Notes: generated by a model from the sequence alone, not told the origin. A stretch of DNA of 64,000 bases from Candidatus Latescibacterota bacterium (GCA_963667175.2 CAXXXF010000003.1:288001-352000); one strand, 5' to 3'; numbered from the stretch's first letter, positions 1-64,000 are shown. A program made the numbers and translations.

Positions 1-2
1 CG

Positions 3-3000
3 TTCGCGCAGAACGCGGAGCGGATGACCGCCATGGTACCCGTGTTGGAAAGCGGGTCCGTGCCGGTGCTCGTGGTTGACCCGTCTGGCCGGGAGTCTGA
101 GCCCACGTCGTTTGAGGTGCTGGCGCTCCCCGAGCCGCGGATGAACCCCGAGCAACTGCAACAGGCGGTGTCGGGGGTCGGGGACGGCATCGGAAACGTG
201 CTGGCGCCGTTGACCGCGCCGGACAGTCTGTTCAGCGCGGCGGACGCGGCGATGATCAAGGATGAAATGGATAAGCTGAACGCGGCGTGGGGCATCCTGG
301 GGCAGCGGATCGAGGCGCTGCCGCCGGAGGACGCGGCGCTGTTGACGCATCTTCTGGACAACAGCGGGGCGTTGGGCATTCTGGAGGGTCTGGGAACAAT
401 CGACCTGAGCGCGTCGAAGGCGGTGGGGCCGGGCGCCGCCTTCGGTCATCAGAAGTTATTCCAGGCGGACGTGGTGAGCTTTCTGATGGGGAACGCCAGC
501 GCCGCGACTTCAGTGGCCACGGTGATCGCGGCGGTGGTGCCCGGCGGGCAGGCCCTGGTCCCGATTCTGGCGGCCATCGACGCCGTCAGCGGCGCGACGA
601 AAGCGGTCATCGACGCGATCTTCCCAACGGATCTGGAGAACCTCAGGGTCGAAATATCTCCGACGCCGGTGCCGGTGGAGGGCACGTCCGACGTGTCGTA
701 TTATGGGGACTTTGTCACGGAGAGCGACGCCATCAGCGCGCTGGGGGGAAAATTGCTGGAGGACGCCGTAGAGGAACTGTTGGAAAGCTTCCTCAAGATA
801 CCGAAGGTGTCCGAGGCCGCGGCGGAGGAAATCGTGGGCTTCGTCTCCGGCATCCTGTCGGCTGCGGGTATGAAGGGATTCGATTGGATCACGGGCGGCG
901 CAACGATAAGCCCCGCGCTGAAGGACGTGCCATTGGATATGTCGGTGTATCGACTCAGCGTATTCGATCTCCTGCAGGTCATACCGACGTTGCCTGGCAA
1001 AGAGACGGCGGACGCGATCGAGTATCTGCTGGGAAAGGCCGGGATCGACGTGACGTTCTTCGATCCGGTGGTGGTCGAGAACGAGGCGGTGGCGGCGTAC
1101 GACAGGCTGAATGCTCGGCTGACGGGAAAGAGGTCGGGCGCGACGCGGCTGACGGTTCGGGCAATACGATTTGTGGAGTGGGACTCCTGGTGGAATTGGC
1201 TCGGTGTCTGCAAGTGGGAGACGGTCGGGCCCGTGTATCCGAACGTCAACGTCGGGACGATGGCAACCAGCTCTCCCTTCTATCTGGATGACCAAAACGA
1301 CCGTCCGAGAGGTATCACGTATGCCAACAACCGGTTCTACGTGATTGGTGGCAAGGTCTATGCGTATACGGCTGCGGGTCAGCGTGACGCGGCTTCAGAC
1401 TTCTATATGGATCACGTGTTTCGGCGAGGTATCACGTATGCCGATGACAGATTCTTCGTCTTAGGTCACGATAAGGTCCACGCGTATATGAATTCAGGTC
1501 AGCGTGACGCGGCTTCAGACTTCGATCTGGATGACGACTACGAATCTCTCGAAAAGATCACGTATGCCAACGACCGACTCTACGTCGTTGCTGAGCCCAA
1601 AAAGTTACATACGGAATACGAAAGGAAGTTGTACGCGTACACGGTTTCGGGTCAGCGTGACGCGGCTTCAGACGTCGAACTGCTTAGACCAAATGCTCTC
1701 CCGTTCGGAATTGGGATTACGTATGGCGCCAGTGATACGTACGGTATCACGTACGTCAATAACCGATTCTTTCTCGTACGTCGCGACAAGGTCTACGCGT
1801 ACACGAATTCGGGTCAACGTGACGCGGCTTCAGACTTCGATCTGGATTTCCGGATCACCCATTTTGTTTCCGCCGTATATCCGCGAGGGATCACGTCTGC
1901 GAACAACCGATTCTATGTCCTCGAAGACTCCACCCATATCGATGCAGACCCCAATGACAGGGTCGGCGTATACGAGTATTCCGGCCGGTTTCGTCCGAGT
2001 CCCGACCTGATTGTGAATACGTCCGTCAGAGAAAAGGCCCTGGCGCCAGGGCAATCCTTCACACTCTCGGCAACTGTGAAGAACGTCGGGGACGCGCAAG
2101 CGTCTTCCACAACGTTGCGCTACGTTCGTTCCGATGATTGGTCTATTTCCCAGGACGACACGCAGGGTGGCTCGGCCGCCGTAGGCGTTCTCGATCCATT
2201 GGACACGAGCCCCGTGAACGTCACCCTGACTGCGCCGTCGACAGCGGGAACGTATTATTACTGGGCGCATGCAGACGTGTTGGAACAGGAAGAAATCGAG
2301 TACAACAATTACTCGGAGGTCGCGCAGGTCTCCGTTTACGATGTTGGCACGCCCACGAGCACGGACTTTGAACTGGCGAACAACAACAGTCCCTCCAGTA
2401 TCACGTATGCCAACGACCGATTTTACGTCGCAGATTTGGAGGATGGGAAGATTTACGCGTACACGGTTTCGGGTCAGCGTGATACGGCTGCAGACTTCAA
2501 GTTGGAGCCGCACGTCGTGCCGCTTGGTATCACGTACGCCAATAGGCGATTCTACGTCGCGGATGTCTCCGGAGGCAAGGTCTACGCGTACACGGTTTCG
2601 GGTCAGCGTGACGCGTCTGCAGACTTCGCGGTGAGTGACAGTGCGCTCACCGGGATTACGTATGCCAACGACCGATTCTTTGTCGTTCATGCCTCGGATG
2701 ATAAGGTCTATGCGTACACGGGATCGGGGCAGCGTGACGCGGATTCAGACTTCGAGCTGGATGGCGACTTTTCGCCGTTTGGTCTCACGTATGCCAACGA
2801 TCGATTCTATGTCGCAAAAAAGCGGTGGGACAGTCGTCGTGGGAATGTGACGGTCTATGCGTACACGAGTTCGGGGCAACGTGACCCGGATTCAGACTTC
2901 ACGCCGAGGCATTGGAGTATTTCCCCTTTTCTTGGAGGTCTCACGTATGCCAATGGCCGATTCTACGTCATCACGACCATCGACAGGTATGGGCGTGGCT

Positions 3001-3404
3001 CTAGAGATTTTTCGGGAGCCGGCAGTTGGAGTGCCGAAGTGTTCGGAACTTCAGGAGGTTCGTTCTTTCTGGATATTAACGATGATCCAGTGAGTATCGC
3101 GTATGGCAACAATCGATTCAACGTCTTAGAATCCGTAGGAAAAGTCTATACGTACAAGAGTTCGGGGCAGCGTGACCCGGATTCAGATTTCGAGTTGATC
3201 GATAGCCATTCGGGCATGACGCATGCCAACAATCGATTCTACGTCGTCACCCGTGACGACAGGGGCCGCGGTTTTGCGTACGTATACACGAGTTCGGGCG
3301 AGCGTGACGAGGCTTCAGATTTCAAACTGTCTCATGGCGGGTTTTCTAGTATCACGTATGCTAGTATCACGTATGCCGACAACCGATTCTACGTCGTCGG
3401 TTAG
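3..3404 (+). CDS. Large modular secreted protein, 5'-truncated by the window: IPT/TIG-like, helical region, NHL/YWTD-like propeller repeats, CARDB-like Ig domain. Frame continues past a TAG to 3788
   Basis: Open frame from position 3. N-terminus nearly identical to residues ~140-270 of the 4272-8771 paralog. Many GITYANNRFYV...KVYAYTxSGQRDAASDF repeats. PDL...FTLSATVKNVG...GTYYY CARDB-like motif. Confidence 0.8.
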   Translation, partial: FAQNAERMTAMVPVLESGSVPVLVVDPSGRESEPTSFEVLALPEPRMNPEQLQQAVSGVGDGIGNVLAPLTAPDSLFSAADAAMIKDEMDKLNAAWGILGQRIEALPPEDAALLTHLLDNSGALGILEGLGTIDLSASKAVGPGAAFGHQKLFQADVVSFLMGNASAATSVATVIAAVVPGGQALVPILAAIDAVSGATKAVIDAIFPTDLENLRVEISPTPVPVEGTSDVSYYGDFVTESDAISALGGKLLEDAVEELLESFLKIPKVSEAAAEEIVGFVSGILSAAGMKGFDWITGGATISPALKDVPLDMSVYRLSVFDLLQVIPTLPGKETADAIEYLLGKAGIDVTFFDPVVVENEAVAAYDRLNARLTGKRSGATRLTVRAIRFVEWDSWWNWLGVCKWETVGPVYPNVNVGTMATSSPFYLDDQNDRPRGITYANNRFYVIGGKVYAYTAAGQRDAASDFYMDHVFRRGITYADDRFFVLGHDKVHAYMNSGQRDAASDFDLDDDYESLEKITYANDRLYVVAEPKKLHTEYERKLYAYTVSGQRDAASDVELLRPNALPFGIGITYGASDTYGITYVNNRFFLVRRDKVYAYTNSGQRDAASDFDLDFRITHFVSAVYPRGITSANNRFYVLEDSTHIDADPNDRVGVYEYSGRFRPSPDLIVNTSVREKALAPGQSFTLSATVKNVGDAQASSTTLRYVRSDDWSISQDDTQGGSAAVGVLDPLDTSPVNVTLTAPSTAGTYYYWAHADVLEQEEIEYNNYSEVAQVSVYDVGTPTSTDFELANNNSPSSITYANDRFYVADLEDGKIYAYTVSGQRDTAADFKLEPHVVPLGITYANRRFYVADVSGGKVYAYTVSGQRDASADFAVSDSALTGITYANDRFFVVHASDDKVYAYTGSGQRDADSDFELDGDFSPFGLTYANDRFYVAKKRWDSRRGNVTVYAYTSSGQRDPDSDFTPRHWSISPFLGGLTYANGRFYVITTIDRYGRGSRDFSGAGSWSAEVFGTSGGSFFLDINDDPVSIAYGNNRFNVLESVGKVYTYKSSGQRDPDSDFELIDSHSGMTHANNRFYVVTRDDRGRGFAYVYTSSGERDEASDFKLSHGGFSSITYASITYADNRFYVVG

Positions 3405-3788
3405 CCTGATTCGGATGGCAACAGACGGTATGGTACGTATACGCGTTCCGGAGAGGTTCTTGAAGTGGATCCGGACACCGATCTGGCAAGAAAGATGGCC
3501 CGCATTTCGGGGAGAATCGCTTATGGAAACAACCGATTCTACGTTGCGGATGCCGCCGGAGGCAAGATCTACGCGTACGCGAGTTCTGGTGAGCGTGACG
3601 AGGCTTCAGACATCGATGTGATTGGTACTCCTTCCTGCATGACGTATGCCAACAACCGACTATACGTTGTCGTTTCGCGTACTCGTCAACGTCGCCTTCC
3701 TCAACTTGCTCCCGGCGATGGTTTCCCTCAACTCAGCGCAGATTATCGCTATGATGTCGTCGAGGTGCACACGCTTTCCGGGAAGTAG
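3405..3788 (+). pseudogene. In-frame C-terminal continuation of the preceding gene beyond an amber stop (about two more propeller repeats)
   Basis: Same frame as 24..3404. Encodes PDSDGNRRYGTYTRSGE...IAYGNNRFYVADAAGGKIYAYASSGERDEASD, the same repeat family. Confidence 0.7.
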
Positions 3789-3827
3789 CCTCGAAGCGGG
3801 GGAACCCTCGCCGCCCAACACCCCGGA

Positions 3828-4044
3828 GGGGAAAGGCAGTGGTTAGTGGCCAGTGGTCAGTAAAAGGCGGTGATCAGCTTGAAGCAAAAGCGAACCACCC
3901 ATCCGCCCCGCAGACCTCTCCCCCCAACCCCCTCTCCCAGGGGGAGAGGGAGCAGAACCGGGCGTATATCAAGCGATGACAGTTCCCCCCTTCCCCCCGG
4001 GAAGGGGGAAAGGGGGTAGGTCTGGGAGGCGGTGAGAGGGGGAG
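3828..4044. repeat. Composite intergenic repeat, copy 1 (heptamer tract + C/G-rich hairpins)
   Basis: Shares ggggaaaggcagtgg, gaagcaaaagcgaaccaccc..ccgccccgcagacctctccccc and gacagttccccccttccccccgggaaggggga..taggtctgggaggcg with 8797-9060. Confidence 0.8.
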
Positions 4045-4067
4045 AAAACCGGGGCGAGGGTATCGAC

Positions 4068-4137
4068 TATCACTCCCCCCTTGGGGGGGAGTCGGCAAGG
4101 CAAGGGCGCCAGCCCGAAGGCGCGCCGGTGGGGGGCG
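4068..4137. repeat. REP-like palindromic element (cactccccccttgggggggagtc...)
   Basis: Hairpin actccccc-tt-gggggagt followed by a GC-rich arm; intergenic. Confidence 0.5.
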
Positions 4138-4271
4138 TTTCCGCAACCATCCATATAAATTCCGTTTTTTGAATGAGCGTAGCGTTACGCAGGCCGTAGT
4201 CGACAACTGTCGCAAAATGCATCACCTGATCTCGCACGTAAATCGCAGCGCATACAACAGGAGATCTCGTC

Positions 4272-7200
4272 ATGAACAAGAAGGCAGGATTTGTCATCGG
4301 GTTGCTGATAACGATGGGCGTTGTCTTCGCGGGCGCCGGGTCCGTTTCCGCGCAGACCGCTACGGACGCGGATTTTGACGACAGCGGCGACGTCGGGTTT
4401 GGGGACTTCGTGCTGTTTGCCGCGAAGTTCGGGCTGAGCCAGGGCGACGCCAATTACGACGCCAGATTCGACCTCGACGACAGCGGCGACGTGGGGTTCG
4501 CGGACTTTGTCGCGTTCGCGCGGTTATTCGGCGAGACCGTGCCCCTGCCCCCGCTGGCGCTGACCGGGATCGCGCCTGCGGAAGGGATGCCCGGAACGCT
4601 GATCGAACTTGTGGGGCAATTTGACGCCGATACGGCGTATCAGGTAAAATTCGGGACGGTCTTGTTGCCGGTGGACGCGCAAGACGCGGAGCGGATGACC
4701 GCCATGGTACCCGTGTTGGAAAGCGGGTCCGTGCAAGTGCGCGTGGTCGAGGCGTCGGGCCGGGAATCCGAGCCGACGTCGTTTCGGGTGCTGGCCCTGC
4801 CGGCGCCGCGGATGAACGCCGAGCAGTTGCGGCAGACCGTTGCGGACGTGGGGAAAGGCATCGGGAACGCGTTTGTGCCGTTGACGGGCGCCGGCGAGGT
4901 TTTCAACGCGGCGGACGCGGCGCTGTTCAACCGGGAGATGGGCAAGCTGAACGCGACGTGGGGCGTCATCGGGGAGCGGATCGCGGCGCTGCCGCCGGAG
5001 GAGGCGGCTTTGTTGTCGAACCTTCTGGACAACAGCGGCGCCCTGGGGATTCTGGAGGGCCTGGGAAAAATCGACCTGAGCGCGTCGAAGGTGGCAGCGG
5101 ACGCCGACGTTCTGTTGCATCACCTGTTTTATCAGCTGGATCTGATCAGCTTTGCGCTGGGCAACGTCACGGCCGTCCTTGACGTGGTGACCGTCGTCAG
5201 CGCGGTTGCCGCCGTGACCGGGGTCGGGACGCTTGTGTCGGGTCTGTCGGCGGTCACCAGCATCACCCTCTCTTTGACGCAAGTTGCGATAAACTCGTTC
5301 ATTCCAACGGACTTGAAAGAGCTTGAGGTGGAAATAGCGCAGACCCCGGTGCCGGAGAGGGGCCGGTCCGACGTCGCGTTTTTCGGGGTCTTCAAGACGG
5401 AGAATGACGCGGGGGTGGGCGGGGTGGCGAGCGTGACGTTAAATGCGGCCATCAGCAAACTATTGGAAAAGTACATCAAGTCGGAGGAGATGGCGGATGA
5501 GGCGGCGCATGCCATTGAAAATTACGTCAGAGGCGTCTACTCGCAGGTCTTTGGGGATGCGGTAGGTAGTCTCGTGAAGATTGAGTTGTCGGATCTGGAT
5601 TCCGAGCTTCGCGTGCGGTTGGATATGGGGATCTACCGCAAAGGTCTGTTGGACACCATCTTTGATGTCGTGCCGGTGATCGGGACCGCAATAGGCTCGT
5701 TGCTGGAAAAGCTCGGCATTGACCCGACGTATCATGAACCGGTGACGGTTCAGGATACGGACGTGGCGACGTATCAACCGAGGACGGATCAACTTGAGGG
5801 GATCAAAGCGGGCAAGACACTGCTGACGGTGCGGGCGTACCGGTTCGAGGAGTACGCGATTACCGTTGTTATTCCCTTTACGGATCACACGGTTACGTTG
5901 GCCAGTATCTGGAAACCGGCGGGGGTGGCGACGCAGGCGCCGTTTGAAGTGACCCGATCGTTCAACTTTCAGGGGATCGCCCATGATGATAGGGACGGCG
6001 ATTTCTATACGCTTCACGCGGCCGAAGGGCGTGGCGGCGGCGTCTGGGGCGCGCACAAGAAGCCGGATGGTTCCTGGGAGTATAACGAGCTTTTCAACCT
6101 GTCAACCGTTGGACATTTAACCGGATCTCAGAGGGAGCAGGACAGGCGTGTTTCGTTGCCGCTTGGCATCACGTTCGGCAGCACGGGTCAGTCTAACCGG
6201 CAGCTGTACGTGGTTGGGATGGAGACCGTCGGGGAAGGGGAGGCCGCGAAATACGTCGCGGCGCTGTTTAATTATATGAGCACCAGGGATAACCCCAGTG
6301 ACAAGTGGGGCGAATGGCAGCAGAGAGCCGTCTATACGCTGCCCGGTGAAAACGTCGCGCCGTTTGGCGTCGCCTTTGTCAACGGCCACTTTCACGTGGT
6401 GGACGCGGAGGCATTGCGGGTCTACGCGTATACCGCGTCCGGTTCGGGCTTGAACCTGCAGCGTGACAGGACCTTCAATCTGGTTTCGGACAATGGTTTT
6501 CCCGGAGGCATCACGTACGCCGACGGGCGCTTCTACGTGGTGGACCTGGAGGACGAAAGGATCTACGCGTACGCGCGCTCCGGAGATTCGTGGGCGCATG
6601 ACGCCTTGTCAGATTTCAAACTGGACAACGACAACAGCCATCCGAGCGGTATCACGGTTGCCAACGGCCTGCTCCACGTGGTCAACTCGGGCGACGGGAA
6701 GATCCACGAGTACGGACCGAATCCGGTTGTGGAATCGCTTGCGGCCGACGACAGCACCCTGACCACGGGAAGGACGCTCACGCTGCGGGCCGTGATTCGC
6801 AACCGGGGCATTGCGGCGGGGCCTTCGGGCACGTTGCGGGTTTACCGACGCACCCATACACGAATGGCGGGTACCGAGTGGTGGAATCCTGGACGTGCGA
6901 TGGAAATCGCCACGAACGACTTCAACGGTCTCAAGCCGGGAGAAGCAAGGGCCCAAACGATCGACCTGGGGGCGCCGAAAGAAGGGAGGTACGATTACTA
7001 CGCGTGCGTGACGGACGACGAAGGCGCGGATCGCAATTGCTCGAAGGAGGTGGGCGTGTCGGTTGTGTTCGGCGGCGCGCCGGCGCCCGAGGGCGTTGCG
7101 GTCTATCGTCTGGACCCTGACAACGGTCTTCCGGCGGGTGTCACCTCTGCCGAGGGCGAATTCTACGTGGTGGACGCGGATTCCACGGTCTACGCGTATG

Positions 7201-8771
7201 ACTCCAGCTGGAACCGGGCTTCGAGTTCAGACTTCAAACTGACCGCCGCCAACGGTTTCCCGGAAGGGATCGCCGCTGCCGCCGGCCGATTCTACGTGGT
7301 TGACCGGGGCAGTCCTCGCGTTGCAAACAACAAGGTCTTCGTGTATGCCGGTTCCGGAACGTCGGCGTCTCAGGGCTTTTCGTTGCGGACGGGCGCCCCG
7401 CCGCGGGGTGTGGTCTATGCCGATGGGCGGTTCCGCGTGGTTCATTCGGACCGGAGAGCGCTCGTCTCCGCTTTTGCGTACGATTCCGGCGGGTTTCGGA
7501 ACCTGTCCGATGAATTCCCGCTCGAAGAAGACAACGACGCTCCGGCGGGCATCGCCTACGCCGACGGCCTCTTCTTCGTGGTTGACAGCGAGTTTGAGAA
7601 AGTCTACGCGTACGACGGTTCCGGGATGCACAAGCCGACGCTGGACTTCGCGCTGCATTCCTCGAATGCCGACCCGTCCGGTATCGCGTACGCCAACAAC
7701 CGGTTCTACGTGGTCGACGCGAGGGACTCGCTGGTCTACAGGTATCCGAAGCCCGAAAAGCCGGACCTGACTGTGGAATCGCTCGTAGCCAGCGCCGACA
7801 CGCTGGCCCCGGGGGAGGCCTTCACGCTGATCGCGACGGTGAAGAACGTCGGAAACGCGGCCTCGGACGCGACGACGCTGCGCGGTTCCGCTGGCGGCGG
7901 GGAATTCGTGGTCGAGTCGATACGCAGACTGACCAACCGCAGTTATGGCGAAATCGACCCCGCGTGGTCTCCCGATGGTCGGCACATCGCCTTCGCATAC
8001 GAACCGGCCGACGGCAGCATTTCCTCGAACCGCCACAAACTCTACGTGATGGAATCGGACGGAAGCAATCCACGCATCCTGACAAACGACCCTGCGGGGT
8101 CCATCCAACCCGCGTGGTCGCCCGATGGCCGGCGCATCGCCTTCGCATCCAATCGCGACGGCAACTGGGATATCTACGTGATGGAATCGGACGGAAGCAA
8201 TCCACGAAACCTCACAAACTACGTTGCCGGACGCGAAGAGTACCCCGCGTGGTCTCCCGATGGCCGGCACATCGCCTTCGCATCCAATCGCGACGACAAC
8301 AATGATATCTACGTGATGGAATCGGACGGAAGCAATCCACGAAACCTCACAAACAACGCGAACGCTACCGGAGACTCCCGTTCGTATATACCCGCGTGGT
8401 CTCCCGATGGCCGGCACATCGCCTTCGAATCCTGGCGCGACGGCAACTATGATATCTACGTGATGGAATCGGACGGAAGCAATCCACGAAACCTCACAAA
8501 CGACCGCAGTGCGGGGTACCGGGACCCCGCGTGGTCGCCCGATGGCCGGCACATTGCCTTCGTATCCTATAGCGACGCCTACGGCTTTGATATCTCCGTG
8601 ATGGGATCGGATGGAAGCAATCCACGCAACCTGACAAACACAAACAGCTGGACCGAAATCGAAGTGTCGCCCACGTGGTCTCCCGATGGCCGGCACATCG
8701 CCTTCGACAAACGGAGCAACGGCTCTGCTTCCGCTATCTACGTGATCACGTTTCAGCGCGGCGGGCAATAG
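4272..8771 (+). CDS. Large secreted multidomain protein: signal peptide, dockerin/EF-hand-like pair, IPT/TIG, helical region, propeller repeats, CARDB-like domains, C-terminal 6x PD40 (TolB-like) propeller
   Basis: RBS aggag before ATG. MNKKAGFVIGLLITMGVVFAGAGSVSA signal peptide. DFDDSGDVGFGDF and DLDDSGDVGFADF motifs. Six P[AT]WSPDGR repeats. Confidence 0.88.
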   Translation: MNKKAGFVIGLLITMGVVFAGAGSVSAQTATDADFDDSGDVGFGDFVLFAAKFGLSQGDANYDARFDLDDSGDVGFADFVAFARLFGETVPLPPLALTGIAPAEGMPGTLIELVGQFDADTAYQVKFGTVLLPVDAQDAERMTAMVPVLESGSVQVRVVEASGRESEPTSFRVLALPAPRMNAEQLRQTVADVGKGIGNAFVPLTGAGEVFNAADAALFNREMGKLNATWGVIGERIAALPPEEAALLSNLLDNSGALGILEGLGKIDLSASKVAADADVLLHHLFYQLDLISFALGNVTAVLDVVTVVSAVAAVTGVGTLVSGLSAVTSITLSLTQVAINSFIPTDLKELEVEIAQTPVPERGRSDVAFFGVFKTENDAGVGGVASVTLNAAISKLLEKYIKSEEMADEAAHAIENYVRGVYSQVFGDAVGSLVKIELSDLDSELRVRLDMGIYRKGLLDTIFDVVPVIGTAIGSLLEKLGIDPTYHEPVTVQDTDVATYQPRTDQLEGIKAGKTLLTVRAYRFEEYAITVVIPFTDHTVTLASIWKPAGVATQAPFEVTRSFNFQGIAHDDRDGDFYTLHAAEGRGGGVWGAHKKPDGSWEYNELFNLSTVGHLTGSQREQDRRVSLPLGITFGSTGQSNRQLYVVGMETVGEGEAAKYVAALFNYMSTRDNPSDKWGEWQQRAVYTLPGENVAPFGVAFVNGHFHVVDAEALRVYAYTASGSGLNLQRDRTFNLVSDNGFPGGITYADGRFYVVDLEDERIYAYARSGDSWAHDALSDFKLDNDNSHPSGITVANGLLHVVNSGDGKIHEYGPNPVVESLAADDSTLTTGRTLTLRAVIRNRGIAAGPSGTLRVYRRTHTRMAGTEWWNPGRAMEIATNDFNGLKPGEARAQTIDLGAPKEGRYDYYACVTDDEGADRNCSKEVGVSVVFGGAPAPEGVAVYRLDPDNGLPAGVTSAEGEFYVVDADSTVYAYDSSWNRASSSDFKLTAANGFPEGIAAAAGRFYVVDRGSPRVANNKVFVYAGSGTSASQGFSLRTGAPPRGVVYADGRFRVVHSDRRALVSAFAYDSGGFRNLSDEFPLEEDNDAPAGIAYADGLFFVVDSEFEKVYAYDGSGMHKPTLDFALHSSNADPSGIAYANNRFYVVDARDSLVYRYPKPEKPDLTVESLVASADTLAPGEAFTLIATVKNVGNAASDATTLRGSAGGGEFVVESIRRLTNRSYGEIDPAWSPDGRHIAFAYEPADGSISSNRHKLYVMESDGSNPRILTNDPAGSIQPAWSPDGRRIAFASNRDGNWDIYVMESDGSNPRNLTNYVAGREEYPAWSPDGRHIAFASNRDDNNDIYVMESDGSNPRNLTNNANATGDSRSYIPAWSPDGRHIAFESWRDGNYDIYVMESDGSNPRNLTNDRSAGYRDPAWSPDGRHIAFVSYSDAYGFDISVMGSDGSNPRNLTNTNSWTEIEVSPTWSPDGRHIAFDKRSNGSASAIYVITFQRGGQ

Positions 8772-8796
8772 CCGCGAAGCAGGGTGAAAATCATCC

Positions 8797-9060
8797 GGGG
8801 AAAGGCAGTGGTCAGAAAAAGCAGCAATCAGCGGTCAGCATTCAGCCATCAGTTTGAAGCAAAAGCGAACCACCCACCCGCCCCGCAGACCTCTCCCCCC
8901 GTCCCCCTCTCCCAGGGGGAGACGGGGAGAACAGCAGGCGTTTCGCCATCAAGAGACTTCGCCTGTGGTTTGTGCATCAATCGAAGCGCGTTCGGCTGGC
9001 GACAGTTCCCCCCTTCCCCCCGGGAAGGGGGATAGGTCTGGGAGGCGTTGAGACGGGAGA
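8797..9060. repeat. Composite intergenic repeat, copy 2
   Basis: Degenerate duplicate of 3828-4044, with a cagcaat/cagcggt/cagcatt/cagccat heptamer tract. Confidence 0.8.
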
Positions 9061-9127
9061 GGACTGCACCGCTGAGATCGGATAACGAAATGGCATGGCG
9101 ATGTCAATTTATGGAGACAATAACGCA

Positions 9128-10675
9128 ATGACCCTCCCCAAACGCGTCACGAGTCTTGTCGTTCTCGCCCTCGCGGCGTCGATCTGCATGCCGTCTTTCG
9201 CGTCGCGCGTGACGGGGGTGTTTTCGGGGGCGTCGCTTCAGGTGGATGCCAGAGTCGAGAGTACGCCGCAAAACGACGCGGTGCGGACCTTGCCGCCGCC
9301 GCAAGCGGGCGATACCGTCTCGTTTCAGTTGTTCGCGGCCGCCGCCGCCGGACAGTCGACCAACGGCTACGTGATCGAACTCGATCTGCCGGGCCGGACG
9401 TTTTCGAGCGATATCGGAACCCTTTGGGGCGTGGACTGGAACGGCGACGCGCTGGTGAGCGCGGGGCCGGCCGGGTTGTCCGCGCTGTTCCTCTCCCCGG
9501 CGACGGCGCCGTCCACGGGGTATCTGGGTCAGATCAACGTGCCCGTGACAACCGCCCTCGACTCTGGCGACGTCCTCAGGGTCAAGCGCATGACGATGAC
9601 CAGCGGGAACGACCTGGATCAACTGGACGTGTCCGCGGCGGCGATCGCCTTTTCGACCGGCGGCAATCCCGGCGATTTCGACAACGACGGAACGGTGGGC
9701 CTTTCGGATTTCCTGATGTTTGTGAGAGTCTTCGGGACGTCCTCGTCGGACGCGGGATTTGACGGCAGGATGGACTTCGACGACGACGGGACGGTGGACC
9801 TGACGGATTTTGAGGCGTTTGTGAAGGTTTTCGGCACGACGTACGCGCGCGACGACCGGCCCCTCGCGGGCGGGTCGATACGCAGGCTGACCAACCATAC
9901 CGCGGACGACCGGGCGCCCGCCTGGTCGCCCGACGGTCGGTACGTCATCTTCACGTCCAACCGTGACGACAACGACCAGATCTACGTGATGGAAGCGGAC
10001 GGGAGCGATCCGCGCCGGCTGACCCGCCACGATGCCTACGACGCCGAACCCGCCTGGTCGCCGGACGGCCGGCACATCGTCTTCATGTCCGACCGCGACG
10101 GCCACGCCGATATCTACGTAATGGGGGCGGATGGGAGCGACCCGCGCAGGTTGACCCGCCACGATGCCTATGACGCCGAACCCGCCTGGTCGCCGGACGG
10201 CCGGCGCATCGCCTTCATGTCCGACCGGGACGGCCACGCCGATATCTACGTGATGGGGGCGGACGGGAGCGACCCGCGCCGGCTGACCCGCGACGATGCC
10301 TACGATTCTCAACCCGCCTGGTCGCCGGACGGCAGGCACATCGCCTTCACGTCCGACCGCGACGATTACTTCGACGTCTACGTGATGGGGGCGGACGGGA
10401 GCGATCCGCGCCGGCTGACCCGAAACGAGGCCTACGACTCTCAACCCGCCTGGTCGCCCGACGGCCGGCGTATCGCCTTCGTTTCGGATCGCGACGGCAA
10501 CGACGAGATCTACGTGATGGAGGCGGACGGGAGCGACCCGCGACGGCTGACCGACGTCGAGGCGCTTGACGTGAGTCCCGCCTGGTCGCCCGATGGTCGC
10601 CGCATCGCCTACTCCTCCTTGTCGGACAGCGATTGGGAGATCTACGTAATCGCGCTTCAGGACGGAGGGCCGTAA
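9128..10675 (+). CDS. Secreted protein with cohesin/Ig-like N-terminus, dockerin/EF-hand-like pair and 6x PD40 (TolB-like) propeller
   Basis: ggaga RBS before ATG 9128. Signal peptide. DFDNDGTVGLSDF and DFDDDGTVDLTDF. Six PAWSPDGR repeats at exact 132-bp spacing (9921, 10053 ... 10581). Confidence 0.88.
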   Translation: MTLPKRVTSLVVLALAASICMPSFASRVTGVFSGASLQVDARVESTPQNDAVRTLPPPQAGDTVSFQLFAAAAAGQSTNGYVIELDLPGRTFSSDIGTLWGVDWNGDALVSAGPAGLSALFLSPATAPSTGYLGQINVPVTTALDSGDVLRVKRMTMTSGNDLDQLDVSAAAIAFSTGGNPGDFDNDGTVGLSDFLMFVRVFGTSSSDAGFDGRMDFDDDGTVDLTDFEAFVKVFGTTYARDDRPLAGGSIRRLTNHTADDRAPAWSPDGRYVIFTSNRDDNDQIYVMEADGSDPRRLTRHDAYDAEPAWSPDGRHIVFMSDRDGHADIYVMGADGSDPRRLTRHDAYDAEPAWSPDGRRIAFMSDRDGHADIYVMGADGSDPRRLTRDDAYDSQPAWSPDGRHIAFTSDRDDYFDVYVMGADGSDPRRLTRNEAYDSQPAWSPDGRRIAFVSDRDGNDEIYVMEADGSDPRRLTDVEALDVSPAWSPDGRRIAYSSLSDSDWEIYVIALQDGGP

Positions 10676-10706
10676 CCGTCCGGCTGCTGCGGCCTTGGGA
10701 CGTATC

Positions 10707-13700
10707 CTACGGCAGCGCGTCGAACTCACTCCAGATGGCGCCCGCTTTTGCCGCTTCGAGTCCGGTGGTCGGCAGCATGAAAAAGAGCGCTTGAATCCGT
10801 TCCCCGGGCCCCATCCACCGGTCCATGTTGCCACTGAGAAAGCATCCGACCTCGCCCAGCGCGAACCCTCCCGCGCGGGCGCCTTCCCCGGTTGCGCTCA
10901 CGAACAACACCTCTCCGTTCTTCCCGACGATCCCGCCCCAGTCCCAGTTCCCGCCGCTGGTCCAGTGGGGCGCCGCAAGCGTTGAGACGGACTCTTCGGT
11001 CGCGTTATGGAACGCCGCGGTCCCGGGCGAGGCGGCGAACGCCGGCCAGACGGCGAAGCCCACGTCTCCATCGGCGCCGAGTCCGAGTTCGTCGCGACAC
11101 GTCACGAGAATGGCAAGCACGTCCGCCCCGGGCGTCAGCAGGTATTCCAATGCGATCGACTGCCCGCGGGCGTGCTCCTGCGCGATGCGGCAGTGGACGC
11201 GCACCCCGCGCCAGACCAGGCCCTGGCGCCCCTTCCGTTCGATCACCCGGTACCGGAACCGCTCCTTGTAGAGCGTATCTTCCAGCCGGTCGTACTCCGG
11301 CGAGATGCCGCCGTGCCAGGGGTTCATCCAGGCGCGTGGCTCCGCGTCCGGATACGGGCTGTTGAGATACTCCAGGCCCTCCCGCCGGAGAGAAATCACG
11401 GATCCCAGGAAAGCAGGCGCGACCCTCACGGCCAGGATCCCGTTGTCGACCAGGATGACGCGTCCCTTTTCCTGGCGCGACACCCGCACCCGGCCGGCAT
11501 CCGGGGGAAGAACCAGCGCCCTATGCGTGAACCTGTAGACCGCCTCCACCGTCTCGAATCGAACGCTGATGTCCTTCGCTCCCGGCCGTGTCCGGCTCGT
11601 GGGCCGAATGGCCACCTTCTGCACCACCGGCTTTGACTCGCAGAGCCCGTGGACCCTGACGGCCGTAACGCCCGCGCGCAGACCGCCGGATGGTTTGACA
11701 ATGAGTTCGCCGTCCAGCGTGTGCCTGCCAACGTGATCGAGCCGCAACGTCGCGTCGGCGCGCTCGTCCGCCACGATCAGCGGGCGCGGCTCGATGCGGC
11801 ACTCGATCGGCCTTCGCTCCGGCGCAGCAGGCGTCTCGATTTCCGGAACGCGGTCGAACAGGGTCCGCCACCACGCCCGGACGGTCTGCCAGTTCCCATC
11901 GCCCACAAAGACGTAAAGGGGTTCCAGCGACATTGACGCGCCAGGCGCCACGCGGACGGCCCCGGTTCGAAGGCTCCCCCATGGACCGGGGCTCACCCGC
12001 TCGGCCTTGCCCCAGAGCATCCCGGCGGCGCAGCCATCCTCTTTTTCGGCGCAGAACCATCCTTCGGGCCACGAATCCGCCTCCTCCGAAAGCCTGAGTT
12101 CGTCCAGGTCGCGTCCGCCCGAACCGGAGGCCTGTCGGACCACCCCCGGTTTTCCCGGCACGACCAGCGACGCGTTGCGTGAGATATCCATCCACCAGTT
12201 CTGCGACACGGCAAGTTCCAGCGGCAGCGTCGATCCGTTGACGACCGTATCCATCACACTCACCAGCGGACCCTGGCCGACCAGGATTCGTCTGTCCAGC
12301 GAAACGCCCGGCCGAAGCACGGACCGTGTACGCTGCCGCAGCGCAACCCCGAAGGCGTCCCGTTCGACCCACGCCTCGGCCTTCTCCTGAAACAGATCGC
12401 CGCCGGAAAACGGAGGCCCCAGCCTCGGTCCGTGCAGGCTGATTCTTCGGGACCTCAGCGCGCGGAGTCTGTGGAAGATCGATACGCCCCCATTGCGCAA
12501 ATCAGCGCTGACCATCAGTCCGCCGCCGCGAAGCAGGGCGCCGTCCGCCCCAATTCCTCCGGACACGCCCCCTGGCTCAACTGCAAGCAGATCGAGGCGT
12601 TTGGTCTTGACCGGAATGGCCCTGCCGCCCGTCGCGGCGGTCGTCTCAACGTCAATGGCAACCGGCCCGGCCCCGGGCGCCGTCACCGGTACCGCCAACT
12701 CGGCCCCGCCCTTCGGGTCGAGCGTCACCTGCTGTTCGTCCGCGATGACGTCGACGCCGCCCGCGGGCATGACCCGCAACCGCGCCGTGCAGGCCTCGTC
12801 CAGGTTCGACCGCAGGGTCAGCTTCGCTTCCTGGGGAATTCCTGGCGTCAGGATCGACCGTACGACGTCCATGGAAACGTCCACGGCCTGCCTGGCGGCG
12901 ATCCCGGCCGCCAGTTCGATCCCCATTCCATCAATCACCAGGTCGGTCCGGAGCACGGCCGCTTTGGGCTCACGCGTCTTCTCTTCGATACTCGGATCGA
13001 TGACGAACGAGCCTTCGATTTCCGCGGCGTCCGTGACGTCCAGCGCCTTTCGCGTTTCGACCTTGACGCCCGGATCCCCGGACGCGGCGAGAAAGACGCG
13101 CGCCGGATGCGGCTTCCTGTTTTCGATGCGCCAGCGGACGGCGTGCGGGACGCCCGCGATCAGCTTCTCATCGAACAGGCTGCACGTCGCCACCAGATCG
13201 CTGGTCTCGATCTCGATGATCCCCCAGCTCTGCCGGTCGAATACCAGTCTGAGCAGGTCGCCGTCGGGCGCGCGCCAGAGGTACTCGTAAACCTTCACCC
13301 TGCCCCGCGTCATCACGTCCTCTTCGAGACTGAGTTCCCGCACCTGGGTGTCGTACCAGTCGTGCCTGGCGAAGAAAGAGGCGGCGAGCGGGTGCCGGCG
13401 GGCGGCGGGCGTGAAGTTCTCCATGTGCACGGATGAGTCGGGCCGCCACATGAAGCCCATTTTCTTGTACAGGGGAACGGCCTGCAGGTTTCCCGGCCAG
13501 GTGTAGAGATCGACCTTCCGGCATCCCGCCTCGAACGCGCGGTCCATCGCGCCCCACAGCGCCGACTTGCCGTGCTTCTTCCCGTGGTAATCCGGATGGC
13601 AGTTGAGGTGCGGGATAAACGCCTGCGCCTTCTGTCCGGGCGTTGTCCTGATCGTGCACAGGCTGATGATACGCTCTTCATTCTCCGTGACGATCGCGCC

Positions 13701-13895
13701 CAGCAGGTTGCTCTCCCGGATGCTTCGCTCCTGCTCCTCGGGACTCGTCTGCCAGCCGCCGCCGCCCGGCCAGCCCACGTCCGCTTCCATTTTGAGCGCG
13801 GCCAGTTTTTCGGCGTCGCCTTCCCGCCAGTCCTCCACGAGGTTTCGGGTCTTATGGAGCAACGGCTCCTCCCTCTTCTTCAGCCCTGATCTCAT
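10707..13895 (-). CDS. Large protein with N-terminal GNAT acetyltransferase domain and long beta-rich C-terminal region
   Basis: Acetyl-CoA motif A LNCHPDYHGKKHGK and motif B LYTWPGNLQAVPLYKKMGF; 1062-aa ORF. Confidence 0.8.
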   Translation of the reverse strand: MRSGLKKREEPLLHKTRNLVEDWREGDAEKLAALKMEADVGWPGGGGWQTSPEEQERSIRESNLLGAIVTENEERIISLCTIRTTPGQKAQAFIPHLNCHPDYHGKKHGKSALWGAMDRAFEAGCRKVDLYTWPGNLQAVPLYKKMGFMWRPDSSVHMENFTPAARRHPLAASFFARHDWYDTQVRELSLEEDVMTRGRVKVYEYLWRAPDGDLLRLVFDRQSWGIIEIETSDLVATCSLFDEKLIAGVPHAVRWRIENRKPHPARVFLAASGDPGVKVETRKALDVTDAAEIEGSFVIDPSIEEKTREPKAAVLRTDLVIDGMGIELAAGIAARQAVDVSMDVVRSILTPGIPQEAKLTLRSNLDEACTARLRVMPAGGVDVIADEQQVTLDPKGGAELAVPVTAPGAGPVAIDVETTAATGGRAIPVKTKRLDLLAVEPGGVSGGIGADGALLRGGGLMVSADLRNGGVSIFHRLRALRSRRISLHGPRLGPPFSGGDLFQEKAEAWVERDAFGVALRQRTRSVLRPGVSLDRRILVGQGPLVSVMDTVVNGSTLPLELAVSQNWWMDISRNASLVVPGKPGVVRQASGSGGRDLDELRLSEEADSWPEGWFCAEKEDGCAAGMLWGKAERVSPGPWGSLRTGAVRVAPGASMSLEPLYVFVGDGNWQTVRAWWRTLFDRVPEIETPAAPERRPIECRIEPRPLIVADERADATLRLDHVGRHTLDGELIVKPSGGLRAGVTAVRVHGLCESKPVVQKVAIRPTSRTRPGAKDISVRFETVEAVYRFTHRALVLPPDAGRVRVSRQEKGRVILVDNGILAVRVAPAFLGSVISLRREGLEYLNSPYPDAEPRAWMNPWHGGISPEYDRLEDTLYKERFRYRVIERKGRQGLVWRGVRVHCRIAQEHARGQSIALEYLLTPGADVLAILVTCRDELGLGADGDVGFAVWPAFAASPGTAAFHNATEESVSTLAAPHWTSGGNWDWGGIVGKNGEVLFVSATGEGARAGGFALGEVGCFLSGNMDRWMGPGERIQALFFMLPTTGLEAAKAGAIWSEFDALP

Positions 13896-13956
13896 TGGGC
13901 CAACGGTTTAATATTATTTAATTAATGTGGAACACCACGTGTGTTTCGGCTGTCTG

Positions 13957-16290
13957 CTACTTCACCACGAACGCCGCGTCCTTCGTGACGGTCTCGCCGC
14001 TGTTCACGTCCGTGACTGAAACCTGCAGCACCTGCCGTCCGGTGTTTTGACGTCCCAGTTGGAACGCGACGTACTCCACCTCCGAGCGTTCCGTCCCAAC
14101 CTGCTCGGTTTCCACCTCGACCTCGGCCCGCCGGTTTCCACGCAACCTCACCAGACGTGCGATGTTGCTCACCTCGGGATTTCCCTTTTCACCTACGGTA
14201 TAGGCCACACGGTATTTTGTACGTCCGAACGTGTCTCTGACCAGATTGTAGATTTCGTAGTAAACGTAGATGCTGTGTCCCTTGCCGTAGGTTCGGGTCG
14301 GCATCGGTACGACGTGCAATTCCCCTTTGCTGAATTTGCCACTCTCGTCGTCTTCCGTGATTCGCCAGGCCAGCGCCAGGTCGCTCATCCGAAGACCGGT
14401 CTCCGGGTACGCCTCCACCTGGATCGTCTGCCGGTACCGGCCGAGCTTGCCGGTGCGTCTGTCCCTGGCTTTCACCTCCATCCGGTAGTGGCCTGGCGGA
14501 ACCTCCAGCCGAACGACGTCCGGAACAAACGCCCCCTCCTGTTGCCTCACGTCTCCATCGTGACGGAACCGAACGTCGCCGTTCACGCGGTGCACGGCGC
14601 CGGTTTCCTTGTTCAGCACGGCGACAGTCCTTTCGACTTCGAGCGTCGTCACGTCCTCGGCCTCCAGGTACTGCGCTGCCTGCTGTGGAATCCCCGCGTA
14701 GACTTCCAGTGCGGACGCCGCTTCAGCCTGCCCTCGGAAATCCGCCAGATCGTAATAGAACTCCAGAGGATCGTCGTTCTCGGGCGGCTGGTAGTAGTCG
14801 GGATATCGCGCCGCCGTTCGCATGCTTACATTTCTTGGACTCAACCGGTTGAACGCGGCCAATTTTCGAATGTCGATATCCACGTCGACGGGCGGCGGCG
14901 CGTAATCGAAAGCGCCGTTCAACATCTCATCCGTAAACGTCACCTCCATACCGCCGCCCACGCCGTCATTGACGTAGACCCAGCTTTCCCACGGGACCGT
15001 CGACGTATCCATTTCATTGGCAAGCACGGGCCTGTAGGCGGGGGCCATGAAGCCGCCAAGTTCGCTATCTACGGGGATGCTTCGAACCGGAAAAGAGACC
15101 AGGATGTCTCCCCAACTCGCAACCTCCCCCGCGCCGTGGATCTGTATTGCAAGCGCCTCCTTAACCCTGTGCACGTCCACGCTCTGCTGGAAATTCATCC
15201 AGTCCGACCTGGAACGGTGGTCCGGCTCTCCGAATCTCACGTATACTTCTCCCCGCGTATCCCAGGGCTGCCGTGATTTGGAAAAATGCTGTCGCGCGAA
15301 CCACACTCGCCGGTAGTGTTCCAGTCGCCGCTCGTTGGCAGCCGTTGTCAGATCAGTGTCCCGGTCTCCCCAGAACCGGGTAAGAAATGCGTCCCTCTCG
15401 TGCGCCTGCGTAAAAGCCTCGTATTCGTCGGCAGAAGCCAGGAGCCGGATATCCTCATACAGCATCCGTTCCGCCGGTTCACAGGCTTCGAGATACCTCT
15501 CGAACGTGACCTCGGCCATGTCCAGGGAATCCAGCTCGATATAGGCGTTCGCGAGGACGGGCGCCATTTCGATCGCATCAGGATGGTTCTGCATCTGCGC
15601 GCGCATCAGGTCCACAACGCGAGCGTGGTCTCCGGCTTCAGCGAGCGCACCGGCAAGGAGCAGCGTGACGTCCGGATCTTCGGGCCGTAGAGACAGGAAT
15701 CGTTCGTAGTGCTCCGCCGCGCGCAGATGATCTTGCTTGAAGGTCTCATACCATTCCCCGAGCAGCCGGTGCGCAGGCGCAAACGCGGCATCCATCCGGA
15801 TCAGTTTTTCCGCTTCGCGCTTTACATCGTATTCTCCCAACGCGTACCTCGCCTCGGCGACGTGGTATCGCGCTTCCAGGTAGCTCCGGTCATATTGCAG
15901 CGCCTTCTTGAAGTAGTCGATCGCGGCGTACAGACCCTTCGGTTTTTCCCGCCACACAAGGCCGAGTCCGTTGTACGCCGGAGCGTATCTGTGCTGCTTC
16001 CGCCGCGCATCCATAAAGGCCCGTTCGGCGGCGTTCAAATCGCCATCCTTCAGGTATACGTGGCCCAGACCGACGTGCGAAGGCGCATGTTTCCCGTCAA
16101 TTTCGATTGCCGCGCGGAATTTTGACGCTGCCGCGTCCAGGCTGTCGCTGTCGAGCAGATCCATCCCCTCGATGTAGAGGCGCTTAACCAACGCCCGCTC
16201 CTCATTGGACGTCGACGTCGCCATGGCCTCCGAGTTGAAGAACGTCACCGCGACAGTGGCCAGAACCCTCAAAACCGTTGCAGATCTCAT
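13957..16290 (-). CDS. Secreted TPR + GWxTD-like domain protein
   Basis: ggagg RBS before ATG 16290 (MRSATVLR..). TPR motifs (APSHVGLGHVY, APAYNGLGLVW). FW..RD.D.TTAANERRLEHYRRVWFA...PWDTRGEVYVRFGEPD. Confidence 0.82.
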   Translation of the reverse strand: MRSATVLRVLATVAVTFFNSEAMATSTSNEERALVKRLYIEGMDLLDSDSLDAAASKFRAAIEIDGKHAPSHVGLGHVYLKDGDLNAAERAFMDARRKQHRYAPAYNGLGLVWREKPKGLYAAIDYFKKALQYDRSYLEARYHVAEARYALGEYDVKREAEKLIRMDAAFAPAHRLLGEWYETFKQDHLRAAEHYERFLSLRPEDPDVTLLLAGALAEAGDHARVVDLMRAQMQNHPDAIEMAPVLANAYIELDSLDMAEVTFERYLEACEPAERMLYEDIRLLASADEYEAFTQAHERDAFLTRFWGDRDTDLTTAANERRLEHYRRVWFARQHFSKSRQPWDTRGEVYVRFGEPDHRSRSDWMNFQQSVDVHRVKEALAIQIHGAGEVASWGDILVSFPVRSIPVDSELGGFMAPAYRPVLANEMDTSTVPWESWVYVNDGVGGGMEVTFTDEMLNGAFDYAPPPVDVDIDIRKLAAFNRLSPRNVSMRTAARYPDYYQPPENDDPLEFYYDLADFRGQAEAASALEVYAGIPQQAAQYLEAEDVTTLEVERTVAVLNKETGAVHRVNGDVRFRHDGDVRQQEGAFVPDVVRLEVPPGHYRMEVKARDRRTGKLGRYRQTIQVEAYPETGLRMSDLALAWRITEDDESGKFSKGELHVVPMPTRTYGKGHSIYVYYEIYNLVRDTFGRTKYRVAYTVGEKGNPEVSNIARLVRLRGNRRAEVEVETEQVGTERSEVEYVAFQLGRQNTGRQVLQVSVTDVNSGETVTKDAAFVVK

Positions 16291-16504
16291 TTTGAACCTC
16301 CAGGGAAAAACAGTCCTTTCGAAGATTTGGAGCCGTTTCACGTGAGCAGGTCTGGGTCTACTCTTCCGATTGGACCGGAAATAACCACAATACGGTGCGG
16401 CGCGTGTCCGCAATTCGCTAACCGCTGGTTTTTTTCTTTGTGCCTTCGTGTCTTTGTGTGAGATGAATTCCGGTAATCTATCTCCCGATCGGATACGTCG
16501 ATGC

Positions 16505-19500
16505 CTACTCCAGCACCAGTTCAACCGTCTTTTCACGCTCGGCGCCGGCGTGGTTGTCGCGCACCCTGACAGTGAGCAGAAACTCCCCGCTTCCGGCCTT
16601 GCTCAGGTCCAGCGAGCGATATTCCCTCGTATCCGGCGTATCGCCCAGTTGCGAGACGCTAACGGTGGTCGCGGGTTTCTTCCCGCTGCCGAAGATTCTG
16701 AGCAGCCTCCTGACGCCCCTCTGCTTCAGTCGGGTCAGTCCGTACGAAATATCGAACGAAGTCGTGCCCCGCAGGTCGGGCGTCAGGTTGTAGAGCTCGA
16801 AGTAAATGTAAACCGGATCCTTGCGGGAGAAACGAAGCGAGGGATTGGGTACGGCATTGAGTCCACGAACGTTGAACCCTTCGTTTCCCTCCACGTCGGG
16901 CCAGATCACATGCGCCGGTACGACGCTGCTCATCTCCAGATCCGTCTCCGAGAAGTGCGGAATTCGCACGTCCTGCTTCCAACCTCCCAGACGGTTGCCC
17001 CGCAAGGGCCGCAGGAAAAACGCCGCATGGCTTGAATCGGGGCTCGTGGAAAGCCGAAGTAAGCCCAGACTCCGGTCCTCGTAACGCGACCGTTCCACCT
17101 GCGCCTTGCGTACGTATCCGGTCAGGTTTTCGAACCGGTTCCATTGCAGGTCGTGCAGCGACAACCCGTACTCGTAGACCGCCGACGTATCGGGCAACTG
17201 GTTGTAGTCTTTTTTCAGCGCCTTGAAGGGCATTCCATAGTACAGCTCAACGTCGCCCTTACCTCCTTCGCCCTTGAAATACGCCAGGTAGGACTCGTAA
17301 TCCAGTTCGTCCACGTCGTCCTTCCATGAGTGCCGGTCCGTCTGCAACCCCGTCTCCACGGACCGGCGCGCTTCACGCCTGTATTTCTCGTTTTCCCATC
17401 GGAGCCGCGCGCCATAGTTCCCCGAGCCGGACAGGGACTCCACGAGCCGCCAGTTGGAACCCATGCTGCTCGGCGTGGCGACGAAATTGAACACCATCTT
17501 CGGAAAGGCATCCGTCTTCCAGTAGTGCCAGACTTCCTGCATCGAGAACTTCTGCGTATCGGACGCCCGCCCGTGCCGAATGTAAATCAGGCCCGGATCG
17601 TTGAACCGGTCGTTTAACTCAACCGTACTCGGGTATGGGATGTCATCGCCCTGGTCGGGATCGTAGAACCAGGTACGAAATCCGTCGTAAATGTAATATC
17701 GCTCGGCATACAGGATCCGCCGATAGTGCTCCGCAAGCCGTACGTTGGGAAACACCGCGGGCGTGGGGTCCCTGCTCACCCAGACCTTGCGGAAGAACTC
17801 CCGAAAAGACGTCTGCGTTTCGAGCCTGGAAAACGCATCCATCTCCTCGACGCTTACGATATATTTCACGTCTTCATACATCAGTCGGGCGTCCAGGGAG
17901 TCTCGAATGCTCTCCACCGCCTCGTTGTAATAGCCCTCACCCTTCTCAACCTCTTCCTGTCCGTAGGCAATGCGCGCCAGGGAAAGATAGGCCGGTATCA
18001 CGCTCAATGACGGATCCGACGCAAGCCACGCCCGCAACACCGTATCTGCCCGCGCCGTCCGCCCGGCGAGCCGCAGGGCATCGCCCTCGAAGTAGCGCGC
18101 GAATTCGGAACCATGCCTGCGCATCCACTTCAGTGCGTCCTTCGGATCCGTATTGTCCAGGAAATACAGGTACAGACGCCGCAACCTGCGCCGGTGCACG
18201 GGTTCGTCCGGCTTTCTCCGGACCTGGTTCTCGCCAAGCCGTACCGCCTCGATGAATGCCTTGTCATAGCGTTTGAGGACCGCGTACTGATAAAGGGCGT
18301 CACGGTATTGCGGCGCTTTGTCCAGCAGTTGTCTGAAGTGCCGGTCCGATCGCCGCCAGTCCAGCCAGCGTGCAACCGTCCCCTTGAACTTGCCGGCTTC
18401 GCGGTAGGCGATCGCCCGTCGATAGAGTGCTTTCGGATTGTCAGGATCCCTCTCCAGAATCCGCCCTGACCATTTCTTCTGGTCGCCCCAGTTCTCCTCC
18501 GCCATCGCCACGTCGCTCAAAGCCATCAGCGCCGAAGGCGATTCCGGCGCCCGCTTCAGCGCCCGCTTCAGGGTATATTTGGCGTCTTCCCAGGCGTCCT
18601 GTTGCAAATACGTCCTTCCCAACCCCACATAGGCCGGCGCGTACCCGTCGTCCTCAGAAATCGCGTCTTCGAATCGCTGCTTCGCCTCGTCGAGTTTGCC
18701 CGCGGCCAGCATTCCGATCCCCTGGTTGTACGCCGCCGGCCCTTCGGGGTCTGCCGCCAGCGTCCCTCTGGACGCCGGGGGTCCGCCGGCGCCCGCCGGA
18801 GAAGAACCCCGTTCCCGTATCTGTCGCGGAACGCGACGGGGCCGAACGCCCGTTCCAGGGCCCGTCGCCCGCTCGAATTCCGTGCGCCGCGTCCCGGGGT
18901 TGGCGTTAAGGCGTCGCACAAGCGTGTCGCTGTCGACGAGATGGATCAGGCGGACGCCCTCCAGGTCGCGAGTTGCAACGGGTTCCGCGCCGTCCAGCAG
19001 CAGCCGTTCGGGCCGCGGCACCATCGTGGACGGGAACACCAGCACGCCGCGCGCGGGCGGGTCCGCGGCGGTCGCGCCCGGCTGCGCGTGGGCGGCGGCG
19101 GGATCCGAGACCGAGACGACCGTGATCGACCCGATCATGCCCCCGCCTTGGGCTTCATCGAGGCCTTCTACCGCGGCAGCAACCGCCTCGGCGCCGTATA
19201 CGGACACCTCCGCCGTCACGTCTGCCGCCCTCTCCAGCGCATTTTCATCCGGCATCGCCTCCTTCGCGAATCCCGAGAACGCCGGAACGTAGACCACGCG
19301 GATGGTATCCGTATCCCAGACGTCTGCGGCCATCTGGCCGCGGGTACGATTCACCACCAGCACGTTCGGCGTGGCCGGCGCCGGCATGATCAGATGGACG
19401 GGAGCGCTCCACCGACCGGACAGGTCGTCATCCTTCGCAACGCGGTTCATGAACCCCATGAGGTTCAGGCTCACGCGCGCGTCGATCCGGCGCATCCGGA

Positions 19501-19831
19501 TGTCGGCCAGCAGCAGCCGGGTCTCATCCGCGCCGACCGAGCCCGCCTCCAGCGCCAGGTTCATCGCGTCGACGTCCCGCTTGAGATCCAGAAGCGTCTT
19601 ACGGTTCTGTATCCGCAGGTCCTTGAGTATCTCCTCGAAGTGGCCAACGGGGGAACCCCTGGTCGGACGGGGCTTTTCGACGCGAAGAGACCGCCGCCCA
19701 TCCAACTTCAGATGGATGCTGTCCACCGGTCCTCCCATGCCCCGGACCCGCACGTCCAGCGAATCCCCATGCGCGGCATTCGCGCCTGCCAGTATCAGAT
19801 AGAACAAAACAACAGGTGTCACGGATCGCAT
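16505..19831 (-). CDS. Secreted TPR + divergent GWxTD-like domain protein
   Basis: Signal peptide (MRSVTPVVLFYLILAGANAAHG). TPRs (APAYVGLGRTY). W.SRDPTP..NVRLAEHYRRILYAE...FNDPGLIYIRHG. C-terminal Ig-like IYFELYNL. Confidence 0.78.
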   Translation of the reverse strand: MRSVTPVVLFYLILAGANAAHGDSLDVRVRGMGGPVDSIHLKLDGRRSLRVEKPRPTRGSPVGHFEEILKDLRIQNRKTLLDLKRDVDAMNLALEAGSVGADETRLLLADIRMRRIDARVSLNLMGFMNRVAKDDDLSGRWSAPVHLIMPAPATPNVLVVNRTRGQMAADVWDTDTIRVVYVPAFSGFAKEAMPDENALERAADVTAEVSVYGAEAVAAAVEGLDEAQGGGMIGSITVVSVSDPAAAHAQPGATAADPPARGVLVFPSTMVPRPERLLLDGAEPVATRDLEGVRLIHLVDSDTLVRRLNANPGTRRTEFERATGPGTGVRPRRVPRQIRERGSSPAGAGGPPASRGTLAADPEGPAAYNQGIGMLAAGKLDEAKQRFEDAISEDDGYAPAYVGLGRTYLQQDAWEDAKYTLKRALKRAPESPSALMALSDVAMAEENWGDQKKWSGRILERDPDNPKALYRRAIAYREAGKFKGTVARWLDWRRSDRHFRQLLDKAPQYRDALYQYAVLKRYDKAFIEAVRLGENQVRRKPDEPVHRRRLRRLYLYFLDNTDPKDALKWMRRHGSEFARYFEGDALRLAGRTARADTVLRAWLASDPSLSVIPAYLSLARIAYGQEEVEKGEGYYNEAVESIRDSLDARLMYEDVKYIVSVEEMDAFSRLETQTSFREFFRKVWVSRDPTPAVFPNVRLAEHYRRILYAERYYIYDGFRTWFYDPDQGDDIPYPSTVELNDRFNDPGLIYIRHGRASDTQKFSMQEVWHYWKTDAFPKMVFNFVATPSSMGSNWRLVESLSGSGNYGARLRWENEKYRREARRSVETGLQTDRHSWKDDVDELDYESYLAYFKGEGGKGDVELYYGMPFKALKKDYNQLPDTSAVYEYGLSLHDLQWNRFENLTGYVRKAQVERSRYEDRSLGLLRLSTSPDSSHAAFFLRPLRGNRLGGWKQDVRIPHFSETDLEMSSVVPAHVIWPDVEGNEGFNVRGLNAVPNPSLRFSRKDPVYIYFELYNLTPDLRGTTSFDISYGLTRLKQRGVRRLLRIFGSGKKPATTVSVSQLGDTPDTREYRSLDLSKAGSGEFLLTVRVRDNHAGAEREKTVELVLE

Positions 19832-19836
19832 AGCCG

Positions 19837-20310
19837 CTATCTCCACTGTTGCTCCAGTTCAGCTTCCATTTCCAGGATTGACGCCTTGATCTGCGCCAGT
19901 TCCTTCCGAACGGGCGCGGAACTTCCGTTTCCGGTGGGATAAACCGGTCCGTACATCTCCAATCCCCAGATCGCGAGCATCAAGGCGGCGGCCACCGCCG
20001 CCGGCGCGAGCACCCCGCGGGGAATCCTGTCGGCCAGGTCCGACGGGCGCCATGGATTGCGCCCCGGCCTCGCGGGCAGTCGTTCCGACAGGCTGTCCCA
20101 GAACCCCGCCGGGACCGTTTCGTTCCCCACGGTCGCCGCAAAGTGGCGCCGGACCGCGTCGTCGCTCTGGCGCAGTCGCTCAAAAGCCCGCGCGCAATCC
20201 ATGCACCGCGCCGCGTGAGACCGCATCGCCTCTTCCTCAATCGGGGACAAATCGCCGTCCAGATAGATGTGCATCCGCCTTCTGGTTTCACGACACGCAA
20301 GATTCGGCAT
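19837..20310 (-). CDS. zf-HC2 (ZAS) membrane-anchored anti-sigma factor
   Basis: C...YLDGDL...H-AAR-C-MD-C (HxxxCxxC) motif, one TM helix, directly downstream of an ECF sigma gene. Confidence 0.88.
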   Translation of the reverse strand: MPNLACRETRRRMHIYLDGDLSPIEEEAMRSHAARCMDCARAFERLRQSDDAVRRHFAATVGNETVPAGFWDSLSERLPARPGRNPWRPSDLADRIPRGVLAPAAVAAALMLAIWGLEMYGPVYPTGNGSSAPVRKELAQIKASILEMEAELEQQWR

Positions 20311-20333
20311 GTTGCAACCCTTTCTCGTTTCGA

Positions 20334-20894
20334 TCAATCCAACAGACCCTGTCTCTCGATCTCTTTCTGCAATTTTTCTCTGGCACGGTACAGACGGGAC
20401 TTTACCGTACCCTCGGGAACGTTGAGGATTTCCGCAACTTCACTGCATGTAAGTTCCTGCAGATAGGTCAACACCACAACCTCGTGGAGCTTACCCGGCA
20501 GCCGATCGATGATCGACCGCAGGCGAATCCGCGCGTCTCGCTTCGCAAACACGGCGTCTGGCGCTTCCGTCGCGGCGGAGGCCAGACCTCCGAACCAGGA
20601 GGGGGGGGTCAGTCGCTCGAGGCGCCGACGCCGGCGCCGACGCCGCGCGTTCAATGCGGTTCGAACCGCGATCCGGTAAAGCCAGGCCTGAAACGGAACC
20701 TGCCCCGAAAACGAACCCAGTCCCCGGAAGGTCCGAACAAAGGCGTCCTGGGCCGCTTCTTCCGCCTCTTCGCGACTGCCCAGAACCGAAAGCGCAACGC
20801 GGAAGACAAAGTCCTGGTGGGGTTCGATCAGCCTCCGGAACGCGTCCCGATTTCCCGAAAGACACTGCTGGATCAGGTCCCGCTCCTGGGGCAT
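20334..20894 (-). CDS. ECF RNA polymerase sigma-70 factor (RpoE/SigW-like)
   Basis: C-terminal part of ORF 20334..22334; ATG 20894 with ggag RBS. GNRDAFRRLI, AEEAAQDAF, FQAWLYRIA (region 2), EVAEILNVPEGTVKSRLYRAR (region 4). Confidence 0.92.
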   Translation of the reverse strand: MPQERDLIQQCLSGNRDAFRRLIEPHQDFVFRVALSVLGSREEAEEAAQDAFVRTFRGLGSFSGQVPFQAWLYRIAVRTALNARRRRRRRRLERLTPPSWFGGLASAATEAPDAVFAKRDARIRLRSIIDRLPGKLHEVVVLTYLQELTCSEVAEILNVPEGTVKSRLYRAREKLQKEIERQGLLD

Positions 20895-21168
20895 TGTGGA
20901 CTCCGGCGTCTTGGCCTGCTGATGAATCGCGATCGTGAAATGCCTTTGTAGTTCTGCGGATAACACTTTTTTTCCCTGAACCGGCGGAGGACGGAAGCGC
21001 TGATTGCCATGTCTCACAACCTGCAAGACACGGCTTCTGTCGAACAGGTTCGATAAAATTTCACCAGTTTCGGTCAAAAAGCAACCACTATCACGGGGAA
21101 GCGAGACACGTGCGATTCCTGTATGCGCGTGGGAGGATGGGTCTCGCTGTCCACCGCCGAATAATCCC

Positions 21169-21197
21169 TTGACGCGTCGGGTCCATGTTCCTACTTT
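21169..21197 (+). promoter_or_regulatory. Putative sigma70 promoter
   Basis: TTGACG-N17-TACTTT about 75 bp upstream of ATG 21273. Confidence 0.5.
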
Positions 21198-21272
21198 TTT
21201 GACGTGGCGGCCTGAGAAAACGGGAATCGCGCCCGCCCTGAGCTTTCTCACCATCTTCACGGAGATTATACG

Positions 21273-22643
21273 ATGCCGGATCCGAAATACCTTCTCGACG
21301 ACAGGAAGATGCAGGAATTCATCGCCAATGGATTCATCACGATCAAGGTCGACCTCCCGCCCGGGTTCCACGAGGAAATCTACAGGAAGACCGACGAAGT
21401 GTTCCGGAAGGAAGGGAACCCCGGCAACAACGTCCTGCCGCGCATTCCCGAAATCCAGACCGTTTTCGACCAGCCCGAAGTCCGGGGCGCGTTTTCGTCG
21501 ATCCTCGGGCGCGACCATACCATGCACGTCCACCGCCACTGCCACTTCAACGTGCCCAACGGCAAGGGTGGGGGATGGCACAAAGACAGCTACTGGGGCT
21601 ACTATAAGCTGCGTTACCTCCGCAACCGGTGGGCGATGGCGTTTTACTACCCGCAGGACGTGGAGCTCGAGAACGGGCCAACGGGCGTTATCCCCCACAC
21701 GCACTGCTACGTGGACCGGCTGAAGGACCCGGACGAGGCCGGAATTTCCGTTTGCGGCGAAGCGGGAACGATCGCGATCGTCCACTTCGACATCTGGCAC
21801 CGGGCCATGCCCAACCTGGCGGACAAGCGGCGGTATATGATGAAATTCCAGTTCACGCGGATGTCCGAGCCCACGCAGCCGGATTGGAACCACAATGACG
21901 GCGCCTGGCGCAACGCGGACGTCGGAAACCGGCACCCGTTCGTATGGAACAGCATCTGGGAATGGTCTCGAGGCGGGAACGCCAACGGCCACGCGGGCAA
22001 CGTGGCCGCGCTTGCGCGGACCCTTCAGGACGGCGACGAGCCCGCCCGGCTCAACGCGGCATACGAGCTCGCTGCGACGGGCGAACAGGCTGTCGGACCG
22101 CTTTCGCGCGCCCTTCGTTCGGCCGACGACGGCGTCAAACTCCACGCCGCGTACGGTCTGGCTGCCGTGGGAGAACCCGCCGTTTCCGATCTCGTCGCCG
22201 CGCTCGGAGATGACGATGAAAAGGTGCGCGGTCACGCCGCCTTCGCGCTGGGCGATGCCGGTCCCGCCGCGGCCGGGGCGGTGTCCGCCCTTGCAGGCGC
22301 GATCAACGATCCCTCCGAATGGGTGCGCCACCACGCGGCCGAGGCCATGGGTACCATCGCCCGCGACCCGGACGAGGCCGTGCCCGCTCTGGCAAACGCG
22401 TTGAAAGACGACGACGGCCAGGTCCGTTACAACGCGGCGTATTCCCTGGCGCGGTTCGGGTCAGACGCCGAAGCGGCCGTCCCGGCTCTCGGCGAAGCCC
22501 TGGAGGACGAAAATCGATACGCGTCGGGGCACGCGGCGGTGGCGCTGGAGTATATCGGCACGCCCGGAGCGCTCAACATCCTCCTGGACCATCTCGCCAC
22601 GGCCCGGTGGTGCCCCATCACCACGCGCGAGGACCTTTATTAA
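21273..22643 (+). CDS. PhyH-family Fe(II)/2OG dioxygenase fused to HEAT (PBS lyase-like) repeats
   Basis: WHKD, NGPTGVIPHTH and WHRA facial-triad motifs; C-terminal VRxxAAxALG repeats. Confidence 0.88.
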   Translation: MPDPKYLLDDRKMQEFIANGFITIKVDLPPGFHEEIYRKTDEVFRKEGNPGNNVLPRIPEIQTVFDQPEVRGAFSSILGRDHTMHVHRHCHFNVPNGKGGGWHKDSYWGYYKLRYLRNRWAMAFYYPQDVELENGPTGVIPHTHCYVDRLKDPDEAGISVCGEAGTIAIVHFDIWHRAMPNLADKRRYMMKFQFTRMSEPTQPDWNHNDGAWRNADVGNRHPFVWNSIWEWSRGGNANGHAGNVAALARTLQDGDEPARLNAAYELAATGEQAVGPLSRALRSADDGVKLHAAYGLAAVGEPAVSDLVAALGDDDEKVRGHAAFALGDAGPAAAGAVSALAGAINDPSEWVRHHAAEAMGTIARDPDEAVPALANALKDDDGQVRYNAAYSLARFGSDAEAAVPALGEALEDENRYASGHAAVALEYIGTPGALNILLDHLATARWCPITTREDLY

Positions 22644-22669
22644 GTACTCTCCGCGCCGTCGTTTCGTTT

Positions 22670-22695
22670 GTAGGGGCAACCCTTGTGGTTGCCCG
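22670..22695 (+). repeat. GTAG-type REP palindrome
   Basis: GTAG-GGGCAACC-CTTGT-GGTTGCCC. Confidence 0.7.
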
Positions 22696-22773
22696 CATTG
22701 ACGTCGATTGTTTCGCTTTTCTCTGTGTCTTCGTGTCTTTGTGTGAGTGGTGTTTTCCGGATCGGTTCTGGCT

Positions 22774-23901
22774 ATGACAACCGACTTCTGCAAACTGATT
22801 TCCAGTCTCGCCGCGCTGATTCTCTTCTCGGCCTGCGGAGGCAAGGAAACGCCCCCTGCCTCCGATCCGGCGCCTGCCGAACCGACGGGCGGACGGGACG
22901 TGAGCAACCGCGCGCTGCTATCCGACGACAACTTCGGGGCGGACGCGAATCCCACCGGCAATCCCATCGGCGGCGGCGAGGGCTACGATCAGCTGGTGGT
23001 GGAGTACGACTATCTGGTTACAAATCGCGCGGAACTTCTGGACGCGCTCACGAAGGCGACCGGGGGGCAGGTGGTCTACGTGGCGGACACCGCCAGGGTG
23101 GACCTGACGGGCGACACGGATATCGAAATCCGGGCGGGCGTTACGCTGGCCAGCGGCCGGGGCAAGTCCGATTCCGAGGGGGGCCTTATCTTCTCAGAAC
23201 AACTGGATACGGCCCCTCTGTTTGTCGCCAGCGGTCCCGACGTCCGCCTTACCGGCCTCAGGCTGGAGGGACCGGACTCGATGCGGCGCACGGAACAGAT
23301 GAAACAGCTCCTGTCTGAAGGGCGGTATTACAGCATCCCCAACTCCAGGGCCATCGAGACCTTCCAGCCCAGGCTGGAAGTGGACAACTGCGAACTCTGG
23401 GGCTGGAGCCACGGCGCGATCTTCCTCCGGCGGAATTCCACGGACAACCATATCCACCACAACTACATCCATCACAATCAGCGCCACGGTCTCGGGTACG
23501 GCGTGGTGATGGACGATTCCGAGGCGCTCATCGAAGCCAACCTGTTCGACTGGTGCCGGCACCACATTGCCGGCACCGGCAGGCCGAACACCAGCTACGA
23601 GGCCAGATACAACATGGTTCTGGAGAACGCCAACAGCCACAGCTTCGACATGCACGGCGGCCGGGACCGGGACGACGGAACGGACGTCGCAGGAAACCTC
23701 ATTCTCATTCACCACAACACGTTTCTGGCCGTGGACGTGGAGGCGGTGGTCATCCGGGGCATACCGCGGGATATCTGCGACGTCTACAACAACTGGTTTA
23801 TCCACTGGCTCCCGGCAACGGCGATCAGACAGGTCTACGCCACGGGAAACATGAGAAACTACTCCAACCAGTACACGCACACCCGGGTCGTGAAGGACTG
23901 A
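22774..23901 (+). CDS. Lipoprotein with right-handed parallel beta-helix (pectin-lyase-like)
   Basis: Lipobox LFSAC. DNCELWGWSHGAI, HIHHNYIHHNQ..GLGYGV. Paralog of 61907-62992. Confidence 0.78.
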   Translation: MTTDFCKLISSLAALILFSACGGKETPPASDPAPAEPTGGRDVSNRALLSDDNFGADANPTGNPIGGGEGYDQLVVEYDYLVTNRAELLDALTKATGGQVVYVADTARVDLTGDTDIEIRAGVTLASGRGKSDSEGGLIFSEQLDTAPLFVASGPDVRLTGLRLEGPDSMRRTEQMKQLLSEGRYYSIPNSRAIETFQPRLEVDNCELWGWSHGAIFLRRNSTDNHIHHNYIHHNQRHGLGYGVVMDDSEALIEANLFDWCRHHIAGTGRPNTSYEARYNMVLENANSHSFDMHGGRDRDDGTDVAGNLILIHHNTFLAVDVEAVVIRGIPRDICDVYNNWFIHWLPATAIRQVYATGNMRNYSNQYTHTRVVKD

Positions 23902-23936
23902 GCGAACCACGCGTTGTCGCGAAAGGAGTCCGGCGA

Positions 23937-24389
23937 ATGCCGAAGCAGTGGAAGGTATACCTGGCCGGCGAAATCCACAGCGACTGGCGGGACCGGATCA
24001 TCAGCGGCGCCGCGGAGAAGGAACTTCCTGTTGCGTTCACGACGGCGGTCACGGACCACGCGGCGAGCGACAACTGCGGCGTGGATATCCTCGGCCCGGA
24101 GGACTCCTCGTTCTGGAAGGACCACAAGGGCGCGAAGATCAATGCCATCCGGACGCGAACGCTCATTGGCGACGCCGATATCGCGGTCGTGCGCTTCGGA
24201 GACAAATACCGTCAGTGGAACGCGGCGTTCGACGCGGGGTTCGCAGCGGCTCTCGGCAAACCCGTTGTCGTGATTCACGATTCTGCGAATGCTCACGCGC
24301 TGAAGGAGGTCGACGCGGCCGCGATGGCGGTGGCGGAGACGCCCGAACAGGTCGTGGACGTGCTCGCCTACGTGACCCGCGGAACCTGA
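23937..24389 (+). CDS. ytoQ: YtoQ family protein (nucleoside 2-deoxyribosyltransferase-like fold)
   Basis: aaggag RBS. VYLAGEIHSDWR, VTDHAASD, VRFGDKYRQWNAAFDAG, HALKEVD. Confidence 0.88.
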   Translation: MPKQWKVYLAGEIHSDWRDRIISGAAEKELPVAFTTAVTDHAASDNCGVDILGPEDSSFWKDHKGAKINAIRTRTLIGDADIAVVRFGDKYRQWNAAFDAGFAAALGKPVVVIHDSANAHALKEVDAAAMAVAETPEQVVDVLAYVTRGT

Positions 24390-24450
24390 ATGGCGCGGTC
24401 CACGCGCGTAGTCCACCCTGGATCCCGCATGCTGCCGCATAAAAATCCCC

Positions 24451-24479
24451 TTGAAAGATGAACAAAGATGCACTATATT
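24451..24479 (+). promoter_or_regulatory. Putative sigma70 promoter for parE
   Basis: TTGAAA-N17-TATATT. Confidence 0.5.
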
Positions 24480-24627
24480 ATAGTGCTGGCTTTCCCCTTT
24501 ATTTCCCCGTAGTTATGCTCTTGACAGGCCCCGTTCCGTCCTGATCCCGCGTCAGGCGCCCAGGTCTCCCCTTTCGCATCATCGCCGCGCGGGATTGCGC
24601 GTTCCAGCGATCCCGAAAAGGTGTGCT

Positions 24628-26529
24628 ATGCCCGAAACCAGACCGACAATCCGGAATGCGAGTCAGCTGTCGCTTTCCATCAACGGGAAACCCGCCTCCA
24701 CCCCGAGGTCCACCCGCAAGCGCAAGAATGGCGCATCGCCGGAACACGGGTACGACGAGTCCAAGGTCAAGACGCTCAGCTCGCTGGAGCACATCCGCCT
24801 CCGCACCGGAATGTACATCGGCCGGCTCGGCGACGGGTCCAATCCGGACGACGGCATCTACGTGCTGCTCAAGGAAGTCATCGACAACGCCGTCGACGAA
24901 TTCATCATGGGCTACGGAAAGAAGATCGACGTCAGCATCGAAGAAAACCGGGTCCGGGTCCGGGACTACGGCCGCGGCATTCCGCTGGGCAAGGTGATCG
25001 ACTGCGTTTCAATCATCAATACAGGCGCCAAGTACAACGACGACGTGTTCCAGTTCAGCGTGGGCCTGAACGGCGTGGGCACCAAGGCCGTGAATGCCCT
25101 TTCCTCGGACTTCCGGGCGGTTGCGTTCAGGGACGGCAGTTTCTTCGAAGCGCGTTTCGAACGCGGCCGTCTGAAAGAGAAAATCGAGGGCCGGAAACCC
25201 GGCGAACCCGACGGGTCCTGTTTCGAGTTCCTGCCCGATGTACAGATTTTCGGCGAAGACTTCGCGTTCAATTTCGATTTCGTCCGGCATCGCCTGTGGA
25301 ACTACGCCTGTCTGAACAGCGGGCTTTCGCTCGTTTTCAACAAGGAGCGATTCGTATCCAGGCACGGATTGCTGGACTTCCTTAGCCGCGAAGTCGGCGA
25401 GACGGCCCTTTACGAACCGTTGTATCACAAGTCCCAATACCTCGAGTTTGCGTTCAGCCACACGGTCAGCTATGGCGAAACGTACTTCTCTTTCGTCAAC
25501 GGCCAGCACACCAGCGACGGCGGCGCCCACCAGAGCGCCTTTCGCGAGGGCATCCTCAAGGGCGTGAACGAATTCTACAAGAAGAACTACAACGGCATCG
25601 ACGTTCGTGAGAGCATCTCCGGCGCCGTATCGGTCAAGCTCAAGGCGCCTGTTTTCGAGTCGCAGACCAAGAACAAACTGGGGAATACGGACATTCGGGG
25701 ATGGATTGTCTCGGAGGTCAAGAGCGCCGTGGTCGACCTCCTTCACAAGAACCAGACCGCGGCCCGGCGCCTGTCCGAGAAAATCGCCCAGAACGAAAAA
25801 TTGAGAAAGGAACTCAACGCCGTCAAGAAAGAGGCCAAGGAGGCCGCGCGGAAGATCGCAATCAAGATTCCGCACTTCAAAGACTGCAAGTTCCACCTGG
25901 GCCACAAGAAGCACGGCGAAGACTCAACCATCTTCATTACCGAGGGCCCTTCGGCGGCGGGGTCCATGGTTTCCGCGCGCGACGTCTATTCCCAGGCCAT
26001 CTTCGGCCTTAAGGGCGTTCCGCTGAACGTCTTCGGCAAGAACAAAGCCGCAGTGTACAAGAACGAGGAGCTCTACAACCTGATGATGGCGTTGGGCATC
26101 GAAGACAACATCGAAAACCTGCGCTTCAACAGGATTGTCATCGCCACCGACGCCGACCACGACGGTTACCACATTCGCTATCTGCTCCTCACCTATTTCC
26201 TGAATTACTTCGAAGAACTCGTGCTCGCGGGACACCTCTATATTCTCGAAACCCCGCTCTTCCGCGTCCGGAACGGCAAGGTCACCCGGTACTGCTACAA
26301 CAATAAGGAACGGGACAGCGCCCTGGAGGAGGTAAAGAACCCTGAGATCACCCGCTTCAAGGGCCTCGGGGAGATCTCGCCGAAGGAATTCGGTCAGTTC
26401 ATCGGCGACGATATGCGGCTGGTCAAAGTCAACATCAGGTCCATCTCCGAAATCGCCGATACGCTCAGCTTCTACATGGGCAAGAACACCCCCGAACGCA
26501 GGGACTACATCATCGATAACCTGATCTGA
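24628..26529 (+). CDS. parE: DNA topoisomerase IV subunit B (Bacteroidota/Chlamydia/spirochaete-type)
   Basis: EHIRLRTGMYIG, EVIDNAVDE, DYGRGIP, GLNGVG, TOPRIM DADHDG, TRFKGLGE, MGKNTPERR. Confidence 0.9.
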   Translation: MPETRPTIRNASQLSLSINGKPASTPRSTRKRKNGASPEHGYDESKVKTLSSLEHIRLRTGMYIGRLGDGSNPDDGIYVLLKEVIDNAVDEFIMGYGKKIDVSIEENRVRVRDYGRGIPLGKVIDCVSIINTGAKYNDDVFQFSVGLNGVGTKAVNALSSDFRAVAFRDGSFFEARFERGRLKEKIEGRKPGEPDGSCFEFLPDVQIFGEDFAFNFDFVRHRLWNYACLNSGLSLVFNKERFVSRHGLLDFLSREVGETALYEPLYHKSQYLEFAFSHTVSYGETYFSFVNGQHTSDGGAHQSAFREGILKGVNEFYKKNYNGIDVRESISGAVSVKLKAPVFESQTKNKLGNTDIRGWIVSEVKSAVVDLLHKNQTAARRLSEKIAQNEKLRKELNAVKKEAKEAARKIAIKIPHFKDCKFHLGHKKHGEDSTIFITEGPSAAGSMVSARDVYSQAIFGLKGVPLNVFGKNKAAVYKNEELYNLMMALGIEDNIENLRFNRIVIATDADHDGYHIRYLLLTYFLNYFEELVLAGHLYILETPLFRVRNGKVTRYCYNNKERDSALEEVKNPEITRFKGLGEISPKEFGQFIGDDMRLVKVNIRSISEIADTLSFYMGKNTPERRDYIIDNLI

Positions 26530-26582
26530 ACACCGGGTCAGTGTTCGGTCTCGGAAATAAGTTGCCTGAATTCGGCCGGAGA

Positions 26583-26720
26583 AAAGCAGCAATCAGCTAT
26601 CAGCACTCAGCCGTCAGCGAAAATCAAAAGCAAAAATCAGCTCACACAAAGACACGAAGACACGAAGAAAATCAAAACAGCTATCAGCGGTCAGCATTCG
26701 GCAATCAGCTTGAAGCAAGA
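26583..26720. repeat. Heptamer (cagcNNt) tracts and cacaaagacacgaaga repeat between parE and parC
   Basis: cagcaat-cagctat-cagcact-cagccgt-cagc; ctcacacaaagacacgaagacacgaaga; cagctat-cagcggt-cagcatt-cggcaat-cagc. Confidence 0.75.
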
Positions 26721-26766
26721 ACGAAAGTCAAAAACACAGAACGTCGAAATCCGCGGCGTCTGAGCG

Positions 26767-26801
26767 GCCTGCCTGCGCCGAAGCCTGCTCGGCAGGCAGG
26801 C
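26767..26801. repeat. 35-bp GCCTGCCTG-ended palindromic mini-element
   Basis: gcctgcctgcgccgaagcctgctcggcaggcaggc; its reverse complement matches 60534-60568 at all but 3 positions. Confidence 0.75.
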
Positions 26802-26967
26802 GCGGTTCTTTTTGGTCCTTTTTCTTACGCGCTATAAGAAAAAGGACGAAGAAGAAAAAAGAAACGGGAGAGGTAAAGTTCGGGACCGCCCGGAACGCAG
26901 TTTCAGTGCGTGTTCTTCCGGCGACAGGCGACGACCTGTTGATGCAGTAAGTGAAGAGGGAAAAACC

Positions 26968-28857
26968 GTGGCATACGTCGACACGTTGTACGAAGAGTAC
27001 TATCTCGAATTCGCCTCCTATTCCATCAAGAACCGGGCAATTCCCAGTATTGACGACGGCTTCAAACCGGTCCAGCGGCGCATTCTGCATGCCCTCCATG
27101 AGATGGACGACGGCAAGTACCACAAGGTCGCCAACGTCGTGGGCCAGACCATGCGGTACCATCCCCACGGTGATCTCTCGATCTTCGGCGCCCTGGTGAA
27201 CCTGGCCAACAAGGAGCTGTTCATCGACAGGCAGGGCAACTTCGGCAACGTCTTCACCGGCGACGAGGCCTCCGCCGCCCGGTATATCGAATGCCGCCTC
27301 ACGCCGCTCGCACGCGAGGTTCTCTTCAACCCGGAGACAACCGAATTCGAGGATTCTTACGACGGCCGCAACCGGGAGCCGCTCGCTTTTCCCGCGAAGA
27401 TCCCCGTCCTGCTCGCCATAGGCTCGGAGGGCATCGCAGCCGGGATGACCACCCGGATTCTCCCGCACAACCTCGTCGAACTGCTCGAGGCGCAGATTGC
27501 CTGCCTTCAGGACAGACCCTTCCGGATTCACCCCGACTTTCTCACCGGCGGGCTGGCGGACGTCTCGCAATATGACGACGGCAACGGGAAGGTCCTGGCC
27601 CGCGCCAAACTGGACACCCGGGATCCGAAACGCATCGTCGTGCGGGAACTGCCCTACGGAACGACAACCGAAACCCTCATTGCCTCCATTGAAGACGCGG
27701 TCAAAAAAGGCAAACTGAAAATTTCCGGCATCAGCGACTATACGACCGATCAGGTGGAAATCGAGATTCAACTCGCCCGCGGCGTGCATACCAAAGATAC
27801 GATCCACGCACTGTACGCATTTACGGACTGTGAAACGTCGATCGCGGCGAATCTGCTGGTGATTCGGGACAACCGGCCGCAGATTACCACAGTGACCGAA
27901 GTGATCGAATACAACACGAGCCGCCTGGTCGACCTTCTCAAGGCCGAACTCAAACTCGAAGAACGCCGGCTTAAAGCGCGGCATCACGCAAAAACGCTCG
28001 AGCAGATCTTCATCGAAAACCGGATTTACAAGCGCATCGAAGACGAGACCACCGCCGAGGACGTCTACCGTGCCGTGTTCGACGGTCTGGAACCGTTCCG
28101 AGAGCACATCAGGGCGGAAGTATCGCGGGAGGACGTGGAGAACCTGCTCAAAATCCCGATCCGGCGGATCTCACTCTACGATATCAACAAGGCCCAGGAG
28201 GAGATGCAGGAAATCCGCGGACGCCTCAGGGAGGTCCGGGCGAACCTGCGCGGCATCCAGGCCTTCGCCATTGCGTTTCTCCAGGACGTCATCGAGAAAT
28301 ATCGCAACGATCACCCCCGAAGAACAGAGATTGCGAGCATCCAGAAAGTTGACGTCCGGGAGGCCGCGCAGCGCAATCTCAAGCTGCGCTACGACAAGAG
28401 CACCGGTTACCTTGGCCACGAGGTCAACGGCGCCGCCCTTTTCGACGTGTCCCCGTACGACCGTGTCCTGGTGATCCGAAAGTCCGGAACGTACTCCGTG
28501 GTGGACGCGCCCGAAAAGCTCTTCGTGGACAAAGGCATGCTTTTCTGCGGCTTCGTGGACGAAAGTCGCGTCTACAATATTCTCTACAAGGAAAACAGGA
28601 CCGGATATCTCTACGTCAAACGGTGCAAGATCGGCAAGTTCATCCTGAACCGGGGGTACGAACTGGCGCCCGAGGGTTGCCGGATCCTGAAACTCACGAC
28701 CAAAAGCGACCGTAAAATCCGGGTCCACTTCAAGCCCAAACCCCGCGTGAGGATCACCGAAGAGGATTTCGCAATAGGGGACTATCCCGTTCGCGGCAAC
28801 AAAGCCAGGGGCATTCGCCTGGCCGCCCGCGAAGTCCAATCCGTCAAGTTCATTTGA
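26968..28857 (+). CDS. parC: DNA topoisomerase IV subunit A
   Basis: GTG start after gaggg. RAIPSIDDGFKPVQRRIL, YHPHGD, QGNFG, catalytic AARYIECRL; short C-terminal domain. Confidence 0.88.
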   Translation: MAYVDTLYEEYYLEFASYSIKNRAIPSIDDGFKPVQRRILHALHEMDDGKYHKVANVVGQTMRYHPHGDLSIFGALVNLANKELFIDRQGNFGNVFTGDEASAARYIECRLTPLAREVLFNPETTEFEDSYDGRNREPLAFPAKIPVLLAIGSEGIAAGMTTRILPHNLVELLEAQIACLQDRPFRIHPDFLTGGLADVSQYDDGNGKVLARAKLDTRDPKRIVVRELPYGTTTETLIASIEDAVKKGKLKISGISDYTTDQVEIEIQLARGVHTKDTIHALYAFTDCETSIAANLLVIRDNRPQITTVTEVIEYNTSRLVDLLKAELKLEERRLKARHHAKTLEQIFIENRIYKRIEDETTAEDVYRAVFDGLEPFREHIRAEVSREDVENLLKIPIRRISLYDINKAQEEMQEIRGRLREVRANLRGIQAFAIAFLQDVIEKYRNDHPRRTEIASIQKVDVREAAQRNLKLRYDKSTGYLGHEVNGAALFDVSPYDRVLVIRKSGTYSVVDAPEKLFVDKGMLFCGFVDESRVYNILYKENRTGYLYVKRCKIGKFILNRGYELAPEGCRILKLTTKSDRKIRVHFKPKPRVRITEEDFAIGDYPVRGNKARGIRLAAREVQSVKFI

Positions 28858-28946
28858 TCCCGATCACGGGGTCAAATCGGGAAGTATCAAAGCGGCCGGA
28901 GGCGCATCCGTCAGCATCTTTCCGCGCCACGGAGAAAGAAGGCTGT

Positions 28947-29711
28947 ATGTCACCCAAGCCCCTTGCAGACCTTCTGGACCTGTCCGGACAGGTCGCAATC
29001 GTCACCGGCGCCAGCCGGGGCATCGGAAAGAGCATTGCCGAGGTCTTTCACCAGGCGGGCGCCGGGCTCATGCTGGTCGCGCGCAATGCCGGCCCTTTGC
29101 AGACGGTCGCCGATGCGCTATCCGGGCGGGGCGACGTGCTCGCGGCGCCGGCCGACGTTGCGGTCGAGGCGCAGGTCAACGCCTTCGTACAAAAGACTGT
29201 CGATGCCTTCGGGCGCGTTGATATCCTGGTCAATAACGCCGGCGTATCCAGCCCGGGGCCCTATACCGGCGTCGACCATGCCGAGTGGCAGCGGGTGATC
29301 GGCGCCAATCTCACCGGCGCGTACCTCTGCTGCCTGGCGGCGGCGCCCCACATGGAAGCACAGAAGAGCGGCCGGATCATCAACGTTTCCTCCATCAGCG
29401 GCCAGACCGGGGGCGTCGCGGGCGGGGTCCACTATGGAAGTTCGAAGGCCGGCATGCTGGGTATGACCAAAACCCTGTCGCGCGACCTGGCATCGAGCAA
29501 CGTCACCGTCAACGCCATTACCCCGGGGGTGATTGAAACCAGCATGCAAATCCCTCCCGAGACCCGCAGCCGAATCAACGAACTCATTCCGCTGGGGTAC
29601 GTCGGCCAACCCGAGGAAATTGCCTACGCCGCCCTCTTCCTGGCCTCGCGGATGGGCGCATACATCACCGGCGCCACGATCGACGTGAACGGCGGGATTT
29701 TGAAAAGATAA
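28947..29711 (+). CDS. SDR family oxidoreductase (FabG-like)
   Basis: TGASRGIG, NNAG, YGSSK, VNAITPG, ITGATIDVNGG. Confidence 0.9.
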   Translation: MSPKPLADLLDLSGQVAIVTGASRGIGKSIAEVFHQAGAGLMLVARNAGPLQTVADALSGRGDVLAAPADVAVEAQVNAFVQKTVDAFGRVDILVNNAGVSSPGPYTGVDHAEWQRVIGANLTGAYLCCLAAAPHMEAQKSGRIINVSSISGQTGGVAGGVHYGSSKAGMLGMTKTLSRDLASSNVTVNAITPGVIETSMQIPPETRSRINELIPLGYVGQPEEIAYAALFLASRMGAYITGATIDVNGGILKR

Positions 29712-29797
29712 AGGCAGCGGTCAGCGATCAGCATTCAGCTACAAACCAAAACCAATCCAGTTGACGGCAGCGCCGTGAAGTGGCAGGGCCAGAAGGA

Positions 29798-29865
29798 CGC
29801 AGACCTCTCCCCCCGGCCTGCCTGCCGGCAGGCAGGCCCCCTCTCCCGGAGGGAAAGGGGGAGGA
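29798..29865. repeat. C/G-rich REP-like repeat carrying the 24-bp perfect palindrome GGCCTGCCTGCCGGCAGGCAGGCC (29815-29838)
   Basis: Seen directly; inverted copy at ~39950-40012. Confidence 0.8.
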
Positions 29866-29883
29866 AGAACAAAGGAGAATGAT

Positions 29884-31074
29884 ATGACAGTTCGTAAGGA
29901 TGAATGGAAGCCAGGTCCTGAAACGATTGAATCGCTGTCCTCGCTGATCCGGTCGAAACCCGAGGAAGTGCGGTGGACCGAAATCGGATGGGAGATAGAT
30001 CTCTGGACGGCACGGCGTCGCGCGGCCGCGGTGAACAGACCGATGTTCATCTGGGCGATGAACGGCAACCCGCTCGGCTGCGTCTGAAACAACGGCATCG
30101 CGGGCCGTGAGTCCGTTTTCTCCCATCCCGACATCATCCGGATCCTCAACGATTCGTATGTTTCCGTCGCGGACAACTGCAGCTATACCCAGACGCAGAA
30201 AGACGCCAAGGGCGAATTTTTCCGCCTCGTGGCGGAACAGGGTCATTACGGCGGGCGCACCGAACCCACGGCCACCCGCCAGGGCCTGTACGCGTGTACC
30301 TCGGACGGCGAGTTGCTGGGGTCCATCAACACGCGGGATGCCGCCCCCCTCCTGGAACTGCTCGAGCAGAGCCTGGAGAGGTGGCGCAAGCGCCCGGCCT
30401 GGGGCGCGTCCGACGATATTCCCGAATCCTATCCCATCGATCCCGGACTCGGATGGTCCTATCCGGACAACGGCCTGGCGCTCAAAGTCACGGTCCGGGA
30501 CCTCCCGCGGAATTCCGATGGTCTGGACGCGCGGCACAACATCGACTTCGCATGGTTTACGGAAGAAGAGGTTCGGGCTCTGGTACCCGGGAACGCCCGG
30601 CCCGGGCAGACCTGGCGCGCGCCGGATTTCTTCACCAAACGCCTCGCCCTGCGCCATTTCATCGACACGGTCCGCGGCCAATCGCCGGGATGGCGGGAAG
30701 CCAACCTGAAGGTAGGAGAGTTCCGGATGACCGTCGAGTCCGCCGAAGCCGGCCTCATCCGGCTCCGCATGGAAGGACGCATCCACCTCGAAGCCGAACC
30801 CACGTATGAAACCAATCCCTTCAGCAAGCTTACGGTGGACAAGCCACGGGGTCTGAACCTGACCCTCTACGGCATTCTCGCGTTCGATTCCCGGCGGCGG
30901 ACGGTCGAATCCTTCGACGCCGTCGCGACGGGCGACCGCTGGGGATATACCACCTACAACGTGCGCTTCGACGATCCCGGCCCCGCGCCCATCGGTTTCG
31001 CCTTCGAGCGCGCGTCGGACGATCCCATCGAACGCACCCCTCCCGCCTCCATCGGGCGGAATTACTTCGCCTGA
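29884..31074 (+). CDS. Putative selenoprotein (396 aa), thioredoxin-like/SelN-like N-terminal domain with C-V-U motif; UGA at 30085-30087 read as Sec
   Basis: aaggag RBS. ORFs 29884..30087 and 30229..31074 share a frame with only one TGA between them: ...WAMNGNPLGCV-U-NNGIAGRESVFSHPDIIRILNDSYVSV... Hairpin right after the TGA. Confidence 0.75.
30091..30117 (+). promoter_or_regulatory. Candidate bacterial SECIS element
   Basis: AACGG-CA-TCGCG-[GGC]-CGTGA-GT-CCGTT stem-loop; G-starting apical loop at +16 after the UGA. Confidence 0.55.
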
Positions 31075-31105
31075 CGCGTCATCCTCAAAACACGTACAGC
31101 AAAAC

Positions 31106-31148
31106 ACGCCCCCGCAACGGATTGTCGACACGTTGCGGGGGCGTTTGT
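31106..31148 (+). terminator. Probable intrinsic terminator
   Basis: acgcccccgcaacg...cgttgcgggggcgt stem followed by ttgt. Confidence 0.6.
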
Positions 31149-31485
31149 GAAGGTGGGGCCTGCCTGCGCCAAGCGGAGCGCGGCAGGCGTGCAAACGGAC
31201 CGGCCGCTTCCTTCGTTGCGGCTCACAAATAAAACACCTTTACAGGCCATGTTGTCACAGCATCGTCACGCATAGACGTGTATATTTGACTCGACGTATT
31301 TGAGCGAAATTGGTCGGAAATATCCGCAAGAACGCAGACGTCGGGAGGAGATGATTCTTCGGCTCACCGGACGTGGACGGAAGAACACTGCAATTCAATG
31401 GAAGGAATATCTGTTTTCATCCGGCTTAGCTATGCTTTGGACCGTGTATTTCTGACGAATTGAGGCGAAAACGGAGGAGAAAAAT

Positions 31486-32223
31486 ATGTCTGTCAAGAGA
31501 TTGATAATAATAACGCGACCGCTTGTGACAATTGCCACGATATTATTTTATCTTGCGATTAGAAGTAGCTTGAGTTGGACTGAAGTAGGAATAATCGTGA
31601 TCGGCGCAATTATCCTCATACCTCTAAATTACCTAACATATTCAGGACGTACAGTTGCCGCAGGTGGGACTGGTTCTGAAGGGAGACTCGTTTCTGAAAA
31701 GAGAGTCGCCACAGTGCCTGTGGGTTCAATCACGATGCTTTTTGTGCTTGCATTTGGTGGCTGGTTAGATCACTTTCGAGGTATTATCTTAGGTTTTATA
31801 GTCGGGCTTATTATTGCACGGATTTTCGCCGGAATGTGTTTTCGCAGTTTGAAGAAAGATCAGGCTGTTCTACTTGATTTTATACGTACGAAAACAAACG
31901 TAGACGAGGCAGATATAACGGCCAATTCATATCTCGGTTGGAGCGGGAGAATATACCTCAGGGTCACGCTTTTAAATCAAACCTTGCGTACTTATCACCA
32001 GCGCGGAGAGGGCAGATATCAGCGATTGGAGGATGTTTATAAAGAGGACACGGTGCACGATATAAGATTACAAGGAGAAACCTTGCGGGGAGATGCACAT
32101 AGTAGGAGTAGTGTTGACAGTGAGGGTCCCGGCCCCGGTAGCGCCTACGAATATACCTACATCCCAGATGAAGATGGATGGCATAGTGCACGGAAAGTAT
32201 CCATAGACGCAAGTTCCGGTTAG
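31486..32223 (+). CDS. Hypothetical membrane protein (about 4 TM helices), low GC
   Basis: ggagga RBS, hydrophobic N-terminal segments, AT-rich codon usage. Confidence 0.65.
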   Translation: MSVKRLIIITRPLVTIATILFYLAIRSSLSWTEVGIIVIGAIILIPLNYLTYSGRTVAAGGTGSEGRLVSEKRVATVPVGSITMLFVLAFGGWLDHFRGIILGFIVGLIIARIFAGMCFRSLKKDQAVLLDFIRTKTNVDEADITANSYLGWSGRIYLRVTLLNQTLRTYHQRGEGRYQRLEDVYKEDTVHDIRLQGETLRGDAHSRSSVDSEGPGPGSAYEYTYIPDEDGWHSARKVSIDASSG

Positions 32224-32379
32224 CCATCACGGACCGCTCAAATGGGGTACTACTCGGCGACTGCGGTCGGCTGACAACCCGCTGAGAATCTTCCATCAGA
32301 ACACGGATCGAAACCAACCGGCCCGCGGCCCTGCCATGCAGTGGCGAAATCCAGCCGGGAGAGTTCAGAGAGAGGCTTT

Positions 32380-32760
32380 GTTGACTTGAAAAAGCTCGTA
32401 ACCATCGGCGGCGGCAACACGCTCCTGATGAGGCAGCGCTGGCGAAGGCTCGGCGTCAACAAGATCCTGGAGGAAGCGTACGCGCGGCATCGTTCTGTCC
32501 GTCCGTCCGGAGCGCGGGCTTCATCTGTTGGTACACCTGGGGCCACAGCGACTCCATGTCCTTCTCCGGCCCCGACGAATGGAGCCGCGTCGAGGTGCGA
32601 GGCACGGGCCTCGACGACGCCTCGGGCTGTCCCCACTACGAAAGCGCGACCGCCGGTATCGAGCGCCGGGACGACTTCCAGCGCATGACGCGCAAGCACT
32701 CCGGCATAGGCATCGCCATCGACGACTTCTGCGCCCTCGAAATCGTCGACGACACTTGCC
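32380..32760 (+). pseudogene. Peptidase E (S51 family) pseudogene
   Basis: GGGNTLLMRQRWRRLGVNKILEEAY in one frame; SAGFICWYTWGHSDSMSF...CPHY...IGIAIDDFCALEIVDD in another. Frameshift(s) near 32485-32510; N-terminus missing. Confidence 0.75.
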
Positions 32761-33084
32761 GACCTTCGTACTGGCGGTTGCCGTCGTGGTTCTATCCCTC
32801 AGGCAGTGATTCAATCCTGAGCTATCATCGTAACAAGAGACATTGGCGACGCCGAAAGCCGTGGGTATACCTCAAAACGGTCTTCCCCGGGCAGGAGTTC
32901 GTGTTCGACGCCGACGGGCTCCCGGAAGCCAGCGTCTGGTTGTGCGAGGTTCAGGTGATCGCAGGAAAGATGGGCGAATCCGCCAACCCTGGACGCTCCG
33001 CGGTATCCGGCAATAGGTCTGCTGCTGTGGCTCTGATTCCTGGGCGTCGGAAAACAAACTTTCCTGCGAACAGTTATCATGTCT

Positions 33085-33280
33085 AGAATTGTGAAACCGC
33101 GCTAAAGCACCTTCCTGGTACTCTTTTCCATCTCCACACAGATCCACCGACGTTCCAGTTTTTCGCGTACTTCGCCCGTCACGCAACTACCGGCGAATGG
33201 GTCAACAACAACGTCTCCCTTGCCCGTCAGCATCCAGACAAAAAACCCGGGTAACCCAGCTGGGAAACGGGGCGACAACT
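33085..33280 (-). pseudogene. C-terminal remnant of an N4/N6 (beta-class, M.PvuII-like) DNA methyltransferase
   Basis: [32 protein letters not shown]...RWICVE, then a frameshift into [11 protein letters not shown]. No catalytic SPPY/DPPY part. Confidence 0.7.
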
Positions 33281-33348
33281 CGCCCGCATCCAGCGTCGGG
33301 CGGATTTGCCTTCCTCCCATGAAGGGGGCAGGTCGAGTCGCGACGTCC

Positions 33349-33377
33349 TTGACACCGGGCGTTGTGTGTGACAAAAT
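33349..33377 (+). promoter_or_regulatory. Putative sigma70 promoter
   Basis: TTGACA-N17-CAAAAT upstream of 33430. Confidence 0.4.
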
Positions 33378-33429
33378 GCCCGAACTTTTGCGGTACAATC
33401 GACGCCGTCGCCAATCAAGGAGATGATCC

Positions 33430-34410
33430 GTGAACGTCCCACCGAGAGACGGGTTTCGTGTCCCCGTGGAAGACCTGCGCCGCCTCGTACGCGCGATCTA
33501 CGAGGCCGTTCCTCTGCCCCCCGAGCACGCCCGGCTGATCGCCGATCTGCTGATTGACACCGAACTGCGCGGCGTGGTCAGCCACGGCGTGGCGCAGGTG
33601 GAGCGGTACGTCCGCTCGTTTCAGGGTGGACGCGCCAATCCGGAACCTTCCATCCGGGTCCTCCACGAGGGTCCCGCCACCGCCGCGCTCAGCGGGGACG
33701 GCGGCCTGGGGATGATCGTCGCCGCGCGCGCGATGCGGATGGCCATCGCAAAGGCCGGGGAACTCGGGGTGGGTGTGGTCACGACGGTCTATCACGACCA
33801 TCTGGGTAGCTCAGGGAAGTACGTGCGGATGGCCCTGAAGGAAGGCCTCATCGGCATCAGCCTCTCCGGCCGGAACGCCGCCCCGTCGTACGACCGCGCC
33901 AACGGCATCCGCGGCTCGATCCAGGGCAGCCCGCCGCTGGCCTTCGGGATGCCGGGAGGCGACGGTCAACCGGAGTTTCTGCTCGACTATGCCAGCCATT
34001 TCGTGGCGGCCGACGAGGAGGTCCGCAAGAATCCCGCGGTTTTCGTGAAAGCCATCGGCATGTCCCACGTGGCCAATATCCTTTCGGGGACCCTGGGTGG
34101 GCAGATGCTCCCCGAATTCGACCGGCGGAACGTGAAGTTCCAGGGCGCGGACCAGTCCGGATTTCACATGGCGCTGGACGCGGGCCGCTTCACCTCTCCC
34201 GACGCCTTCAAGGCGGATATGGACTATCTGATGGACGAGACCGCGAAGATGCAGCCGCTGCCCGGCCTTTCGGATGCCGGTCTGCCGGGGCACAGGGCCT
34301 GGCTGAAAGAGGCCGACTATCGCGAGAACGGCATTCCCATCAGCGCGGAGGCGGCATCGTCGCTCGGGGGTCTGGCGCGCGAGTTTTCACTGCCAATCCC
34401 CTGGACGTAG
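33430..34410 (+). CDS. Ldh_2 family (type 2 malate/L-lactate/sulfolactate dehydrogenase-like) oxidoreductase
   Basis: aaggag RBS + [28 protein letters not shown]. Confidence 0.85.
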
Positions 34411-34451
34411 CACGCGGGCCGGCCGTTCAATTGGAAATCCGGCATCCTCTT

Positions 34452-35573
34452 TTACCGGAACCAGTCATAGTTCAGGCCGAGCGACCGGTCCTCGAGAGGA
34501 AGCTCAACGCGGTCTCCGCCGCGCGCCGAAGACAGCTTCAGCGCGACCTCGACTTCCAGGGCGACCGCGATCCGCCGGCCCGAATTCTTCGGCTCGTCCA
34601 GACGGCCTTCCATGCAGTCGATCACGTCGTTGAGCGAGTAGACCGCGCCGTACGGAGATACAAACTGCGGTTCCGGCCACGGCATTTCGACCCGAATGCT
34701 GCCGGTCGTCTCCAGTTCCTGTCTCAGTCGCCACCGACGGTCCGGCCCGAACAGGATCTCCCCGGTACTTCCATCCAGGCGGACCGGCGGCGCTCCCGCC
34801 CGGAAATGCACCACCGTCCCGTCCGCCGCAACCGCGATTCCCTGACCCCTGAACTCGTCGCTTCCGCCGGGCCCGCTGAACTCGTCGGCGCCCTCACCCC
34901 TGCGGGGAAGGTCTCCTGTTCCCGAGACCCAGGCCGGCGCGCTGTTCAGAAAATACGACCAGTTCTGATGTTGGGCGAACGGCGCGGATGTCTCGATCGA
35001 CCGGATCTCCCCGATGGCCCCGCTCAGTACCAGTTCTTTGGCCTTCCCAAAGGAAGGGTGGGTCGTCGTGATCGCGCCGCAATTGAGGGGGACGCCCGCG
35101 TCGGCGCAGTCCGAGACCATGCGGTCCGCTTCCTCAAGCGTGTGACACATCGGCTTGTCGGTAACAATGCCCCGGGCGCCGCATTGCACCGCGAGACATG
35201 CCAGGTCGGCGCGGCCCTTCGTATTCGTGGCGATGGCCACGATATCCAGGCGCTCGTCGCGCAGCATTTCTCCGGCGTCGGTGTAGGTCGCTTCGATGCC
35301 GTAGCGTTCACGGAACGCCGCGAGCCGTTTCGGGTCACGGTCGGCCGCCGCCACCAGGTCAACCTCAGGCCGGTTGTGCAGCGCTTCCGCATACGAGGTC
35401 GGATTCCCTTCGTTTCCCGGGTGATCATGGTGGTAGAACCGGCGATGCACGTCCAGTTCGGGCGTCGGCCGGTCCACGTCGTCCACTTCGAAGAGGTCCG
35501 GGATGCGCTCCGCCAGATCGTAGAGCATGCCCATCCAGCCCAGACCGATCACGCCTGCGCGGTATTTCGCCAT
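34452..35573 (-). CDS. Gfo/Idh/MocA family oxidoreductase
   Basis: aggag RBS. GVIGLGWMG, DIVAIAT, DKPM, GAIGEI. Confidence 0.88.
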   Translation of the reverse strand: MAKYRAGVIGLGWMGMLYDLAERIPDLFEVDDVDRPTPELDVHRRFYHHDHPGNEGNPTSYAEALHNRPEVDLVAAADRDPKRLAAFRERYGIEATYTDAGEMLRDERLDIVAIATNTKGRADLACLAVQCGARGIVTDKPMCHTLEEADRMVSDCADAGVPLNCGAITTTHPSFGKAKELVLSGAIGEIRSIETSAPFAQHQNWSYFLNSAPAWVSGTGDLPRRGEGADEFSGPGGSDEFRGQGIAVAADGTVVHFRAGAPPVRLDGSTGEILFGPDRRWRLRQELETTGSIRVEMPWPEPQFVSPYGAVYSLNDVIDCMEGRLDEPKNSGRRIAVALEVEVALKLSSARGGDRVELPLEDRSLGLNYDWFR

Positions 35574-35870
35574 AGTCGACTCCTATCGTTGTGATACAAA
35601 AGCAAGTTATCAGCTATCAGCGGTCAGCCCTCAGCTTGAGGCAAAACCGAACACCAACTCACACAAAGGCACGAAGGAAAAGCAGTGAACAGCTAACGTC
35701 TCCCCTCTTTCAGGCCGTTCACGTCATAAGATACTGGTATTCATGCCGCGATTCCGGTATGGTATGTGTCCCTGTTCCGCCGATAACAGACGTCACCTCG
35801 CGCCTGTTCGACCACGATCCGAATCCGCGGGATCCGGAAACCATCAATCCTCACGTCAGGAGTCACGCCC

Positions 35871-36647
35871 ATGAGAAGCAGCAAGTTGCTCGCGAAACTG
35901 CGCGATGACAGGCCGGCCCGGATCTGCGGGCTGGGCCACTTCATACCGGCCTACGTCCGGATGGCCGCGACCGCCGGTTACGACTGTATCTGGCTGGACG
36001 GGGAGCACCGCTGCTTCACGGACCGGGAAATCCAGTCGATGCTCGCCTACTTCCACCTGTACGATATCGACTGCCTGTTTCGCCCCCCGACGACGGAGAG
36101 GACGAGGCTGTATCGGTATCTGGAGGACGGCGCCTCCGGCCTGATGATCCCCCACGTCTCCACGGCGGAGAAGGCCCGGATGCTGGTCGACGCCGTCAAG
36201 TTTCCGCCCATCGGCGACCGCGGTCAGGACGCGGCCGGGCTGGACAGCGACTTCTTTCTGGCCGACGCCGAATCCTACGTTGAGGATGCCAACCGCGAGA
36301 CCTTCCTCGTCGTACAGATCGAAACGCCGCAGGCCCTCGAGAACCTCGACGCGATCGCATCCGTCGATGGCGTCGACGGGCTGTTCGTGGGCCCCGGCGA
36401 TCTCGGGTTGAGGATCGACCGGCTGAAGCCGGGCTACACGCTTGACGAAGCCATGCGCAAAGTCGCGAGCGTCGCGGGCGAACGGGGCGTCGCGTGGGGC
36501 TGTCCGGCGTCTTCCGGCGACCACGTCGAGGAGCTCCACGACATGGGCGCGCGGTTGATCGCCTACGGCAGCGAGTTCTTCGCGCTGATGCAGATGCTCG
36601 ACACGTGTTCGCGCGACCTCGATGCGGTCTACGGCGACCGGACCTGA
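35871..36647 (+). CDS. HpcH/HpaI aldolase family protein
   Basis: GYDCIWLDGEH, GLMIPHV, KFPPIGDRG, VQIET, DGLFVGPGDL. Confidence 0.9.
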   Translation: MRSSKLLAKLRDDRPARICGLGHFIPAYVRMAATAGYDCIWLDGEHRCFTDREIQSMLAYFHLYDIDCLFRPPTTERTRLYRYLEDGASGLMIPHVSTAEKARMLVDAVKFPPIGDRGQDAAGLDSDFFLADAESYVEDANRETFLVVQIETPQALENLDAIASVDGVDGLFVGPGDLGLRIDRLKPGYTLDEAMRKVASVAGERGVAWGCPASSGDHVEELHDMGARLIAYGSEFFALMQMLDTCSRDLDAVYGDRT

Positions 36648-36671
36648 TTGCCGTCCGTTTTTTCTTACCGC

Positions 36672-37685
36672 TCAGGTTTCCTCGAACCGCGCCAGCAGTT
36701 CGGCCGCCCGTTCCCGCATCGCCGGGTCGTTGTGCCTCGCGATGATGCGCTGAAGGGCGGAGACCGCCGTCTCGTCCCCCCGTTCGGCCATGTCGAAGGC
36801 CATCCGGTCCCGCTTGTCGTGGTACCTGTTGTCGTACTCCACGACTTCCAGGTCGTATTTCTCCCAGTAGTACTTCAGCGATTCGTCTTCCCAGCCTCGA
36901 TAGATGTTCTCCCAGGTGTTCGGCTGGCTGTGGGGAAGTATGCTCCCCGGCGCGATGGGATCGCTGATCCTCTGATACCGCGCGTCGATGGACATGCGAA
37001 GCCGGTCGGAGTGGTTCGGCAGGCCCTTGTGAACCAGCATGCTGTGGAAGAAGAGGACGTCGCCCTGTTCGAACGGACTGCTGACCCAGGCGCCTTCGAG
37101 CGGATCGGTGACCTTGATCCCTCCCGCGCCCAGGGCCGGCTTGAAGTCGTACACGCCCCGGCGATGGGAACCGGCCGCCACCTGAAGGCCGCCCATCTCG
37201 AACGGCAGGTCGCTGAGCGGAATCCACGCGGTGTACGTTTCAGCCGTCCCCTGGATGGGGATGAAGTCCTGGTGCGGTGGAGTCGTATAGGCCTCCCGTT
37301 GCGGAAAGATGGTCCTCGCGATGATTCGCGGATGGGGCAGAACCGGTTCGCCGGTCATCCGTTCGAGCAGCCGTACGACGTTCGGATGGTGCTGGAGGGC
37401 GTGAAAGGCCGGTATACTGTACATATTGGCGTAGACGTCCATGTAGTCCGGCTCGGGCTCGACGCAGAAGCCGTTTAGGTTCGCGACGGCCTCTTCCGTC
37501 GGCGTGTCTTTTTGTACCCATCCGGCTTCCAGCGCGATCTCCAGAAACGCCCGACGCAGTGCTTCCAGATCCTCTCCGGGCAACAGACTTCGGATGAAGA
37601 GGTATCCGTCCTCCTGCATTCGTTCTCTCAACAGACGTCCGTCGCCCGCTATATCCGTCGAATCTGCAAATGCATTCAAGGCCAA
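36672..37685 (-). CDS. PhyH-family dioxygenase
   Basis: aaggagg RBS with TTG start (37685 or 37679). TPPHQD, AWIPL, GGLQVAAGSH, GDVLFFHSMLVH, RMSIDARY. Confidence 0.88.
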   Translation of the reverse strand: MALNAFADSTDIAGDGRLLRERMQEDGYLFIRSLLPGEDLEALRRAFLEIALEAGWVQKDTPTEEAVANLNGFCVEPEPDYMDVYANMYSIPAFHALQHHPNVVRLLERMTGEPVLPHPRIIARTIFPQREAYTTPPHQDFIPIQGTAETYTAWIPLSDLPFEMGGLQVAAGSHRRGVYDFKPALGAGGIKVTDPLEGAWVSSPFEQGDVLFFHSMLVHKGLPNHSDRLRMSIDARYQRISDPIAPGSILPHSQPNTWENIYRGWEDESLKYYWEKYDLEVVEYDNRYHDKRDRMAFDMAERGDETAVSALQRIIARHNDPAMRERAAELLARFEET

Positions 37686-37822
37686 CCCTCCTTGTCAGGC
37701 GCGTGTGAAACGCAGCAACCCGTTCGGCCGGTTTTGCGTATTGCGAACGGATTGGCTATATTTGTGCGACCCTGCAGAGCGGCTTTTTCAACGGGCTTTG
37801 ACCCCAACCTCAGGAATACGAT

Positions 37823-38575
37823 ATGGCGAAAGAGAAATTCGAAGGCGTCTGGCGACCCGATATGCTGGACCGGTTTTCGATGAATCCCAACGTCATGGTT
37901 GCCGACCTGGACCGGGAACGGCTGGACCTTCTCCTGACGTACGTATCTGAAACCGGCCGCAGCGAATCCCTTTCCGCGTTCATATCGGGGGTTGTGGATC
38001 GCCACCCCAAATATCTGCGCGTGAAAGAGCTGTTCGAGACCTTCGAGGCGTACAGGCGCATCGGCCAGGCCGTCTACGAACAGTGGCGCGAGGGTAACGT
38101 GGACACGGTTTTCGACTTCGCGTGCGGGCACGGACTTCTGGGCATCCTGCTGGCCTGGCGGTTTCGGAAACTGCGCGTGGTCTGCGTGGACCTGGAACGC
38201 CGGCCGGCATTCGGACACTACCTCGAAATCCTGCGCGAACAGGCCGCGCCCCTCGCGAACGTCACGTATATTGAAAGCGATTTCAAGGACGTGGAGCTGA
38301 GCCCGCGGTCCTACGTCATCTGCATTCACGCCTGCAACGAAGGCACCCGGGATGCCCTGGATATGGCTGGCGCCGCGAACGCGGGTTTCGCGGCCATGCC
38401 ATGCTGCATCCGGGACCGTCTCTACCTCCGCCGCATCAACCACCTGGACGACGACGCGCGATACAACGCGGCCGTGGGGGTGATCGCCGGCCGGTACGGG
38501 GCCTACAAGATCACGGCGATCGACCGAAGGATCACCAACCGCAACCTCATTGTCCTCGGCGCGTCCGCGTCCTGA
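37823..38575 (+). CDS. SAM-dependent methyltransferase (Methyltransf_32-like)
   Basis: VFDFACGHGLLG, IHAC, MPCC motifs. Confidence 0.8.
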   Translation: MAKEKFEGVWRPDMLDRFSMNPNVMVADLDRERLDLLLTYVSETGRSESLSAFISGVVDRHPKYLRVKELFETFEAYRRIGQAVYEQWREGNVDTVFDFACGHGLLGILLAWRFRKLRVVCVDLERRPAFGHYLEILREQAAPLANVTYIESDFKDVELSPRSYVICIHACNEGTRDALDMAGAANAGFAAMPCCIRDRLYLRRINHLDDDARYNAAVGVIAGRYGAYKITAIDRRITNRNLIVLGASAS

Positions 38576-38656
38576 CTCTCCAATCGGGCGGTTGTCACTT
38601 CCCTCCGTGCGGATCAGACCCCTCGCGGCGCTTCGATCTTCTCCGGATGCGTTCCG

Positions 38657-39661
38657 TCACCACCGATAGTCGGGCTCTCCGGCCTCGTAGGCGGCGGCCG
38701 AAGCCATCATCGAGTCCAGGTCTCCCTTTGGACGATATCCGATCAGCGTCTTTGCTTTCGTGACGTCGTGATCGTACATCCAGCGCACCGGGAGCGTTAC
38801 CTCCAGGGGTTCCCGCCCCCTGATTTCCCCCAGCACCCGGGCGCCTTCGGGGTACGTAAAGGGGGCCGGGGCGCCGCCGTTGAACGACTCGCCGACCGCA
38901 TCCGGAGACCGTAGCGCGCACACCATGCAATGCGCGATATCCCGCGCGTCGTTCGGCTGATAGTACCAGGGCCGCCCCGCGTCGTCCCTGACCGCGCACG
39001 GCTGGTCGCTACTTGCGGCCCGCGCCTCGATCTCGTGCCACAGTTCGGTTCCGTCGGCCATGTACAGTTCCGTACCCGGCCCCGTCTGTCCCGCCTTCAA
39101 TATCGCGCATACCCGTCCAACCGTGAACTGATCGAAAATCGAACTGCCGGACAGCACGTGGCTGGGCCGTACGATGGAAATCCGCAGCCCGGTCTCGCGG
39201 GACACACGCTCGGCCATCAGTTCCCCGATATACTTGGAGAGGGAATACTCGTTATCGGGCCGTTTGGGGTGCAACTCGTCGACGGGATGATACGCGCAGG
39301 CAATGTTCTCGCCGTTGTTCGGAAAAACGCCCGATGAACTCACGTAGACGTACCGCTCCAGGCTGTCAGCGAACTGCCCGCAAGCCCGCGACACCTCGAG
39401 GTTGATCTGCGTATTGGTCTCGAAATGAGGTCCCACCAGGTTGGCCGTGTGGATCACGGCATCCGACCCCGAGACCGCGTTCCTGGCAAATTCCCCGTCG
39501 GTCAGGTCCCCGCCCACAATTTCCACGTCGAGGCCGTCCAGCCGGTTCAGAAAGGGATCGTCCGGCAATACGGCGCCACGGACTTCGTGGTTAAGATCCA
39601 GAAGCTGTCGGACCAACCGGCATCCCACCTGACCCGCCGCGCCTGTCACCAGAACTTTCAT
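38657..39661 (-). CDS. NAD-dependent epimerase/dehydratase
   Basis: MKVLVTGAAGQVG, VIHTA, YSLSK. Confidence 0.88.
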   Translation of the reverse strand: MKVLVTGAAGQVGCRLVRQLLDLNHEVRGAVLPDDPFLNRLDGLDVEIVGGDLTDGEFARNAVSGSDAVIHTANLVGPHFETNTQINLEVSRACGQFADSLERYVYVSSSGVFPNNGENIACAYHPVDELHPKRPDNEYSLSKYIGELMAERVSRETGLRISIVRPSHVLSGSSIFDQFTVGRVCAILKAGQTGPGTELYMADGTELWHEIEARAASSDQPCAVRDDAGRPWYYQPNDARDIAHCMVCALRSPDAVGESFNGGAPAPFTYPEGARVLGEIRGREPLEVTLPVRWMYDHDVTKAKTLIGYRPKGDLDSMMASAAAYEAGEPDYRW

Positions 39662-39878
39662 TGAGATCCTCCTGACCGCGCAAAGGCGATTCATCCTTCA
39701 GCCGCGCGGAAAACGCCACCCTGCAGTCGTAGGGCAGGATGTACGGTCACCAATATAGCGCCCGTCGTTACCGTCCGCAACATCCGCGCTAATGCAAAGT
39801 GATTGCGGGATGGTCCTTCCGCGAACAACAACCCCCAACTCTGCAATCGGACGGAGAGATGGTAGATCAGATAAGCTC

Positions 39879-40012
39879 CGCAGACCTACCCCCTATCCCC
39901 CTTCCCGGGGGGAAGGGGGAACTGTGATCCGCTCAGGGTCTCCCGGTTTTCACCCCCTTTCCCTCCGGGAGAGGGGGCCTGCCTGCCGGCAGGCAGGCCG
40001 GGGGGAGAGGTC
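39879..40012. repeat. Composite C/G-rich palindromic repeat containing the 24-bp palindrome at 39976-39999
   Basis: Related in inverted orientation to 3978-4025, 9001-9040 and 29798-29865. Confidence 0.8.
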
Positions 40013-40327
40013 CCGCCTGTATCGCTGATACATTTCGCCGGGCCATGCCGATATCCCGTGGACGCGGTGTAATCGTCTACCGTCTCACCGTCTTTCGCGT
40101 GTTTCCGGGTTCCCTTTGTGTCTCCGTGTGAGCTGATTTTCGCTTCCAGATGAAAACTCACCGCTGCTCTTCGTGCGCGCCGGCTGTTCTATTGGAAACC
40201 GTCCGTTCGATTTGGTAAATTGGCTGGACGCCATACACAGGGTTAGATTGCAAGAGTTCGATTGATCGATTCCAATATACCCCAGCCGTGCGGCCTCGCA
40301 ACCCCACGCCCTCCCGGAGCGCAGCCC

Positions 40328-41398
40328 ATGTCGACCGCCGTCCGTTTCCGCGCCGCGCACATGCACGCCGTGTCCCGAAACCTGCTGATGGCTGCCGGCG
40401 CCCCCCGCCACGTTGCGGATACCGTCTCCGAAATCCTGGTCAACTCCAACCTTTCCGGCCACGATTCCCACGGAATCCTCCGCATCCCAACCTATCTGGA
40501 CGGCATTGACGGCGGCGCCATCGTACCCGCCGCCGAACCCGAGGTCGTCCGCAAGGGTACGAGTACGCTGACTGTCGACGGACACAGCGGGATGGGCATC
40601 TACACCGCGCGAAGAGCCATCGATCTGGCCATCGATCATGCAGCGGGATCGGGGGTGTGCTGCATCAGTTTCAGGCGCGTGGGCCACTTCGGCCGGCTCG
40701 GCGAGTACGCGGAGATCGCCGCTCGCGCCGGCTGTATTGCCATCATCACCATCGGCGTGGGGACCGTGGACGCCGTCGCGCCCTATGGCGCAACGCGGGG
40801 CCCTTTAGGCACCAACCCCATTGCCGTCGGCGTGCCCACCGGCGACGCGGCCCCATTCATCCTGGACATCGCTACCAGCATCGTGGCCGAAGGCAAGCTC
40901 CAGGTTGCGCGGGCCGAGAACGCGTCCATCCCCGAGGGATCTATCCTGGACAAGCACGGCAACCCGAGTACCGATCCGATGGATTTCTACGACGGCGGAT
41001 ACCTCCTGCCGTTCGGGGCGCACAAGGGCTCCGGCCTTCTGCTGCTGACCTGCCTGCTGAGCGGACTGTCGGGGGTTCCGGAAGTGGAAGAGGGCACCCT
41101 CTCGGGCGCCTACATGCAGGTGCTCCACGTCAGCGCGTTCACGCCTCTCGAGCCCTATCAGCGCGGGATTCGCGCCTTCCTGGATAACATCAAGGCCATC
41201 CCCCCGGCGCCCGGATTCGACGAGGTACTCGTGCCGGGAGACTTCGAACACCGCACCCGCGAGAAGCGCCTGCGCGAGGGATTCGACGTTCCGGCGTCAA
41301 TCGTGGCTGCGTTGCAAGAACGCGCCGACCGGATGAACGTGTCGACGTCGGAAGACGTCATCGAATCCGGCGATGAGGAGAGGTACATGAGGCGGTGA
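40328..41398 (+). CDS. Ldh_2 family oxidoreductase (second copy)
   Basis: NLSGHDSHG, GHFGRLGEY, LGTNPIA, LDIATS, PFGAHKGSGL, VLVPG. Confidence 0.9.
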   Translation: MSTAVRFRAAHMHAVSRNLLMAAGAPRHVADTVSEILVNSNLSGHDSHGILRIPTYLDGIDGGAIVPAAEPEVVRKGTSTLTVDGHSGMGIYTARRAIDLAIDHAAGSGVCCISFRRVGHFGRLGEYAEIAARAGCIAIITIGVGTVDAVAPYGATRGPLGTNPIAVGVPTGDAAPFILDIATSIVAEGKLQVARAENASIPEGSILDKHGNPSTDPMDFYDGGYLLPFGAHKGSGLLLLTCLLSGLSGVPEVEEGTLSGAYMQVLHVSAFTPLEPYQRGIRAFLDNIKAIPPAPGFDEVLVPGDFEHRTREKRLREGFDVPASIVAALQERADRMNVSTSEDVIESGDEERYMRR

Positions 41399-41496
41399 GA
41401 GGGTAGACGTTAGACGGTAGATGACATCTTTGCCCGACTGATTTCTCCTTGATGTCGCCGGCACGAAATGAAAACTCACGGGGCGGACAATCTCTC

Positions 41497-41543
41497 CGCT
41501 CCCCCTCTCCCCCCGGGAGAGGGGGCCGGGGGGAGAGGTCTGC
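41497..41543. repeat. C/G-rich REP-like repeat lacking the palindromic insert (empty-site copy)
   Basis: ccccctctccccccgggagagggggccgggggagaggtctgcg. Confidence 0.75.
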
Positions 41544-41832
41544 GCCTGTCGCCGATAACTCTCGCTGTGCCCTATCGTCGTCCTGTGTACGCGGGATGCT
41601 GTCTCACGTCTCCGGTCTACCCGCCTTTAGCTCTTTCTCTGCCTTTCCTTTGTGTCTTTGTGTCTCCGTGTGAGCTGATTTTCGTTTCAAGCCGATAGCC
41701 TATTGCAGTTTTGGCCAAAAATATACAATAAAAGTATAATATTTATATTGAAAATATATTATAATAATATATATTCTATTAGACTTCACTGGCTGATAGA
41801 AAAAATAGCCGCAAGATGGGTGGATGCTGTCA

Positions 41833-42102
41833 ATGGAGTTCGAATTTGACGAGGTGAAGAGCAGGCGCAACATGGAAAAACACGGCATCGATTTCGCGGA
41901 AGCCCAGCGGATCCGGGAGGATTCCGGCCTGATCGAGATTCCCGCCCGGGTCGAAGACGAACCCATGTTTCTGGTGATTGGCAGACTTCGGGGAACACAC
42001 TGGTCCGGCATCGTGACGTGTCGCGCGGAGAAGGTCCGGATCATATCCGCACGCCGGGCCCGGAAGGAGGAGATCGAAATCTATGAGAGCGAAAGAACTT
42101 GA
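41833..42102 (+). CDS. brnT: BrnT family toxin
   Basis: MEFEFDEVKSRRNMEKHGIDF...RIISARRA; overlaps the antitoxin start. Confidence 0.88.
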   Translation: MEFEFDEVKSRRNMEKHGIDFAEAQRIREDSGLIEIPARVEDEPMFLVIGRLRGTHWSGIVTCRAEKVRIISARRARKEEIEIYESERT

Positions 42103-42310
42103 AGAAAGGTTCGACAGCGGCGAAGACATCACGAGATTCCTGGAACTTGATCGGGCGAGACGACCGGCTCAGGAACCGAAGCGGGTGAACGTCGATTTTC
42201 CGCTATGGATGGTTCATTCTCTGGATCGGGAAGCCGGGCGTCTGGGTGTCACGCGGCAGTCCGTCATCAAATTCTGGATCGCCGAAAAACTGAAGCTGGT
42301 GTCTTCCTGA
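42083..42310 (+). CDS. brnA: BrnA/CopG-type (RHH) antitoxin
   Basis: FDSGEDI...KRVNVDFPLWMVHSLDREAGRLGVTRQSVIKFWIAE. Confidence 0.88.
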   Translation: MRAKELEERFDSGEDITRFLELDRARRPAQEPKRVNVDFPLWMVHSLDREAGRLGVTRQSVIKFWIAEKLKLVSS

Positions 42311-42342
42311 AGCGGCGTAAAGTCCAAATGAACCAATGGGCG

Positions 42343-42384
42343 CACAAAAACCGGGGGAGGAAGACTCCGCCCCCGGTTTTTGTG
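42343..42384. terminator. Bidirectional intrinsic terminator
   Basis: cacaaaaaccggggg...cccccggtttttgtg between convergent genes. Confidence 0.75.
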
Positions 42385-42400
42385 TTTTTCCGTGCCGTAC

Positions 42401-42994
42401 CTATACGTGCGGGCCGCGTTCCCGGATGATCCTCAGCGCCAGGTCCGGATCGATCTGCACGATCATCTCCGGTTCGATCTTGCAGTGGCCCGGCAGGTCG
42501 AAGCCCGCCACCGCGCTCCGGGCGTGCCATCCTGAGAGCGAGGCGTCCATCCCGTCTTCCCCGAACCGCGACCCCGGCCCGCCGAACACGTCGTGAAAGA
42601 CCGTGCTGTACCCGTCCACGACCTGGGGCGACTTGGAGAACGATCCTCCTCCGGCGGAATTCACCATCCCGATGCATTTTACGCAATACCACACGTCGTT
42701 GAGCGTGCCGTACGGGTCCAACGCCCAATGCAGCGTCACGACGTGTGAAATACCCGCCTCCCGGCCGGCCTCGTACCCGGCTTCCACGTCCGCGTCGTCG
42801 TTGGTGACCGCGCCCACGCCGCCTCCGGTGCCCGATGTGAACACCAGCCCGGAAGGCGTAAACGTGGCCATGCAGATCCGCCTTCCCTGGGGCGCCGGAC
42901 ACGCGTCCTCCCTGGACCCCAGATCGATCCCCAATTCCTTCAGCCGGTCGTAAACGTCGAAATCCCGATGCCACGAACTGTGCAATTCCGCCAT
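42401..42994 (-). CDS. RidA/YjgF (Atu1372-like) family protein
   Basis: GLVFTSG, VKCIGMVNS, PQVVDGYS, GWHARSAV, IEPEMIV. Confidence 0.78.
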   Translation of the reverse strand: MAELHSSWHRDFDVYDRLKELGIDLGSREDACPAPQGRRICMATFTPSGLVFTSGTGGGVGAVTNDDADVEAGYEAGREAGISHVVTLHWALDPYGTLNDVWYCVKCIGMVNSAGGGSFSKSPQVVDGYSTVFHDVFGGPGSRFGEDGMDASLSGWHARSAVAGFDLPGHCKIEPEMIVQIDPDLALRIIRERGPHV

Positions 42995-43140
42995 GTGCTC
43001 TCCTCTGTGTGAGTTTGCGTTTGAAAGTGACCATCCAAAATAAAGCGTTCGATCGCAATGTCAAGCCCGGATGACGACACGAACTCGCGGATCGCTCCGG
43101 GAAGGAAGCTCGCAGAATCCGTCCTTTCTTCCCGTTCCCG

Positions 43141-44211
43141 CTACCAGATCGTAGCGGCGATATACCGTTCCCCGTCGGGCTCGTCGTCGTAATAATAGGC
43201 CGAGACGACCCTTCCGTCGGGCCGTTCCACCGACCGCGGATAGCCGACGTCGTGGTCCCCGGCGTCGTCCCTCAGAACCACCGGATCGGACCACGTCGCG
43301 CCCTCGTCTTCGCTCAACACCGCCCGCAGCCCCGACGGCGGGTCGCGGTACCCGTAGACCAGGCGCAGGCGTCCGTCACCGGGCAGCACCATCGCGGGCG
43401 GATTGCCGCCGGCGCCGGTTTCCGCGACCGGCCGGTTCATATACCGCCAGTTCGCGCCGTTGTCGTCCGAACAGTACAGGTCGATCCAGTTGCCGGCCCT
43501 GCCCTCACCGCCGCCGCGGCGCCGCACGGCGACCAGGATGCGGCCGCCGGGAAGTCTCGCGCTGGCGGGCATGATGGCGAATCCATCGGGTTCCTCTCCG
43601 ATCCAGGACAGGAACTCGAACGTCCTCCCGCCGTCGGTGGTGCGCGCGCAGAACACCCTGCCCTCGCGTCCGTTTGACTTTGCCGACGTCAGGAATAACG
43701 TGCAGGTGTCCTTTCCATCCAGCAGATAGTCCGTCCGAGCCGCGATGCCCCGCAGTCCGAACATGGGCAGACCGAACGGTCCGTCCCAGGAGCGGCAACG
43801 GTCGGTCGACGTGTAGAACCACGACCGGGCGCCCTCGGAGAGACCGGTCCGGGCGCACATCAGCGCAAAGTCCGGGTGGCTGAAATCGATTCCGCCCGCG
43901 CGCCCCACGGGCAGGGCGGCCGCCACTGCGATCTCCAGCGAGCGATTCACGTGCTCGTTTGCCGAAACCCCCTTGCCTTCCGGAGAGGCGATCGGTATCG
44001 GTTCGACCGTCCAGTTGAGACCGCCGTCGAGACTGCGCGCCTGCATGGTTTCGAACGGCCGGTCCCTGTCCCGCCGGTGAAATCCGCCGTCCGACTTGTG
44101 ATACCCGAGTGTGAATCCTACGACGATCTCGTCTCCCCAAGACCAGATCCCGTAATTGGCCGGCCATCCGGCGTATCGCCCCTTCTTTCTGTAGATGACG
44201 ACGTGTTCCAT
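43141..44211 (-). CDS. Sialidase-like (BNR/Asp-box) beta-propeller protein
   Basis: Asp boxes SLDGGLNW, STDRCRSW, TTDGGRTF, SDDNGANW, SEDEGATW; DVGYP. Confidence 0.85.
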   Translation of the reverse strand: MEHVVIYRKKGRYAGWPANYGIWSWGDEIVVGFTLGYHKSDGGFHRRDRDRPFETMQARSLDGGLNWTVEPIPIASPEGKGVSANEHVNRSLEIAVAAALPVGRAGGIDFSHPDFALMCARTGLSEGARSWFYTSTDRCRSWDGPFGLPMFGLRGIAARTDYLLDGKDTCTLFLTSAKSNGREGRVFCARTTDGGRTFEFLSWIGEEPDGFAIMPASARLPGGRILVAVRRRGGGEGRAGNWIDLYCSDDNGANWRYMNRPVAETGAGGNPPAMVLPGDGRLRLVYGYRDPPSGLRAVLSEDEGATWSDPVVLRDDAGDHDVGYPRSVERPDGRVVSAYYYDDEPDGERYIAATIW

Positions 44212-44263
44212 GATTCGCCTCCAGTTGTTAACCTGAATCCAAATGGAGATGTCAACGAAACGG

Positions 44264-44854
44264 CTACGGTGAATATGCGGGCGTGACCTCGATTCGATGG
44301 CTGCACGGACCGCAAGTGATCAAAAGCTCTACCAGTACATTTGGTATTCGATTCTGCGTTCCGCAGCGCGTGCATTCAATTAGACGTGGCTCTAAAGGTT
44401 GTGCCAGGAATCCCGCACGAGGTGTCTTTCCAAGAGGGATCGGACACATGCTCGCGGCGGAGTCCATCGCACGCACTATTTCAGGTAAAGTCGCCTGGAA
44501 GAATTCTTTGTTGGGATTGACGCGGTATTTTGCCAAAGTATGATGCGTACGTCCTTCAGCAAGGTCGCGGTCTGCCACGTGGACGAAGTAAACCAACTGA
44601 AACTCGCGGTATACCGAAGTCGATGCACTCAATTCTGATACCCGTTCGAAAGGCGGACGCGACGACTGGCCGATCTTGTAGACGGAATCAACAAACGATT
44701 TGTTTCGGCACGCGTATATCCAGCCAACACGTTTGTACTCGCGCCGCCTTCTGTCCAGTGAGGCGATCGCAGCGAAACTCTGATTGATCGGATTATCCAG
44801 AACCACTTTTGTCGTCTGTTCCCGTCCGCCTTGTGCGCCGTGACCGGCGGACAA
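44264..44854 (-). CDS. T5orf172/GIY-YIG domain protein with C-terminal Zn-ribbon (start uncertain)
   Basis: GWIYACRN...YKIGQS.RPPFERVSELS.STSV...AE...H..L..YRVNPNKEFF; CxxC...CxxC. Confidence 0.8.
   Translation of the reverse strand: MSAGHGAQGGREQTTKVVLDNPINQSFAAIASLDRRRREYKRVGWIYACRNKSFVDSVYKIGQSSRPPFERVSELSASTSVYREFQLVYFVHVADRDLAEGRTHHTLAKYRVNPNKEFFQATLPEIVRAMDSAASMCPIPLGKTPRAGFLAQPLEPRLIECTRCGTQNRIPNVLVELLITCGPCSHRIEVTPAYSP
44825..44850. repeat. 26-bp direct repeat, copy 1
   Basis: tccgccttgtgcgccgtgaccggcgg, identical at 45918-45943. Confidence 0.85.
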
Positions 44855-44934
44855 TGACGCGACGGTATATACAGATGATGCCTCAGCCTATAGTGGAATT
44901 CAAGGCGTGAGGCATCGCGCTGTGAAACACCTAA

Positions 44935-45094
44935 CAGCCCGTTGAAAAAGTCCATCCGGGCTGTGTCCGGCCCTTGTGACCGAACTACGGCGTTGCGCTC
45001 CCTCCCCGAATCCAGGGATTCGCGTCGGTCGCGCGCCTTGTCTTCGGCCACAATGACTCGGCCTCGCCTGCAGAGCGACTTTTTCAACGGACTG
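44935..45094. mobile_element. MITE copy 1 (160 bp), IS5/IS1182-like ends
   Basis: TIRs cagcccgttgaaaaagtc / gactttttcaacggactg (17/18); flanked by CTAA direct repeats at 44931-44934 and 45095-45098. Confidence 0.85.
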
Positions 45095-45321
45095 CTAAAC
45101 GGGGAGTTCGCGAAGGATCAATCCTTTGCGAACGTTATCCATTCATTCCTGGCGTTACTGAAACGCGGATACTGAGGAACGTATCACGAGATGAGCGTGC
45201 AACACCTGAAACGCGATATCAGCGAATCCCGTGTACGCCATATCGCCCGAAATTACTACACTGCCAAACAAACGGGGATGGTTGGAGTGCGGCCGAGGTA
45301 TATTGAATTGGTAGGGTAATG

Positions 45322-45480
45322 TCAGACGTTTTGGGAGACTCTTTGCAGGAATGATACCACGGGCTCAAGAATATTGCCCTTGCTTTGAGAAAAACGCCTA
45401 TCAGATTCCCGAAGGGCCTTGACGTAATCGTCCCGATGGTCGCGGATAAGCTGGGGCAATGAACCTTCATATCTAATCAT
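45322..45480 (-). pseudogene. Probable internally deleted Fic-family gene remnant
   Basis: ATG overlaps the upstream stop. MIRYE-GSLPQLIRDHRDDYVKALRESD resembles Fic C-terminal helices; no HPFxxGNGR motif. Confidence 0.45.
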
Positions 45481-45679
45481 TCTCGTCCAGAAGCTCTTTA
45501 ACATCCTCCATGGACAGATTCAAGCGCGCCGGAAGATTCCCATACACAAAGGCAATACGCTGCTGACGCTTCTGTTCCTTGGTGCGATGCAAGGAATAGG
45601 TCTCCCCTGTATCAGAATCGGGCACATCGTACTTTTGGGCGTCTTTCCACACGTCAATACATTTCTTTTGATTCGTCAC
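45473..45679 (-). CDS. Small hypothetical protein (possible antitoxin)
   Basis: gggag RBS + GTG. EQKRQQRIAFVYGNLP...SMEDVKELL; coupled to the downstream remnant. Confidence 0.6.
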   Translation of the reverse strand: MTNQKKCIDVWKDAQKYDVPDSDTGETYSLHRTKEQKRQQRIAFVYGNLPARLNLSMEDVKELLDEND

Positions 45680-45917
45680 GATGAACTCCCGCTATCTGTC
45701 CTGTCGCTTTTTTGCTCACTTACCGCCATTGCAAAACCCGCATCATCATCCCTCGTTACGGTTGACGTCTAACGAAATTTAACGAATGAGTACTGAAAAG
45801 ACAACCGCGAATTGTCGGTTCTTTACTACATTATGTAACAAACTGCAGGGGAGATCGCCCCCGATTGCTCTGGTATATAGTTCCCGCAATAATAGGGTCA
45901 ACTCCAACCCGCGCACT

Positions 45918-45943
45918 TCCGCCTTGTGCGCCGTGACCGGCGG
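45918..45943. repeat. 26-bp direct repeat, copy 2
   Basis: Identical to 44825-44850. Confidence 0.85.
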
Positions 45944-46022
45944 CATTATTCTATAGCGGACGCGGCATACAGATTTCCACGCCCGTCGCGTCCGGACCCC
46001 ATCAAAGAGAAAGGACTCCTCG

Positions 46023-46667
46023 ATGGACACATTGCAACTGGCGGCGCCCAACAACGCCTTCGTCCTGTTCAACGGCAGGGACCTCAGCAACTGGACCTCC
46101 TTCGACGGCGGCGAACCCGGCTGGTCCGTTGAAGACGGCATCCTGCAGGTCGTGCCCCGCTCCGGGAATATCGTGCATACCGAGCCCCTGACCGATTTCT
46201 ACCTGCACCTGGAATTCCGATGCCCGGACATGCCCGAGGCCACGGGACAGGCCAAGGGAAACAGCGGCGTCTTTCTCCACGGACTCTACGAGATCCAGGT
46301 CCTGGATTCATCGGGGGTCGACGTTCCGGGCACCGGCGATTGCGGCGCTTTCTACGACCAGTCGGCGCCCCTCGTCAATGCATGCAAAGCGGCCTTGGAA
46401 TGGCAGACCTACGACGTCTCGTTCCGAGCGCCGCGACTGAACGAAAAAGGCGAGTTGGCCGAACACGCCCGTGCCACCGTTCTTCAGAACGGTATCGTGA
46501 TCCAGAACAACGTACAGATTTCAGGCCCGACAGGTTCGGCTTCGAAAAAGCCGGTGGAAACCTCCGGTCCGCTGCTCCTCCAGGACCACGGAGACAGCGT
46601 CGCTTACAGGAACATCTGGGCCGTGCCGCTTCCGCTCGAGGGATCGGACACCTACGAACCGCGGTAG
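46023..46667 (+). CDS. DUF1080 (3-keto-disaccharide hydrolase-like) protein
   Basis: LFNGRDLSNW, DFYLHLEF, GNSGVF, YEIQVLDS, LLQDHG..VAYRNIW. Confidence 0.9.
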   Translation: MDTLQLAAPNNAFVLFNGRDLSNWTSFDGGEPGWSVEDGILQVVPRSGNIVHTEPLTDFYLHLEFRCPDMPEATGQAKGNSGVFLHGLYEIQVLDSSGVDVPGTGDCGAFYDQSAPLVNACKAALEWQTYDVSFRAPRLNEKGELAEHARATVLQNGIVIQNNVQISGPTGSASKKPVETSGPLLLQDHGDSVAYRNIWAVPLPLEGSDTYEPR

Positions 46668-46716
46668 CCATCGCGTCGGGGTTCGAAGAAAACCTGCGGA
46701 TTCGCGCCTCGCGAAA

Positions 46717-47343
46717 TTGAATCTCCCCGCTCCCAAAGACGATCCCATGACTGACACCATCGAACTGAGCAGTCTGGAGACGGACCCCTGCCTGCTCAGG
46801 TTCGCGCTCAACGGAAGCGGCGTCGACGGGCCCTCCTTCGATGCCTGGAAGAGGGCCCGATCGTTCATCGCCTCCGAGTTCCACCGGTCCGGAACCCTGC
46901 TGGACGTCGGCTGCGCCAACGGCTTTCTGCTGCGGTGCCTCGCCGAGTGGACCCACCACGAACTCACGCCATACGGGATCGACGCCAGCGCGCCCAGGGT
47001 CCGAGATACAGAACGGTTCTTCCCCTCGCGAAGCGAACGGTTCGCCCGCCTTCCGGTCGAGCGGCTGGCGGAGATCGATGCTCACGGTCTTCCCGAAGCG
47101 TACGATTTCGTCTATTGGGCGGTCTGGGACAACTACCGTTTCGACAGACCCGACCGAATCGACCTCCTCGAACGCGCGTTAGAGAGCGTAAGGGACGACG
47201 GGCGGCTGATCCTGGGTTTTTACGACCGCGAACCCGAAACCATCAAAAACAAAATCGCCCAGATCAACGCACTCAACCTGGGGCATGCGGTCCACGTGGC
47301 GAATCCCGACGGCCCGCAAGTACTGCTCAGGATATCGAAATAG
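46717..47343 (+). CDS. Class I SAM-dependent methyltransferase-like protein (start may be ATG ~46748-region alternative)
   Basis: LLDVGCANGFLL, YGID, YDFV, GRLILG. Confidence 0.72.
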   Translation: MNLPAPKDDPMTDTIELSSLETDPCLLRFALNGSGVDGPSFDAWKRARSFIASEFHRSGTLLDVGCANGFLLRCLAEWTHHELTPYGIDASAPRVRDTERFFPSRSERFARLPVERLAEIDAHGLPEAYDFVYWAVWDNYRFDRPDRIDLLERALESVRDDGRLILGFYDREPETIKNKIAQINALNLGHAVHVANPDGPQVLLRISK

Positions 47344-47449
47344 CAAAGGCCGGGAGAGGCTAGACGCTAGACCAAAGACGACCCCTCCGCCCGACCCCGT
47401 TTTCGCGGTGCGTTGTTTCGGAGCGATTCTCTGATCCTGCGCCGCGACA

Positions 47450-47474
47450 CGGGCGGTTCGCGAACCGCCCCTAC
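47450..47474 (-). repeat. GTAG-type REP palindrome
   Basis: Reverse strand reads GTAG-GGGCGGTTCGCGAACCGCCC-G. Confidence 0.7.
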
Positions 47475-47588
47475 ACACGCGATAGCGGCGCTTGCATTCG
47501 CGCGGTGTTGGTTTTGAAGTTTGCTCTTCGGTTTTTTGTCTTGCTTTTGGCTGACTGCTGAGAGCTGACCGCTGATCGCTGCTTTTTT

Positions 47589-48053
47589 TCATCTCCTGAT
47601 CACATCCTCGAATTCCTGGAACATCTCGATGCTGATTCCGTCAGGGTCCAGCGCGTACATCGCGCGGGCAACCACCACCCCGTCCCGGTCCACGTCCGTG
47701 GGCGGATTGATCGACCCGAATCCCGCCGCCTTCAGTTGCGCAAACATCGCGTCCACGTCGTCCACCTCAAACGCCACGTGCGACGCGCCCAGGAACCGGT
47801 TTTCCTGAGGCCGCGCTTCGACCCGCGGATGAACGTATTGAACGAGTTCCAGGATGAACTCGTTTACGGGATGCCGCAGGATCGCGATCATCAGATGGAC
47901 CTGATCGTAGCCCAGAATCGTATCGTAGGACGGTATGTCCTTCCGCTCGGATATCCGCACGAGCTCCAGACCGAGCAGGTCCCGGTAGAACGAAACCGAA
48001 CGATCCAGGTCCGATACCGTAAATCCGTGATGGTGCCCCATGACAATGCCCAT
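47589..48053 (-). CDS. VOC/glyoxalase family protein
   Basis: HHGFTVSDLDRSVSFYRDLLG, LELVQY, HVAFEVDD, DPDGISIEM. Confidence 0.9.
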   Translation of the reverse strand: MGIVMGHHHGFTVSDLDRSVSFYRDLLGLELVRISERKDIPSYDTILGYDQVHLMIAILRHPVNEFILELVQYVHPRVEARPQENRFLGASHVAFEVDDVDAMFAQLKAAGFGSINPPTDVDRDGVVVARAMYALDPDGISIEMFQEFEDVIRR

Positions 48054-48350
48054 GTCTCTTCGCTCCCTGAAAGTCAATTAATGCCTGCGGCGCAATTGCC
48101 AAAATCGTCTGTAGTGAGCCGTCGGGCCATATCCGGTTTGGTTAATATAAAGCCTGACCCTATAATATCAAGGCCGGCTTGAGACGGCGCGGGCGGATTA
48201 CGAGCGCGAGCCCCTTGTTTTCAGGGGCGATTCAGGGAACTCCCGGCCATGTGCGGTCGTCTATATTGAACCAGCCGCGGCCGGGCCCGCTCATTCGTTG
48301 GGCCGTCTCCGGCCCGGTCCGTTCCCACACCGTTTCAAAGGAGTTGGTCC

Positions 48351-48782
48351 ATGCGCATCCGAAGCACGCTCTCCCTGGCAGCCCTTTCCGTTATCCTGAT
48401 CGCCGGCCCCGGTTTCGCGGGCGCAGTCGAGGTGCCGGGCGAAGGCGATCCGGCCCTTTACGTCGTGAAAGTACACGCCGACTGGTGCGGCGCATGCACG
48501 GCCCTGGTACCCGTCCTCGACGAGGTCCGGACGTCTCTTGCCGACAAACCCGTCCTCTTTCTCGAGCTCGACGTGACCGACGCAAAACGCGCGGCACAGT
48601 CCCGGCTGCTGGCCGCCGCTCTCGGTTTCGAAGCGCCGTTCAAAGCCAACAACAAGACAGGCCTCGTACTGCTCATCGATCCTGCCAAGAAGGCGGTCGT
48701 GGAAACCCTCACGCGCAAGAATCCCGCGCAGGAGATGACCGGCAAGATCAAGGCGCACATCGCCATGGACGGGAAATCCTGA
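48351..48782 (+). CDS. Secreted thioredoxin-domain protein
   Basis: aaggag RBS, signal peptide, HADWCGAC. Confidence 0.85.
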   Translation: MRIRSTLSLAALSVILIAGPGFAGAVEVPGEGDPALYVVKVHADWCGACTALVPVLDEVRTSLADKPVLFLELDVTDAKRAAQSRLLAAALGFEAPFKANNKTGLVLLIDPAKKAVVETLTRKNPAQEMTGKIKAHIAMDGKS

Positions 48783-48846
48783 GCATCGAGGGGCTGTGCG
48801 GCGAGGGGAGACGGGCGCGTCCACTTGGCTGCTAAGGAGAGACCGG

Positions 48847-49914
48847 ATGACCATTAAAGACATCACCGCGACCAGCGTCAGCATCCCCTATGCCGCGCCG
48901 GTCGGTCCGTACGTCGGCCGGGGCGCCGGCGGCGGTACGCTGGGCGCAACCGGTCTGATTGTCAGGATCGAGTCCGATACGGGGCACGTGGGCTGGGGCG
49001 AAGGTACCGGCGGCTTCGAGACAGACCCGAACGCGATCCTTGCAGGCAGCCACGTTTCCGACGTCGAAAAGGCGATCGGAATCCTGGAAGACGCGGGCAT
49101 CCCAAGGGGCCCGGTGTCCGGCGTCGAAATGGCGCTCTGGGACCTCCTTGGCAAACACGCCGGGCTGCCCGTGTGCCGCCTGATGGGCGGTATTGTGCGC
49201 ACCGAAGTCGACTTCACCGCATGCATGGGCCTGAAGGAACCCGGGCAGTCCGCCGCCACCGCCCGGGAGTACATCGACCGGTGGGGATTCCGTTTCATCA
49301 AGACGAAAGCCGGCAACGACCCCTCGCAGGACCTGGCCATTGCCGAAGCGGCCTGTAAGGAGATCGGCGGCGAAGCCGTATTCCGCCCGGATGCGAACGG
49401 CGGTTACCCGCAGGAAGAGACGATGGATATCATGCAGAAGATGGCGGACCTGGGCGTCACGCACTTCGAAGACCCATGCCACACCGAGCACGTGGAAACG
49501 CTCGCGCGGGTGCGCAGCGAAATCGGCACGCACATCCTCGTCAACGGCGGCGTTGCCCTGCCGGGAAGCATCCGGCCCTTTCTGGAAGCCGGATGTGCCG
49601 ACTCCCTGATGCCGGACACCCCGGCCGCCGGCGCGATGCTTCGCGTCAGGAAGATCGCCGACGCGGCAGAACCGTGGAACGTGCCCTGCCTGATGCACTG
49701 TTCCCACGACCTGGGCCTGAAGACCGCAGCGATTACCCATATTGCCGCTTCCACGCCCAACTTCTCGGGCCCCAACGACACCTGCTACCACGGGTTGGTG
49801 GACGACGTACTGGCCGAACCCTTCACGTTTGAAAACGGGCGGCTGAAGGTCCCTCTCGGCGCGGGCCTTGGCGTGGAAGTCGACGAATCCAAGGTTGAAC
49901 GGTACCGGGTCTGA
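48847..49914 (+). CDS. Mandelate racemase/muconate lactonizing enzyme (enolase superfamily) protein
   Basis: GWGE, EMALWDLLGK..GLPV..LMGG, KTK, RPDAN, FEDP, GLGVEVD. Confidence 0.88.
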   Translation: MTIKDITATSVSIPYAAPVGPYVGRGAGGGTLGATGLIVRIESDTGHVGWGEGTGGFETDPNAILAGSHVSDVEKAIGILEDAGIPRGPVSGVEMALWDLLGKHAGLPVCRLMGGIVRTEVDFTACMGLKEPGQSAATAREYIDRWGFRFIKTKAGNDPSQDLAIAEAACKEIGGEAVFRPDANGGYPQEETMDIMQKMADLGVTHFEDPCHTEHVETLARVRSEIGTHILVNGGVALPGSIRPFLEAGCADSLMPDTPAAGAMLRVRKIADAAEPWNVPCLMHCSHDLGLKTAAITHIAASTPNFSGPNDTCYHGLVDDVLAEPFTFENGRLKVPLGAGLGVEVDESKVERYRV

Positions 49915-49997
49915 TCCGCGGTCGACCATTCGCCGACTTTCGTCAGAGGGGGCCGGGCGCCTCCGCAGAGGATTCGATTCAAGCTGAAAGGGCTGCC

Positions 49998-50837
49998 ATG
50001 GACGCCGTCTGCGTTGACGACCGCGACTGGTCCACGCTGACCCTGGGCGAACGCATTCGCCAGATAGAACTCGACGGTTACGTCGTGCTGCCCGATCTGC
50101 TCACTCGCGGACACGTTACCGCGCTCAAAGCCGAGACCGCCAGGCTGGAGACCCGGCCGGTGGACTACAGCGTCCACCAGCAGGTCTGCCCGAATCTGCA
50201 ATTCACCGGCGGGCCCATCACCGATCTCATCGCCCATCCTCCCACCCTCGCCTTTCTGAACGAACTGTTCGGCGGGGATCCCATCTTCATGTCACACACG
50301 TATGCCCGTTCCGAACCCGGCCATCCCGGCATCAGCCTCCACACCGACGGGCAGCCCTACGGTTCTCAGATCTTCGGGTACGGCGGCAGCGTGCCGTTCA
50401 TGGTCCGGGTGCTCTATTATCTGGACGACCTCACCCGAAACGTCTCGCCCTTCCGCGTGATCCCCCGCTCCCACCTGTCCATGCACGCCGACGCGAACCC
50501 GTACAAACGCTACGAGGACCATCCCGAACAGGTGATGGTCCTCGTTGAATCCGGCAGCGCCGTTCTGATCAACCACAAGGTCTTTCACGGGAACTTCCCG
50601 AACACCGGCGCCCACGCCCGGGAAATGCTGGCCGTTGCCTACCGCCCCGCCTGGGCCGGCCCCATTGACGAAGTTCCCGCATGGGACGAGGCCGACCTCG
50701 CCGCATTGCCGGATCCCGTGCGTCCCCTCTTCGCCGATCCCAACACCCGCCACTGGGACTTCCACGGCGGCAACAAACCTGCCAATATGGCCAGCGAGGC
50801 GCCCGGCATCAATCCCAGCCGGTGGGATCGTCAGTAG
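49998..50837 (+). CDS. PhyH-family dioxygenase
   Basis: DGYVVLPDLL, LHTD, YYLDD, VIPRSH, FHG. Confidence 0.85.
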   Translation: MDAVCVDDRDWSTLTLGERIRQIELDGYVVLPDLLTRGHVTALKAETARLETRPVDYSVHQQVCPNLQFTGGPITDLIAHPPTLAFLNELFGGDPIFMSHTYARSEPGHPGISLHTDGQPYGSQIFGYGGSVPFMVRVLYYLDDLTRNVSPFRVIPRSHLSMHADANPYKRYEDHPEQVMVLVESGSAVLINHKVFHGNFPNTGAHAREMLAVAYRPAWAGPIDEVPAWDEADLAALPDPVRPLFADPNTRHWDFHGGNKPANMASEAPGINPSRWDRQ

Positions 50838-50865
50838 CGCCCCTTCAGCGGCCTCAAACCGCGGC

Positions 50866-51753
50866 TCACGTCAGCGAATTCCACTCCGCGCCGAGCGCAT
50901 CGAACTGCCCGTAAAATGCCTCCAGCACCGGGTCCGCGAGCGGCCCCTTCGTCGTCAACTCCAGATTGTGCCGGGCATGGTCGGGGTTCGTCGTCCCCAC
51001 AATGGCCGTGTCGATGGCGTCCTGCGAGAGCGTGAAACGCAATGAAAGCTCGATGGGATCCTCCGGGGCGCCATCCGGGATCTCGAGTTGCTGCGCCCGC
51101 TCCCAGTAGGCATCCGCGTATCCGTACGGCGACGCCGACTGCCCGATCGCGCCGTTCGCGATCGGCCTCTTGGCAATCACGCCCATCTCGGCCGCATGCG
51201 CCTCCGGCAGCACGTCTGCGCGCCCCTTCTGATCCACCAGGTTGAACGACGTCTGCAGCGTGCTGAACACACCCATCCGGATCGCCTCCAGCGCGTCGTC
51301 ACCGTCGCCGCTGTACCCCACGTACCGCGTCTTGCCGGCTTCCTTCGCCCGGACCACCGCCTCGACGGCCTCGCCGGCCCTGAGTACGTCCGCCGAACAC
51401 GTATGCAGCTGGACGAGGTCGACGTAATCCGTCTTCAACCGCTGCAGAGACCGGTCGATGCTCTCCTCGATGACCTCCCTCGACCACGGTTCCCCGGTGG
51501 CATCCCCGGTCACTTGGCCGCACTTGGTTGCCAGTACGTATTCGTTCCGTCGCCCGCTGATGTACCGGCCGATCAATTCCTCGCTGTTGTGGTAGCTGGC
51601 CGCCGTGTCGACCAGCGTGACCCCGTCGTCCAGCAGCCGGTTGAGGAGATCTCCCACGCGATCGGGATCCACGTCCTCCAGCCCTATCCTCGCGCCGCCG
51701 AATCCCAGGCGGGTGACTTCCATGTCCGTCCTGCCAAGCCTGCGCGTTTCCAT
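50866..51753 (-). CDS. Aldo/keto reductase
   Basis: ggagg RBS. RRLGRTDMEVTRLGFG, DTAASY..SEELIG, ATKCG, SLQRLKTDYVDLVQLH, IVGTTN. Confidence 0.9.
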   Translation of the reverse strand: METRRLGRTDMEVTRLGFGGARIGLEDVDPDRVGDLLNRLLDDGVTLVDTAASYHNSEELIGRYISGRRNEYVLATKCGQVTGDATGEPWSREVIEESIDRSLQRLKTDYVDLVQLHTCSADVLRAGEAVEAVVRAKEAGKTRYVGYSGDGDDALEAIRMGVFSTLQTSFNLVDQKGRADVLPEAHAAEMGVIAKRPIANGAIGQSASPYGYADAYWERAQQLEIPDGAPEDPIELSLRFTLSQDAIDTAIVGTTNPDHARHNLELTTKGPLADPVLEAFYGQFDALGAEWNSLT

Positions 51754-51877
51754 CGTGTAACCTCCATAAAAGCCGGGAGACCCAGGACGGAAGACGTAAG
51801 TGGACCGCACCGACCAATCCCGGTTTCGATTCGGGTTCTCTCTCTGGTTTCTTCTGTTTGGTTTTCGCTTTTGCCTG

Positions 51878-52175
51878 AAGCTGACTGCTGAACGCTGAGA
51901 GCTGACGGCTGATTTTGGGGAGACGTTAGACGGCCGCACCCTCCGACCCCCGGTTCCCCGATGTGTTGCATGCAAGGGTTCTGCTGTTTTGCTTTATGCT
52001 GATAGCCGAATGCTGACCGCTGCGCATTTTGATTGCTGATTGCTGGTTTGTCTTTCTTTGTGTCTTCGTGTCTTCGTGTGAGTTGATTGTCGCCCTTGCT
52101 CTGCGATGACTGCTGATCGCCGCTTGTTTTTCGATTTTGCTTCAAGCTGATAGCCGAATGCTGAACGCTGACAGC
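51878..52175. repeat. Cluster of degenerate heptamer tracts (minus-strand cagcNNt) and a gtgtcttc octamer repeat
   Basis: gctgact-gctgaac-gctgaga-gctgacg-gctgat; gctgata-gccgaat-gctgacc; tctttgtgtcttcgtgtcttcgtgtgag. Confidence 0.75.
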
Positions 52176-52396
52176 TTTTTTCTTGACCGTGAAGATAAGG
52201 TCAGCAACAGGAAAGCGCAAGAGGTTACCCTGTAATCCCGTTTTGGGTTGACAGAAATGCCCGGCTGGTTTAGGTTTGAATATTGCAACGCACGAAGCCT
52301 GAAGTCTCAACAAACCGCAGGAACGGCGGGCGATTCTGTTTGACCGGGGCGGCGTTGACGCAGCCTGTAGACCCGCTTCCGAAAAGGGGAAAACCC

Positions 52397-53263
52397 ATGG
52401 AACAGACCCGGGAACGGGTGGCCTTCGACAACTACGTCGACGACGGCGGCTACACCGCGGACCTTTACGAATATCACGAGATCGATGAAGGAATCGAAAG
52501 CCTCGACGCGGTCACCGATGCGGACGTGGATTTTTTCCACCGGAACGGCTACCTGGCCGTAAGGAACGCGTTCATGAGCGCCGAGGTCGACGACATGCAG
52601 AACGGGCTCATGGATCTCATCAAGGGGAAGAATCCGGAATTCAAGGGCGTGCAGTTCGAAGTCAGCTACAAGGACAGGCTGCACACGCTGACGGACGACG
52701 AACGGTGGGACGCCGTGCGGAAACTCCAGTACTTCATGGGCTACGACCGTCGTCTGACCCGTCTGGCCGAACACCCGAAAATCCTGGACGTCATGGCACG
52801 GATCATCGGCGAGGAACCGGCGCTCTATTCGCACCAGGCCATCCTCAAACCGCCTCTGGTTGGGCGCGAAAAACCATGGCACCAGGACCACGCCTACTTC
52901 AACCTTCCGATGGGGACGACCATCGTGAGCATGTGGATTTCCCTGGATGAAGCCACACCGGAAAACGGCTGCATGCGTGTGATACCGGGCACGCATCTGC
53001 AGGGTCCCAGGGTCCATTTCAAGCGCCGCGACTGGCAGATCTGCGACACGCACGTGGTCAGAGACCGCGTCGTGGCGGTGCCGCTGGAACCGGGCGGATG
53101 CCTCATCTGGTCGGGTATGATTCATCACGGCACGCCCGCCAACACGACGCCCCACCGGCGGCGGGCCCTGCAACTCCACTATTTTCCCGCGCGCGTGGAA
53201 GCGACCACGTCGCAGGAACGCCTGGCCGTGTTCGGCAGCGAGGGAAAAGACGTCACCTGCTGA
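52397..53263 (+). CDS. PhyH-family dioxygenase (ectoine hydroxylase-like)
   Basis: KPWHQD, WISLDEATPENGCMRVIPGTH, HHGT, RRALQLHY. Confidence 0.9.
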   Translation: MEQTRERVAFDNYVDDGGYTADLYEYHEIDEGIESLDAVTDADVDFFHRNGYLAVRNAFMSAEVDDMQNGLMDLIKGKNPEFKGVQFEVSYKDRLHTLTDDERWDAVRKLQYFMGYDRRLTRLAEHPKILDVMARIIGEEPALYSHQAILKPPLVGREKPWHQDHAYFNLPMGTTIVSMWISLDEATPENGCMRVIPGTHLQGPRVHFKRRDWQICDTHVVRDRVVAVPLEPGGCLIWSGMIHHGTPANTTPHRRRALQLHYFPARVEATTSQERLAVFGSEGKDVTC

Positions 53264-53291
53264 TACCCGAACAGACCAGCAAACCACATTG

Positions 53292-53327
53292 AAAAAGCCC
53301 CGGTGAATTTCCCTCCGGGGCCTTTTT
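53292..53327 (+). terminator. Intrinsic terminator
   Basis: aaaaagccccgg...ccggggccttttt. Confidence 0.7.
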
Positions 53328-53342
53328 CGCCTTTGTCAAAAT

Positions 53343-54173
53343 ATGGACACCAAACTCCACGTCCTGATCCGAATCCTCCTCGGGGGCCTCGCGCTCTACG
53401 TCCTCTACGCCGCCGTCCTTTTCTTCGCGCAGCGCCGCTTCATCTTTCCGCGACACCTGGTCCGGACGCCGCCCACCGACCTGACGGTTGCGCCGGGTTT
53501 CGAACGCATCTGGTTGAACACGCGCGCTGGCCGAACGGAAGCCTGGCTGCTCCCGCCCAATACCGACGCGGGCCCCGCTCCGGCGGTCATCGTCGCCCAC
53601 GGCAACGCCGAACTCATCGACAACTGGGTCGACGAAACGACGGCGCTCAGACGTCTGGGATTCGCCGTCCTTCTCGTGGAATACCCCGGATACGGACGGT
53701 CCGAAGGGTCGCCGACGCAGTCCAGCGTCACCGAGGCCTTTGTGGCCGCGTACGATATGCTGGCGGCCCGGGACGATATAGACACGGGCCGGATCGTATT
53801 CCTGGGCCGTTCGCTCGGCGGGGGCGTGGTGTGCGCGCTTGCGGCCGAACGCCCGCCCGCCGCGCTGGTGCTGATTTCCACTTTCACGAGCATCAACGCC
53901 ATGGCTGCGGAGAGATTCTTCGTTCCCCCATTCCTCGCTCGCGACCCGTTCGACAATCTGAAGACACTGAGGAGCTACACCGGGCCCGCGCTCATCGCGC
54001 ACGGATCAAGAGATTCCCTGATCCCGTACAGCCAGGGCGTCGCGCTGCGCGAGGCGTCCGGGCGCGGGCGCCTCATCACCTACGAAGCGGGGCACAACAA
54101 CTGCCCGCCCGACTGGCCGGCCTTCTGGCTGGAGGTGGACCGCTTCCTTCGGGAAGAAGGCATTCTCCGGTAG
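53343..54173 (+). CDS. Membrane-anchored alpha/beta hydrolase (ABHD13/Bem46-like)
   Basis: N-terminal TM, HGNAE, EYPGYGRSEG, GRSLG, HGSRD, GHN. Confidence 0.9.
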   Translation: MDTKLHVLIRILLGGLALYVLYAAVLFFAQRRFIFPRHLVRTPPTDLTVAPGFERIWLNTRAGRTEAWLLPPNTDAGPAPAVIVAHGNAELIDNWVDETTALRRLGFAVLLVEYPGYGRSEGSPTQSSVTEAFVAAYDMLAARDDIDTGRIVFLGRSLGGGVVCALAAERPPAALVLISTFTSINAMAAERFFVPPFLARDPFDNLKTLRSYTGPALIAHGSRDSLIPYSQGVALREASGRGRLITYEAGHNNCPPDWPAFWLEVDRFLREEGILR

Positions 54174-54204
54174 GTCGCCGCGCATTGCAACGGAGAATGC
54201 CCGC

Positions 54205-54981
54205 ATGCAGGCCATCGACTTCCACAACTCCTACGTCAGCTGGCGAACGGACTGGGAGGTCCTTCCGTCCAGAACCGCCTCGCACAGACCACCCTGGACG
54301 CTGAACGACGTCCGGGTCCCGATCGACAGCTGGTGCAGGCTGACGGAAAAAGCGTCGGGCGAATCGCGTGAATTCGTCCTGGGCGCCAACTGCAAGACCG
54401 AACGCGTGGGGGTGCCAAAGGATATCTGGACGAGCCCCAACGCGGATTTCGTGCCGGTCTTCACCAACGACCGGTTTCTGATTCTGAAGACCTACGACCG
54501 GGTGGGACGGCGGGTCAGCGCGTACCCGCCGTCGCTCGGCGATCAGCCGGAACGGCAGACCGGCCTGTCCGCGGAGACGTTCGTGTACGTGCGCATCGAT
54601 ATCGCAAGGAACGAGGGACAGGTGATGGGCAACGCCGACGACGTCATCCGGGCCGTATCGGACAACGGCCAACTCGTCGCCCGCACCGAATTCGCGGACG
54701 AGCGGTATGCAGCGACCATTGACTATCCCATCCGGACGATCAACACGAACGAGCGGGACGGATTCTTCCAGACGGATACCAGCCCACTTCTGTTCCCCGA
54801 CCTGAATTGGGATCCCGATGAGTTGATTGAGGGCATGGAACTCGCGTTCGCGGCCTTTAACTCACCGGACTGGATCGAGTTTCTCGTGAGGGTTCCGACC
54901 CCGCTGACCGGCGACGTCAGCGTCTATCACTACGCCAGGTCCGTCAGACTGGACTGCGTGAACACGGTGATACGGATATAA
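54205..54981 (+). CDS. Hypothetical protein
   Basis: ggag RBS, 258-aa ORF with host-like codon usage; no motif recognised. Confidence 0.75.
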   Translation: MQAIDFHNSYVSWRTDWEVLPSRTASHRPPWTLNDVRVPIDSWCRLTEKASGESREFVLGANCKTERVGVPKDIWTSPNADFVPVFTNDRFLILKTYDRVGRRVSAYPPSLGDQPERQTGLSAETFVYVRIDIARNEGQVMGNADDVIRAVSDNGQLVARTEFADERYAATIDYPIRTINTNERDGFFQTDTSPLLFPDLNWDPDELIEGMELAFAAFNSPDWIEFLVRVPTPLTGDVSVYHYARSVRLDCVNTVIRI

Positions 54982-55239
54982 TCGTGCGAAAGACGTCTTC
55001 TGGAACAACGCGGCGGCGCTGTTCGACGTGACCGAGGATTGAACCTCCGACGGTCGAGTCGGGCGCACCAGGCGACTCTGATAGTGCGTCAGGCTTGGGC
55101 GGTCAGGAGAGACAACGGGTGGGGCGATTGTAGGGAAAATAGATCATCTATGCTGAGACCCACCACTAATTATGCAGATTTAGAATTAAATAAAGCCTGT
55201 TATGGACACATCCGGCTTTCTAGACCCGCTCTCCTGTGC

Positions 55240-55585
55240 AGGATACGACCGGATTGCATTGAGTTGACATGATCGATGTACTTGGCTATACTTCCCACAG
55301 CGTTTTTCGCACCACCAACTGTGTCGAATCTCTCAAAGAGTTTATAGAACGACGGATTTGTAATCTGAGGCTATGGAATAACTTCAACCAGCAATATCAT
55401 GAGTCGGCAACAACACGTGCATACTTGAGCCCCAATTACGGAGGACCAAAGTCTTCCGCTGAGCTTTTTGCAAATCCACAGGCGCACGCAGGCTTCTCGA
55501 CTTCACAGGACATCCAACGCGCCTTTGACGCTGACCGAACGCGTCTGCTGTTTCAAACTCAGATGGAACCTGCCCTGAAGATTTC
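55240..55585 (+). pseudogene. Degraded IS256-family transposase C-terminal remnant
   Basis: FRTTNCVESLKEFIERRICNLRLWNNFNQQ resembles the IS256 motif xTTNxxESxN...RR...V..W. Confidence 0.55.
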
Positions 55586-55629
55586 AACGTGCCAGTTATT
55601 TCCAATCCAGTGAGTTGAGGTAAGTCGTA

Positions 55630-56487
55630 GTGAATTCGGGAGAAGGCCCTGTCTGTGTTTCGGTGATCAATATGAAGGGTGGCGTAGGCAAAACCACAAT
55701 TGCGGCGATGCTGTGCTACTATGCGCCATCCAATCTTGATGTCCTCGCTATCGACCTCGATCCACAGGCCAACCTTTCTCAAGCACTAATGGGAGATACT
55801 CGATATAGGCAATTTCTGGACAACCAATCCCCGTCAATCGTCGAAATATTCCGAGGCTACCAACCTCCAAGCCAAGACACGGGATCGCCAGGATTGTTGG
55901 ACTCTGAAGGCGTTGTCGTAGACACGTCTCGATTAGGGGGTCCAAATGTACGAGTCATTCCTTCCAGATTTGATTTTTCCGACAATCTGATAAACTCGCT
56001 GAAGCCTGATGAAACTGTTCTCGCGCGGTGTATCGCAGAGCATTTTCAGGACAAAGACGTCATCATTATAGACTGTGCACCTACCGAGTCGATATTCACG
56101 AGAGCCGCATACCATGCATCTCGCCACGTTCTCGTTCCTGTCAAGCCCGAGTATTTCGCGACAATTGGGTTTCCTTTGCTGAACGACTCCCTCAGATCCT
56201 TCAGAGACAAAAACCGTGGACATCAGATAGATGTGATTGGTGTTGTCATCAACAACTCATCCTATCATTACAGTGGAAACCAAGGTGGTCCTGAAAGGCG
56301 GGTCGCCTTAGAAGAAATACACGAAGAGGCTGAACAAAGTGGCTGGCACGTATTCGAGAACGAGATTCCCCTTTCCCGTGGCTTTCCAAAAATGATGCGA
56401 GGGAATTTTTCTCGCCTTGGAGACGCCGGTCAATTCCGTTTTTTTGCGGAGGAGTTCTTTCAGGCGTTAGGGTTTGACCAGGATTGA
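55630..56487 (+). CDS. ParA/Soj family ATPase (orphan)
   Basis: NMKGGVGKTT deviant Walker A, IDLDPQANLS, IIDCAPT, LVPVKPE. Confidence 0.9.
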   Translation: MNSGEGPVCVSVINMKGGVGKTTIAAMLCYYAPSNLDVLAIDLDPQANLSQALMGDTRYRQFLDNQSPSIVEIFRGYQPPSQDTGSPGLLDSEGVVVDTSRLGGPNVRVIPSRFDFSDNLINSLKPDETVLARCIAEHFQDKDVIIIDCAPTESIFTRAAYHASRHVLVPVKPEYFATIGFPLLNDSLRSFRDKNRGHQIDVIGVVINNSSYHYSGNQGGPERRVALEEIHEEAEQSGWHVFENEIPLSRGFPKMMRGNFSRLGDAGQFRFFAEEFFQALGFDQD

Positions 56488-56501
56488 GGAGGTCGGTTTC
56501 T

Positions 56502-57011
56502 ATGACCAAAGCTAATCTTAAGGAGGCGCTGCGCGGGTTGGTTCATCAGTTTGGATTCGAACAGGTTGGCAGGTCCTTGCGGGAAATTCGCTACTCTGAA
56601 CTAGATGAAAACCGTTCGAAACGAGCCGACGTGTTGAGTCGAACTGTTAGCGCGAAAAAGGCTGAAAAAAAGAAGCCAAAGGTAAGCGCACCGGAGTATG
56701 TCGAGAAGATGAAACTTGGCGCGGACAAGGAGCCAATAGTACTTGAACTTGCTACAAGATTTGAAGGCAAGGACTTCTTGCCAACATTTGGAGATATTGA
56801 TAATTTCTGCCGGTTCTATGGGATTGATACGCCCGTGTCCAGGTCTAGAGCGAGTGCCATTCCGAGAGTCTTCAAATACATAGCAACAATGGATACTGAA
56901 GAAGCCCGGAAGATTCTGGATTATGGGATGTTTTCGGGCCCCTCCCGGCTTGGTCCCATCTCGGATGCGATCAGGAACTACGGAAGTGCCCGTCGAGCCA
57001 CTCGGGTTTGA
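56502..57011 (+). CDS. Hypothetical protein co-transcribed with parA-like gene
   Basis: gaggagg RBS overlapping the parA stop; 169 aa with a Lys-rich linker. Confidence 0.75.
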   Translation: MTKANLKEALRGLVHQFGFEQVGRSLREIRYSELDENRSKRADVLSRTVSAKKAEKKKPKVSAPEYVEKMKLGADKEPIVLELATRFEGKDFLPTFGDIDNFCRFYGIDTPVSRSRASAIPRVFKYIATMDTEEARKILDYGMFSGPSRLGPISDAIRNYGSARRATRV

Positions 57012-57392
57012 TTTTCACAACCGTACATTTCCGCCATTCAATTTAGCGATCAGATATTTACCCATTTGCCGACTTCCGGGGTAATACGTGGCGGAACCGC
57101 GTCTTCCGTCGGTACGAGGTATGTTCGGTGTGTACGTCGCAGGAGCAATATTCGGATCGACCCTGTAATTGACCTTCATACTGGCGTTAAAGAACAGAGA
57201 ATACGCCAAACACAAAGAAGCCGAGGTTTTCACCTCGGCTTCTTTGTTATCGATTCTCTCTTGGTTCGGGCGGTGGTTGTGGCCTGGATGGCGGCTGTGG
57301 AGCTGTTTCAGGTCTTGGAGGGGGCGCTGGTCTTGGGTTATCGGGATTACGCGGTGGCCTAATCGCCCTTTCTTATCCGCCCCTTTTCCCCA

Positions 57393-57908
57393 TCATGCCT
57401 CCCGGATTGAATATTGGTCTACCAGCGAATCGTCCGCTTCTCGTTGGCTTTTCCTGTTTAATTTATCGTTCACTGATATATCTGCCCAACCTGGAATGCT
57501 CGTCGCCCTCTCACCGGCTTCAATAAGGTCCATCAGTACTTCGTAGGCCTCTTCATTATCGATGGCGTTGTTTTCAATCTTTGACCACAACGCTTTGTGT
57601 TTGTCCTGCAAATCGAAACACATCACGCTGACCGCGTGAAGACTGGCGGATTTTCTTGCATGATTCCCAAGTAAGCCGAATACACTGACGGCAATAATGC
57701 CCAAATCTACCACGACTTCAGCCAGCCTGCCAATATAGTCCGAAAACATAAAGCGACCAGCCCCGGCGATTGCGCACAGCGCAAGTCCAATCATGATGGC
57801 ATTGTGTCGCCTGCGATAAACCCGAGAAAGCTTATCGTAGTATCTGGCTGCCCTTTCCACGTCCAGATACTCGTTCCAGGCCATCCTTCGTGTCGTGTCA
57901 CTGACCAT
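57393..57908 (-). CDS. Two-TM SLATT-like membrane protein
   Basis: RYY..L...Y.RRH followed by two TM helices and a helical tail (H...C..L......LW); ggag RBS. Confidence 0.6.
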   Translation of the reverse strand: MVSDTTRRMAWNEYLDVERAARYYDKLSRVYRRRHNAIMIGLALCAIAGAGRFMFSDYIGRLAEVVVDLGIIAVSVFGLLGNHARKSASLHAVSVMCFDLQDKHKALWSKIENNAIDNEEAYEVLMDLIEAGERATSIPGWADISVNDKLNRKSQREADDSLVDQYSIREA

Positions 57909-58165
57909 CGAAGCTCTCCGTTTTCAACGACATCCCGTCACTACAGTGAAACACGGGCCTCATCCTCTCAGCCAAAGGTACCGGATCGACGGCGGCGAGT
58001 CAAGCCATTATCCTTAGATACCGACTCGGTACCGGAAGCTGTTCAATCCGGTAGGCAGATCAGCCGGTTGACTCAGATTTAACTCCGAGAGAAAGTCGCC
58101 CCAGTCTACATTTGCGCCGAGTACGCGCTATCGTTCCCCAAGTCTGAAACGCACCGACGCGCGAT

Positions 58166-58747
58166 TCATACTCCGCCCTGTTGGTCATTCAACAGTCGTA
58201 TTCGCTTTACGATTTCGTCGATGTCGGGCGAATATCCGTCTTCAGTGGAAACATGGATTGTCGGCAGGTCGAAATCGGGCGGCGTATAGTCCCCCGGAGG
58301 CGCGGTTTCGCCGGTTCGCCTGTAGATTTCAACGCGTTTGTCGCCGTGGTAGAACTCCCGGTCCGGATCGTCCAGGCCTCGCTCGAGGTGGCGCCTGGCA
58401 GCCACCATCCCATCGACGGTGCAGACCACGAAAACCGGCATACACAATTCGAGGATCCGGGGGATTCTCGGCGCCCAGACCCTGTGCTGAAACGCCGCCT
58501 CGATGACGACGGAGATCTTCGCGGCGAGGTACCGGTTCACGATGTCGAAGAACAGATCGGTGACCAGGCTGTTGGTATCCGCCGGAAGCCGATCGTGTTT
58601 CACGCCATAGGTGTTGACGTAACCTTCCTTGATCCCGTCGCGGCGGATCACCGGCATCCACAGCCGCCCGGCAAGTTTCCCGGATAACGTGGTTTTTCCC
58701 GATCCCGGCCGACCCGTGACGATGACGCAGGTGGGTTTACGGCTCAT
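58166..58747 (-). CDS. P-loop kinase / AAA_33 family protein
   Basis: IVTGRPGSGKTT, RDGIKE, VVIEAAF. Confidence 0.85.
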   Translation of the reverse strand: MSRKPTCVIVTGRPGSGKTTLSGKLAGRLWMPVIRRDGIKEGYVNTYGVKHDRLPADTNSLVTDLFFDIVNRYLAAKISVVIEAAFQHRVWAPRIPRILELCMPVFVVCTVDGMVAARRHLERGLDDPDREFYHGDKRVEIYRRTGETAPPGDYTPPDFDLPTIHVSTEDGYSPDIDEIVKRIRLLNDQQGGV

Positions 58748-58786
58748 GTATCTACGGCTCGAAATAGGTTGAAGAACAGACCGCGT

Positions 58787-60469
58787 TCAATCCACCGGCA
58801 GTCCCACCCTCTTCCCCTCCTCCAGGTCCATTGTCACCGCACGGAATTGAAAGCCATATCGCTCGACCCCGTCACTTCCCGCGCCATCGCCCGTATCGAG
58901 CACCAGCACCGTCGCGCCTTTCAGGTCCGCGTCCGCGCGAACCTCGTACGTGCCGTTTTTCCGCCGTCCGAACCGCACCGTGCGCCGAGCGCGCTCCCAC
59001 GCGTCGATCTTGGCCGCCGTCCACCACGGCATCCCCCTGTCCCTGGTGTATCCGACGATTTCCCTGAGCCCGCCGCGAACGGCCGGCTCCCGGACGTGCG
59101 CGGGGTGAAACAGGAAGTGGGCGATGCCGTGGTGCTGAAAGGCCCGGTCCGCGAAACAATGCGCCAGGCGGGTGGAACATCGCTTGTGAATATCCTGTAC
59201 GGTCAGGTTCACCTCCAGGACGTCGATCGGCGGGCCGCCGGGCACATCGTCGTCAATCGGAAACCACGGGTGGCACCCCCCAAAGGGGAACCCGTTGGTA
59301 TAGGGCGTATTCGGCCCGCGGCTCTGCTCCAGGGTGATGCCCAGGCGTTCGCACCAGCGGAAGAACTCCAGCCGGCCCTGCCAGCGGAGCGTGTGGTTCT
59401 TGTTCGTCGTGACCGGCCGCCCCGACGCTTCCGTGACCGTTTTCAATTGTCCGGCCAACTCGTCAAATCCCCATCTCAGATGAGCGGTGTCCGGCTTCTG
59501 GTCGTCCGATGCCGTGTGCCAGGTCTGCGCGTCGTAGTGCAGGGCCACCTCGGAACCGTAGTCGTGGATCGCGCGGTAGAACGCCGGTTGATAGTGCCCG
59601 GCCATGATGCACCACGTCGTGTGGATGTCCGCCTCTTGCGTCAAGCGCAATAGAGACCAGCCCAGCGCTTCGTCTCCGCCGTCGGAGTCGTGGGACATGT
59701 GCGCGATCGCGGGCAGGTTGTCCGGCCAGTACCACAGGACGGGCAGGGATACGCCGACCTCCAGGCAGGCGTAGAGGACCGCCTTAATGATGAGCTCGCG
59801 AAACTCGTCCGCTATCGGCTCGAGGAAGACGAGGTTTTCCTCCTCGCCCGGCACGGGCGACCGGTCGCGGTCCAGGTCCAGCGCGAGTCCCTGGATCACG
59901 TCGATCCGCGTGGGACCCGACGCGGGGGATATCGGGCGCCCCTGCTGGATATGCACAACCGTGCGGATGACGTCGGGACCCACGGCGATTGCCAGACCCC
60001 TTCCGGGCCGATGCGCCACCACCCCGTCGCTGGCGCCCATTACCCTCGCCAACGCCGTCCCATCCACGGCTTTGATCCTGCGCCCGCCGAATCCGTGCAG
60101 ACTGCTGGCGAACCCCGCCGTTACCGGATGGTCGTTCTGCGTGACCTGCACGTATCCTTCCGCCATGTCTCCCCGGTCCGTCGCGCCGAACACGCTGTCC
60201 AGCCCCGACATGCCGCCCAGGCCGATCAGCGCGCCGCCCGATTCCACAAATCCTGAAAGCAGTGTCCGCTCCGACTTTGAAAGCGGCATATGCCAGGGAA
60301 GCAATACCACTCGATATCCATCCACAGCGGCCAGGGGACGTTCGATCTCGTCATAGGGTATGCCCGCGTGTGCGAGAATCTCCCGGATGTAATACCCGCC
60401 GTAATAATGCGAAGCGTCCGGCGCCGTCTGTCCATCCGGATCGGTCACCACGCACAACGGAAGGTTCAT
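58787..60469 (-). CDS. Protein with GATase1-like N-terminal domain and polysaccharide deacetylase-like (NodB/GH57 barrel) domain
   Basis: L.GFVESGGALI, SHDSDG, EVALHYD, NHTLRW, FLFHP. The ORF-track N-terminal extension is MITE sequence. Confidence 0.7.
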   Translation of the reverse strand: MNLPLCVVTDPDGQTAPDASHYYGGYYIREILAHAGIPYDEIERPLAAVDGYRVVLLPWHMPLSKSERTLLSGFVESGGALIGLGGMSGLDSVFGATDRGDMAEGYVQVTQNDHPVTAGFASSLHGFGGRRIKAVDGTALARVMGASDGVVAHRPGRGLAIAVGPDVIRTVVHIQQGRPISPASGPTRIDVIQGLALDLDRDRSPVPGEEENLVFLEPIADEFRELIIKAVLYACLEVGVSLPVLWYWPDNLPAIAHMSHDSDGGDEALGWSLLRLTQEADIHTTWCIMAGHYQPAFYRAIHDYGSEVALHYDAQTWHTASDDQKPDTAHLRWGFDELAGQLKTVTEASGRPVTTNKNHTLRWQGRLEFFRWCERLGITLEQSRGPNTPYTNGFPFGGCHPWFPIDDDVPGGPPIDVLEVNLTVQDIHKRCSTRLAHCFADRAFQHHGIAHFLFHPAHVREPAVRGGLREIVGYTRDRGMPWWTAAKIDAWERARRTVRFGRRKNGTYEVRADADLKGATVLVLDTGDGAGSDGVERYGFQFRAVTMDLEEGKRVGLPVD

Positions 60470-60487
60470 TGACAATCTCTTGGTTAG

Positions 60488-60642
60488 CAGCGCGTTGATA
60501 AAGTCAATCCGGTCTGCCTGCCTGTGCGTGTCCGCCTGCCTGCCGAGCACGTCTCGGCGCAGGCAGGCACGCAGACAGGCGCGTCTTGTCTTCGGCCACA
60601 ATGACTCGGCCTCGCCTGCAGAGCGACTTTTTCAACGGACTG
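60488..60642. mobile_element. MITE copy 2 (155 bp) with nested palindromic inserts
   Basis: TIRs cagcgcgttgataaagtc / gactttttcaacggactg; TTAG direct repeats at 60484-60487 and 60643-60646; 3' ~57 bp identical to copy 1. Confidence 0.85.
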
Positions 60643-60733
60643 TTAGTGACTGGGTCGCCGGAACTGTGTTTCACGGTGCCCCAGTGTGCTGGCGCAGGTT
60701 TTCAGGAATGGAAATCGTCAGCGTAACCTTCGT

Positions 60734-61747
60734 CTATTGCTCCGCCATTTCCTTCAACCGGTTCAATTGTCCGTCGCTGCCCAGCGCGATGAGCACGTCT
60801 TCCTCTTGAATCGTGACGCCCGACAGCCCGGCCGAGGCTGCGGGATCGACCCGGGGTTTTCCGTCCGGTCCCTGGATGCCCACGACAATCGCCCCGGATT
60901 GCTGACCGATATCGGTCTCCTTCAGTTGCCTGCCCACCAGGGGCGACCCCCCGTCCACGTGAAACTGCTCCAGCCGCATCGCCGCATCGCCCTTGCCCAC
61001 GACCACGTCGAGAAAGTCCACGATTGACGGCCGCAGCAGTACCGACGCGATTCTCCGCCCCGCCAACTGGTAGGGCGACATCACCCGGTCGGCGCCTGCC
61101 GTCAAGAGCTTTCCGATCGTCCGCTCCTCCTCCGCCCGAGCGACGATCGTCAGATCGGGATTCGCCTGCCGTGCGGAAAGCACCACGAACACGTTCAGGG
61201 CATCCTCCCTCAGCACGGCAATCAAACCCTTTGCATTATGGATGCCGGCTTCCGCGAGAACCTCGTCGTCCTCCGCGTGGCCCTCAACGAACAGGACGGT
61301 TTCGTCCCGTCCCAATTCTGAACGTGCTGGATCCTTGTCCACGATTACGAAGGGCATGTCCGCCCGCTTCAGTTCCTGCGCCACCTCCTTGCCGACCAAT
61401 CCGCCGCCACAGATGATGTAGTGATCTTTCAGGTTTGAGACCAGACGTTTCATTCTGCGCCCCCGCATGGCGTGGATAATCTGACCTTCGAAATCGAAAC
61501 TGATAAACGTCGTCACCGAATACCCGACGGCGACAAAACTGAACATCAGAAACAGGATCGTGAATCGCTGACCCATCGGCGAAAGCGGATGTACTTCGCC
61601 ATAGCCGACGGTCGTAATCGTAATCACCGTCATGTACAGACCTTCCCAGAACTTCCATCCCTCAATCCACACGTAGCCCAGCGTGCCGCCCAGCACCAGT
61701 AATACAGGAACCATGAACGCGATCGCAAAACGAACGAGCGGCGGCAT
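60734..61747 (-). CDS. 2-TM potassium channel with RCK (TrkA_N/TrkA_C) domains
   Basis: TITTVGYGE selectivity filter, HYIICGGG..G, GAD.V.SPY. Confidence 0.92.
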   Translation of the reverse strand: MPPLVRFAIAFMVPVLLVLGGTLGYVWIEGWKFWEGLYMTVITITTVGYGEVHPLSPMGQRFTILFLMFSFVAVGYSVTTFISFDFEGQIIHAMRGRRMKRLVSNLKDHYIICGGGLVGKEVAQELKRADMPFVIVDKDPARSELGRDETVLFVEGHAEDDEVLAEAGIHNAKGLIAVLREDALNVFVVLSARQANPDLTIVARAEEERTIGKLLTAGADRVMSPYQLAGRRIASVLLRPSIVDFLDVVVGKGDAAMRLEQFHVDGGSPLVGRQLKETDIGQQSGAIVVGIQGPDGKPRVDPAASAGLSGVTIQEEDVLIALGSDGQLNRLKEMAEQ

Positions 61748-61906
61748 CTTGCAACTCCGGAAAAAAACCATCAACCGGAAGACGGTGACGAGGAGCACGA
61801 TAGTGGTTCGTACAGCACGACGGACACCTCAGGCGGTGTATACGAAGCGAACCGGTTTGTCCTGCAAGAACGAGGGGACGGGCTCAGGGGGCAACTACGG
61901 AGTCTC

Positions 61907-62992
61907 TCACTGTCCGGCGTCGGCGTTTGCGACCAGGACCGGATCGCTGAGACCGTAGGCGTTGTTCCGGACTCGCGTCCGTCCGTCGGACCGCACCGAC
62001 AGTTCGTCCGGTCGCTGGTAAAGCCAGTTATGGTGGACGTCCACGCCTTCTTCAGGAACGCCGCGCACCACGACGGCCGTCTGCGGGCAGCGGAACGTGT
62101 TGTGATGCACCCTCATCCACGTACCGGCGACGTCGGTTCCGTCTTTCCGGTCCCTTCCGCCGTGCATGTCGAAACAATGGCTCAGCGACTCGCCGATTTC
62201 CACGTTGTGCCGCGCTTCGTACCCGCTGCCGGATCTGCCGGAACCCGCCAGCGAGTGCCGGTTGTAGTCGAACCGGTTGTGCTCGATCAGCGAGAATGCC
62301 TCGTCGTGGCTCACCCCGTATCCCAGGCCGTTGTATTGATTGTGATGGATGAAATTGTGGTGGACGTGATGCCCGTCACCGGCCTTGAGATAGACCGCGG
62401 CGTGACTCCAGCCCGCCAGTTCGCAATTGTCCACTTCCAGGCGCGGGAATTCCGCGTTGATTCCGTCGGAAGTCGGGAACCTGTAATAATACTCGTGCCC
62501 CCTGCCTTCCCGAAAGGAGCGGTTATGGTGCTCCAGGCACCGCTTGGGGTTGGGGCCCTTGATGCGCAGACCCGTGACACGTACGTCCGGGCCCATCACC
62601 CGGATCAGGGGTCTGGTATCGAACGTATCGCTCAGGATCATGCCGCCCTGCGATCCGTCCACGCCCCGGTCGCCGGCCAGCGTGACCCCCTCGGGAATCT
62701 CCAGGACGAGGGACTCGATGTACACCCGCTCGGTGCAGTCGATTTCCGCCTCGCCATCCACCCCGATCACGTCGCCGGCCTTCGCCTGCGCCAGGGCGTC
62801 CAGCAGGTCGTCCAGCGTTGACACCGGATCGGGTAGCGGCGATATCGCGTTTGCATACCCCTCGCCCCCGCCGATAGGGCCGCGCTCATCCGCCCGTGCG
62901 CCGCAGGATTCTCCTGCAATTTCGGTCCAGGTCTGTCCCAACGGTTCCATTTCGCTACCGAACATCGCCAGCCTCCTTTTCCGTGCGGTCAT
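61907..62992 (-). CDS. Right-handed parallel beta-helix protein (paralog of 22774-23901)
   Basis: PIGGGEGY, GVTLAGDRG, DNCELAGWSHAA, HHNFIHHNQ..GLGYGV, SHCFDMHGGRDRKDGTDVAG. Confidence 0.82.
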   Translation of the reverse strand: MTARKRRLAMFGSEMEPLGQTWTEIAGESCGARADERGPIGGGEGYANAISPLPDPVSTLDDLLDALAQAKAGDVIGVDGEAEIDCTERVYIESLVLEIPEGVTLAGDRGVDGSQGGMILSDTFDTRPLIRVMGPDVRVTGLRIKGPNPKRCLEHHNRSFREGRGHEYYYRFPTSDGINAEFPRLEVDNCELAGWSHAAVYLKAGDGHHVHHNFIHHNQYNGLGYGVSHDEAFSLIEHNRFDYNRHSLAGSGRSGSGYEARHNVEIGESLSHCFDMHGGRDRKDGTDVAGTWMRVHHNTFRCPQTAVVVRGVPEEGVDVHHNWLYQRPDELSVRSDGRTRVRNNAYGLSDPVLVANADAGQ

Positions 62993-63951
62993 TCATTCAC
63001 GGCAACCACGTATCCCTTCCTGTTATCGACCACGTTCAACAGCGGCTCGCCGTCCCGGAACCGCCGCACGTTTTCCGCGATCAGTCCGATCCGCCGATCC
63101 TCGATCCGGTCTGAATGCGCCGCGACGTGCGGCGTGATCATCACATTCTCCATCCCCCACAGCGGGTGCCCTTCCGCCAGCGGCTCCTCTTCGAAAACGT
63201 CCAGTCCCGCTCCTGCCAGTTCGCCATTCATGAGCGCCCGCGTCAGCGCGGCGAGGTCCACCACCTTTCCCCGCCCGATGTTGATGAAGATCGCGCTCGG
63301 TTTCATCGCCCGCAGCGCCGCAGCATCGATCATCCGGTCGGTCTCGCCGGTATGCGGCGCGCTCAGCACGAAGAAATCCACCTCTCCCAGCATCGCGTGC
63401 AATTCGTCCACGCCGTAAGTCTGTTCTACGAATTCCGGTCGTCCCTTTGGGGCCGGATCCAGGGCGAGTACGCGCATGCCGAACGCGTGTCCCCGTTCGG
63501 CAACCGCCAGCCCGATGCCGCCCAGACCCAGCACGCCGAGGGTCGTGCCCGCCACGTGGATGACCGGTACGTGCTTCCTCTCCCAGCGACCTTCCAGCTG
63601 ACTCCGGAAATATTCCGGAATACCCCGGGCCAGGGAAAGCAGCAGCGCAAACACGTGCTCCGCAATGACGTCGCTATAGATCCCGCGCAGGTTGGTGACG
63701 GTCACGTCGCTTTCATGTAGTTCCGGGAAATAATACCCGTCGAGGCCCGCGCTCGTCGCCTGAATCCACCGCAGCCTTGTTCCCGCGGCCAGCAGTGCCG
63801 GCGTCATCCGCCCGTAAAATGCGTCCGCGTCGCCGATCAGTTCCAGCGCCGCCGCCTCGGACTCCGCTTCATGCGTCTCCACGCCGATTTCGCGGATTCG
63901 CCCCATCCAATCCGGACTGAGCGCCGGCCAGAATACCATTTTTACCGCCAT
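62989..63951 (-). CDS. D-2-hydroxyacid dehydrogenase
   Basis: WIQATSAG, IAEH, GLGGIG, NIGRG, LDVFEEEPL, ITPHVA. Confidence 0.92.
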   Translation of the reverse strand: MAVKMVFWPALSPDWMGRIREIGVETHEAESEAAALELIGDADAFYGRMTPALLAAGTRLRWIQATSAGLDGYYFPELHESDVTVTNLRGIYSDVIAEHVFALLLSLARGIPEYFRSQLEGRWERKHVPVIHVAGTTLGVLGLGGIGLAVAERGHAFGMRVLALDPAPKGRPEFVEQTYGVDELHAMLGEVDFFVLSAPHTGETDRMIDAAALRAMKPSAIFINIGRGKVVDLAALTRALMNGELAGAGLDVFEEEPLAEGHPLWGMENVMITPHVAAHSDRIEDRRIGLIAENVRRFRDGEPLLNVVDNRKGYVVAVNE

Positions 63952-63952
63952 T

Positions 63953-64000
63953 TCAGAGCTCCTCCACCGGGATGAACGCACCCCTGTCGTCGATCATGAT
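63953..64000 (-). CDS. 3' end of an upstream gene (partial)
   Basis: Frame IMIDDRGAFIPVEEL* ends 1 nt before the next ATG and supplies its ggagg RBS. Confidence 0.5.
   Translation of the reverse strand: MMIDDRGAFIPVEEL

Follow-up and report, generated by a model that had tools for sequence, protein, structure and literature searches.

Tiny untagged hairpins, nested and found across phyla, as a probable family of REP/SDR-like insertion elements

The genome of a sponge-associated bacterium (Candidatus Latescibacterota, GCA_963667175.2) contains small hairpins that lie inside other repeats, inside transposase genes and inside their own copies. In the stretch analysed here (CAXXXF010000003.1:288001-352000, 64,000 nucleotides, hereafter the window), one host repeat is present both with such a palindrome and without it. 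The question raised by this locus is whether the hairpins insert as units of their own and, if so, what kind of enzyme moves them. Our verdict is that the family consists of REP/SDR-like yet untagged, nested and cross-phylum insertion elements.

Hairpins in the window and their host repeats

Inspection of the window showed that the five sites named in the original prediction are all present as described. They are listed here with the related features.

8891-8912, plus strand: empty host repeat with one mismatch (cgt^cc); C3:296891-296912
26768-26800, minus strand (canonical: bulge on 3' arm): 33-bp class I element, imperfect palindrome, flanked by g and c
29817-29836, no strand: 20-bp perfect palindrome (mini form) in the GG^CC slot of the ctctcccccc/gggagaggggg host repeat, inside GGCC...GGCC
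31159-31191, minus strand: degenerate 33-mer, two mismatches in the right end relative to an 11-copy type
39978-39997, no strand: second, identical 20-bp mini form, in an inverted copy of the ctctcccccc/gggagaggggg host repeat, GGCC...GGCC
41516-41537, minus strand: empty host repeat, ...gagggggG^Ccgggggg..., G^C junction between 41525 and 41526; C3:329516-329537
44940-45090, plus strand: full-length copy of a MITE-like repeat, three hairpin slots empty (44963^44964, 44995^44996, 45031^45032)
60493-60638, plus strand: short variant of the MITE-like repeat, outer layer, ends cgttga(t/a)aaagtc...gactttttcaacgg
60517-60579, plus strand: 30-bp class II element (CCTGCCTGT...CAGACAGG), middle layer, split by the 33-mer after its 18th base
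60535-60567, plus strand: 33-bp class I element, innermost layer, polarity opposite to the 26768 copy

The palindrome at 26767, predicted to be 35 bp long, measures 33 bp, the flanking g and c making up the 35. It shares its architecture with the 60534 version, in opposite polarity as claimed, but the inner stem-loops of the two differ in sequence. The repeat expected to be empty at 41519-41543 was found, without palindrome, as 41516-41537, and the degenerate copy placed near 31158 is the 33-mer at 31159-31191. The proposed duplication of GGCC is literally there at the two 20-mer sites, which belong to one host repeat, because a GG^CC target meets CC...GG element ends; no 4-bp duplication accompanies the elements in other contexts. 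At the site orthologous to the 29817 20-mer, the relative G009 has a 53-bp nested 33-mer remnant and G013 has no element. The replacement of a nested 33-mer remnant by a 20-mer at this one site points to some short forms arising in place, and some 20-mers may be collapsed 33-mers, not primary insertions. The 26768-26800 element is set in about 400 bp of repeat DNA between gyrB/parE-like and gyrA/parC-like genes, a spacer that is 39 bp long in G009.

The three nested layers predicted at 60534 were recovered as a 33-mer in a class II 30-mer in a MITE-like repeat. Removal of 60535-60567 leaves a 30-mer with 24 occurrences genome-wide; the insertion point in the class II element is CCTGCCTGTGCGTGTCCG^CACGCAGACAGG, and the same pairing of class I 33-mer in class II 30-mer was found 10 times. 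Compared with the full-length copy at 44940-45090, the slots of which hold 28-, 19- and 30-mers in other copies, the outer layer at 60493-60638 lacks the stretch from slot 1 to slot 3 and has the nested hairpins at the fusion point. No empty form of this short variant was found in the genome context clusters.

Structure, insertion edges and distribution of the family

A whole-genome census returned 301 elements of 96 sequence types, with total lengths of 16-45 bp and main sizes of 33 bp (n=99), 19 bp (n=51), 30 bp (n=47) and 28 bp (n=32). The elements fold as bulged hairpins with a common outer stem of 7-8 bp, CCTGCCTG/CAGGCAGG (one class has CAGACAGG instead), and a 2-nt bulge on one arm that gives the hairpin its polarity. 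The inner stem-loop varies by compensating substitutions. The outer stem and CG bulge do not vary among 29 distinct 33-mers. In their inner stem, 123 of 145 cells are paired, a figure that falls to 47-70 once the partner is shifted, and two of the base pairs covary. Versions of 16-21 bp have only the outer stem and a loop of 0-5 nt, the 8-bp ends being the sole part common to all size classes. The pattern CCTGCCTG-N0-30-CAGGCAGG occurs four times in the window versus 0.00 expected (100 shuffles). The genome-wide count proposed in the original prediction gave 191 matches, and none for the pattern read backwards.

Alignment of filled with empty host repeats, likewise proposed there, yielded exact edges. 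An empty counterpart exists in the genome for 178 of the 269 layer-1 elements; altering the excised length by 2-8 bp left an empty match for only 0-15 of them. No target site duplication was seen in the filled/empty alignments, which differ by the element exactly, with one base ambiguous. The general junction in the genome is G^C: in flank logos the -1 base is G and the +1 base C amid G/C-rich sequence, most sites reading GC...GC, and the logos reveal no tetranucleotide and no unpaired GTAG or CGTC tag next to the elements. Target specificity is weak in 83 wide contexts from other sources, where the -1 base is G in 58 and A in 16 and the +1 base is C in 31, G in 29 and T in 17. Nesting was counted 32 times among the 301 elements, with 31 elements in layer 2 and one in layer 3. 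In 31 nested cases removal of the inner copy restored a known outer element, the insertion point being S-G^C without exception.

The palindrome is not confined to one repeat subfamily. The flanks define 97 contexts, 71 single and 26 multi-member, the latter accounting for 230 of the 301 elements, and independent contexts include unique sequence inside two transposase gene families. An empty form is present for 17 of the 26 multi-member contexts and for 20 of the 71 single ones. Three host-repeat slots were filled versus empty in 42 versus at least 28, 25 versus at least 77 and 19 versus at least 58 cases, and at least two size classes share one slot in 12 contexts. The state of a site, filled or empty, appears to flip.

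Six of the eight copies of an IS256-family IS (PF00872) are empty, five of these being 100% identical to each other. One 99.9% copy carries a 30-mer in frame, its transposase lengthened by a measured 10 residues, and one 95% copy has three unique sites occupied, by that 30-mer, by a 20-mer and by a 19-mer. In an IS3-like IS, one 33-mer is found in 3 of 14 copies; the insert is 33 bp and the transposase is therefore lengthened by 11 residues. The filled IS3-like copies are not a clade and lie on two flank haplotypes. From the non-monophyly of filled IS copies we infer that elements may also be excised.

Every one of the 14 congeners has the empty host repeat, two of them being free of elements (G008 with 14 empty repeats, G004 with five), which argues against the empty form being a hairpin deletion. 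Single-contig (complete) genomes of the genus hold 0, 1, 11, 28 and 180 copies. The 33-mer architecture recurs in at least 120 metagenome contigs, in 11 viral contigs and in MAGs of several phyla; a Patescibacteria MAG of 0.9 Mb has 18 copies, and copies inside viral ORFs lie in frame and measure 21, 27, 30 or 33 bp. Flanks are unrelated across phyla and phages, their G+C ranging from 0.34 to 0.75. The family is cross-phylum and not confined to the source genome. The common outer stem in several phyla, in Patescibacteria and in phages points to horizontal spread and to a DNA-insertion activity that is widespread but unrecognised.

What the comparison of static sequences shows is that filled and empty sites form exact pairs, that elements nest and occupy independent contexts, that copy number is specific to lineages and that the family spans phyla. 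We put at roughly 0.72 the probability that the elements belong to a non-coding insertion family of extremely small size. The core of the original prediction, an ultra-small non-autonomous insertion family with CCTGCCTG/CAGGCAGG ends, variable loops and an enzyme acting in trans, is supported by the census, the edges and the contexts.

Alternative accounts of the hairpins

The elements might be ordinary REP elements moved by a RAYT (REP-associated Y1 tyrosine transposase) of the source genome, which has three Y1_Tnp genes of ~200 aa. REPs and REPINs (PMC2817692; PMC3116915, Bertels & Rainey 2011; PMC3733652) resemble the hairpins: both are imperfect, G+C-rich palindromes of 20-40 bp that number in the hundreds, lie mostly between genes and sometimes inside them, combine with other repeats into mosaics and are regarded as non-autonomous mobile DNA. 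The seamless junctions, too, are as in IS200/IS605-type reactions. All genomes with at least 75 copies have at least two Y1_Tnp matches, and the Patescibacteria MAG has five; however, in this comparison, which pools Y1 matches across subfamilies, G006 (34 copies) and G012 (20 copies) have no Y1 match, while G004 and G017, both with 0 copies, have two and 32. According to Nunvar 2010 (PMC2817692), a RAYT gene is flanked by two cognate REPs in inverted orientation, and REP abundance follows the presence of its RAYT across genomes. Here, no clear link between copy number and Y1 genes emerges. The RAYT on C3 is flanked by another palindrome, GAGGGCA..TGCCCTC, and the two on C7 have a GTAG-tagged palindrome inside and before the ORF. 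The original prediction had suggested looking for genes flanked by the hairpin across genomes; no CCTGCCTG pair brackets a Y1 gene at 15 loci of G009, G011, G015, G016 and G021, nor at the Patescibacteria Y1 locus examined. REPs have an unpaired GTAG or CGTC tag at one end (Di Nocera 2013, PMC3733652), whereas the hairpins are untagged; the CGTC superfamily of REPs 'apparently lacks a dedicated transposase' (same paper), a likeness to the hairpins. They further differ in that single hairpins insert, not only dimers, that mutual nesting is routine and that the same outer stem extends across phyla and phages, whereas papers on REPIN-RAYT systems describe them as mostly vertically inherited. A RAYT as mover, which the original prediction had named as one option, is left without support, and we consider this account unlikely.

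Less probable still is that the hairpins are the smallest possible MITEs, with two 8-bp terminal inverted repeats, moved double-stranded by a DDE transposase and leaving a hidden duplication of 1-2 bp (G or GC). Such an account would fit the 8-bp ends as the only part common to all size classes, a junction that can be shifted by one base as if G were duplicated, and the GC...GC of most sites in the source genome. However, C occupies +1 in only 31 of the 83 contexts from other sources, so GC duplication cannot be the rule; the source genome yielded neither an IS nor a longer element with the same termini, and a duplex of 16-33 bp would be too short to bend into a paired-end complex. According to PMC11602168, MITEs span 50-800 bp, carry TIRs no shorter than 10-15 bp and have TSDs of 2-10 bp, above the size and ends of the hairpins. 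Prokaryotic MITEs (Correia, Nezha and others, same text) resemble them in being non-coding, in having inverted-repeat ends, in depending on an enzyme in trans and in occurring in viruses and cells; the hairpins are set apart by conserved ends of 8 bp, a length of 16-45 bp and the lack of a TSD, and MITE finders would therefore not report them.

It is very improbable that the hairpins are immobile passengers of larger repeats, with empty and short forms produced by hairpin deletion and gene conversion. The concentration of elements in 26 recurrent contexts accords with such a history, as do the internal loss that separates elements at the orthologous site of the 29817 20-mer, the MITE variants fused at their hairpins and the two flank haplotypes of the filled IS3-like copies, which gene conversion would give. 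Gene conversion could also explain both the 12 mixed-size slots and the non-monophyly of filled IS copies with no new insertion. Against it stand the 71 single contexts, the IS256-family copy with three different elements at three unique sites where its relatives are empty, the empty host repeats of genomes with zero elements, and the same hairpin in unrelated flanks of widely differing G+C across phyla and phages; nor would slippage deletion give base-exact edges in 178 of 269 cases with a 1-bp repeat. That the hairpins are selected functional sites (terminators, protein-binding sites, uptake sequences) arising repeatedly by point mutation can practically be dismissed, since, although the 26783-26801 copy with its T-run fits a terminator-like pattern and convergent gene pairs hold a mildly raised share of the copies (63 of 267 copies versus 650 of 3531 spacers), a terminator scan gave three sites versus 5.0 expected, Rfam gave no family match, and whole-unit presence/absence, exact edges, nesting and copies inside ORFs are not outcomes of point mutation.

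A possible route of movement and comparable systems

If the hairpins are insertion elements, the unit would be one hairpin: an outer stem, a 2-nt bulge setting polarity and a freely varying inner stem-loop. It would insert seamlessly after a G, in the source genome mostly at G^C, with exact edges and no target duplication. Because little more than G^C would be needed in G+C-rich DNA, elements would land in G+C-rich repeats and in their own copies, as well as in the transposase genes of IS and, with the reading frame kept, in phage genes. As the element encodes nothing, the enzyme would act in trans. Three features hint at movement as a folded single strand in an HUH-type 'peel and paste' reaction, a route we advance tentatively: the junctions are seamless, the bulged hairpin is conserved, and the element would be too short to form a double-stranded circle or a paired-end complex. 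A lagging-strand mechanism of this type predicts a polarity bias; polarity was not biased with respect to gene strand or to the sign of GC skew (Fisher p 0.29, 0.42 and 0.21 in three classes), a test of low power in a draft genome where many copies are passengers of larger repeats. Fourteen ORFs in the source genome qualify as flanked by elements, all ordinary-looking by their first residues, with no flanked ORF family among them, and 435 orphan half-motifs cluster only into degenerate family members. Equally speculative is the broader proposal of pan-bacterial, phage-carried 'nano-transposons' of 16-36 nt, defined by no more than an 8-bp terminal stem and a 2-nt bulge, which would move seamlessly as folded single strands by a non-RAYT enzyme, either widespread in bacteria or phage-carried.

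IS200/IS605 elements have bulged-stem hairpin ends, excise and insert seamlessly with no target duplication and enter next to a short motif on one strand. The hairpins are likewise bulged, seamless and free of target duplication. IS200/IS605 elements carry guide sequences and two unlike subterminal hairpins and use a target of 4-5 nt; the present elements, in contrast, have a single hairpin that extends right to their ends, with just a G in front of the insertion point, and in the source genome neither strand bias nor a cognate TnpA was found. The closest match in behaviour is provided by the cyanobacterial SDRs. SDR4-6 of Nostoc and relatives, of 21-27 nt, reportedly lie within longer conserved sequences, nest in one another and can take each other's place at a site; to our knowledge, no enzyme is known for them. 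The hairpins too nest (32 cases) and share slots (12), but differ from SDR4-6 in taxon and probably in sequence. PMC3116915 places SDRs among short interspersed palindromic repeats with origins still to be elucidated, and cites precedents for mobile DNA landing in palindromes, IS1397, ISKpn1 and other IS that target REP hairpins. Unlike the present hairpins, these are full IS elements with transposases. Tiny G+C hairpins spread in organelle genomes as mitochondrial GC clusters and double-hairpin elements, and Rickettsia palindromic elements are tolerated in frame inside proteins; all are unrelated to the hairpins in sequence, host and size.

If the hairpins move as the evidence suggests, they come close to the lower size limit of mobile DNA, at 16-36 bases of which only an 8-bp stem and a bulge are conserved; were the 'nano-transposon' proposal true, they would be the smallest mobile DNA known and a class missed by current IS, MITE and REP annotation. 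Their size, below the thresholds of MITE and IS finders, makes them invisible in standard annotation. Finding the enzyme would bear on the long-standing question of how palindromic repeats that lack a transposase, CGTC REPs and cyanobacterial SDRs among them, are moved, and could yield a very compact insertion system. In the source genome, hairpins split operon spacers and transposases are lengthened by 10-11 residues; hairpins also seem to serve as sites of recombination from which deleted variants of larger repeats arise.

Hairpin elements in the window and their anatomy

All the sites named in the original prediction were recovered in the window, where the pattern CCTGCCTG-N0-30-CAGGCAGG occurs four times against 0.00 in shuffles (n=100). 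The palindromes and the repeats that receive them are as follows (window positions; the host repeat is the ctctcccccc/gggagaggggg repeat with a hairpin slot).

8891-8912: further host repeat, slot empty
26768-26800: 33-bp imperfect palindrome, g and c directly outside
29817-29836 and 39978-39997: 20-bp perfect palindrome, identical at both sites, in two inverted host-repeat copies
31159-31191: degenerate 33-mer, two mismatches
41516-41537: host repeat without palindrome
44940-45090: MITE-like repeat, full length, every hairpin slot empty
60493-60638: MITE-like repeat enclosing the 30-bp hairpin
60517-60579: 30-bp hairpin around a 33-mer
60535-60567: 33-mer, innermost layer, polarity opposite to the copy at 26768-26800

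The last three entries bear out the predicted three-layered nest, with the 33-mer inside the 30-bp hairpin inside the MITE-like repeat. The unit of 35 bp proposed at 26767-26801 stands as a palindrome with a length of 33 bp, the outer g and c being flanks. The host repeat (29800-29860, 39950-40015 and 41500-41545) has three arms, cctctcccccc, ccccctctccc and gggagaggggg, for which two alternative pairings are possible, and the hairpin slot lies between arms one and two. The spacer separating the gyrB/parE-like and gyrA/parC-like genes (26530-26960) contains some 420 bp of repeats, with the 33-mer among them; its counterparts in the relatives G009, G012 and G013 measure 39 bp, 83 bp and about 35 bp, respectively.

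The proposed genome-wide count was carried out on the 5.52-Mb source genome (G000, 18 contigs), of which the window is C3:288001-352000. It gave 191 matches to the strict pattern and none to the same pattern read backwards. A peeling script, which removes the innermost hairpins and repeats the search, found 301 hairpin elements, which represent 96 sequence types; 269 of them are innermost, 31 belong to layer two and one to layer three. The commonest lengths are 33 bp (n=99), 19 bp (n=51), 30 bp (n=47), 28 bp (n=32), 20 bp (n=15) and 36 bp (n=15). Folding with DNA parameters and direct counting revealed an outer stem of 7-8 bp, in which CCTGCCTG pairs with CAGGCAGG or, in a second class, with CAGACAGG at the cost of one mismatch; a 2-nt bulge on one arm, which gives the element its polarity; and an inner stem of 5-6 bp closed by a loop of 4-5 nt. 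Neither the outer stem nor the CG bulge varies among 29 distinct 33-mers, which account for 91 copies. In the inner stem of these 29, pairing holds in 123 of 145 cells, versus 47-70 with a shifted partner, and there are two covarying pairs (C-G 17 / A-T 8 and A-T 6 / C-G 7 / T-A 1). The minis, of 16-21 bp, consist of the outer stem and a loop of 0-5 nt. Thus, ends and bulge are conserved while the interior is held only to pairing. Crude overlap with ORFs does not tell genic from intergenic elements, since spurious ORFs extend across the G+C-rich repeats. One recurrent context, ...acATGGATGGACCTGCCTGCTGA...GGCAGGCAGGATGAA... (C2:289333, C15:553458, C18:42769 and others), contains a possible mini-ORF of six codons with its stop inside the hairpin and an ATG after it. 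The atggatggaCCTGCCTGCTGA...ATG context was rejected as a gene start, the downstream frames being short and unrelated.

Evidence for insertion and the target site

When the two 20-bp flanks of an element were joined and searched by blastn-short (no gap, at most three mismatches), an empty-site counterpart was found elsewhere in the genome for 178 of the 269 innermost elements. Changing the excised length by 2-8 bp in either direction left only 0-15 of the 269 with a match; pure shifts of register by 1-2 bp escape this test, since the G of the flank and the G at the end of the element can stand in for each other. The palindrome could have been a part of one repeat subfamily, with no independent contexts. 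Instead, 97 flank contexts were distinguished, of which 71 are single, and the empty form exists for 17 of the 26 recurrent contexts and 20 of the 71 single ones. Filled and empty copies of three host slots number 42 vs at least 28, 25 vs at least 77, and 19 vs at least 58. In nested cases, removal of the inner copy yields an outer element that is also known un-nested; every insertion lies at S-G^C, at positions that vary within the outer hairpin. The other alternative considered at the outset was that the empty copies are hairpin deletions of an ancestral filled form. The empty host repeat is present in all 14 congeners, including two that are free of elements (G008 with 14 empty copies and G004 with five), and is therefore no deletion product of the filled one. 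The hairpin elements are a real and well-supported family of ultra-small insertion elements. In the sponge-metagenome runs that contain the window, no clean presence or absence was seen at an orthologous site, the Logan contigs being short and breaking at repeats; compared with the window, these contigs revealed only joints between paralogous copies.

In the source genome, 262 of the 301 elements have G directly before them and 262 have C directly after them, with neighbours rich in G and C. The junctions in insertion sequences (IS) read cag^tgg, cgg^tgg, gcg^gag and g^cgg. Across 83 distinct metagenome and viral contexts, the preceding base is G in 58, A in 16, C in 7 and T in 2, and the following base C in 31, G in 29, T in 17 and A in 6. 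From these counts, the only general target feature is that the element, in canonical orientation (bulge on the 3' arm), is preceded by a purine, in most cases G. Apart from a one-base ambiguity, there is no sign of a duplication. The GGCC duplication of the original prediction is a special case, in which a GG^CC target meets the CC...GG ends of an element.

Insertion sequences, turnover and distribution

Two active-looking IS families occur in the source genome, an IS256-type (C15:605625-607079 and seven further copies, five copies being 100% identical) and an IS3-like one (C6:661903-663455 and 13 further copies, the 14 being 93-97% identical). Six of the eight IS256-family copies (PF00872) are empty, including the five identical ones. 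One copy, of 99.9% identity, carries a 30-mer in frame, giving a product of 438 vs 428 aa; another, of 95% identity, carries three hairpins, each at a unique site: the same 30-mer, a 20-mer and a 19-mer. In the IS3-like family, 3 of 14 copies have a 33-mer at one site. In a tree with the insertion masked, the filled copies form no clade and have two flank haplotypes; to account for this non-monophyly, the one site must have been filled more than once, converted, or emptied by seamless excision.

The genes of the source genome and its congeners are 81-92% identical and the spacers mostly unalignable, leaving the 29817 site alone informative. It lies upstream of the same gene in G009 and G013. 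In G009 it holds a 53-bp remnant corresponding to a 30-mer nested in a 33-mer minus its first 10 bp; the element is absent from G013. Removing 13 internal bases from any CCTGCCTGC...CGGCAGGCAGG 33-mer gives the 20-mer, so collapse is the probable origin of some minis. Minis also arise at new sites, as shown by the IS copy with the 19-mer and 20-mer at unique positions. At least two size classes occur at each of 12 slots. Short variants of the MITE-like repeat have their fusion point exactly at the hairpins, suggesting recombination between hairpin elements. Copy number in single-contig genomes of the genus is 0 (G008), 1 (G014), 11 (G001), 28 (G007) and 180 (G009). Two other genera of the family have 140 and 132 copies, with other inner-stem types dominant.

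The 35-mer pattern matched nine MAG contigs, labelled Verrucomicrobiota, PVC group, Tepidisphaeraceae, Bacteroidia, Actinomycetes, Patescibacteria, Desulfobulbaceae and an unclassified 'bacterium' MAG, all of which share the outer stem and CG bulge and have a compensated inner stem. Eighteen copies, minis and nested forms among them, were counted in the 0.9-Mb Patescibacteria MAG and seven in a Desulfobulbaceae MAG. The 33-mer pattern was found in at least 120 contigs from metagenomes and in 11 from viruses; the 11 viral loci and 80 among the metagenome matches were analysed further. The metagenome set comprises 82 matches and 54 distinct elements. Flank G+C ranges from 0.34 to 0.75 in this set and from 0.59 to 0.72 in the viral one. 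Viral contigs of 14-44 kb bear 1-6 copies each. Copies inside long ORFs of three viral contigs measure 21, 27, 30 or 33 bp, lengths that are each divisible by three; viral 20-mers lie at ORF edges (three contigs). In the sponge-metagenome runs, summed contig depth is very high (up to 218) in bins 44676-45342 and 41341-42007, the places of the MITE-like and ctctcccc repeats, which suggests that these two repeats are abundant across the whole community.

Known systems and the search for an enzyme

The closest known systems in behaviour are the small dispersed repeats (SDRs) of cyanobacteria, as reportedly described by Elhai in 2008. PMC3116915 cites the Elhai 2008 SDR work. REPs are alike in size, copy number and hairpin form. 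As REPs are delimited in two papers, by a tag (Di Nocera 2013, PMC3733652) and by RAYT bracketing (Nunvar 2010, PMC2817692), the hairpin elements differ from them on both counts. They also lie outside the size, TIR and TSD ranges of MITEs given in PMC11602168. No Rfam family matches them, and no description of the family was found in the literature on small dispersed repeats, on nested palindromes with RAYT or on sponge symbiont repeats. In the literature searched, CCTGCCTG appears in primers only. The family is of the REP/SDR kind; its distinctive features are nesting, minimal size, seamless junctions and a distribution across phyla and phages.

The suggestion of a RAYT-like enzyme gained no support. 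The source genome has three Y1_Tnp (RAYT-like) genes, one on C3 and two on C7, and other palindromes flank them. The C3 gene is flanked by GAGGGCA..TGCCCTC palindromes, a pattern counted 60 times with both strands summed, hence an estimated 30 or so sites; the C7 genes have a GTAG-tagged palindrome within and before each ORF. No Y1 locus is bracketed by hairpin elements in G009, G011, G015, G016 or G021, and, with Y1 subfamilies pooled, Y1 presence does not clearly track hairpin copy number across genomes. Five Y1 genes occur in the 18-copy Patescibacteria MAG; a different palindrome of its own accompanies the one that was inspected. In the source genome, no ORF family is bracketed by hairpin elements (the 14 bracketed ORFs all appear ordinary, judged by their first residues) and no IS shares their termini. 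Polarity shows no bias relative to GC skew. Seamless junctions, the conserved bulged hairpin and the size lead us to favour, tentatively, movement by a single-strand hairpin route as one possibility; at this size neither a double-stranded circle nor a bent complex of paired ends would form.

Y1_Tnp-like domains also occur inside open frames of 1203-1441 aa in G007, G009, G011 and G016 (e.g., G009:C1:4547970-4548200), with no such match reported for the source genome. Around the C3 gene (L001:1000-2500; C3:192305-193805), the GAGGGCA..TGCCCTC copies alternate in a classic REP/RAYT layout; elsewhere, CCTGCCTG 33-mers are inserted in the loop of this palindrome (e.g., C15:146459, 575469 and 578187). 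The two C7 genes (L003:1438-2037 and L002:1441-2040) are 96% identical. In each, a perfect GTAG-tagged palindrome, GTAGGGGCAGGTTTGAAACCTGCCCCTAC, is translated in frame, and another copy lies immediately upstream; a REP is found here within the gene for what is presumed to be its own transposase.

What the first reader, a model, noticed from the sequence alone, without database searches (positions are those of the whole stretch)
29884..31074. Hidden selenoprotein: in-frame UGA in a C-x-U redox motif with a SECIS-like hairpin
Seen: a 67-aa ORF with a strong RBS ends ...WAMNGNPLGCV-TGA. The same frame then stays open for about 330 more codons (NNGIAGRESVFSHPDIIRILNDSYVSV...). The GTG at 30229 has no evident RBS. 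A stem-loop with a G-starting apical loop begins 4 nt after the UGA (30091-30117). Known: bacterial Sec insertion needs a hairpin directly 3' of UGA, and Sec usually sits in CxxU/CxU/CU motifs of thioredoxin folds. From memory, the pattern W...A...A....P.F.W......C.U..G...R..VF....I...LN...V.. recalls the selenoprotein N (SelN) redox region. Inference: a 396-aa bacterial SelN-like selenoprotein with an uncharacterised C-terminal domain, which standard pipelines would split into two hypotheticals.
Basis: partly seen in the sequence, partly recalled or inferred. Interest (0 to 1): 0.88.

Follow-up and report, generated by a model that had tools for sequence, protein, structure and literature searches.

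The report
Uncatalogued thioredoxin-fold selenoprotein gene
The apparent stop codon inside this gene almost certainly encodes selenocysteine, so two "hypothetical" ORFs are really one 396-residue redox-type protein from a widespread bacterial family that databases record only as truncated fragments.

Summary
Window 29884-31074 (+) is one gene with an in-frame TGA at 30085-30087, in the motif G-C-V-[TGA]-N-N-G.

- **TGA conservation:** the same column is TGA in 109 of 110 homologous loci examined, from Latescibacterota, Poribacteria, Chloroflexota, Planctomycetota and one Bacillota MAG. One locus could not be aligned.
- **Protein conservation:** it runs across both sides of the TGA. Six of the 19 database homologues that span the column carry Cys there.
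- **SECIS-like hairpin:** a 6-7 bp hairpin lies 12-30 nt after the TGA (30099-30117, loop CGUGA) and shows strong covariation.
- **Sec machinery:** the genome has selA, selB, tRNA-Sec and a Sec-containing selD.
- **Structure:** a confident AlphaFold model puts the TGA between strand 1 and helix 1 of a thioredoxin-like domain of the DsbD-gamma/Thioredoxin_7/DsbH/UAS class. A 210-residue beta-rich domain with no confident PDB counterpart follows.
- **Family status:** no Pfam or NCBIfam model matches, and it is not in a 2026 inventory of 119 prokaryotic selenoprotein families.
- **SelN:** specific kinship is not shown. The motif is CxU, not SCUG, and there is no EF-hand.

This is a new family of a known kind. 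Earlier notes of this scan may describe the same family on other DNA.

The parts
29872..29877 (+). Shine-Dalgarno-like AAGGAG, 6 nt before the ATG
   Evidence: Read directly.
29884..31074 (+). Complete selenoprotein coding sequence: 396 codons including Sec68, plus the TGA terminator at 31072-31074
   Evidence: One search gives the read-through translation. Searches give homologues aligned from about residue 12 to 396 across the TGA.
30079..30081 (+). Cys66 codon (TGC), the likely resolving cysteine of the C-x-U motif
   Evidence: The column is at least 90% conserved in alignment A2. One Sec-containing locus, L067, has Ala here.
30085..30087 (+). In-frame TGA, read as selenocysteine 68
   Evidence: TGA at this column in 30 of 30 loci and 79 of 80 loci. 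Cys at this column in 6 of the 19 database homologues that span it. The only tRNA with anticodon UCA in the genome is tRNA-Sec.
30099..30117 (+). SECIS-like hairpin inside the coding region. Core stem 30100-30105 (GCGGGC) pairs with 30111-30116 (GUCCGU); loop 30106-30110 (CGUGA). The outermost pair 30099/30117 is not formed in this copy.
   Evidence: 86.0% of cells paired against 72.3% shuffled (0 of 500 shuffles reach it); 90 double-sided changes against 22.6; slid registers give 27-50%; 87 of 95 segments form at least 5 of the 6 inner pairs; the loop is CGUGN in 84 of 95.
29917..30390 (+). Thioredoxin-like domain (about residues 12-169). Strand 1 (residues 54-59) lies before the TGA; helix 1 (72-79) and the rest of the fold lie after it.
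   Evidence: AlphaFold2 model with pLDDT 92.5 and pTM 0.91. Foldseek hits 3f9u (E 4e-4, target-normalised TM-score (TMt) 0.63), 7tkv, 3ira and 2dlx.
30439..31071 (+). C-terminal beta-rich domain (about residues 186-396) of unknown fold class. It carries the conserved motifs RDLPR, NxDxxW and RWGxTxYNxRxDDxGPxPxG.
   Evidence: Searches give the conserved columns. The domain model has pLDDT 91.4. Foldseek against the PDB gives 0 matches at E <= 0.001, best TM-score 0.29.
31108..31149 (+). Terminator-like hairpin after the stop: 12-bp perfect stem 31108-31119/31131-31142, 11-nt loop, then GTTTGTG
   Evidence: Read by eye. The scan does not list it; its pattern allows loops of 3-8 nt and this loop is 11 nt.

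Best explanation
Window 29884-31074 is one gene for a 396-residue selenoprotein.

**Decoding.** During translation the UGA at codon 68 is decoded by Sec-tRNA(Sec). SelB delivers it after binding the hairpin 12-30 nt downstream, which lies inside the codons for I-A-G-R-E-S-V. Decoding is inferred from comparative evidence; selenium incorporation was not measured.

**Protein.** It has an N-terminal thioredoxin-like domain of the DsbD-gamma/Thioredoxin_7/DsbH/UAS class. Cys66-Val-Sec68 sits on the loop between strand 1 and helix 1, the place where thioredoxin-fold oxidoreductases carry their CxxC.

**Likely chemistry (inferred).** Sec68 is the attacking nucleophile and Cys66 resolves it through a selenenylsulfide. 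That makes the protein a thiol/selenol oxidoreductase.

**C-terminal domain (inferred).** The conserved 210-residue beta-rich domain and the conserved flexible loop QGHYGGRTxPTxTRQG would supply substrate binding.

**Location.** This copy has no signal peptide and looks cytoplasmic. Planctomycetota and Poribacteria versions carry signal peptides and would act in the periplasm.
For: 1. **TGA conserved.** All 47 of 51 match rows that span the column in 168 genomes of the phylum contain an internal TGA. The codon was checked directly: 30 of 30 loci and 79 of 80 loci from five phyla (95 distinct 66-nt segments among the 109 aligned loci).
2. **Protein conserved on both sides.** The motif is [LIM]F[ILM]WAMNG[NDH]PL[GAS]C[VT]-U-NNG[VI]. 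W31, W36, P53 and W57, all upstream of the TGA, are invariant or nearly so in 53 sequences.
3. **Uninterrupted homologues exist.** Of 19 database proteins that span the column, 6 have Cys, including the close homologues P0031 and P0084 with C-V-C. Two have W, which I read as a TGA translated as Trp by a gene caller.
4. **Hairpin covariation**, and none for the alternative register. The loop Arg codon is CGT in 84 of 95 segments, against 14.5% CGT among Arg codons in long open frames of this genome. This genome's own selD has a 7-bp hairpin with a GGUC loop at nearly the same distance from its UGA.
5. **Sec machinery.** selA (474.8 bits), selB (354.9 bits), tRNA-Sec next to them, and selD with one in-frame TGA. 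selA is over its cut-off in 41 of the 42 phylum genomes that hold the TGA form.
6. **The TGA cuts the thioredoxin fold in two**, so neither ORF could fold alone.
7. **Fold class.** Foldseek hits 3f9u, 7tkv, 3ira and 2dlx, all with probability 0.99-1.00. A profile search of the PDB aligns Sec68 with the first Cys of the CHWC motif of 3ira, at a non-significant E of 0.28. The nearest named ESM Atlas clusters carry Thioredoxin_7, Thioredoxin_2 or Thioredox_DsbH, with scores of 0.76-0.80, so these are leads only.
Against: - No selenium labelling or peptide evidence exists.
- Eleven of the 19 uninterrupted homologues have neither Sec nor Cys at the column (S, D, A, G, R, N). The fold therefore does not need a redox residue in every lineage, and several of these proteins are sensor-type fusions.
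- One Sec-containing locus (L067) has Ala instead of Cys66, so the resolving cysteine is not universal.
- Eight of 95 segments, seven of them from Planctomycetota MAGs, form 4 or fewer of the 6 inner pairs. RNAfold of each of them alone gives a different or shifted hairpin.
- The single-sequence fold energy is not better than shuffles.
- No Pfam thioredoxin model matches, even at E <= 1.
- No conserved neighbouring gene points to a substrate.
- The co-occurrence with selA is a weak test, because selA is over its cut-off in 131 of 168 genomes of the phylum anyway.
- The loci were found through the peptide pattern FRx[VI]AEQGHY, so they sample the subfamily that keeps that motif.
Confidence: 0.88

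Rival explanations
1. It is a real selenoprotein, but its role is ligand or redox sensing or binding rather than catalytic turnover. The two-domain module would work as a sensor, as in relatives where it forms the C-terminal, presumably extracytoplasmic, part of Ser/Thr kinases or follows an anti-sigma FecR domain.
For: Of 8 long homologues scanned, 4 carry an N-terminal Pkinase domain and 1 carries a FecR domain ahead of the module. In these 5 the Sec column holds C, S, A, D and D. The C-terminal domain has many invariant Arg, Asp, Asn and Trp residues, as a binding site would.
Against: The stand-alone Sec forms keep the costly Sec codon and its hairpin across five phyla. That usually marks a catalytic residue (established knowledge about selenoproteins; review PMC13188914, section 7). 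The fusions are distant (about 28-35% identity) and have mostly lost Sec/Cys.
Confidence: 0.2
2. These are two separate genes, or a pseudogene: a 67-residue peptide that ends at a true stop, plus an independently initiated downstream protein.
For: Gene callers predict exactly this (P0002). Of the 13 homologues fetched, 10 are annotated from an M/V codon four codons after the TGA column.
Against: - The TGA is never TAA or TAG in the 109 aligned loci.
- Uninterrupted Cys and other-residue homologues exist.
- In this copy the codon four codons after the TGA is ATC, not a start.
- The TGA lies in the middle of one thioredoxin fold.
- A nonsense mutation would not be kept from 36% to 91% protein identity.
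Confidence: 0.02
3. TGA is reassigned in this organism (for example to Trp or Gly), so the residue is not selenocysteine.
For: Two database entries (P0055, P0080) show W at the column.
Against: - TGA ends 1377 of 2354 long open frames in this genome, and ends this gene itself.
- The only tRNA with anticodon UCA is tRNA-Sec, and tRNA-Trp is CCA.
- Exactly one internal TGA per gene is seen across the family.
Confidence: 0.01

Closest known systems
DsbD-gamma-like / Thioredoxin_7-type thioredoxin domains (PDB 3f9u, C-terminal domain of a putative exported cytochrome c biogenesis-related protein of Bacteroides fragilis)
   Same: Best structural match of the N-terminal domain: Foldseek E 4.1e-4, probability 1.00, target-normalised TM-score 0.63 over 150 columns. 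The redox motif sits at the strand 1 to helix 1 junction.
   Different: Only 17% identity, and no Pfam Thioredoxin_7 match. The motif is C-x-U followed by NNG instead of CxxC. There is a 35-residue conserved insertion (about residues 99-133) and an extra 210-residue C-terminal domain.
Thioredox_DsbH / YyaL (DUF255) domains (PDB 7tkv from Brucella abortus, 3ira from Methanosarcina mazei)
   Same: Foldseek probability 1.00. The local sequence pattern KP-[IV]-F-[LI]...[redox motif]...R-E-S-F-x-D-x-x-[VI]...L-N-x-x-F-V is shared, and the profile alignment puts Sec68 on the first Cys of CHWC (E 0.28, not significant alone).
   Different: In the 7tkv chain the thioredoxin-like part is about 150 of 612-642 residues, and I did not look at the rest of that chain. 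Here the partner is a beta-rich domain with no PDB counterpart. Those proteins are not known to me as selenoproteins.
Selenoprotein N (SELENON/SEPN1) of animals
   Same: A selenoprotein whose Sec lies next to a Cys in a short redox motif. By my recollection only, its redox region is a thioredoxin-like domain of the UAS type, and a UAS domain (2dlx) is among the Foldseek hits here.
   Different: SELENON has SCUG, an EF-hand and a membrane anchor in the ER (passages of PMC8584023 and PMC9344019). This protein has C-V/T-U, no EF-hand and no membrane segment, Sec at residue 68 rather than near the C-terminus, and a large C-terminal domain. Homology was not testable here.
E. coli fdhF-type bacterial SECIS with SelB-dependent UGA recoding
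   Same: A hairpin immediately 3' of the UGA inside the coding region, with G and U in a small apical loop beginning 18 nt after the UGA. Spacing and stem length resemble this genome's own selD element, which has a GGUC loop.
   Different: The loop is CGUGN rather than GGUC, and no bulged U was identified. Binding by SelB is inferred. The features of the fdhF element are quoted from memory.
[quoted passage not shown]
   Same: They share a C-x-U motif (Table 1 of PMC13188914, read).
   Different: None of the Pfam or NCBIfam models, including these, matches this protein at E <= 1.

Membership tests
Bacterial selenoprotein gene (SelA/SelB/tRNA-Sec-dependent UGA recoding) | In-frame UGA kept as UGA in homologues, never TAA or TAG | tested here: met
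   30 of 30 loci and 79 of 80 loci (L125 not aligned at the column). All 47 of 51 match rows that span the column have an internal TGA.
Bacterial selenoprotein gene (SelA/SelB/tRNA-Sec-dependent UGA recoding) | Cys-containing homologues at the same column, and protein conservation on both sides | tested here: met
   6 of the 19 proteins that span the column have Cys, including the close C-V-C forms P0031 and P0084. Invariant Trp and Pro residues lie upstream of the TGA.
Bacterial selenoprotein gene (SelA/SelB/tRNA-Sec-dependent UGA recoding) | Hairpin just 3' of the UGA with G/U in the apical loop, supported by covariation | tested here: met
   Searches support it, as the negative control register. 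Eight of 95 segments fit poorly.
Bacterial selenoprotein gene (SelA/SelB/tRNA-Sec-dependent UGA recoding) | Genome encodes selA, selB, selC (tRNA-Sec) and selD | tested here: met
   selA, selB and tRNA-Sec are adjacent on contig C6; selD is itself a selenoprotein gene.
Bacterial selenoprotein gene (SelA/SelB/tRNA-Sec-dependent UGA recoding) | Selenium actually incorporated at the UGA | not testable with these tools
   This needs 75Se labelling or mass spectrometry. RNA-library contigs of relatives span the TGA, but that shows neither transcription for certain nor decoding.
Thioredoxin-like fold, Thioredoxin_7 / DsbH / UAS class | Thioredoxin-like fold with the redox motif between strand 1 and helix 1 | tested here: met
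   The model has pLDDT 92.5 with strand 54-59, motif 66-68 and helix 72-79. Foldseek hits 3f9u, 7tkv, 3ira and 2dlx.
Thioredoxin-like fold, Thioredoxin_7 / DsbH / UAS class | Match to the Pfam models PF13899, PF03190 or PF13098 | tested here: not met
   0 families at E <= 1 for the protein. No thioredoxin family in any of the 53 members scanned at E <= 0.01.
Thioredoxin-like fold, Thioredoxin_7 / DsbH / UAS class | CxxC-type motif | tested here: not met
   The motif is C-V/T-U-N-N-G, with one residue between Cys and Sec.
Selenoprotein N (SELENON) | SCUG motif | tested here: not met
   G-C-[VT]-U-N in all 109 aligned loci except L067, which has G-A-V-U. The SCUG definition comes from a passage of PMC8584023.
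Selenoprotein N (SELENON) | EF-hand calcium-binding domain and membrane anchor | tested here: not met
   No Pfam domain of any kind. No hydrophobic N-terminal segment in this copy (by eye).
Selenoprotein N (SELENON) | Detectable sequence or structure homology to SELENON | not testable with these tools
   No SELENON sequence or model was available from any tool. PDB sequence searches gave no such hit. ESM Atlas neighbours of homologue P0031 named no SelN cluster.
Any of the 119 catalogued prokaryotic selenoprotein families (Table 1 of PMC13188914) | Match to the family's Pfam or NCBIfam model | tested here: not met
   Searches gave 0 hits at E <= 1. The few families defined only by CDD or PANTHER ids (cd02966, cd02970, cd10141, cd01144, PTHR43551) could not be scanned. 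I read Table 1 in part 1 of section 7 and in passages, not every row.

The most novel reading that the evidence does not exclude
This widespread two-domain protein is the bacterial relative of the redox domain of animal selenoprotein N, or at least a new selenoenzyme class. A Sec-bearing UAS/Thioredoxin_7-type domain would work together with a previously unseen beta-rich domain. Planctomycetota-like bacteria have re-used the module as the sensor part of Ser/Thr kinases and anti-sigma factors. If so, a tractable bacterial protein could reveal the still unknown chemistry of a human disease gene.
Probability: 0.15. Interest if true: 0.8.

Novelty: new member of a known kind. Interest (0 to 1): 0.52.

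Why it matters
**Annotation.** The find adds a large family to the bacterial selenoproteome and corrects a systematic error. 1516 cluster representatives match at E <= 0.001, and Sec forms occur in at least five phyla. Every named public entry seen here is a 'hypothetical protein', and 247 of the 266 homologous proteins fetched do not reach the Sec column.

**Biology.** It gives a clean example of a SECIS hairpin whose pairing is maintained by coordinated amino-acid changes. It also defines a new two-domain architecture whose C-terminal fold has no solved counterpart.

**Limits.** The principle (Sec in a thioredoxin fold, SelB-type recoding) is well known, and new families of this kind are reported regularly. 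The interest is therefore moderate unless the link to selenoprotein N or a new chemistry is shown.

Tried and rejected
- **Family and sequence searches that found nothing.** Pfam and NCBIfam scans of the read-through protein gave no hits. A Pfam scan of 53 members gave only two single-member chance hits, LPD7 and YmgD. A PDB sequence search with the protein gave nothing. With the profile it gave only non-significant hits, the best relevant one being 3ira at E 0.28.
- **RNA families.** Rfam gave nothing at gathering score over the whole window. Only two chance-level matches lie near the TGA.
- **C-terminal domain.** A Foldseek search with this domain alone gave no match at E <= 0.001; the best probability was 0.44 and the best TM-score 0.29.
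- **Conserved neighbours.** In 84 loci the only recurrent clusters are shadow ORFs of the gene itself, plus a short-chain dehydrogenase-like ORF in 18 of 84 loci. That is a very common family and I did not count it as linkage.
- **ESM Atlas.** With homologue P0031 all first hits were unnamed 'hypothetical' clusters scoring below 0.9.
- **Literature.** Searches for a bacterial SelN relative or for this family found nothing relevant. The supplementary tables of BSepDB (PMC13326102) and of the review could not be opened and might list it.
- **Sequencing runs.** Contigs from three RNA libraries (two studies), 90-95% alike, bridge the TGA, and the shown rows list no change at 30085-30087; 49 further rows were not shown. 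The tool warns that DNA can be present in such libraries, so I do not count this as evidence of expression. Parts of the stretch without cover in those runs mean nothing.
- **Earlier notes of the scan.** Sequence look-ups gave nothing. Word look-ups gave probable relatives.

Full report
**Observation.**
- The window holds an ATG at 29884 behind AAGGAG (29872-29877). The 67-codon ORF ends ...WAMNGNPLGCV-TGA (30085-30087), and the same frame stays open for 328 more codons to TGA at 31072-31074.
- Gene-calling logic gives a 67-residue ORF plus a 281-residue ORF from GTG 30229. The public collection holds exactly that 281-residue product (P0002).
- After the stop there is a perfect 12-bp hairpin (31108-31142) followed by GTTTGTG (by eye).

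**Is the TGA conserved?**
- A six-frame search of the 168 genomes of the phylum found the gene in 44 of them. Of the 51 match rows, 47 span the column. All 47 contain an internal TGA, at 36-91% identity and aligned from about residue 12 to 396.
- I checked the codon itself: 30 of 30 loci are TGA.
- A scan of one genome per species across bacteria returned 80 loci. By their record titles they come from Latescibacterota, MAGs labelled Gemmatimonadota, Poribacteria, Chloroflexota (including Thermomicrobiales and Thermoflexus), Planctomycetota (Pirellulaceae, Mariniblastus and others) and one Bacillota MAG. Of these, 79 have TGA at the column and one (L125) could not be aligned there.
- Some genomes were reached by both routes. 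The 109 aligned loci give 95 distinct 66-nt segments.
- The scan used the peptide pattern FRx[VI]AEQGHY, so it samples the subfamily that keeps that motif.
- The motif around the codon is nearly fixed: [LIM]F[ILM]WAMNG[NDH]PL[GAS]C[VT]-TGA-NNG[VI].

**Uninterrupted homologues.**
- Of 266 homologous proteins retrieved, only 19 reach the column. Six have Cys. These include P0031 and P0084, which read ...PLGCVCANG... and are close relatives (P0031 has 49% identity).
- Two have W. I take this to be the same TGA translated as Trp by a gene caller. Eleven have S, D, A, G, R or N.
- The other 247 do not reach the column. Of the 13 I read in full, 10 begin at an M/V codon four codons after the column.

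**Machinery and code.**
- The genome has selA (474.8 bits), selB (354.9 bits) and tRNA-Sec side by side on contig C6. It also has selD with one in-frame TGA.
- tRNA-Sec is the only tRNA with anticodon UCA, and TGA is the commonest terminator of long open frames (1377 of 2354). Reassignment of TGA is excluded.
- selA is over its cut-off in 41 of the 42 phylum genomes that carry the TGA form. The exception is 80% complete. This test is weak, because 131 of 168 genomes have selA.

**The RNA element.**
On 95 distinct homologous segments that register shows no covariation.
- A register shifted by a few bases does: seven pairs, 30099-30105 with 30111-30117, and loop 30106-30110. Here 86.0% of cells pair against 72.3% in shuffles (0 of 500 shuffles reach it). 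There are 90 double-sided changes against 22.6. The covariation score is 0.471 against 0.233, and slid registers give 27-50%.
- Pairs switch between G-C, C-G, A-U and G-U through coordinated changes of two different amino-acid codons, for example Gly/Leu to Arg/Arg.
- 87 of 95 segments form at least 5 of the 6 inner pairs, and the loop is CGUGN in 84 of 95. Its Arg codon is CGT in 84 of 95, although CGT makes up only 14.5% of Arg codons in this genome's long open frames.
- Eight segments, seven of them from Planctomycetota MAGs, fit poorly. RNAfold of each alone gives a different or shifted hairpin.
- The genome's own selD has a 7-bp stem with a GGUC loop starting 18 nt after its UGA. Here the loop starts 19 nt after.
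- Rfam has no matching family.

**The protein.**
- With a 53-sequence alignment, AlphaFold2 gives a confident model (pLDDT 92.5, pTM 0.91). Strand 54-59 precedes the TGA. Residues 66-68 (C-V-U) lie on the following loop, and helix 72-79 follows. The TGA therefore cuts one domain in two.
- Foldseek against the PDB matches the first 150 residues or so to these entries, all with probability 0.99-1.00:
  - 3f9u, the C-terminal domain of an exported cytochrome c biogenesis-related protein (E 4e-4, target-normalised TM-score 0.63);
  - 7tkv and 3ira, both Thioredox_DsbH-type;
  - 2dlx, the UAS domain of human UBXD7.
- A profile search of PDB sequences aligns Sec68 with the first Cys of CHWC in 3ira (E 0.28, not significant alone).
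- The ESM Atlas neighbours of homologue P0031 are unnamed clusters. The nearest named ones carry Thioredoxin_7, Thioredoxin_2 or DsbH (scores 0.76-0.80, leads only).
- No Pfam or NCBIfam model matches.
- Residues 186-396 form a beta-rich domain that was modelled confidently on its own (pLDDT 91.4). It has no PDB match at E <= 0.001.

**Context and variants.**
- No neighbouring gene is conserved. Here the neighbours are a topoisomerase IV/gyrase A-type gene, a short-chain dehydrogenase, an ORF without a family and an Ldh_2-family gene.
- Versions from Planctomycetota and Poribacteria start with signal-peptide-like segments. This copy and the Chloroflexota ones do not (by eye).
- Among distant homologues, the whole module follows a Ser/Thr kinase domain in 4 of the 8 long proteins scanned, and follows a FecR domain in one. 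Another carries a PQQ-like beta-propeller.

**Mechanism.**
- Supported by comparative evidence: the recoding signals and the fold.
- Inferred: SelB-dependent insertion of Sec68; Sec68 as the nucleophile with Cys66 as resolving residue; substrate binding by the C-terminal domain and by the conserved, low-confidence loop 121-133.
- A sensing or binding role is the main rival on function.

**Comparison with what is known.**
- The 2026 review PMC13188914 lists 119 prokaryotic selenoprotein families, each tied to a domain model. I read part 1 of section 7 and further passages. None of the Pfam or NCBIfam models hits this protein.
- BSepDB (PMC13326102, passages) builds on the same lists. Its supplementary table could not be opened.
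- SELENON is described in the passages I read as an ER membrane protein with an EF-hand and an SCUG motif (PMC8584023; PMC9344019). Those features are absent here. Homology could not be tested, so 'SelN-like' stays a lead.
- Word look-ups in this scan's earlier notes found three findings on other genomes: e1-761531, e1-2320717 and e1-4022744. They describe a Cys-Thr-Sec, roughly 388-residue, DsbD-gamma-like exported protein of Planctomycetota and Verrucomicrobiota, called undescribed. They probably concern the same family. I could not compare sequences, and sequence look-ups found nothing.

**Verdict.** This is a real, widespread and apparently uncatalogued selenoprotein family, and a new member of a known kind. 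Its function is unknown beyond a probable redox role.

Noticed in passing
G000 contig C6:264737-268256 (L001, L005) and C13:163286-164209 (L012): selA, selB and tRNA-Sec lie side by side. selD is itself a selenoprotein gene (motif ...TCGU-AAK...) with a 7-bp hairpin and GGUC loop after its UGA.
   Followed up: partly
window 29815-29838: A perfect 24-nt palindrome (GGCCTGCCTGCC/GGCAGGCAGGCC) lies between the dehydrogenase gene and the selenoprotein gene. One RNA-library contig of a relative lacks 20 nt here, and one DNA contig lacks 4 nt, so the element varies between strains.
   Followed up: no
proteins P0155, P0157, P0167, P0168, P0234, P0138, P0247: Distant homologues carry the whole two-domain module fused behind a Ser/Thr kinase domain (with Kelch repeats in P0168) or a FecR anti-sigma domain, or ahead of a PQQ-like beta-propeller or a SecDF P1-head domain. 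The Sec column holds C, S, A or D in the six of them that reach it.
   Followed up: partly
L060, L087, L093, L100, L101, L113, L114, L116, L122, L123: Sec-containing members from Planctomycetota and Poribacteria begin with signal-peptide-like hydrophobic segments. The Latescibacterota and Chloroflexota members do not. The family seems to have cytoplasmic and exported branches (judged by eye only).
   Followed up: no
G042 (three matches); G038, G039, G082, G089 (two each): Several genomes of the phylum carry two or three paralogues of the gene. Nearly all of these matches have their own in-frame TGA; one match in G039 covers only the C-terminal part.
   Followed up: no
L119:1322-3682: In one Planctomycetales MAG the frame upstream of the Sec codon is open for 559 codons, with the first start codon 447 codons before the TGA. 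This hints at a Sec-containing member with a large N-terminal extension.
   Followed up: no
proteins P0055 and P0080: Two public predictions read the Sec codon as W (GCVWNNG). These entries were presumably called with a TGA=Trp code, so they look complete but carry a wrong residue.
   Followed up: no
window 31486-32223 (+): The 245-residue ORF downstream has hydrophobic N-terminal segments and no Pfam family.
   Followed up: no
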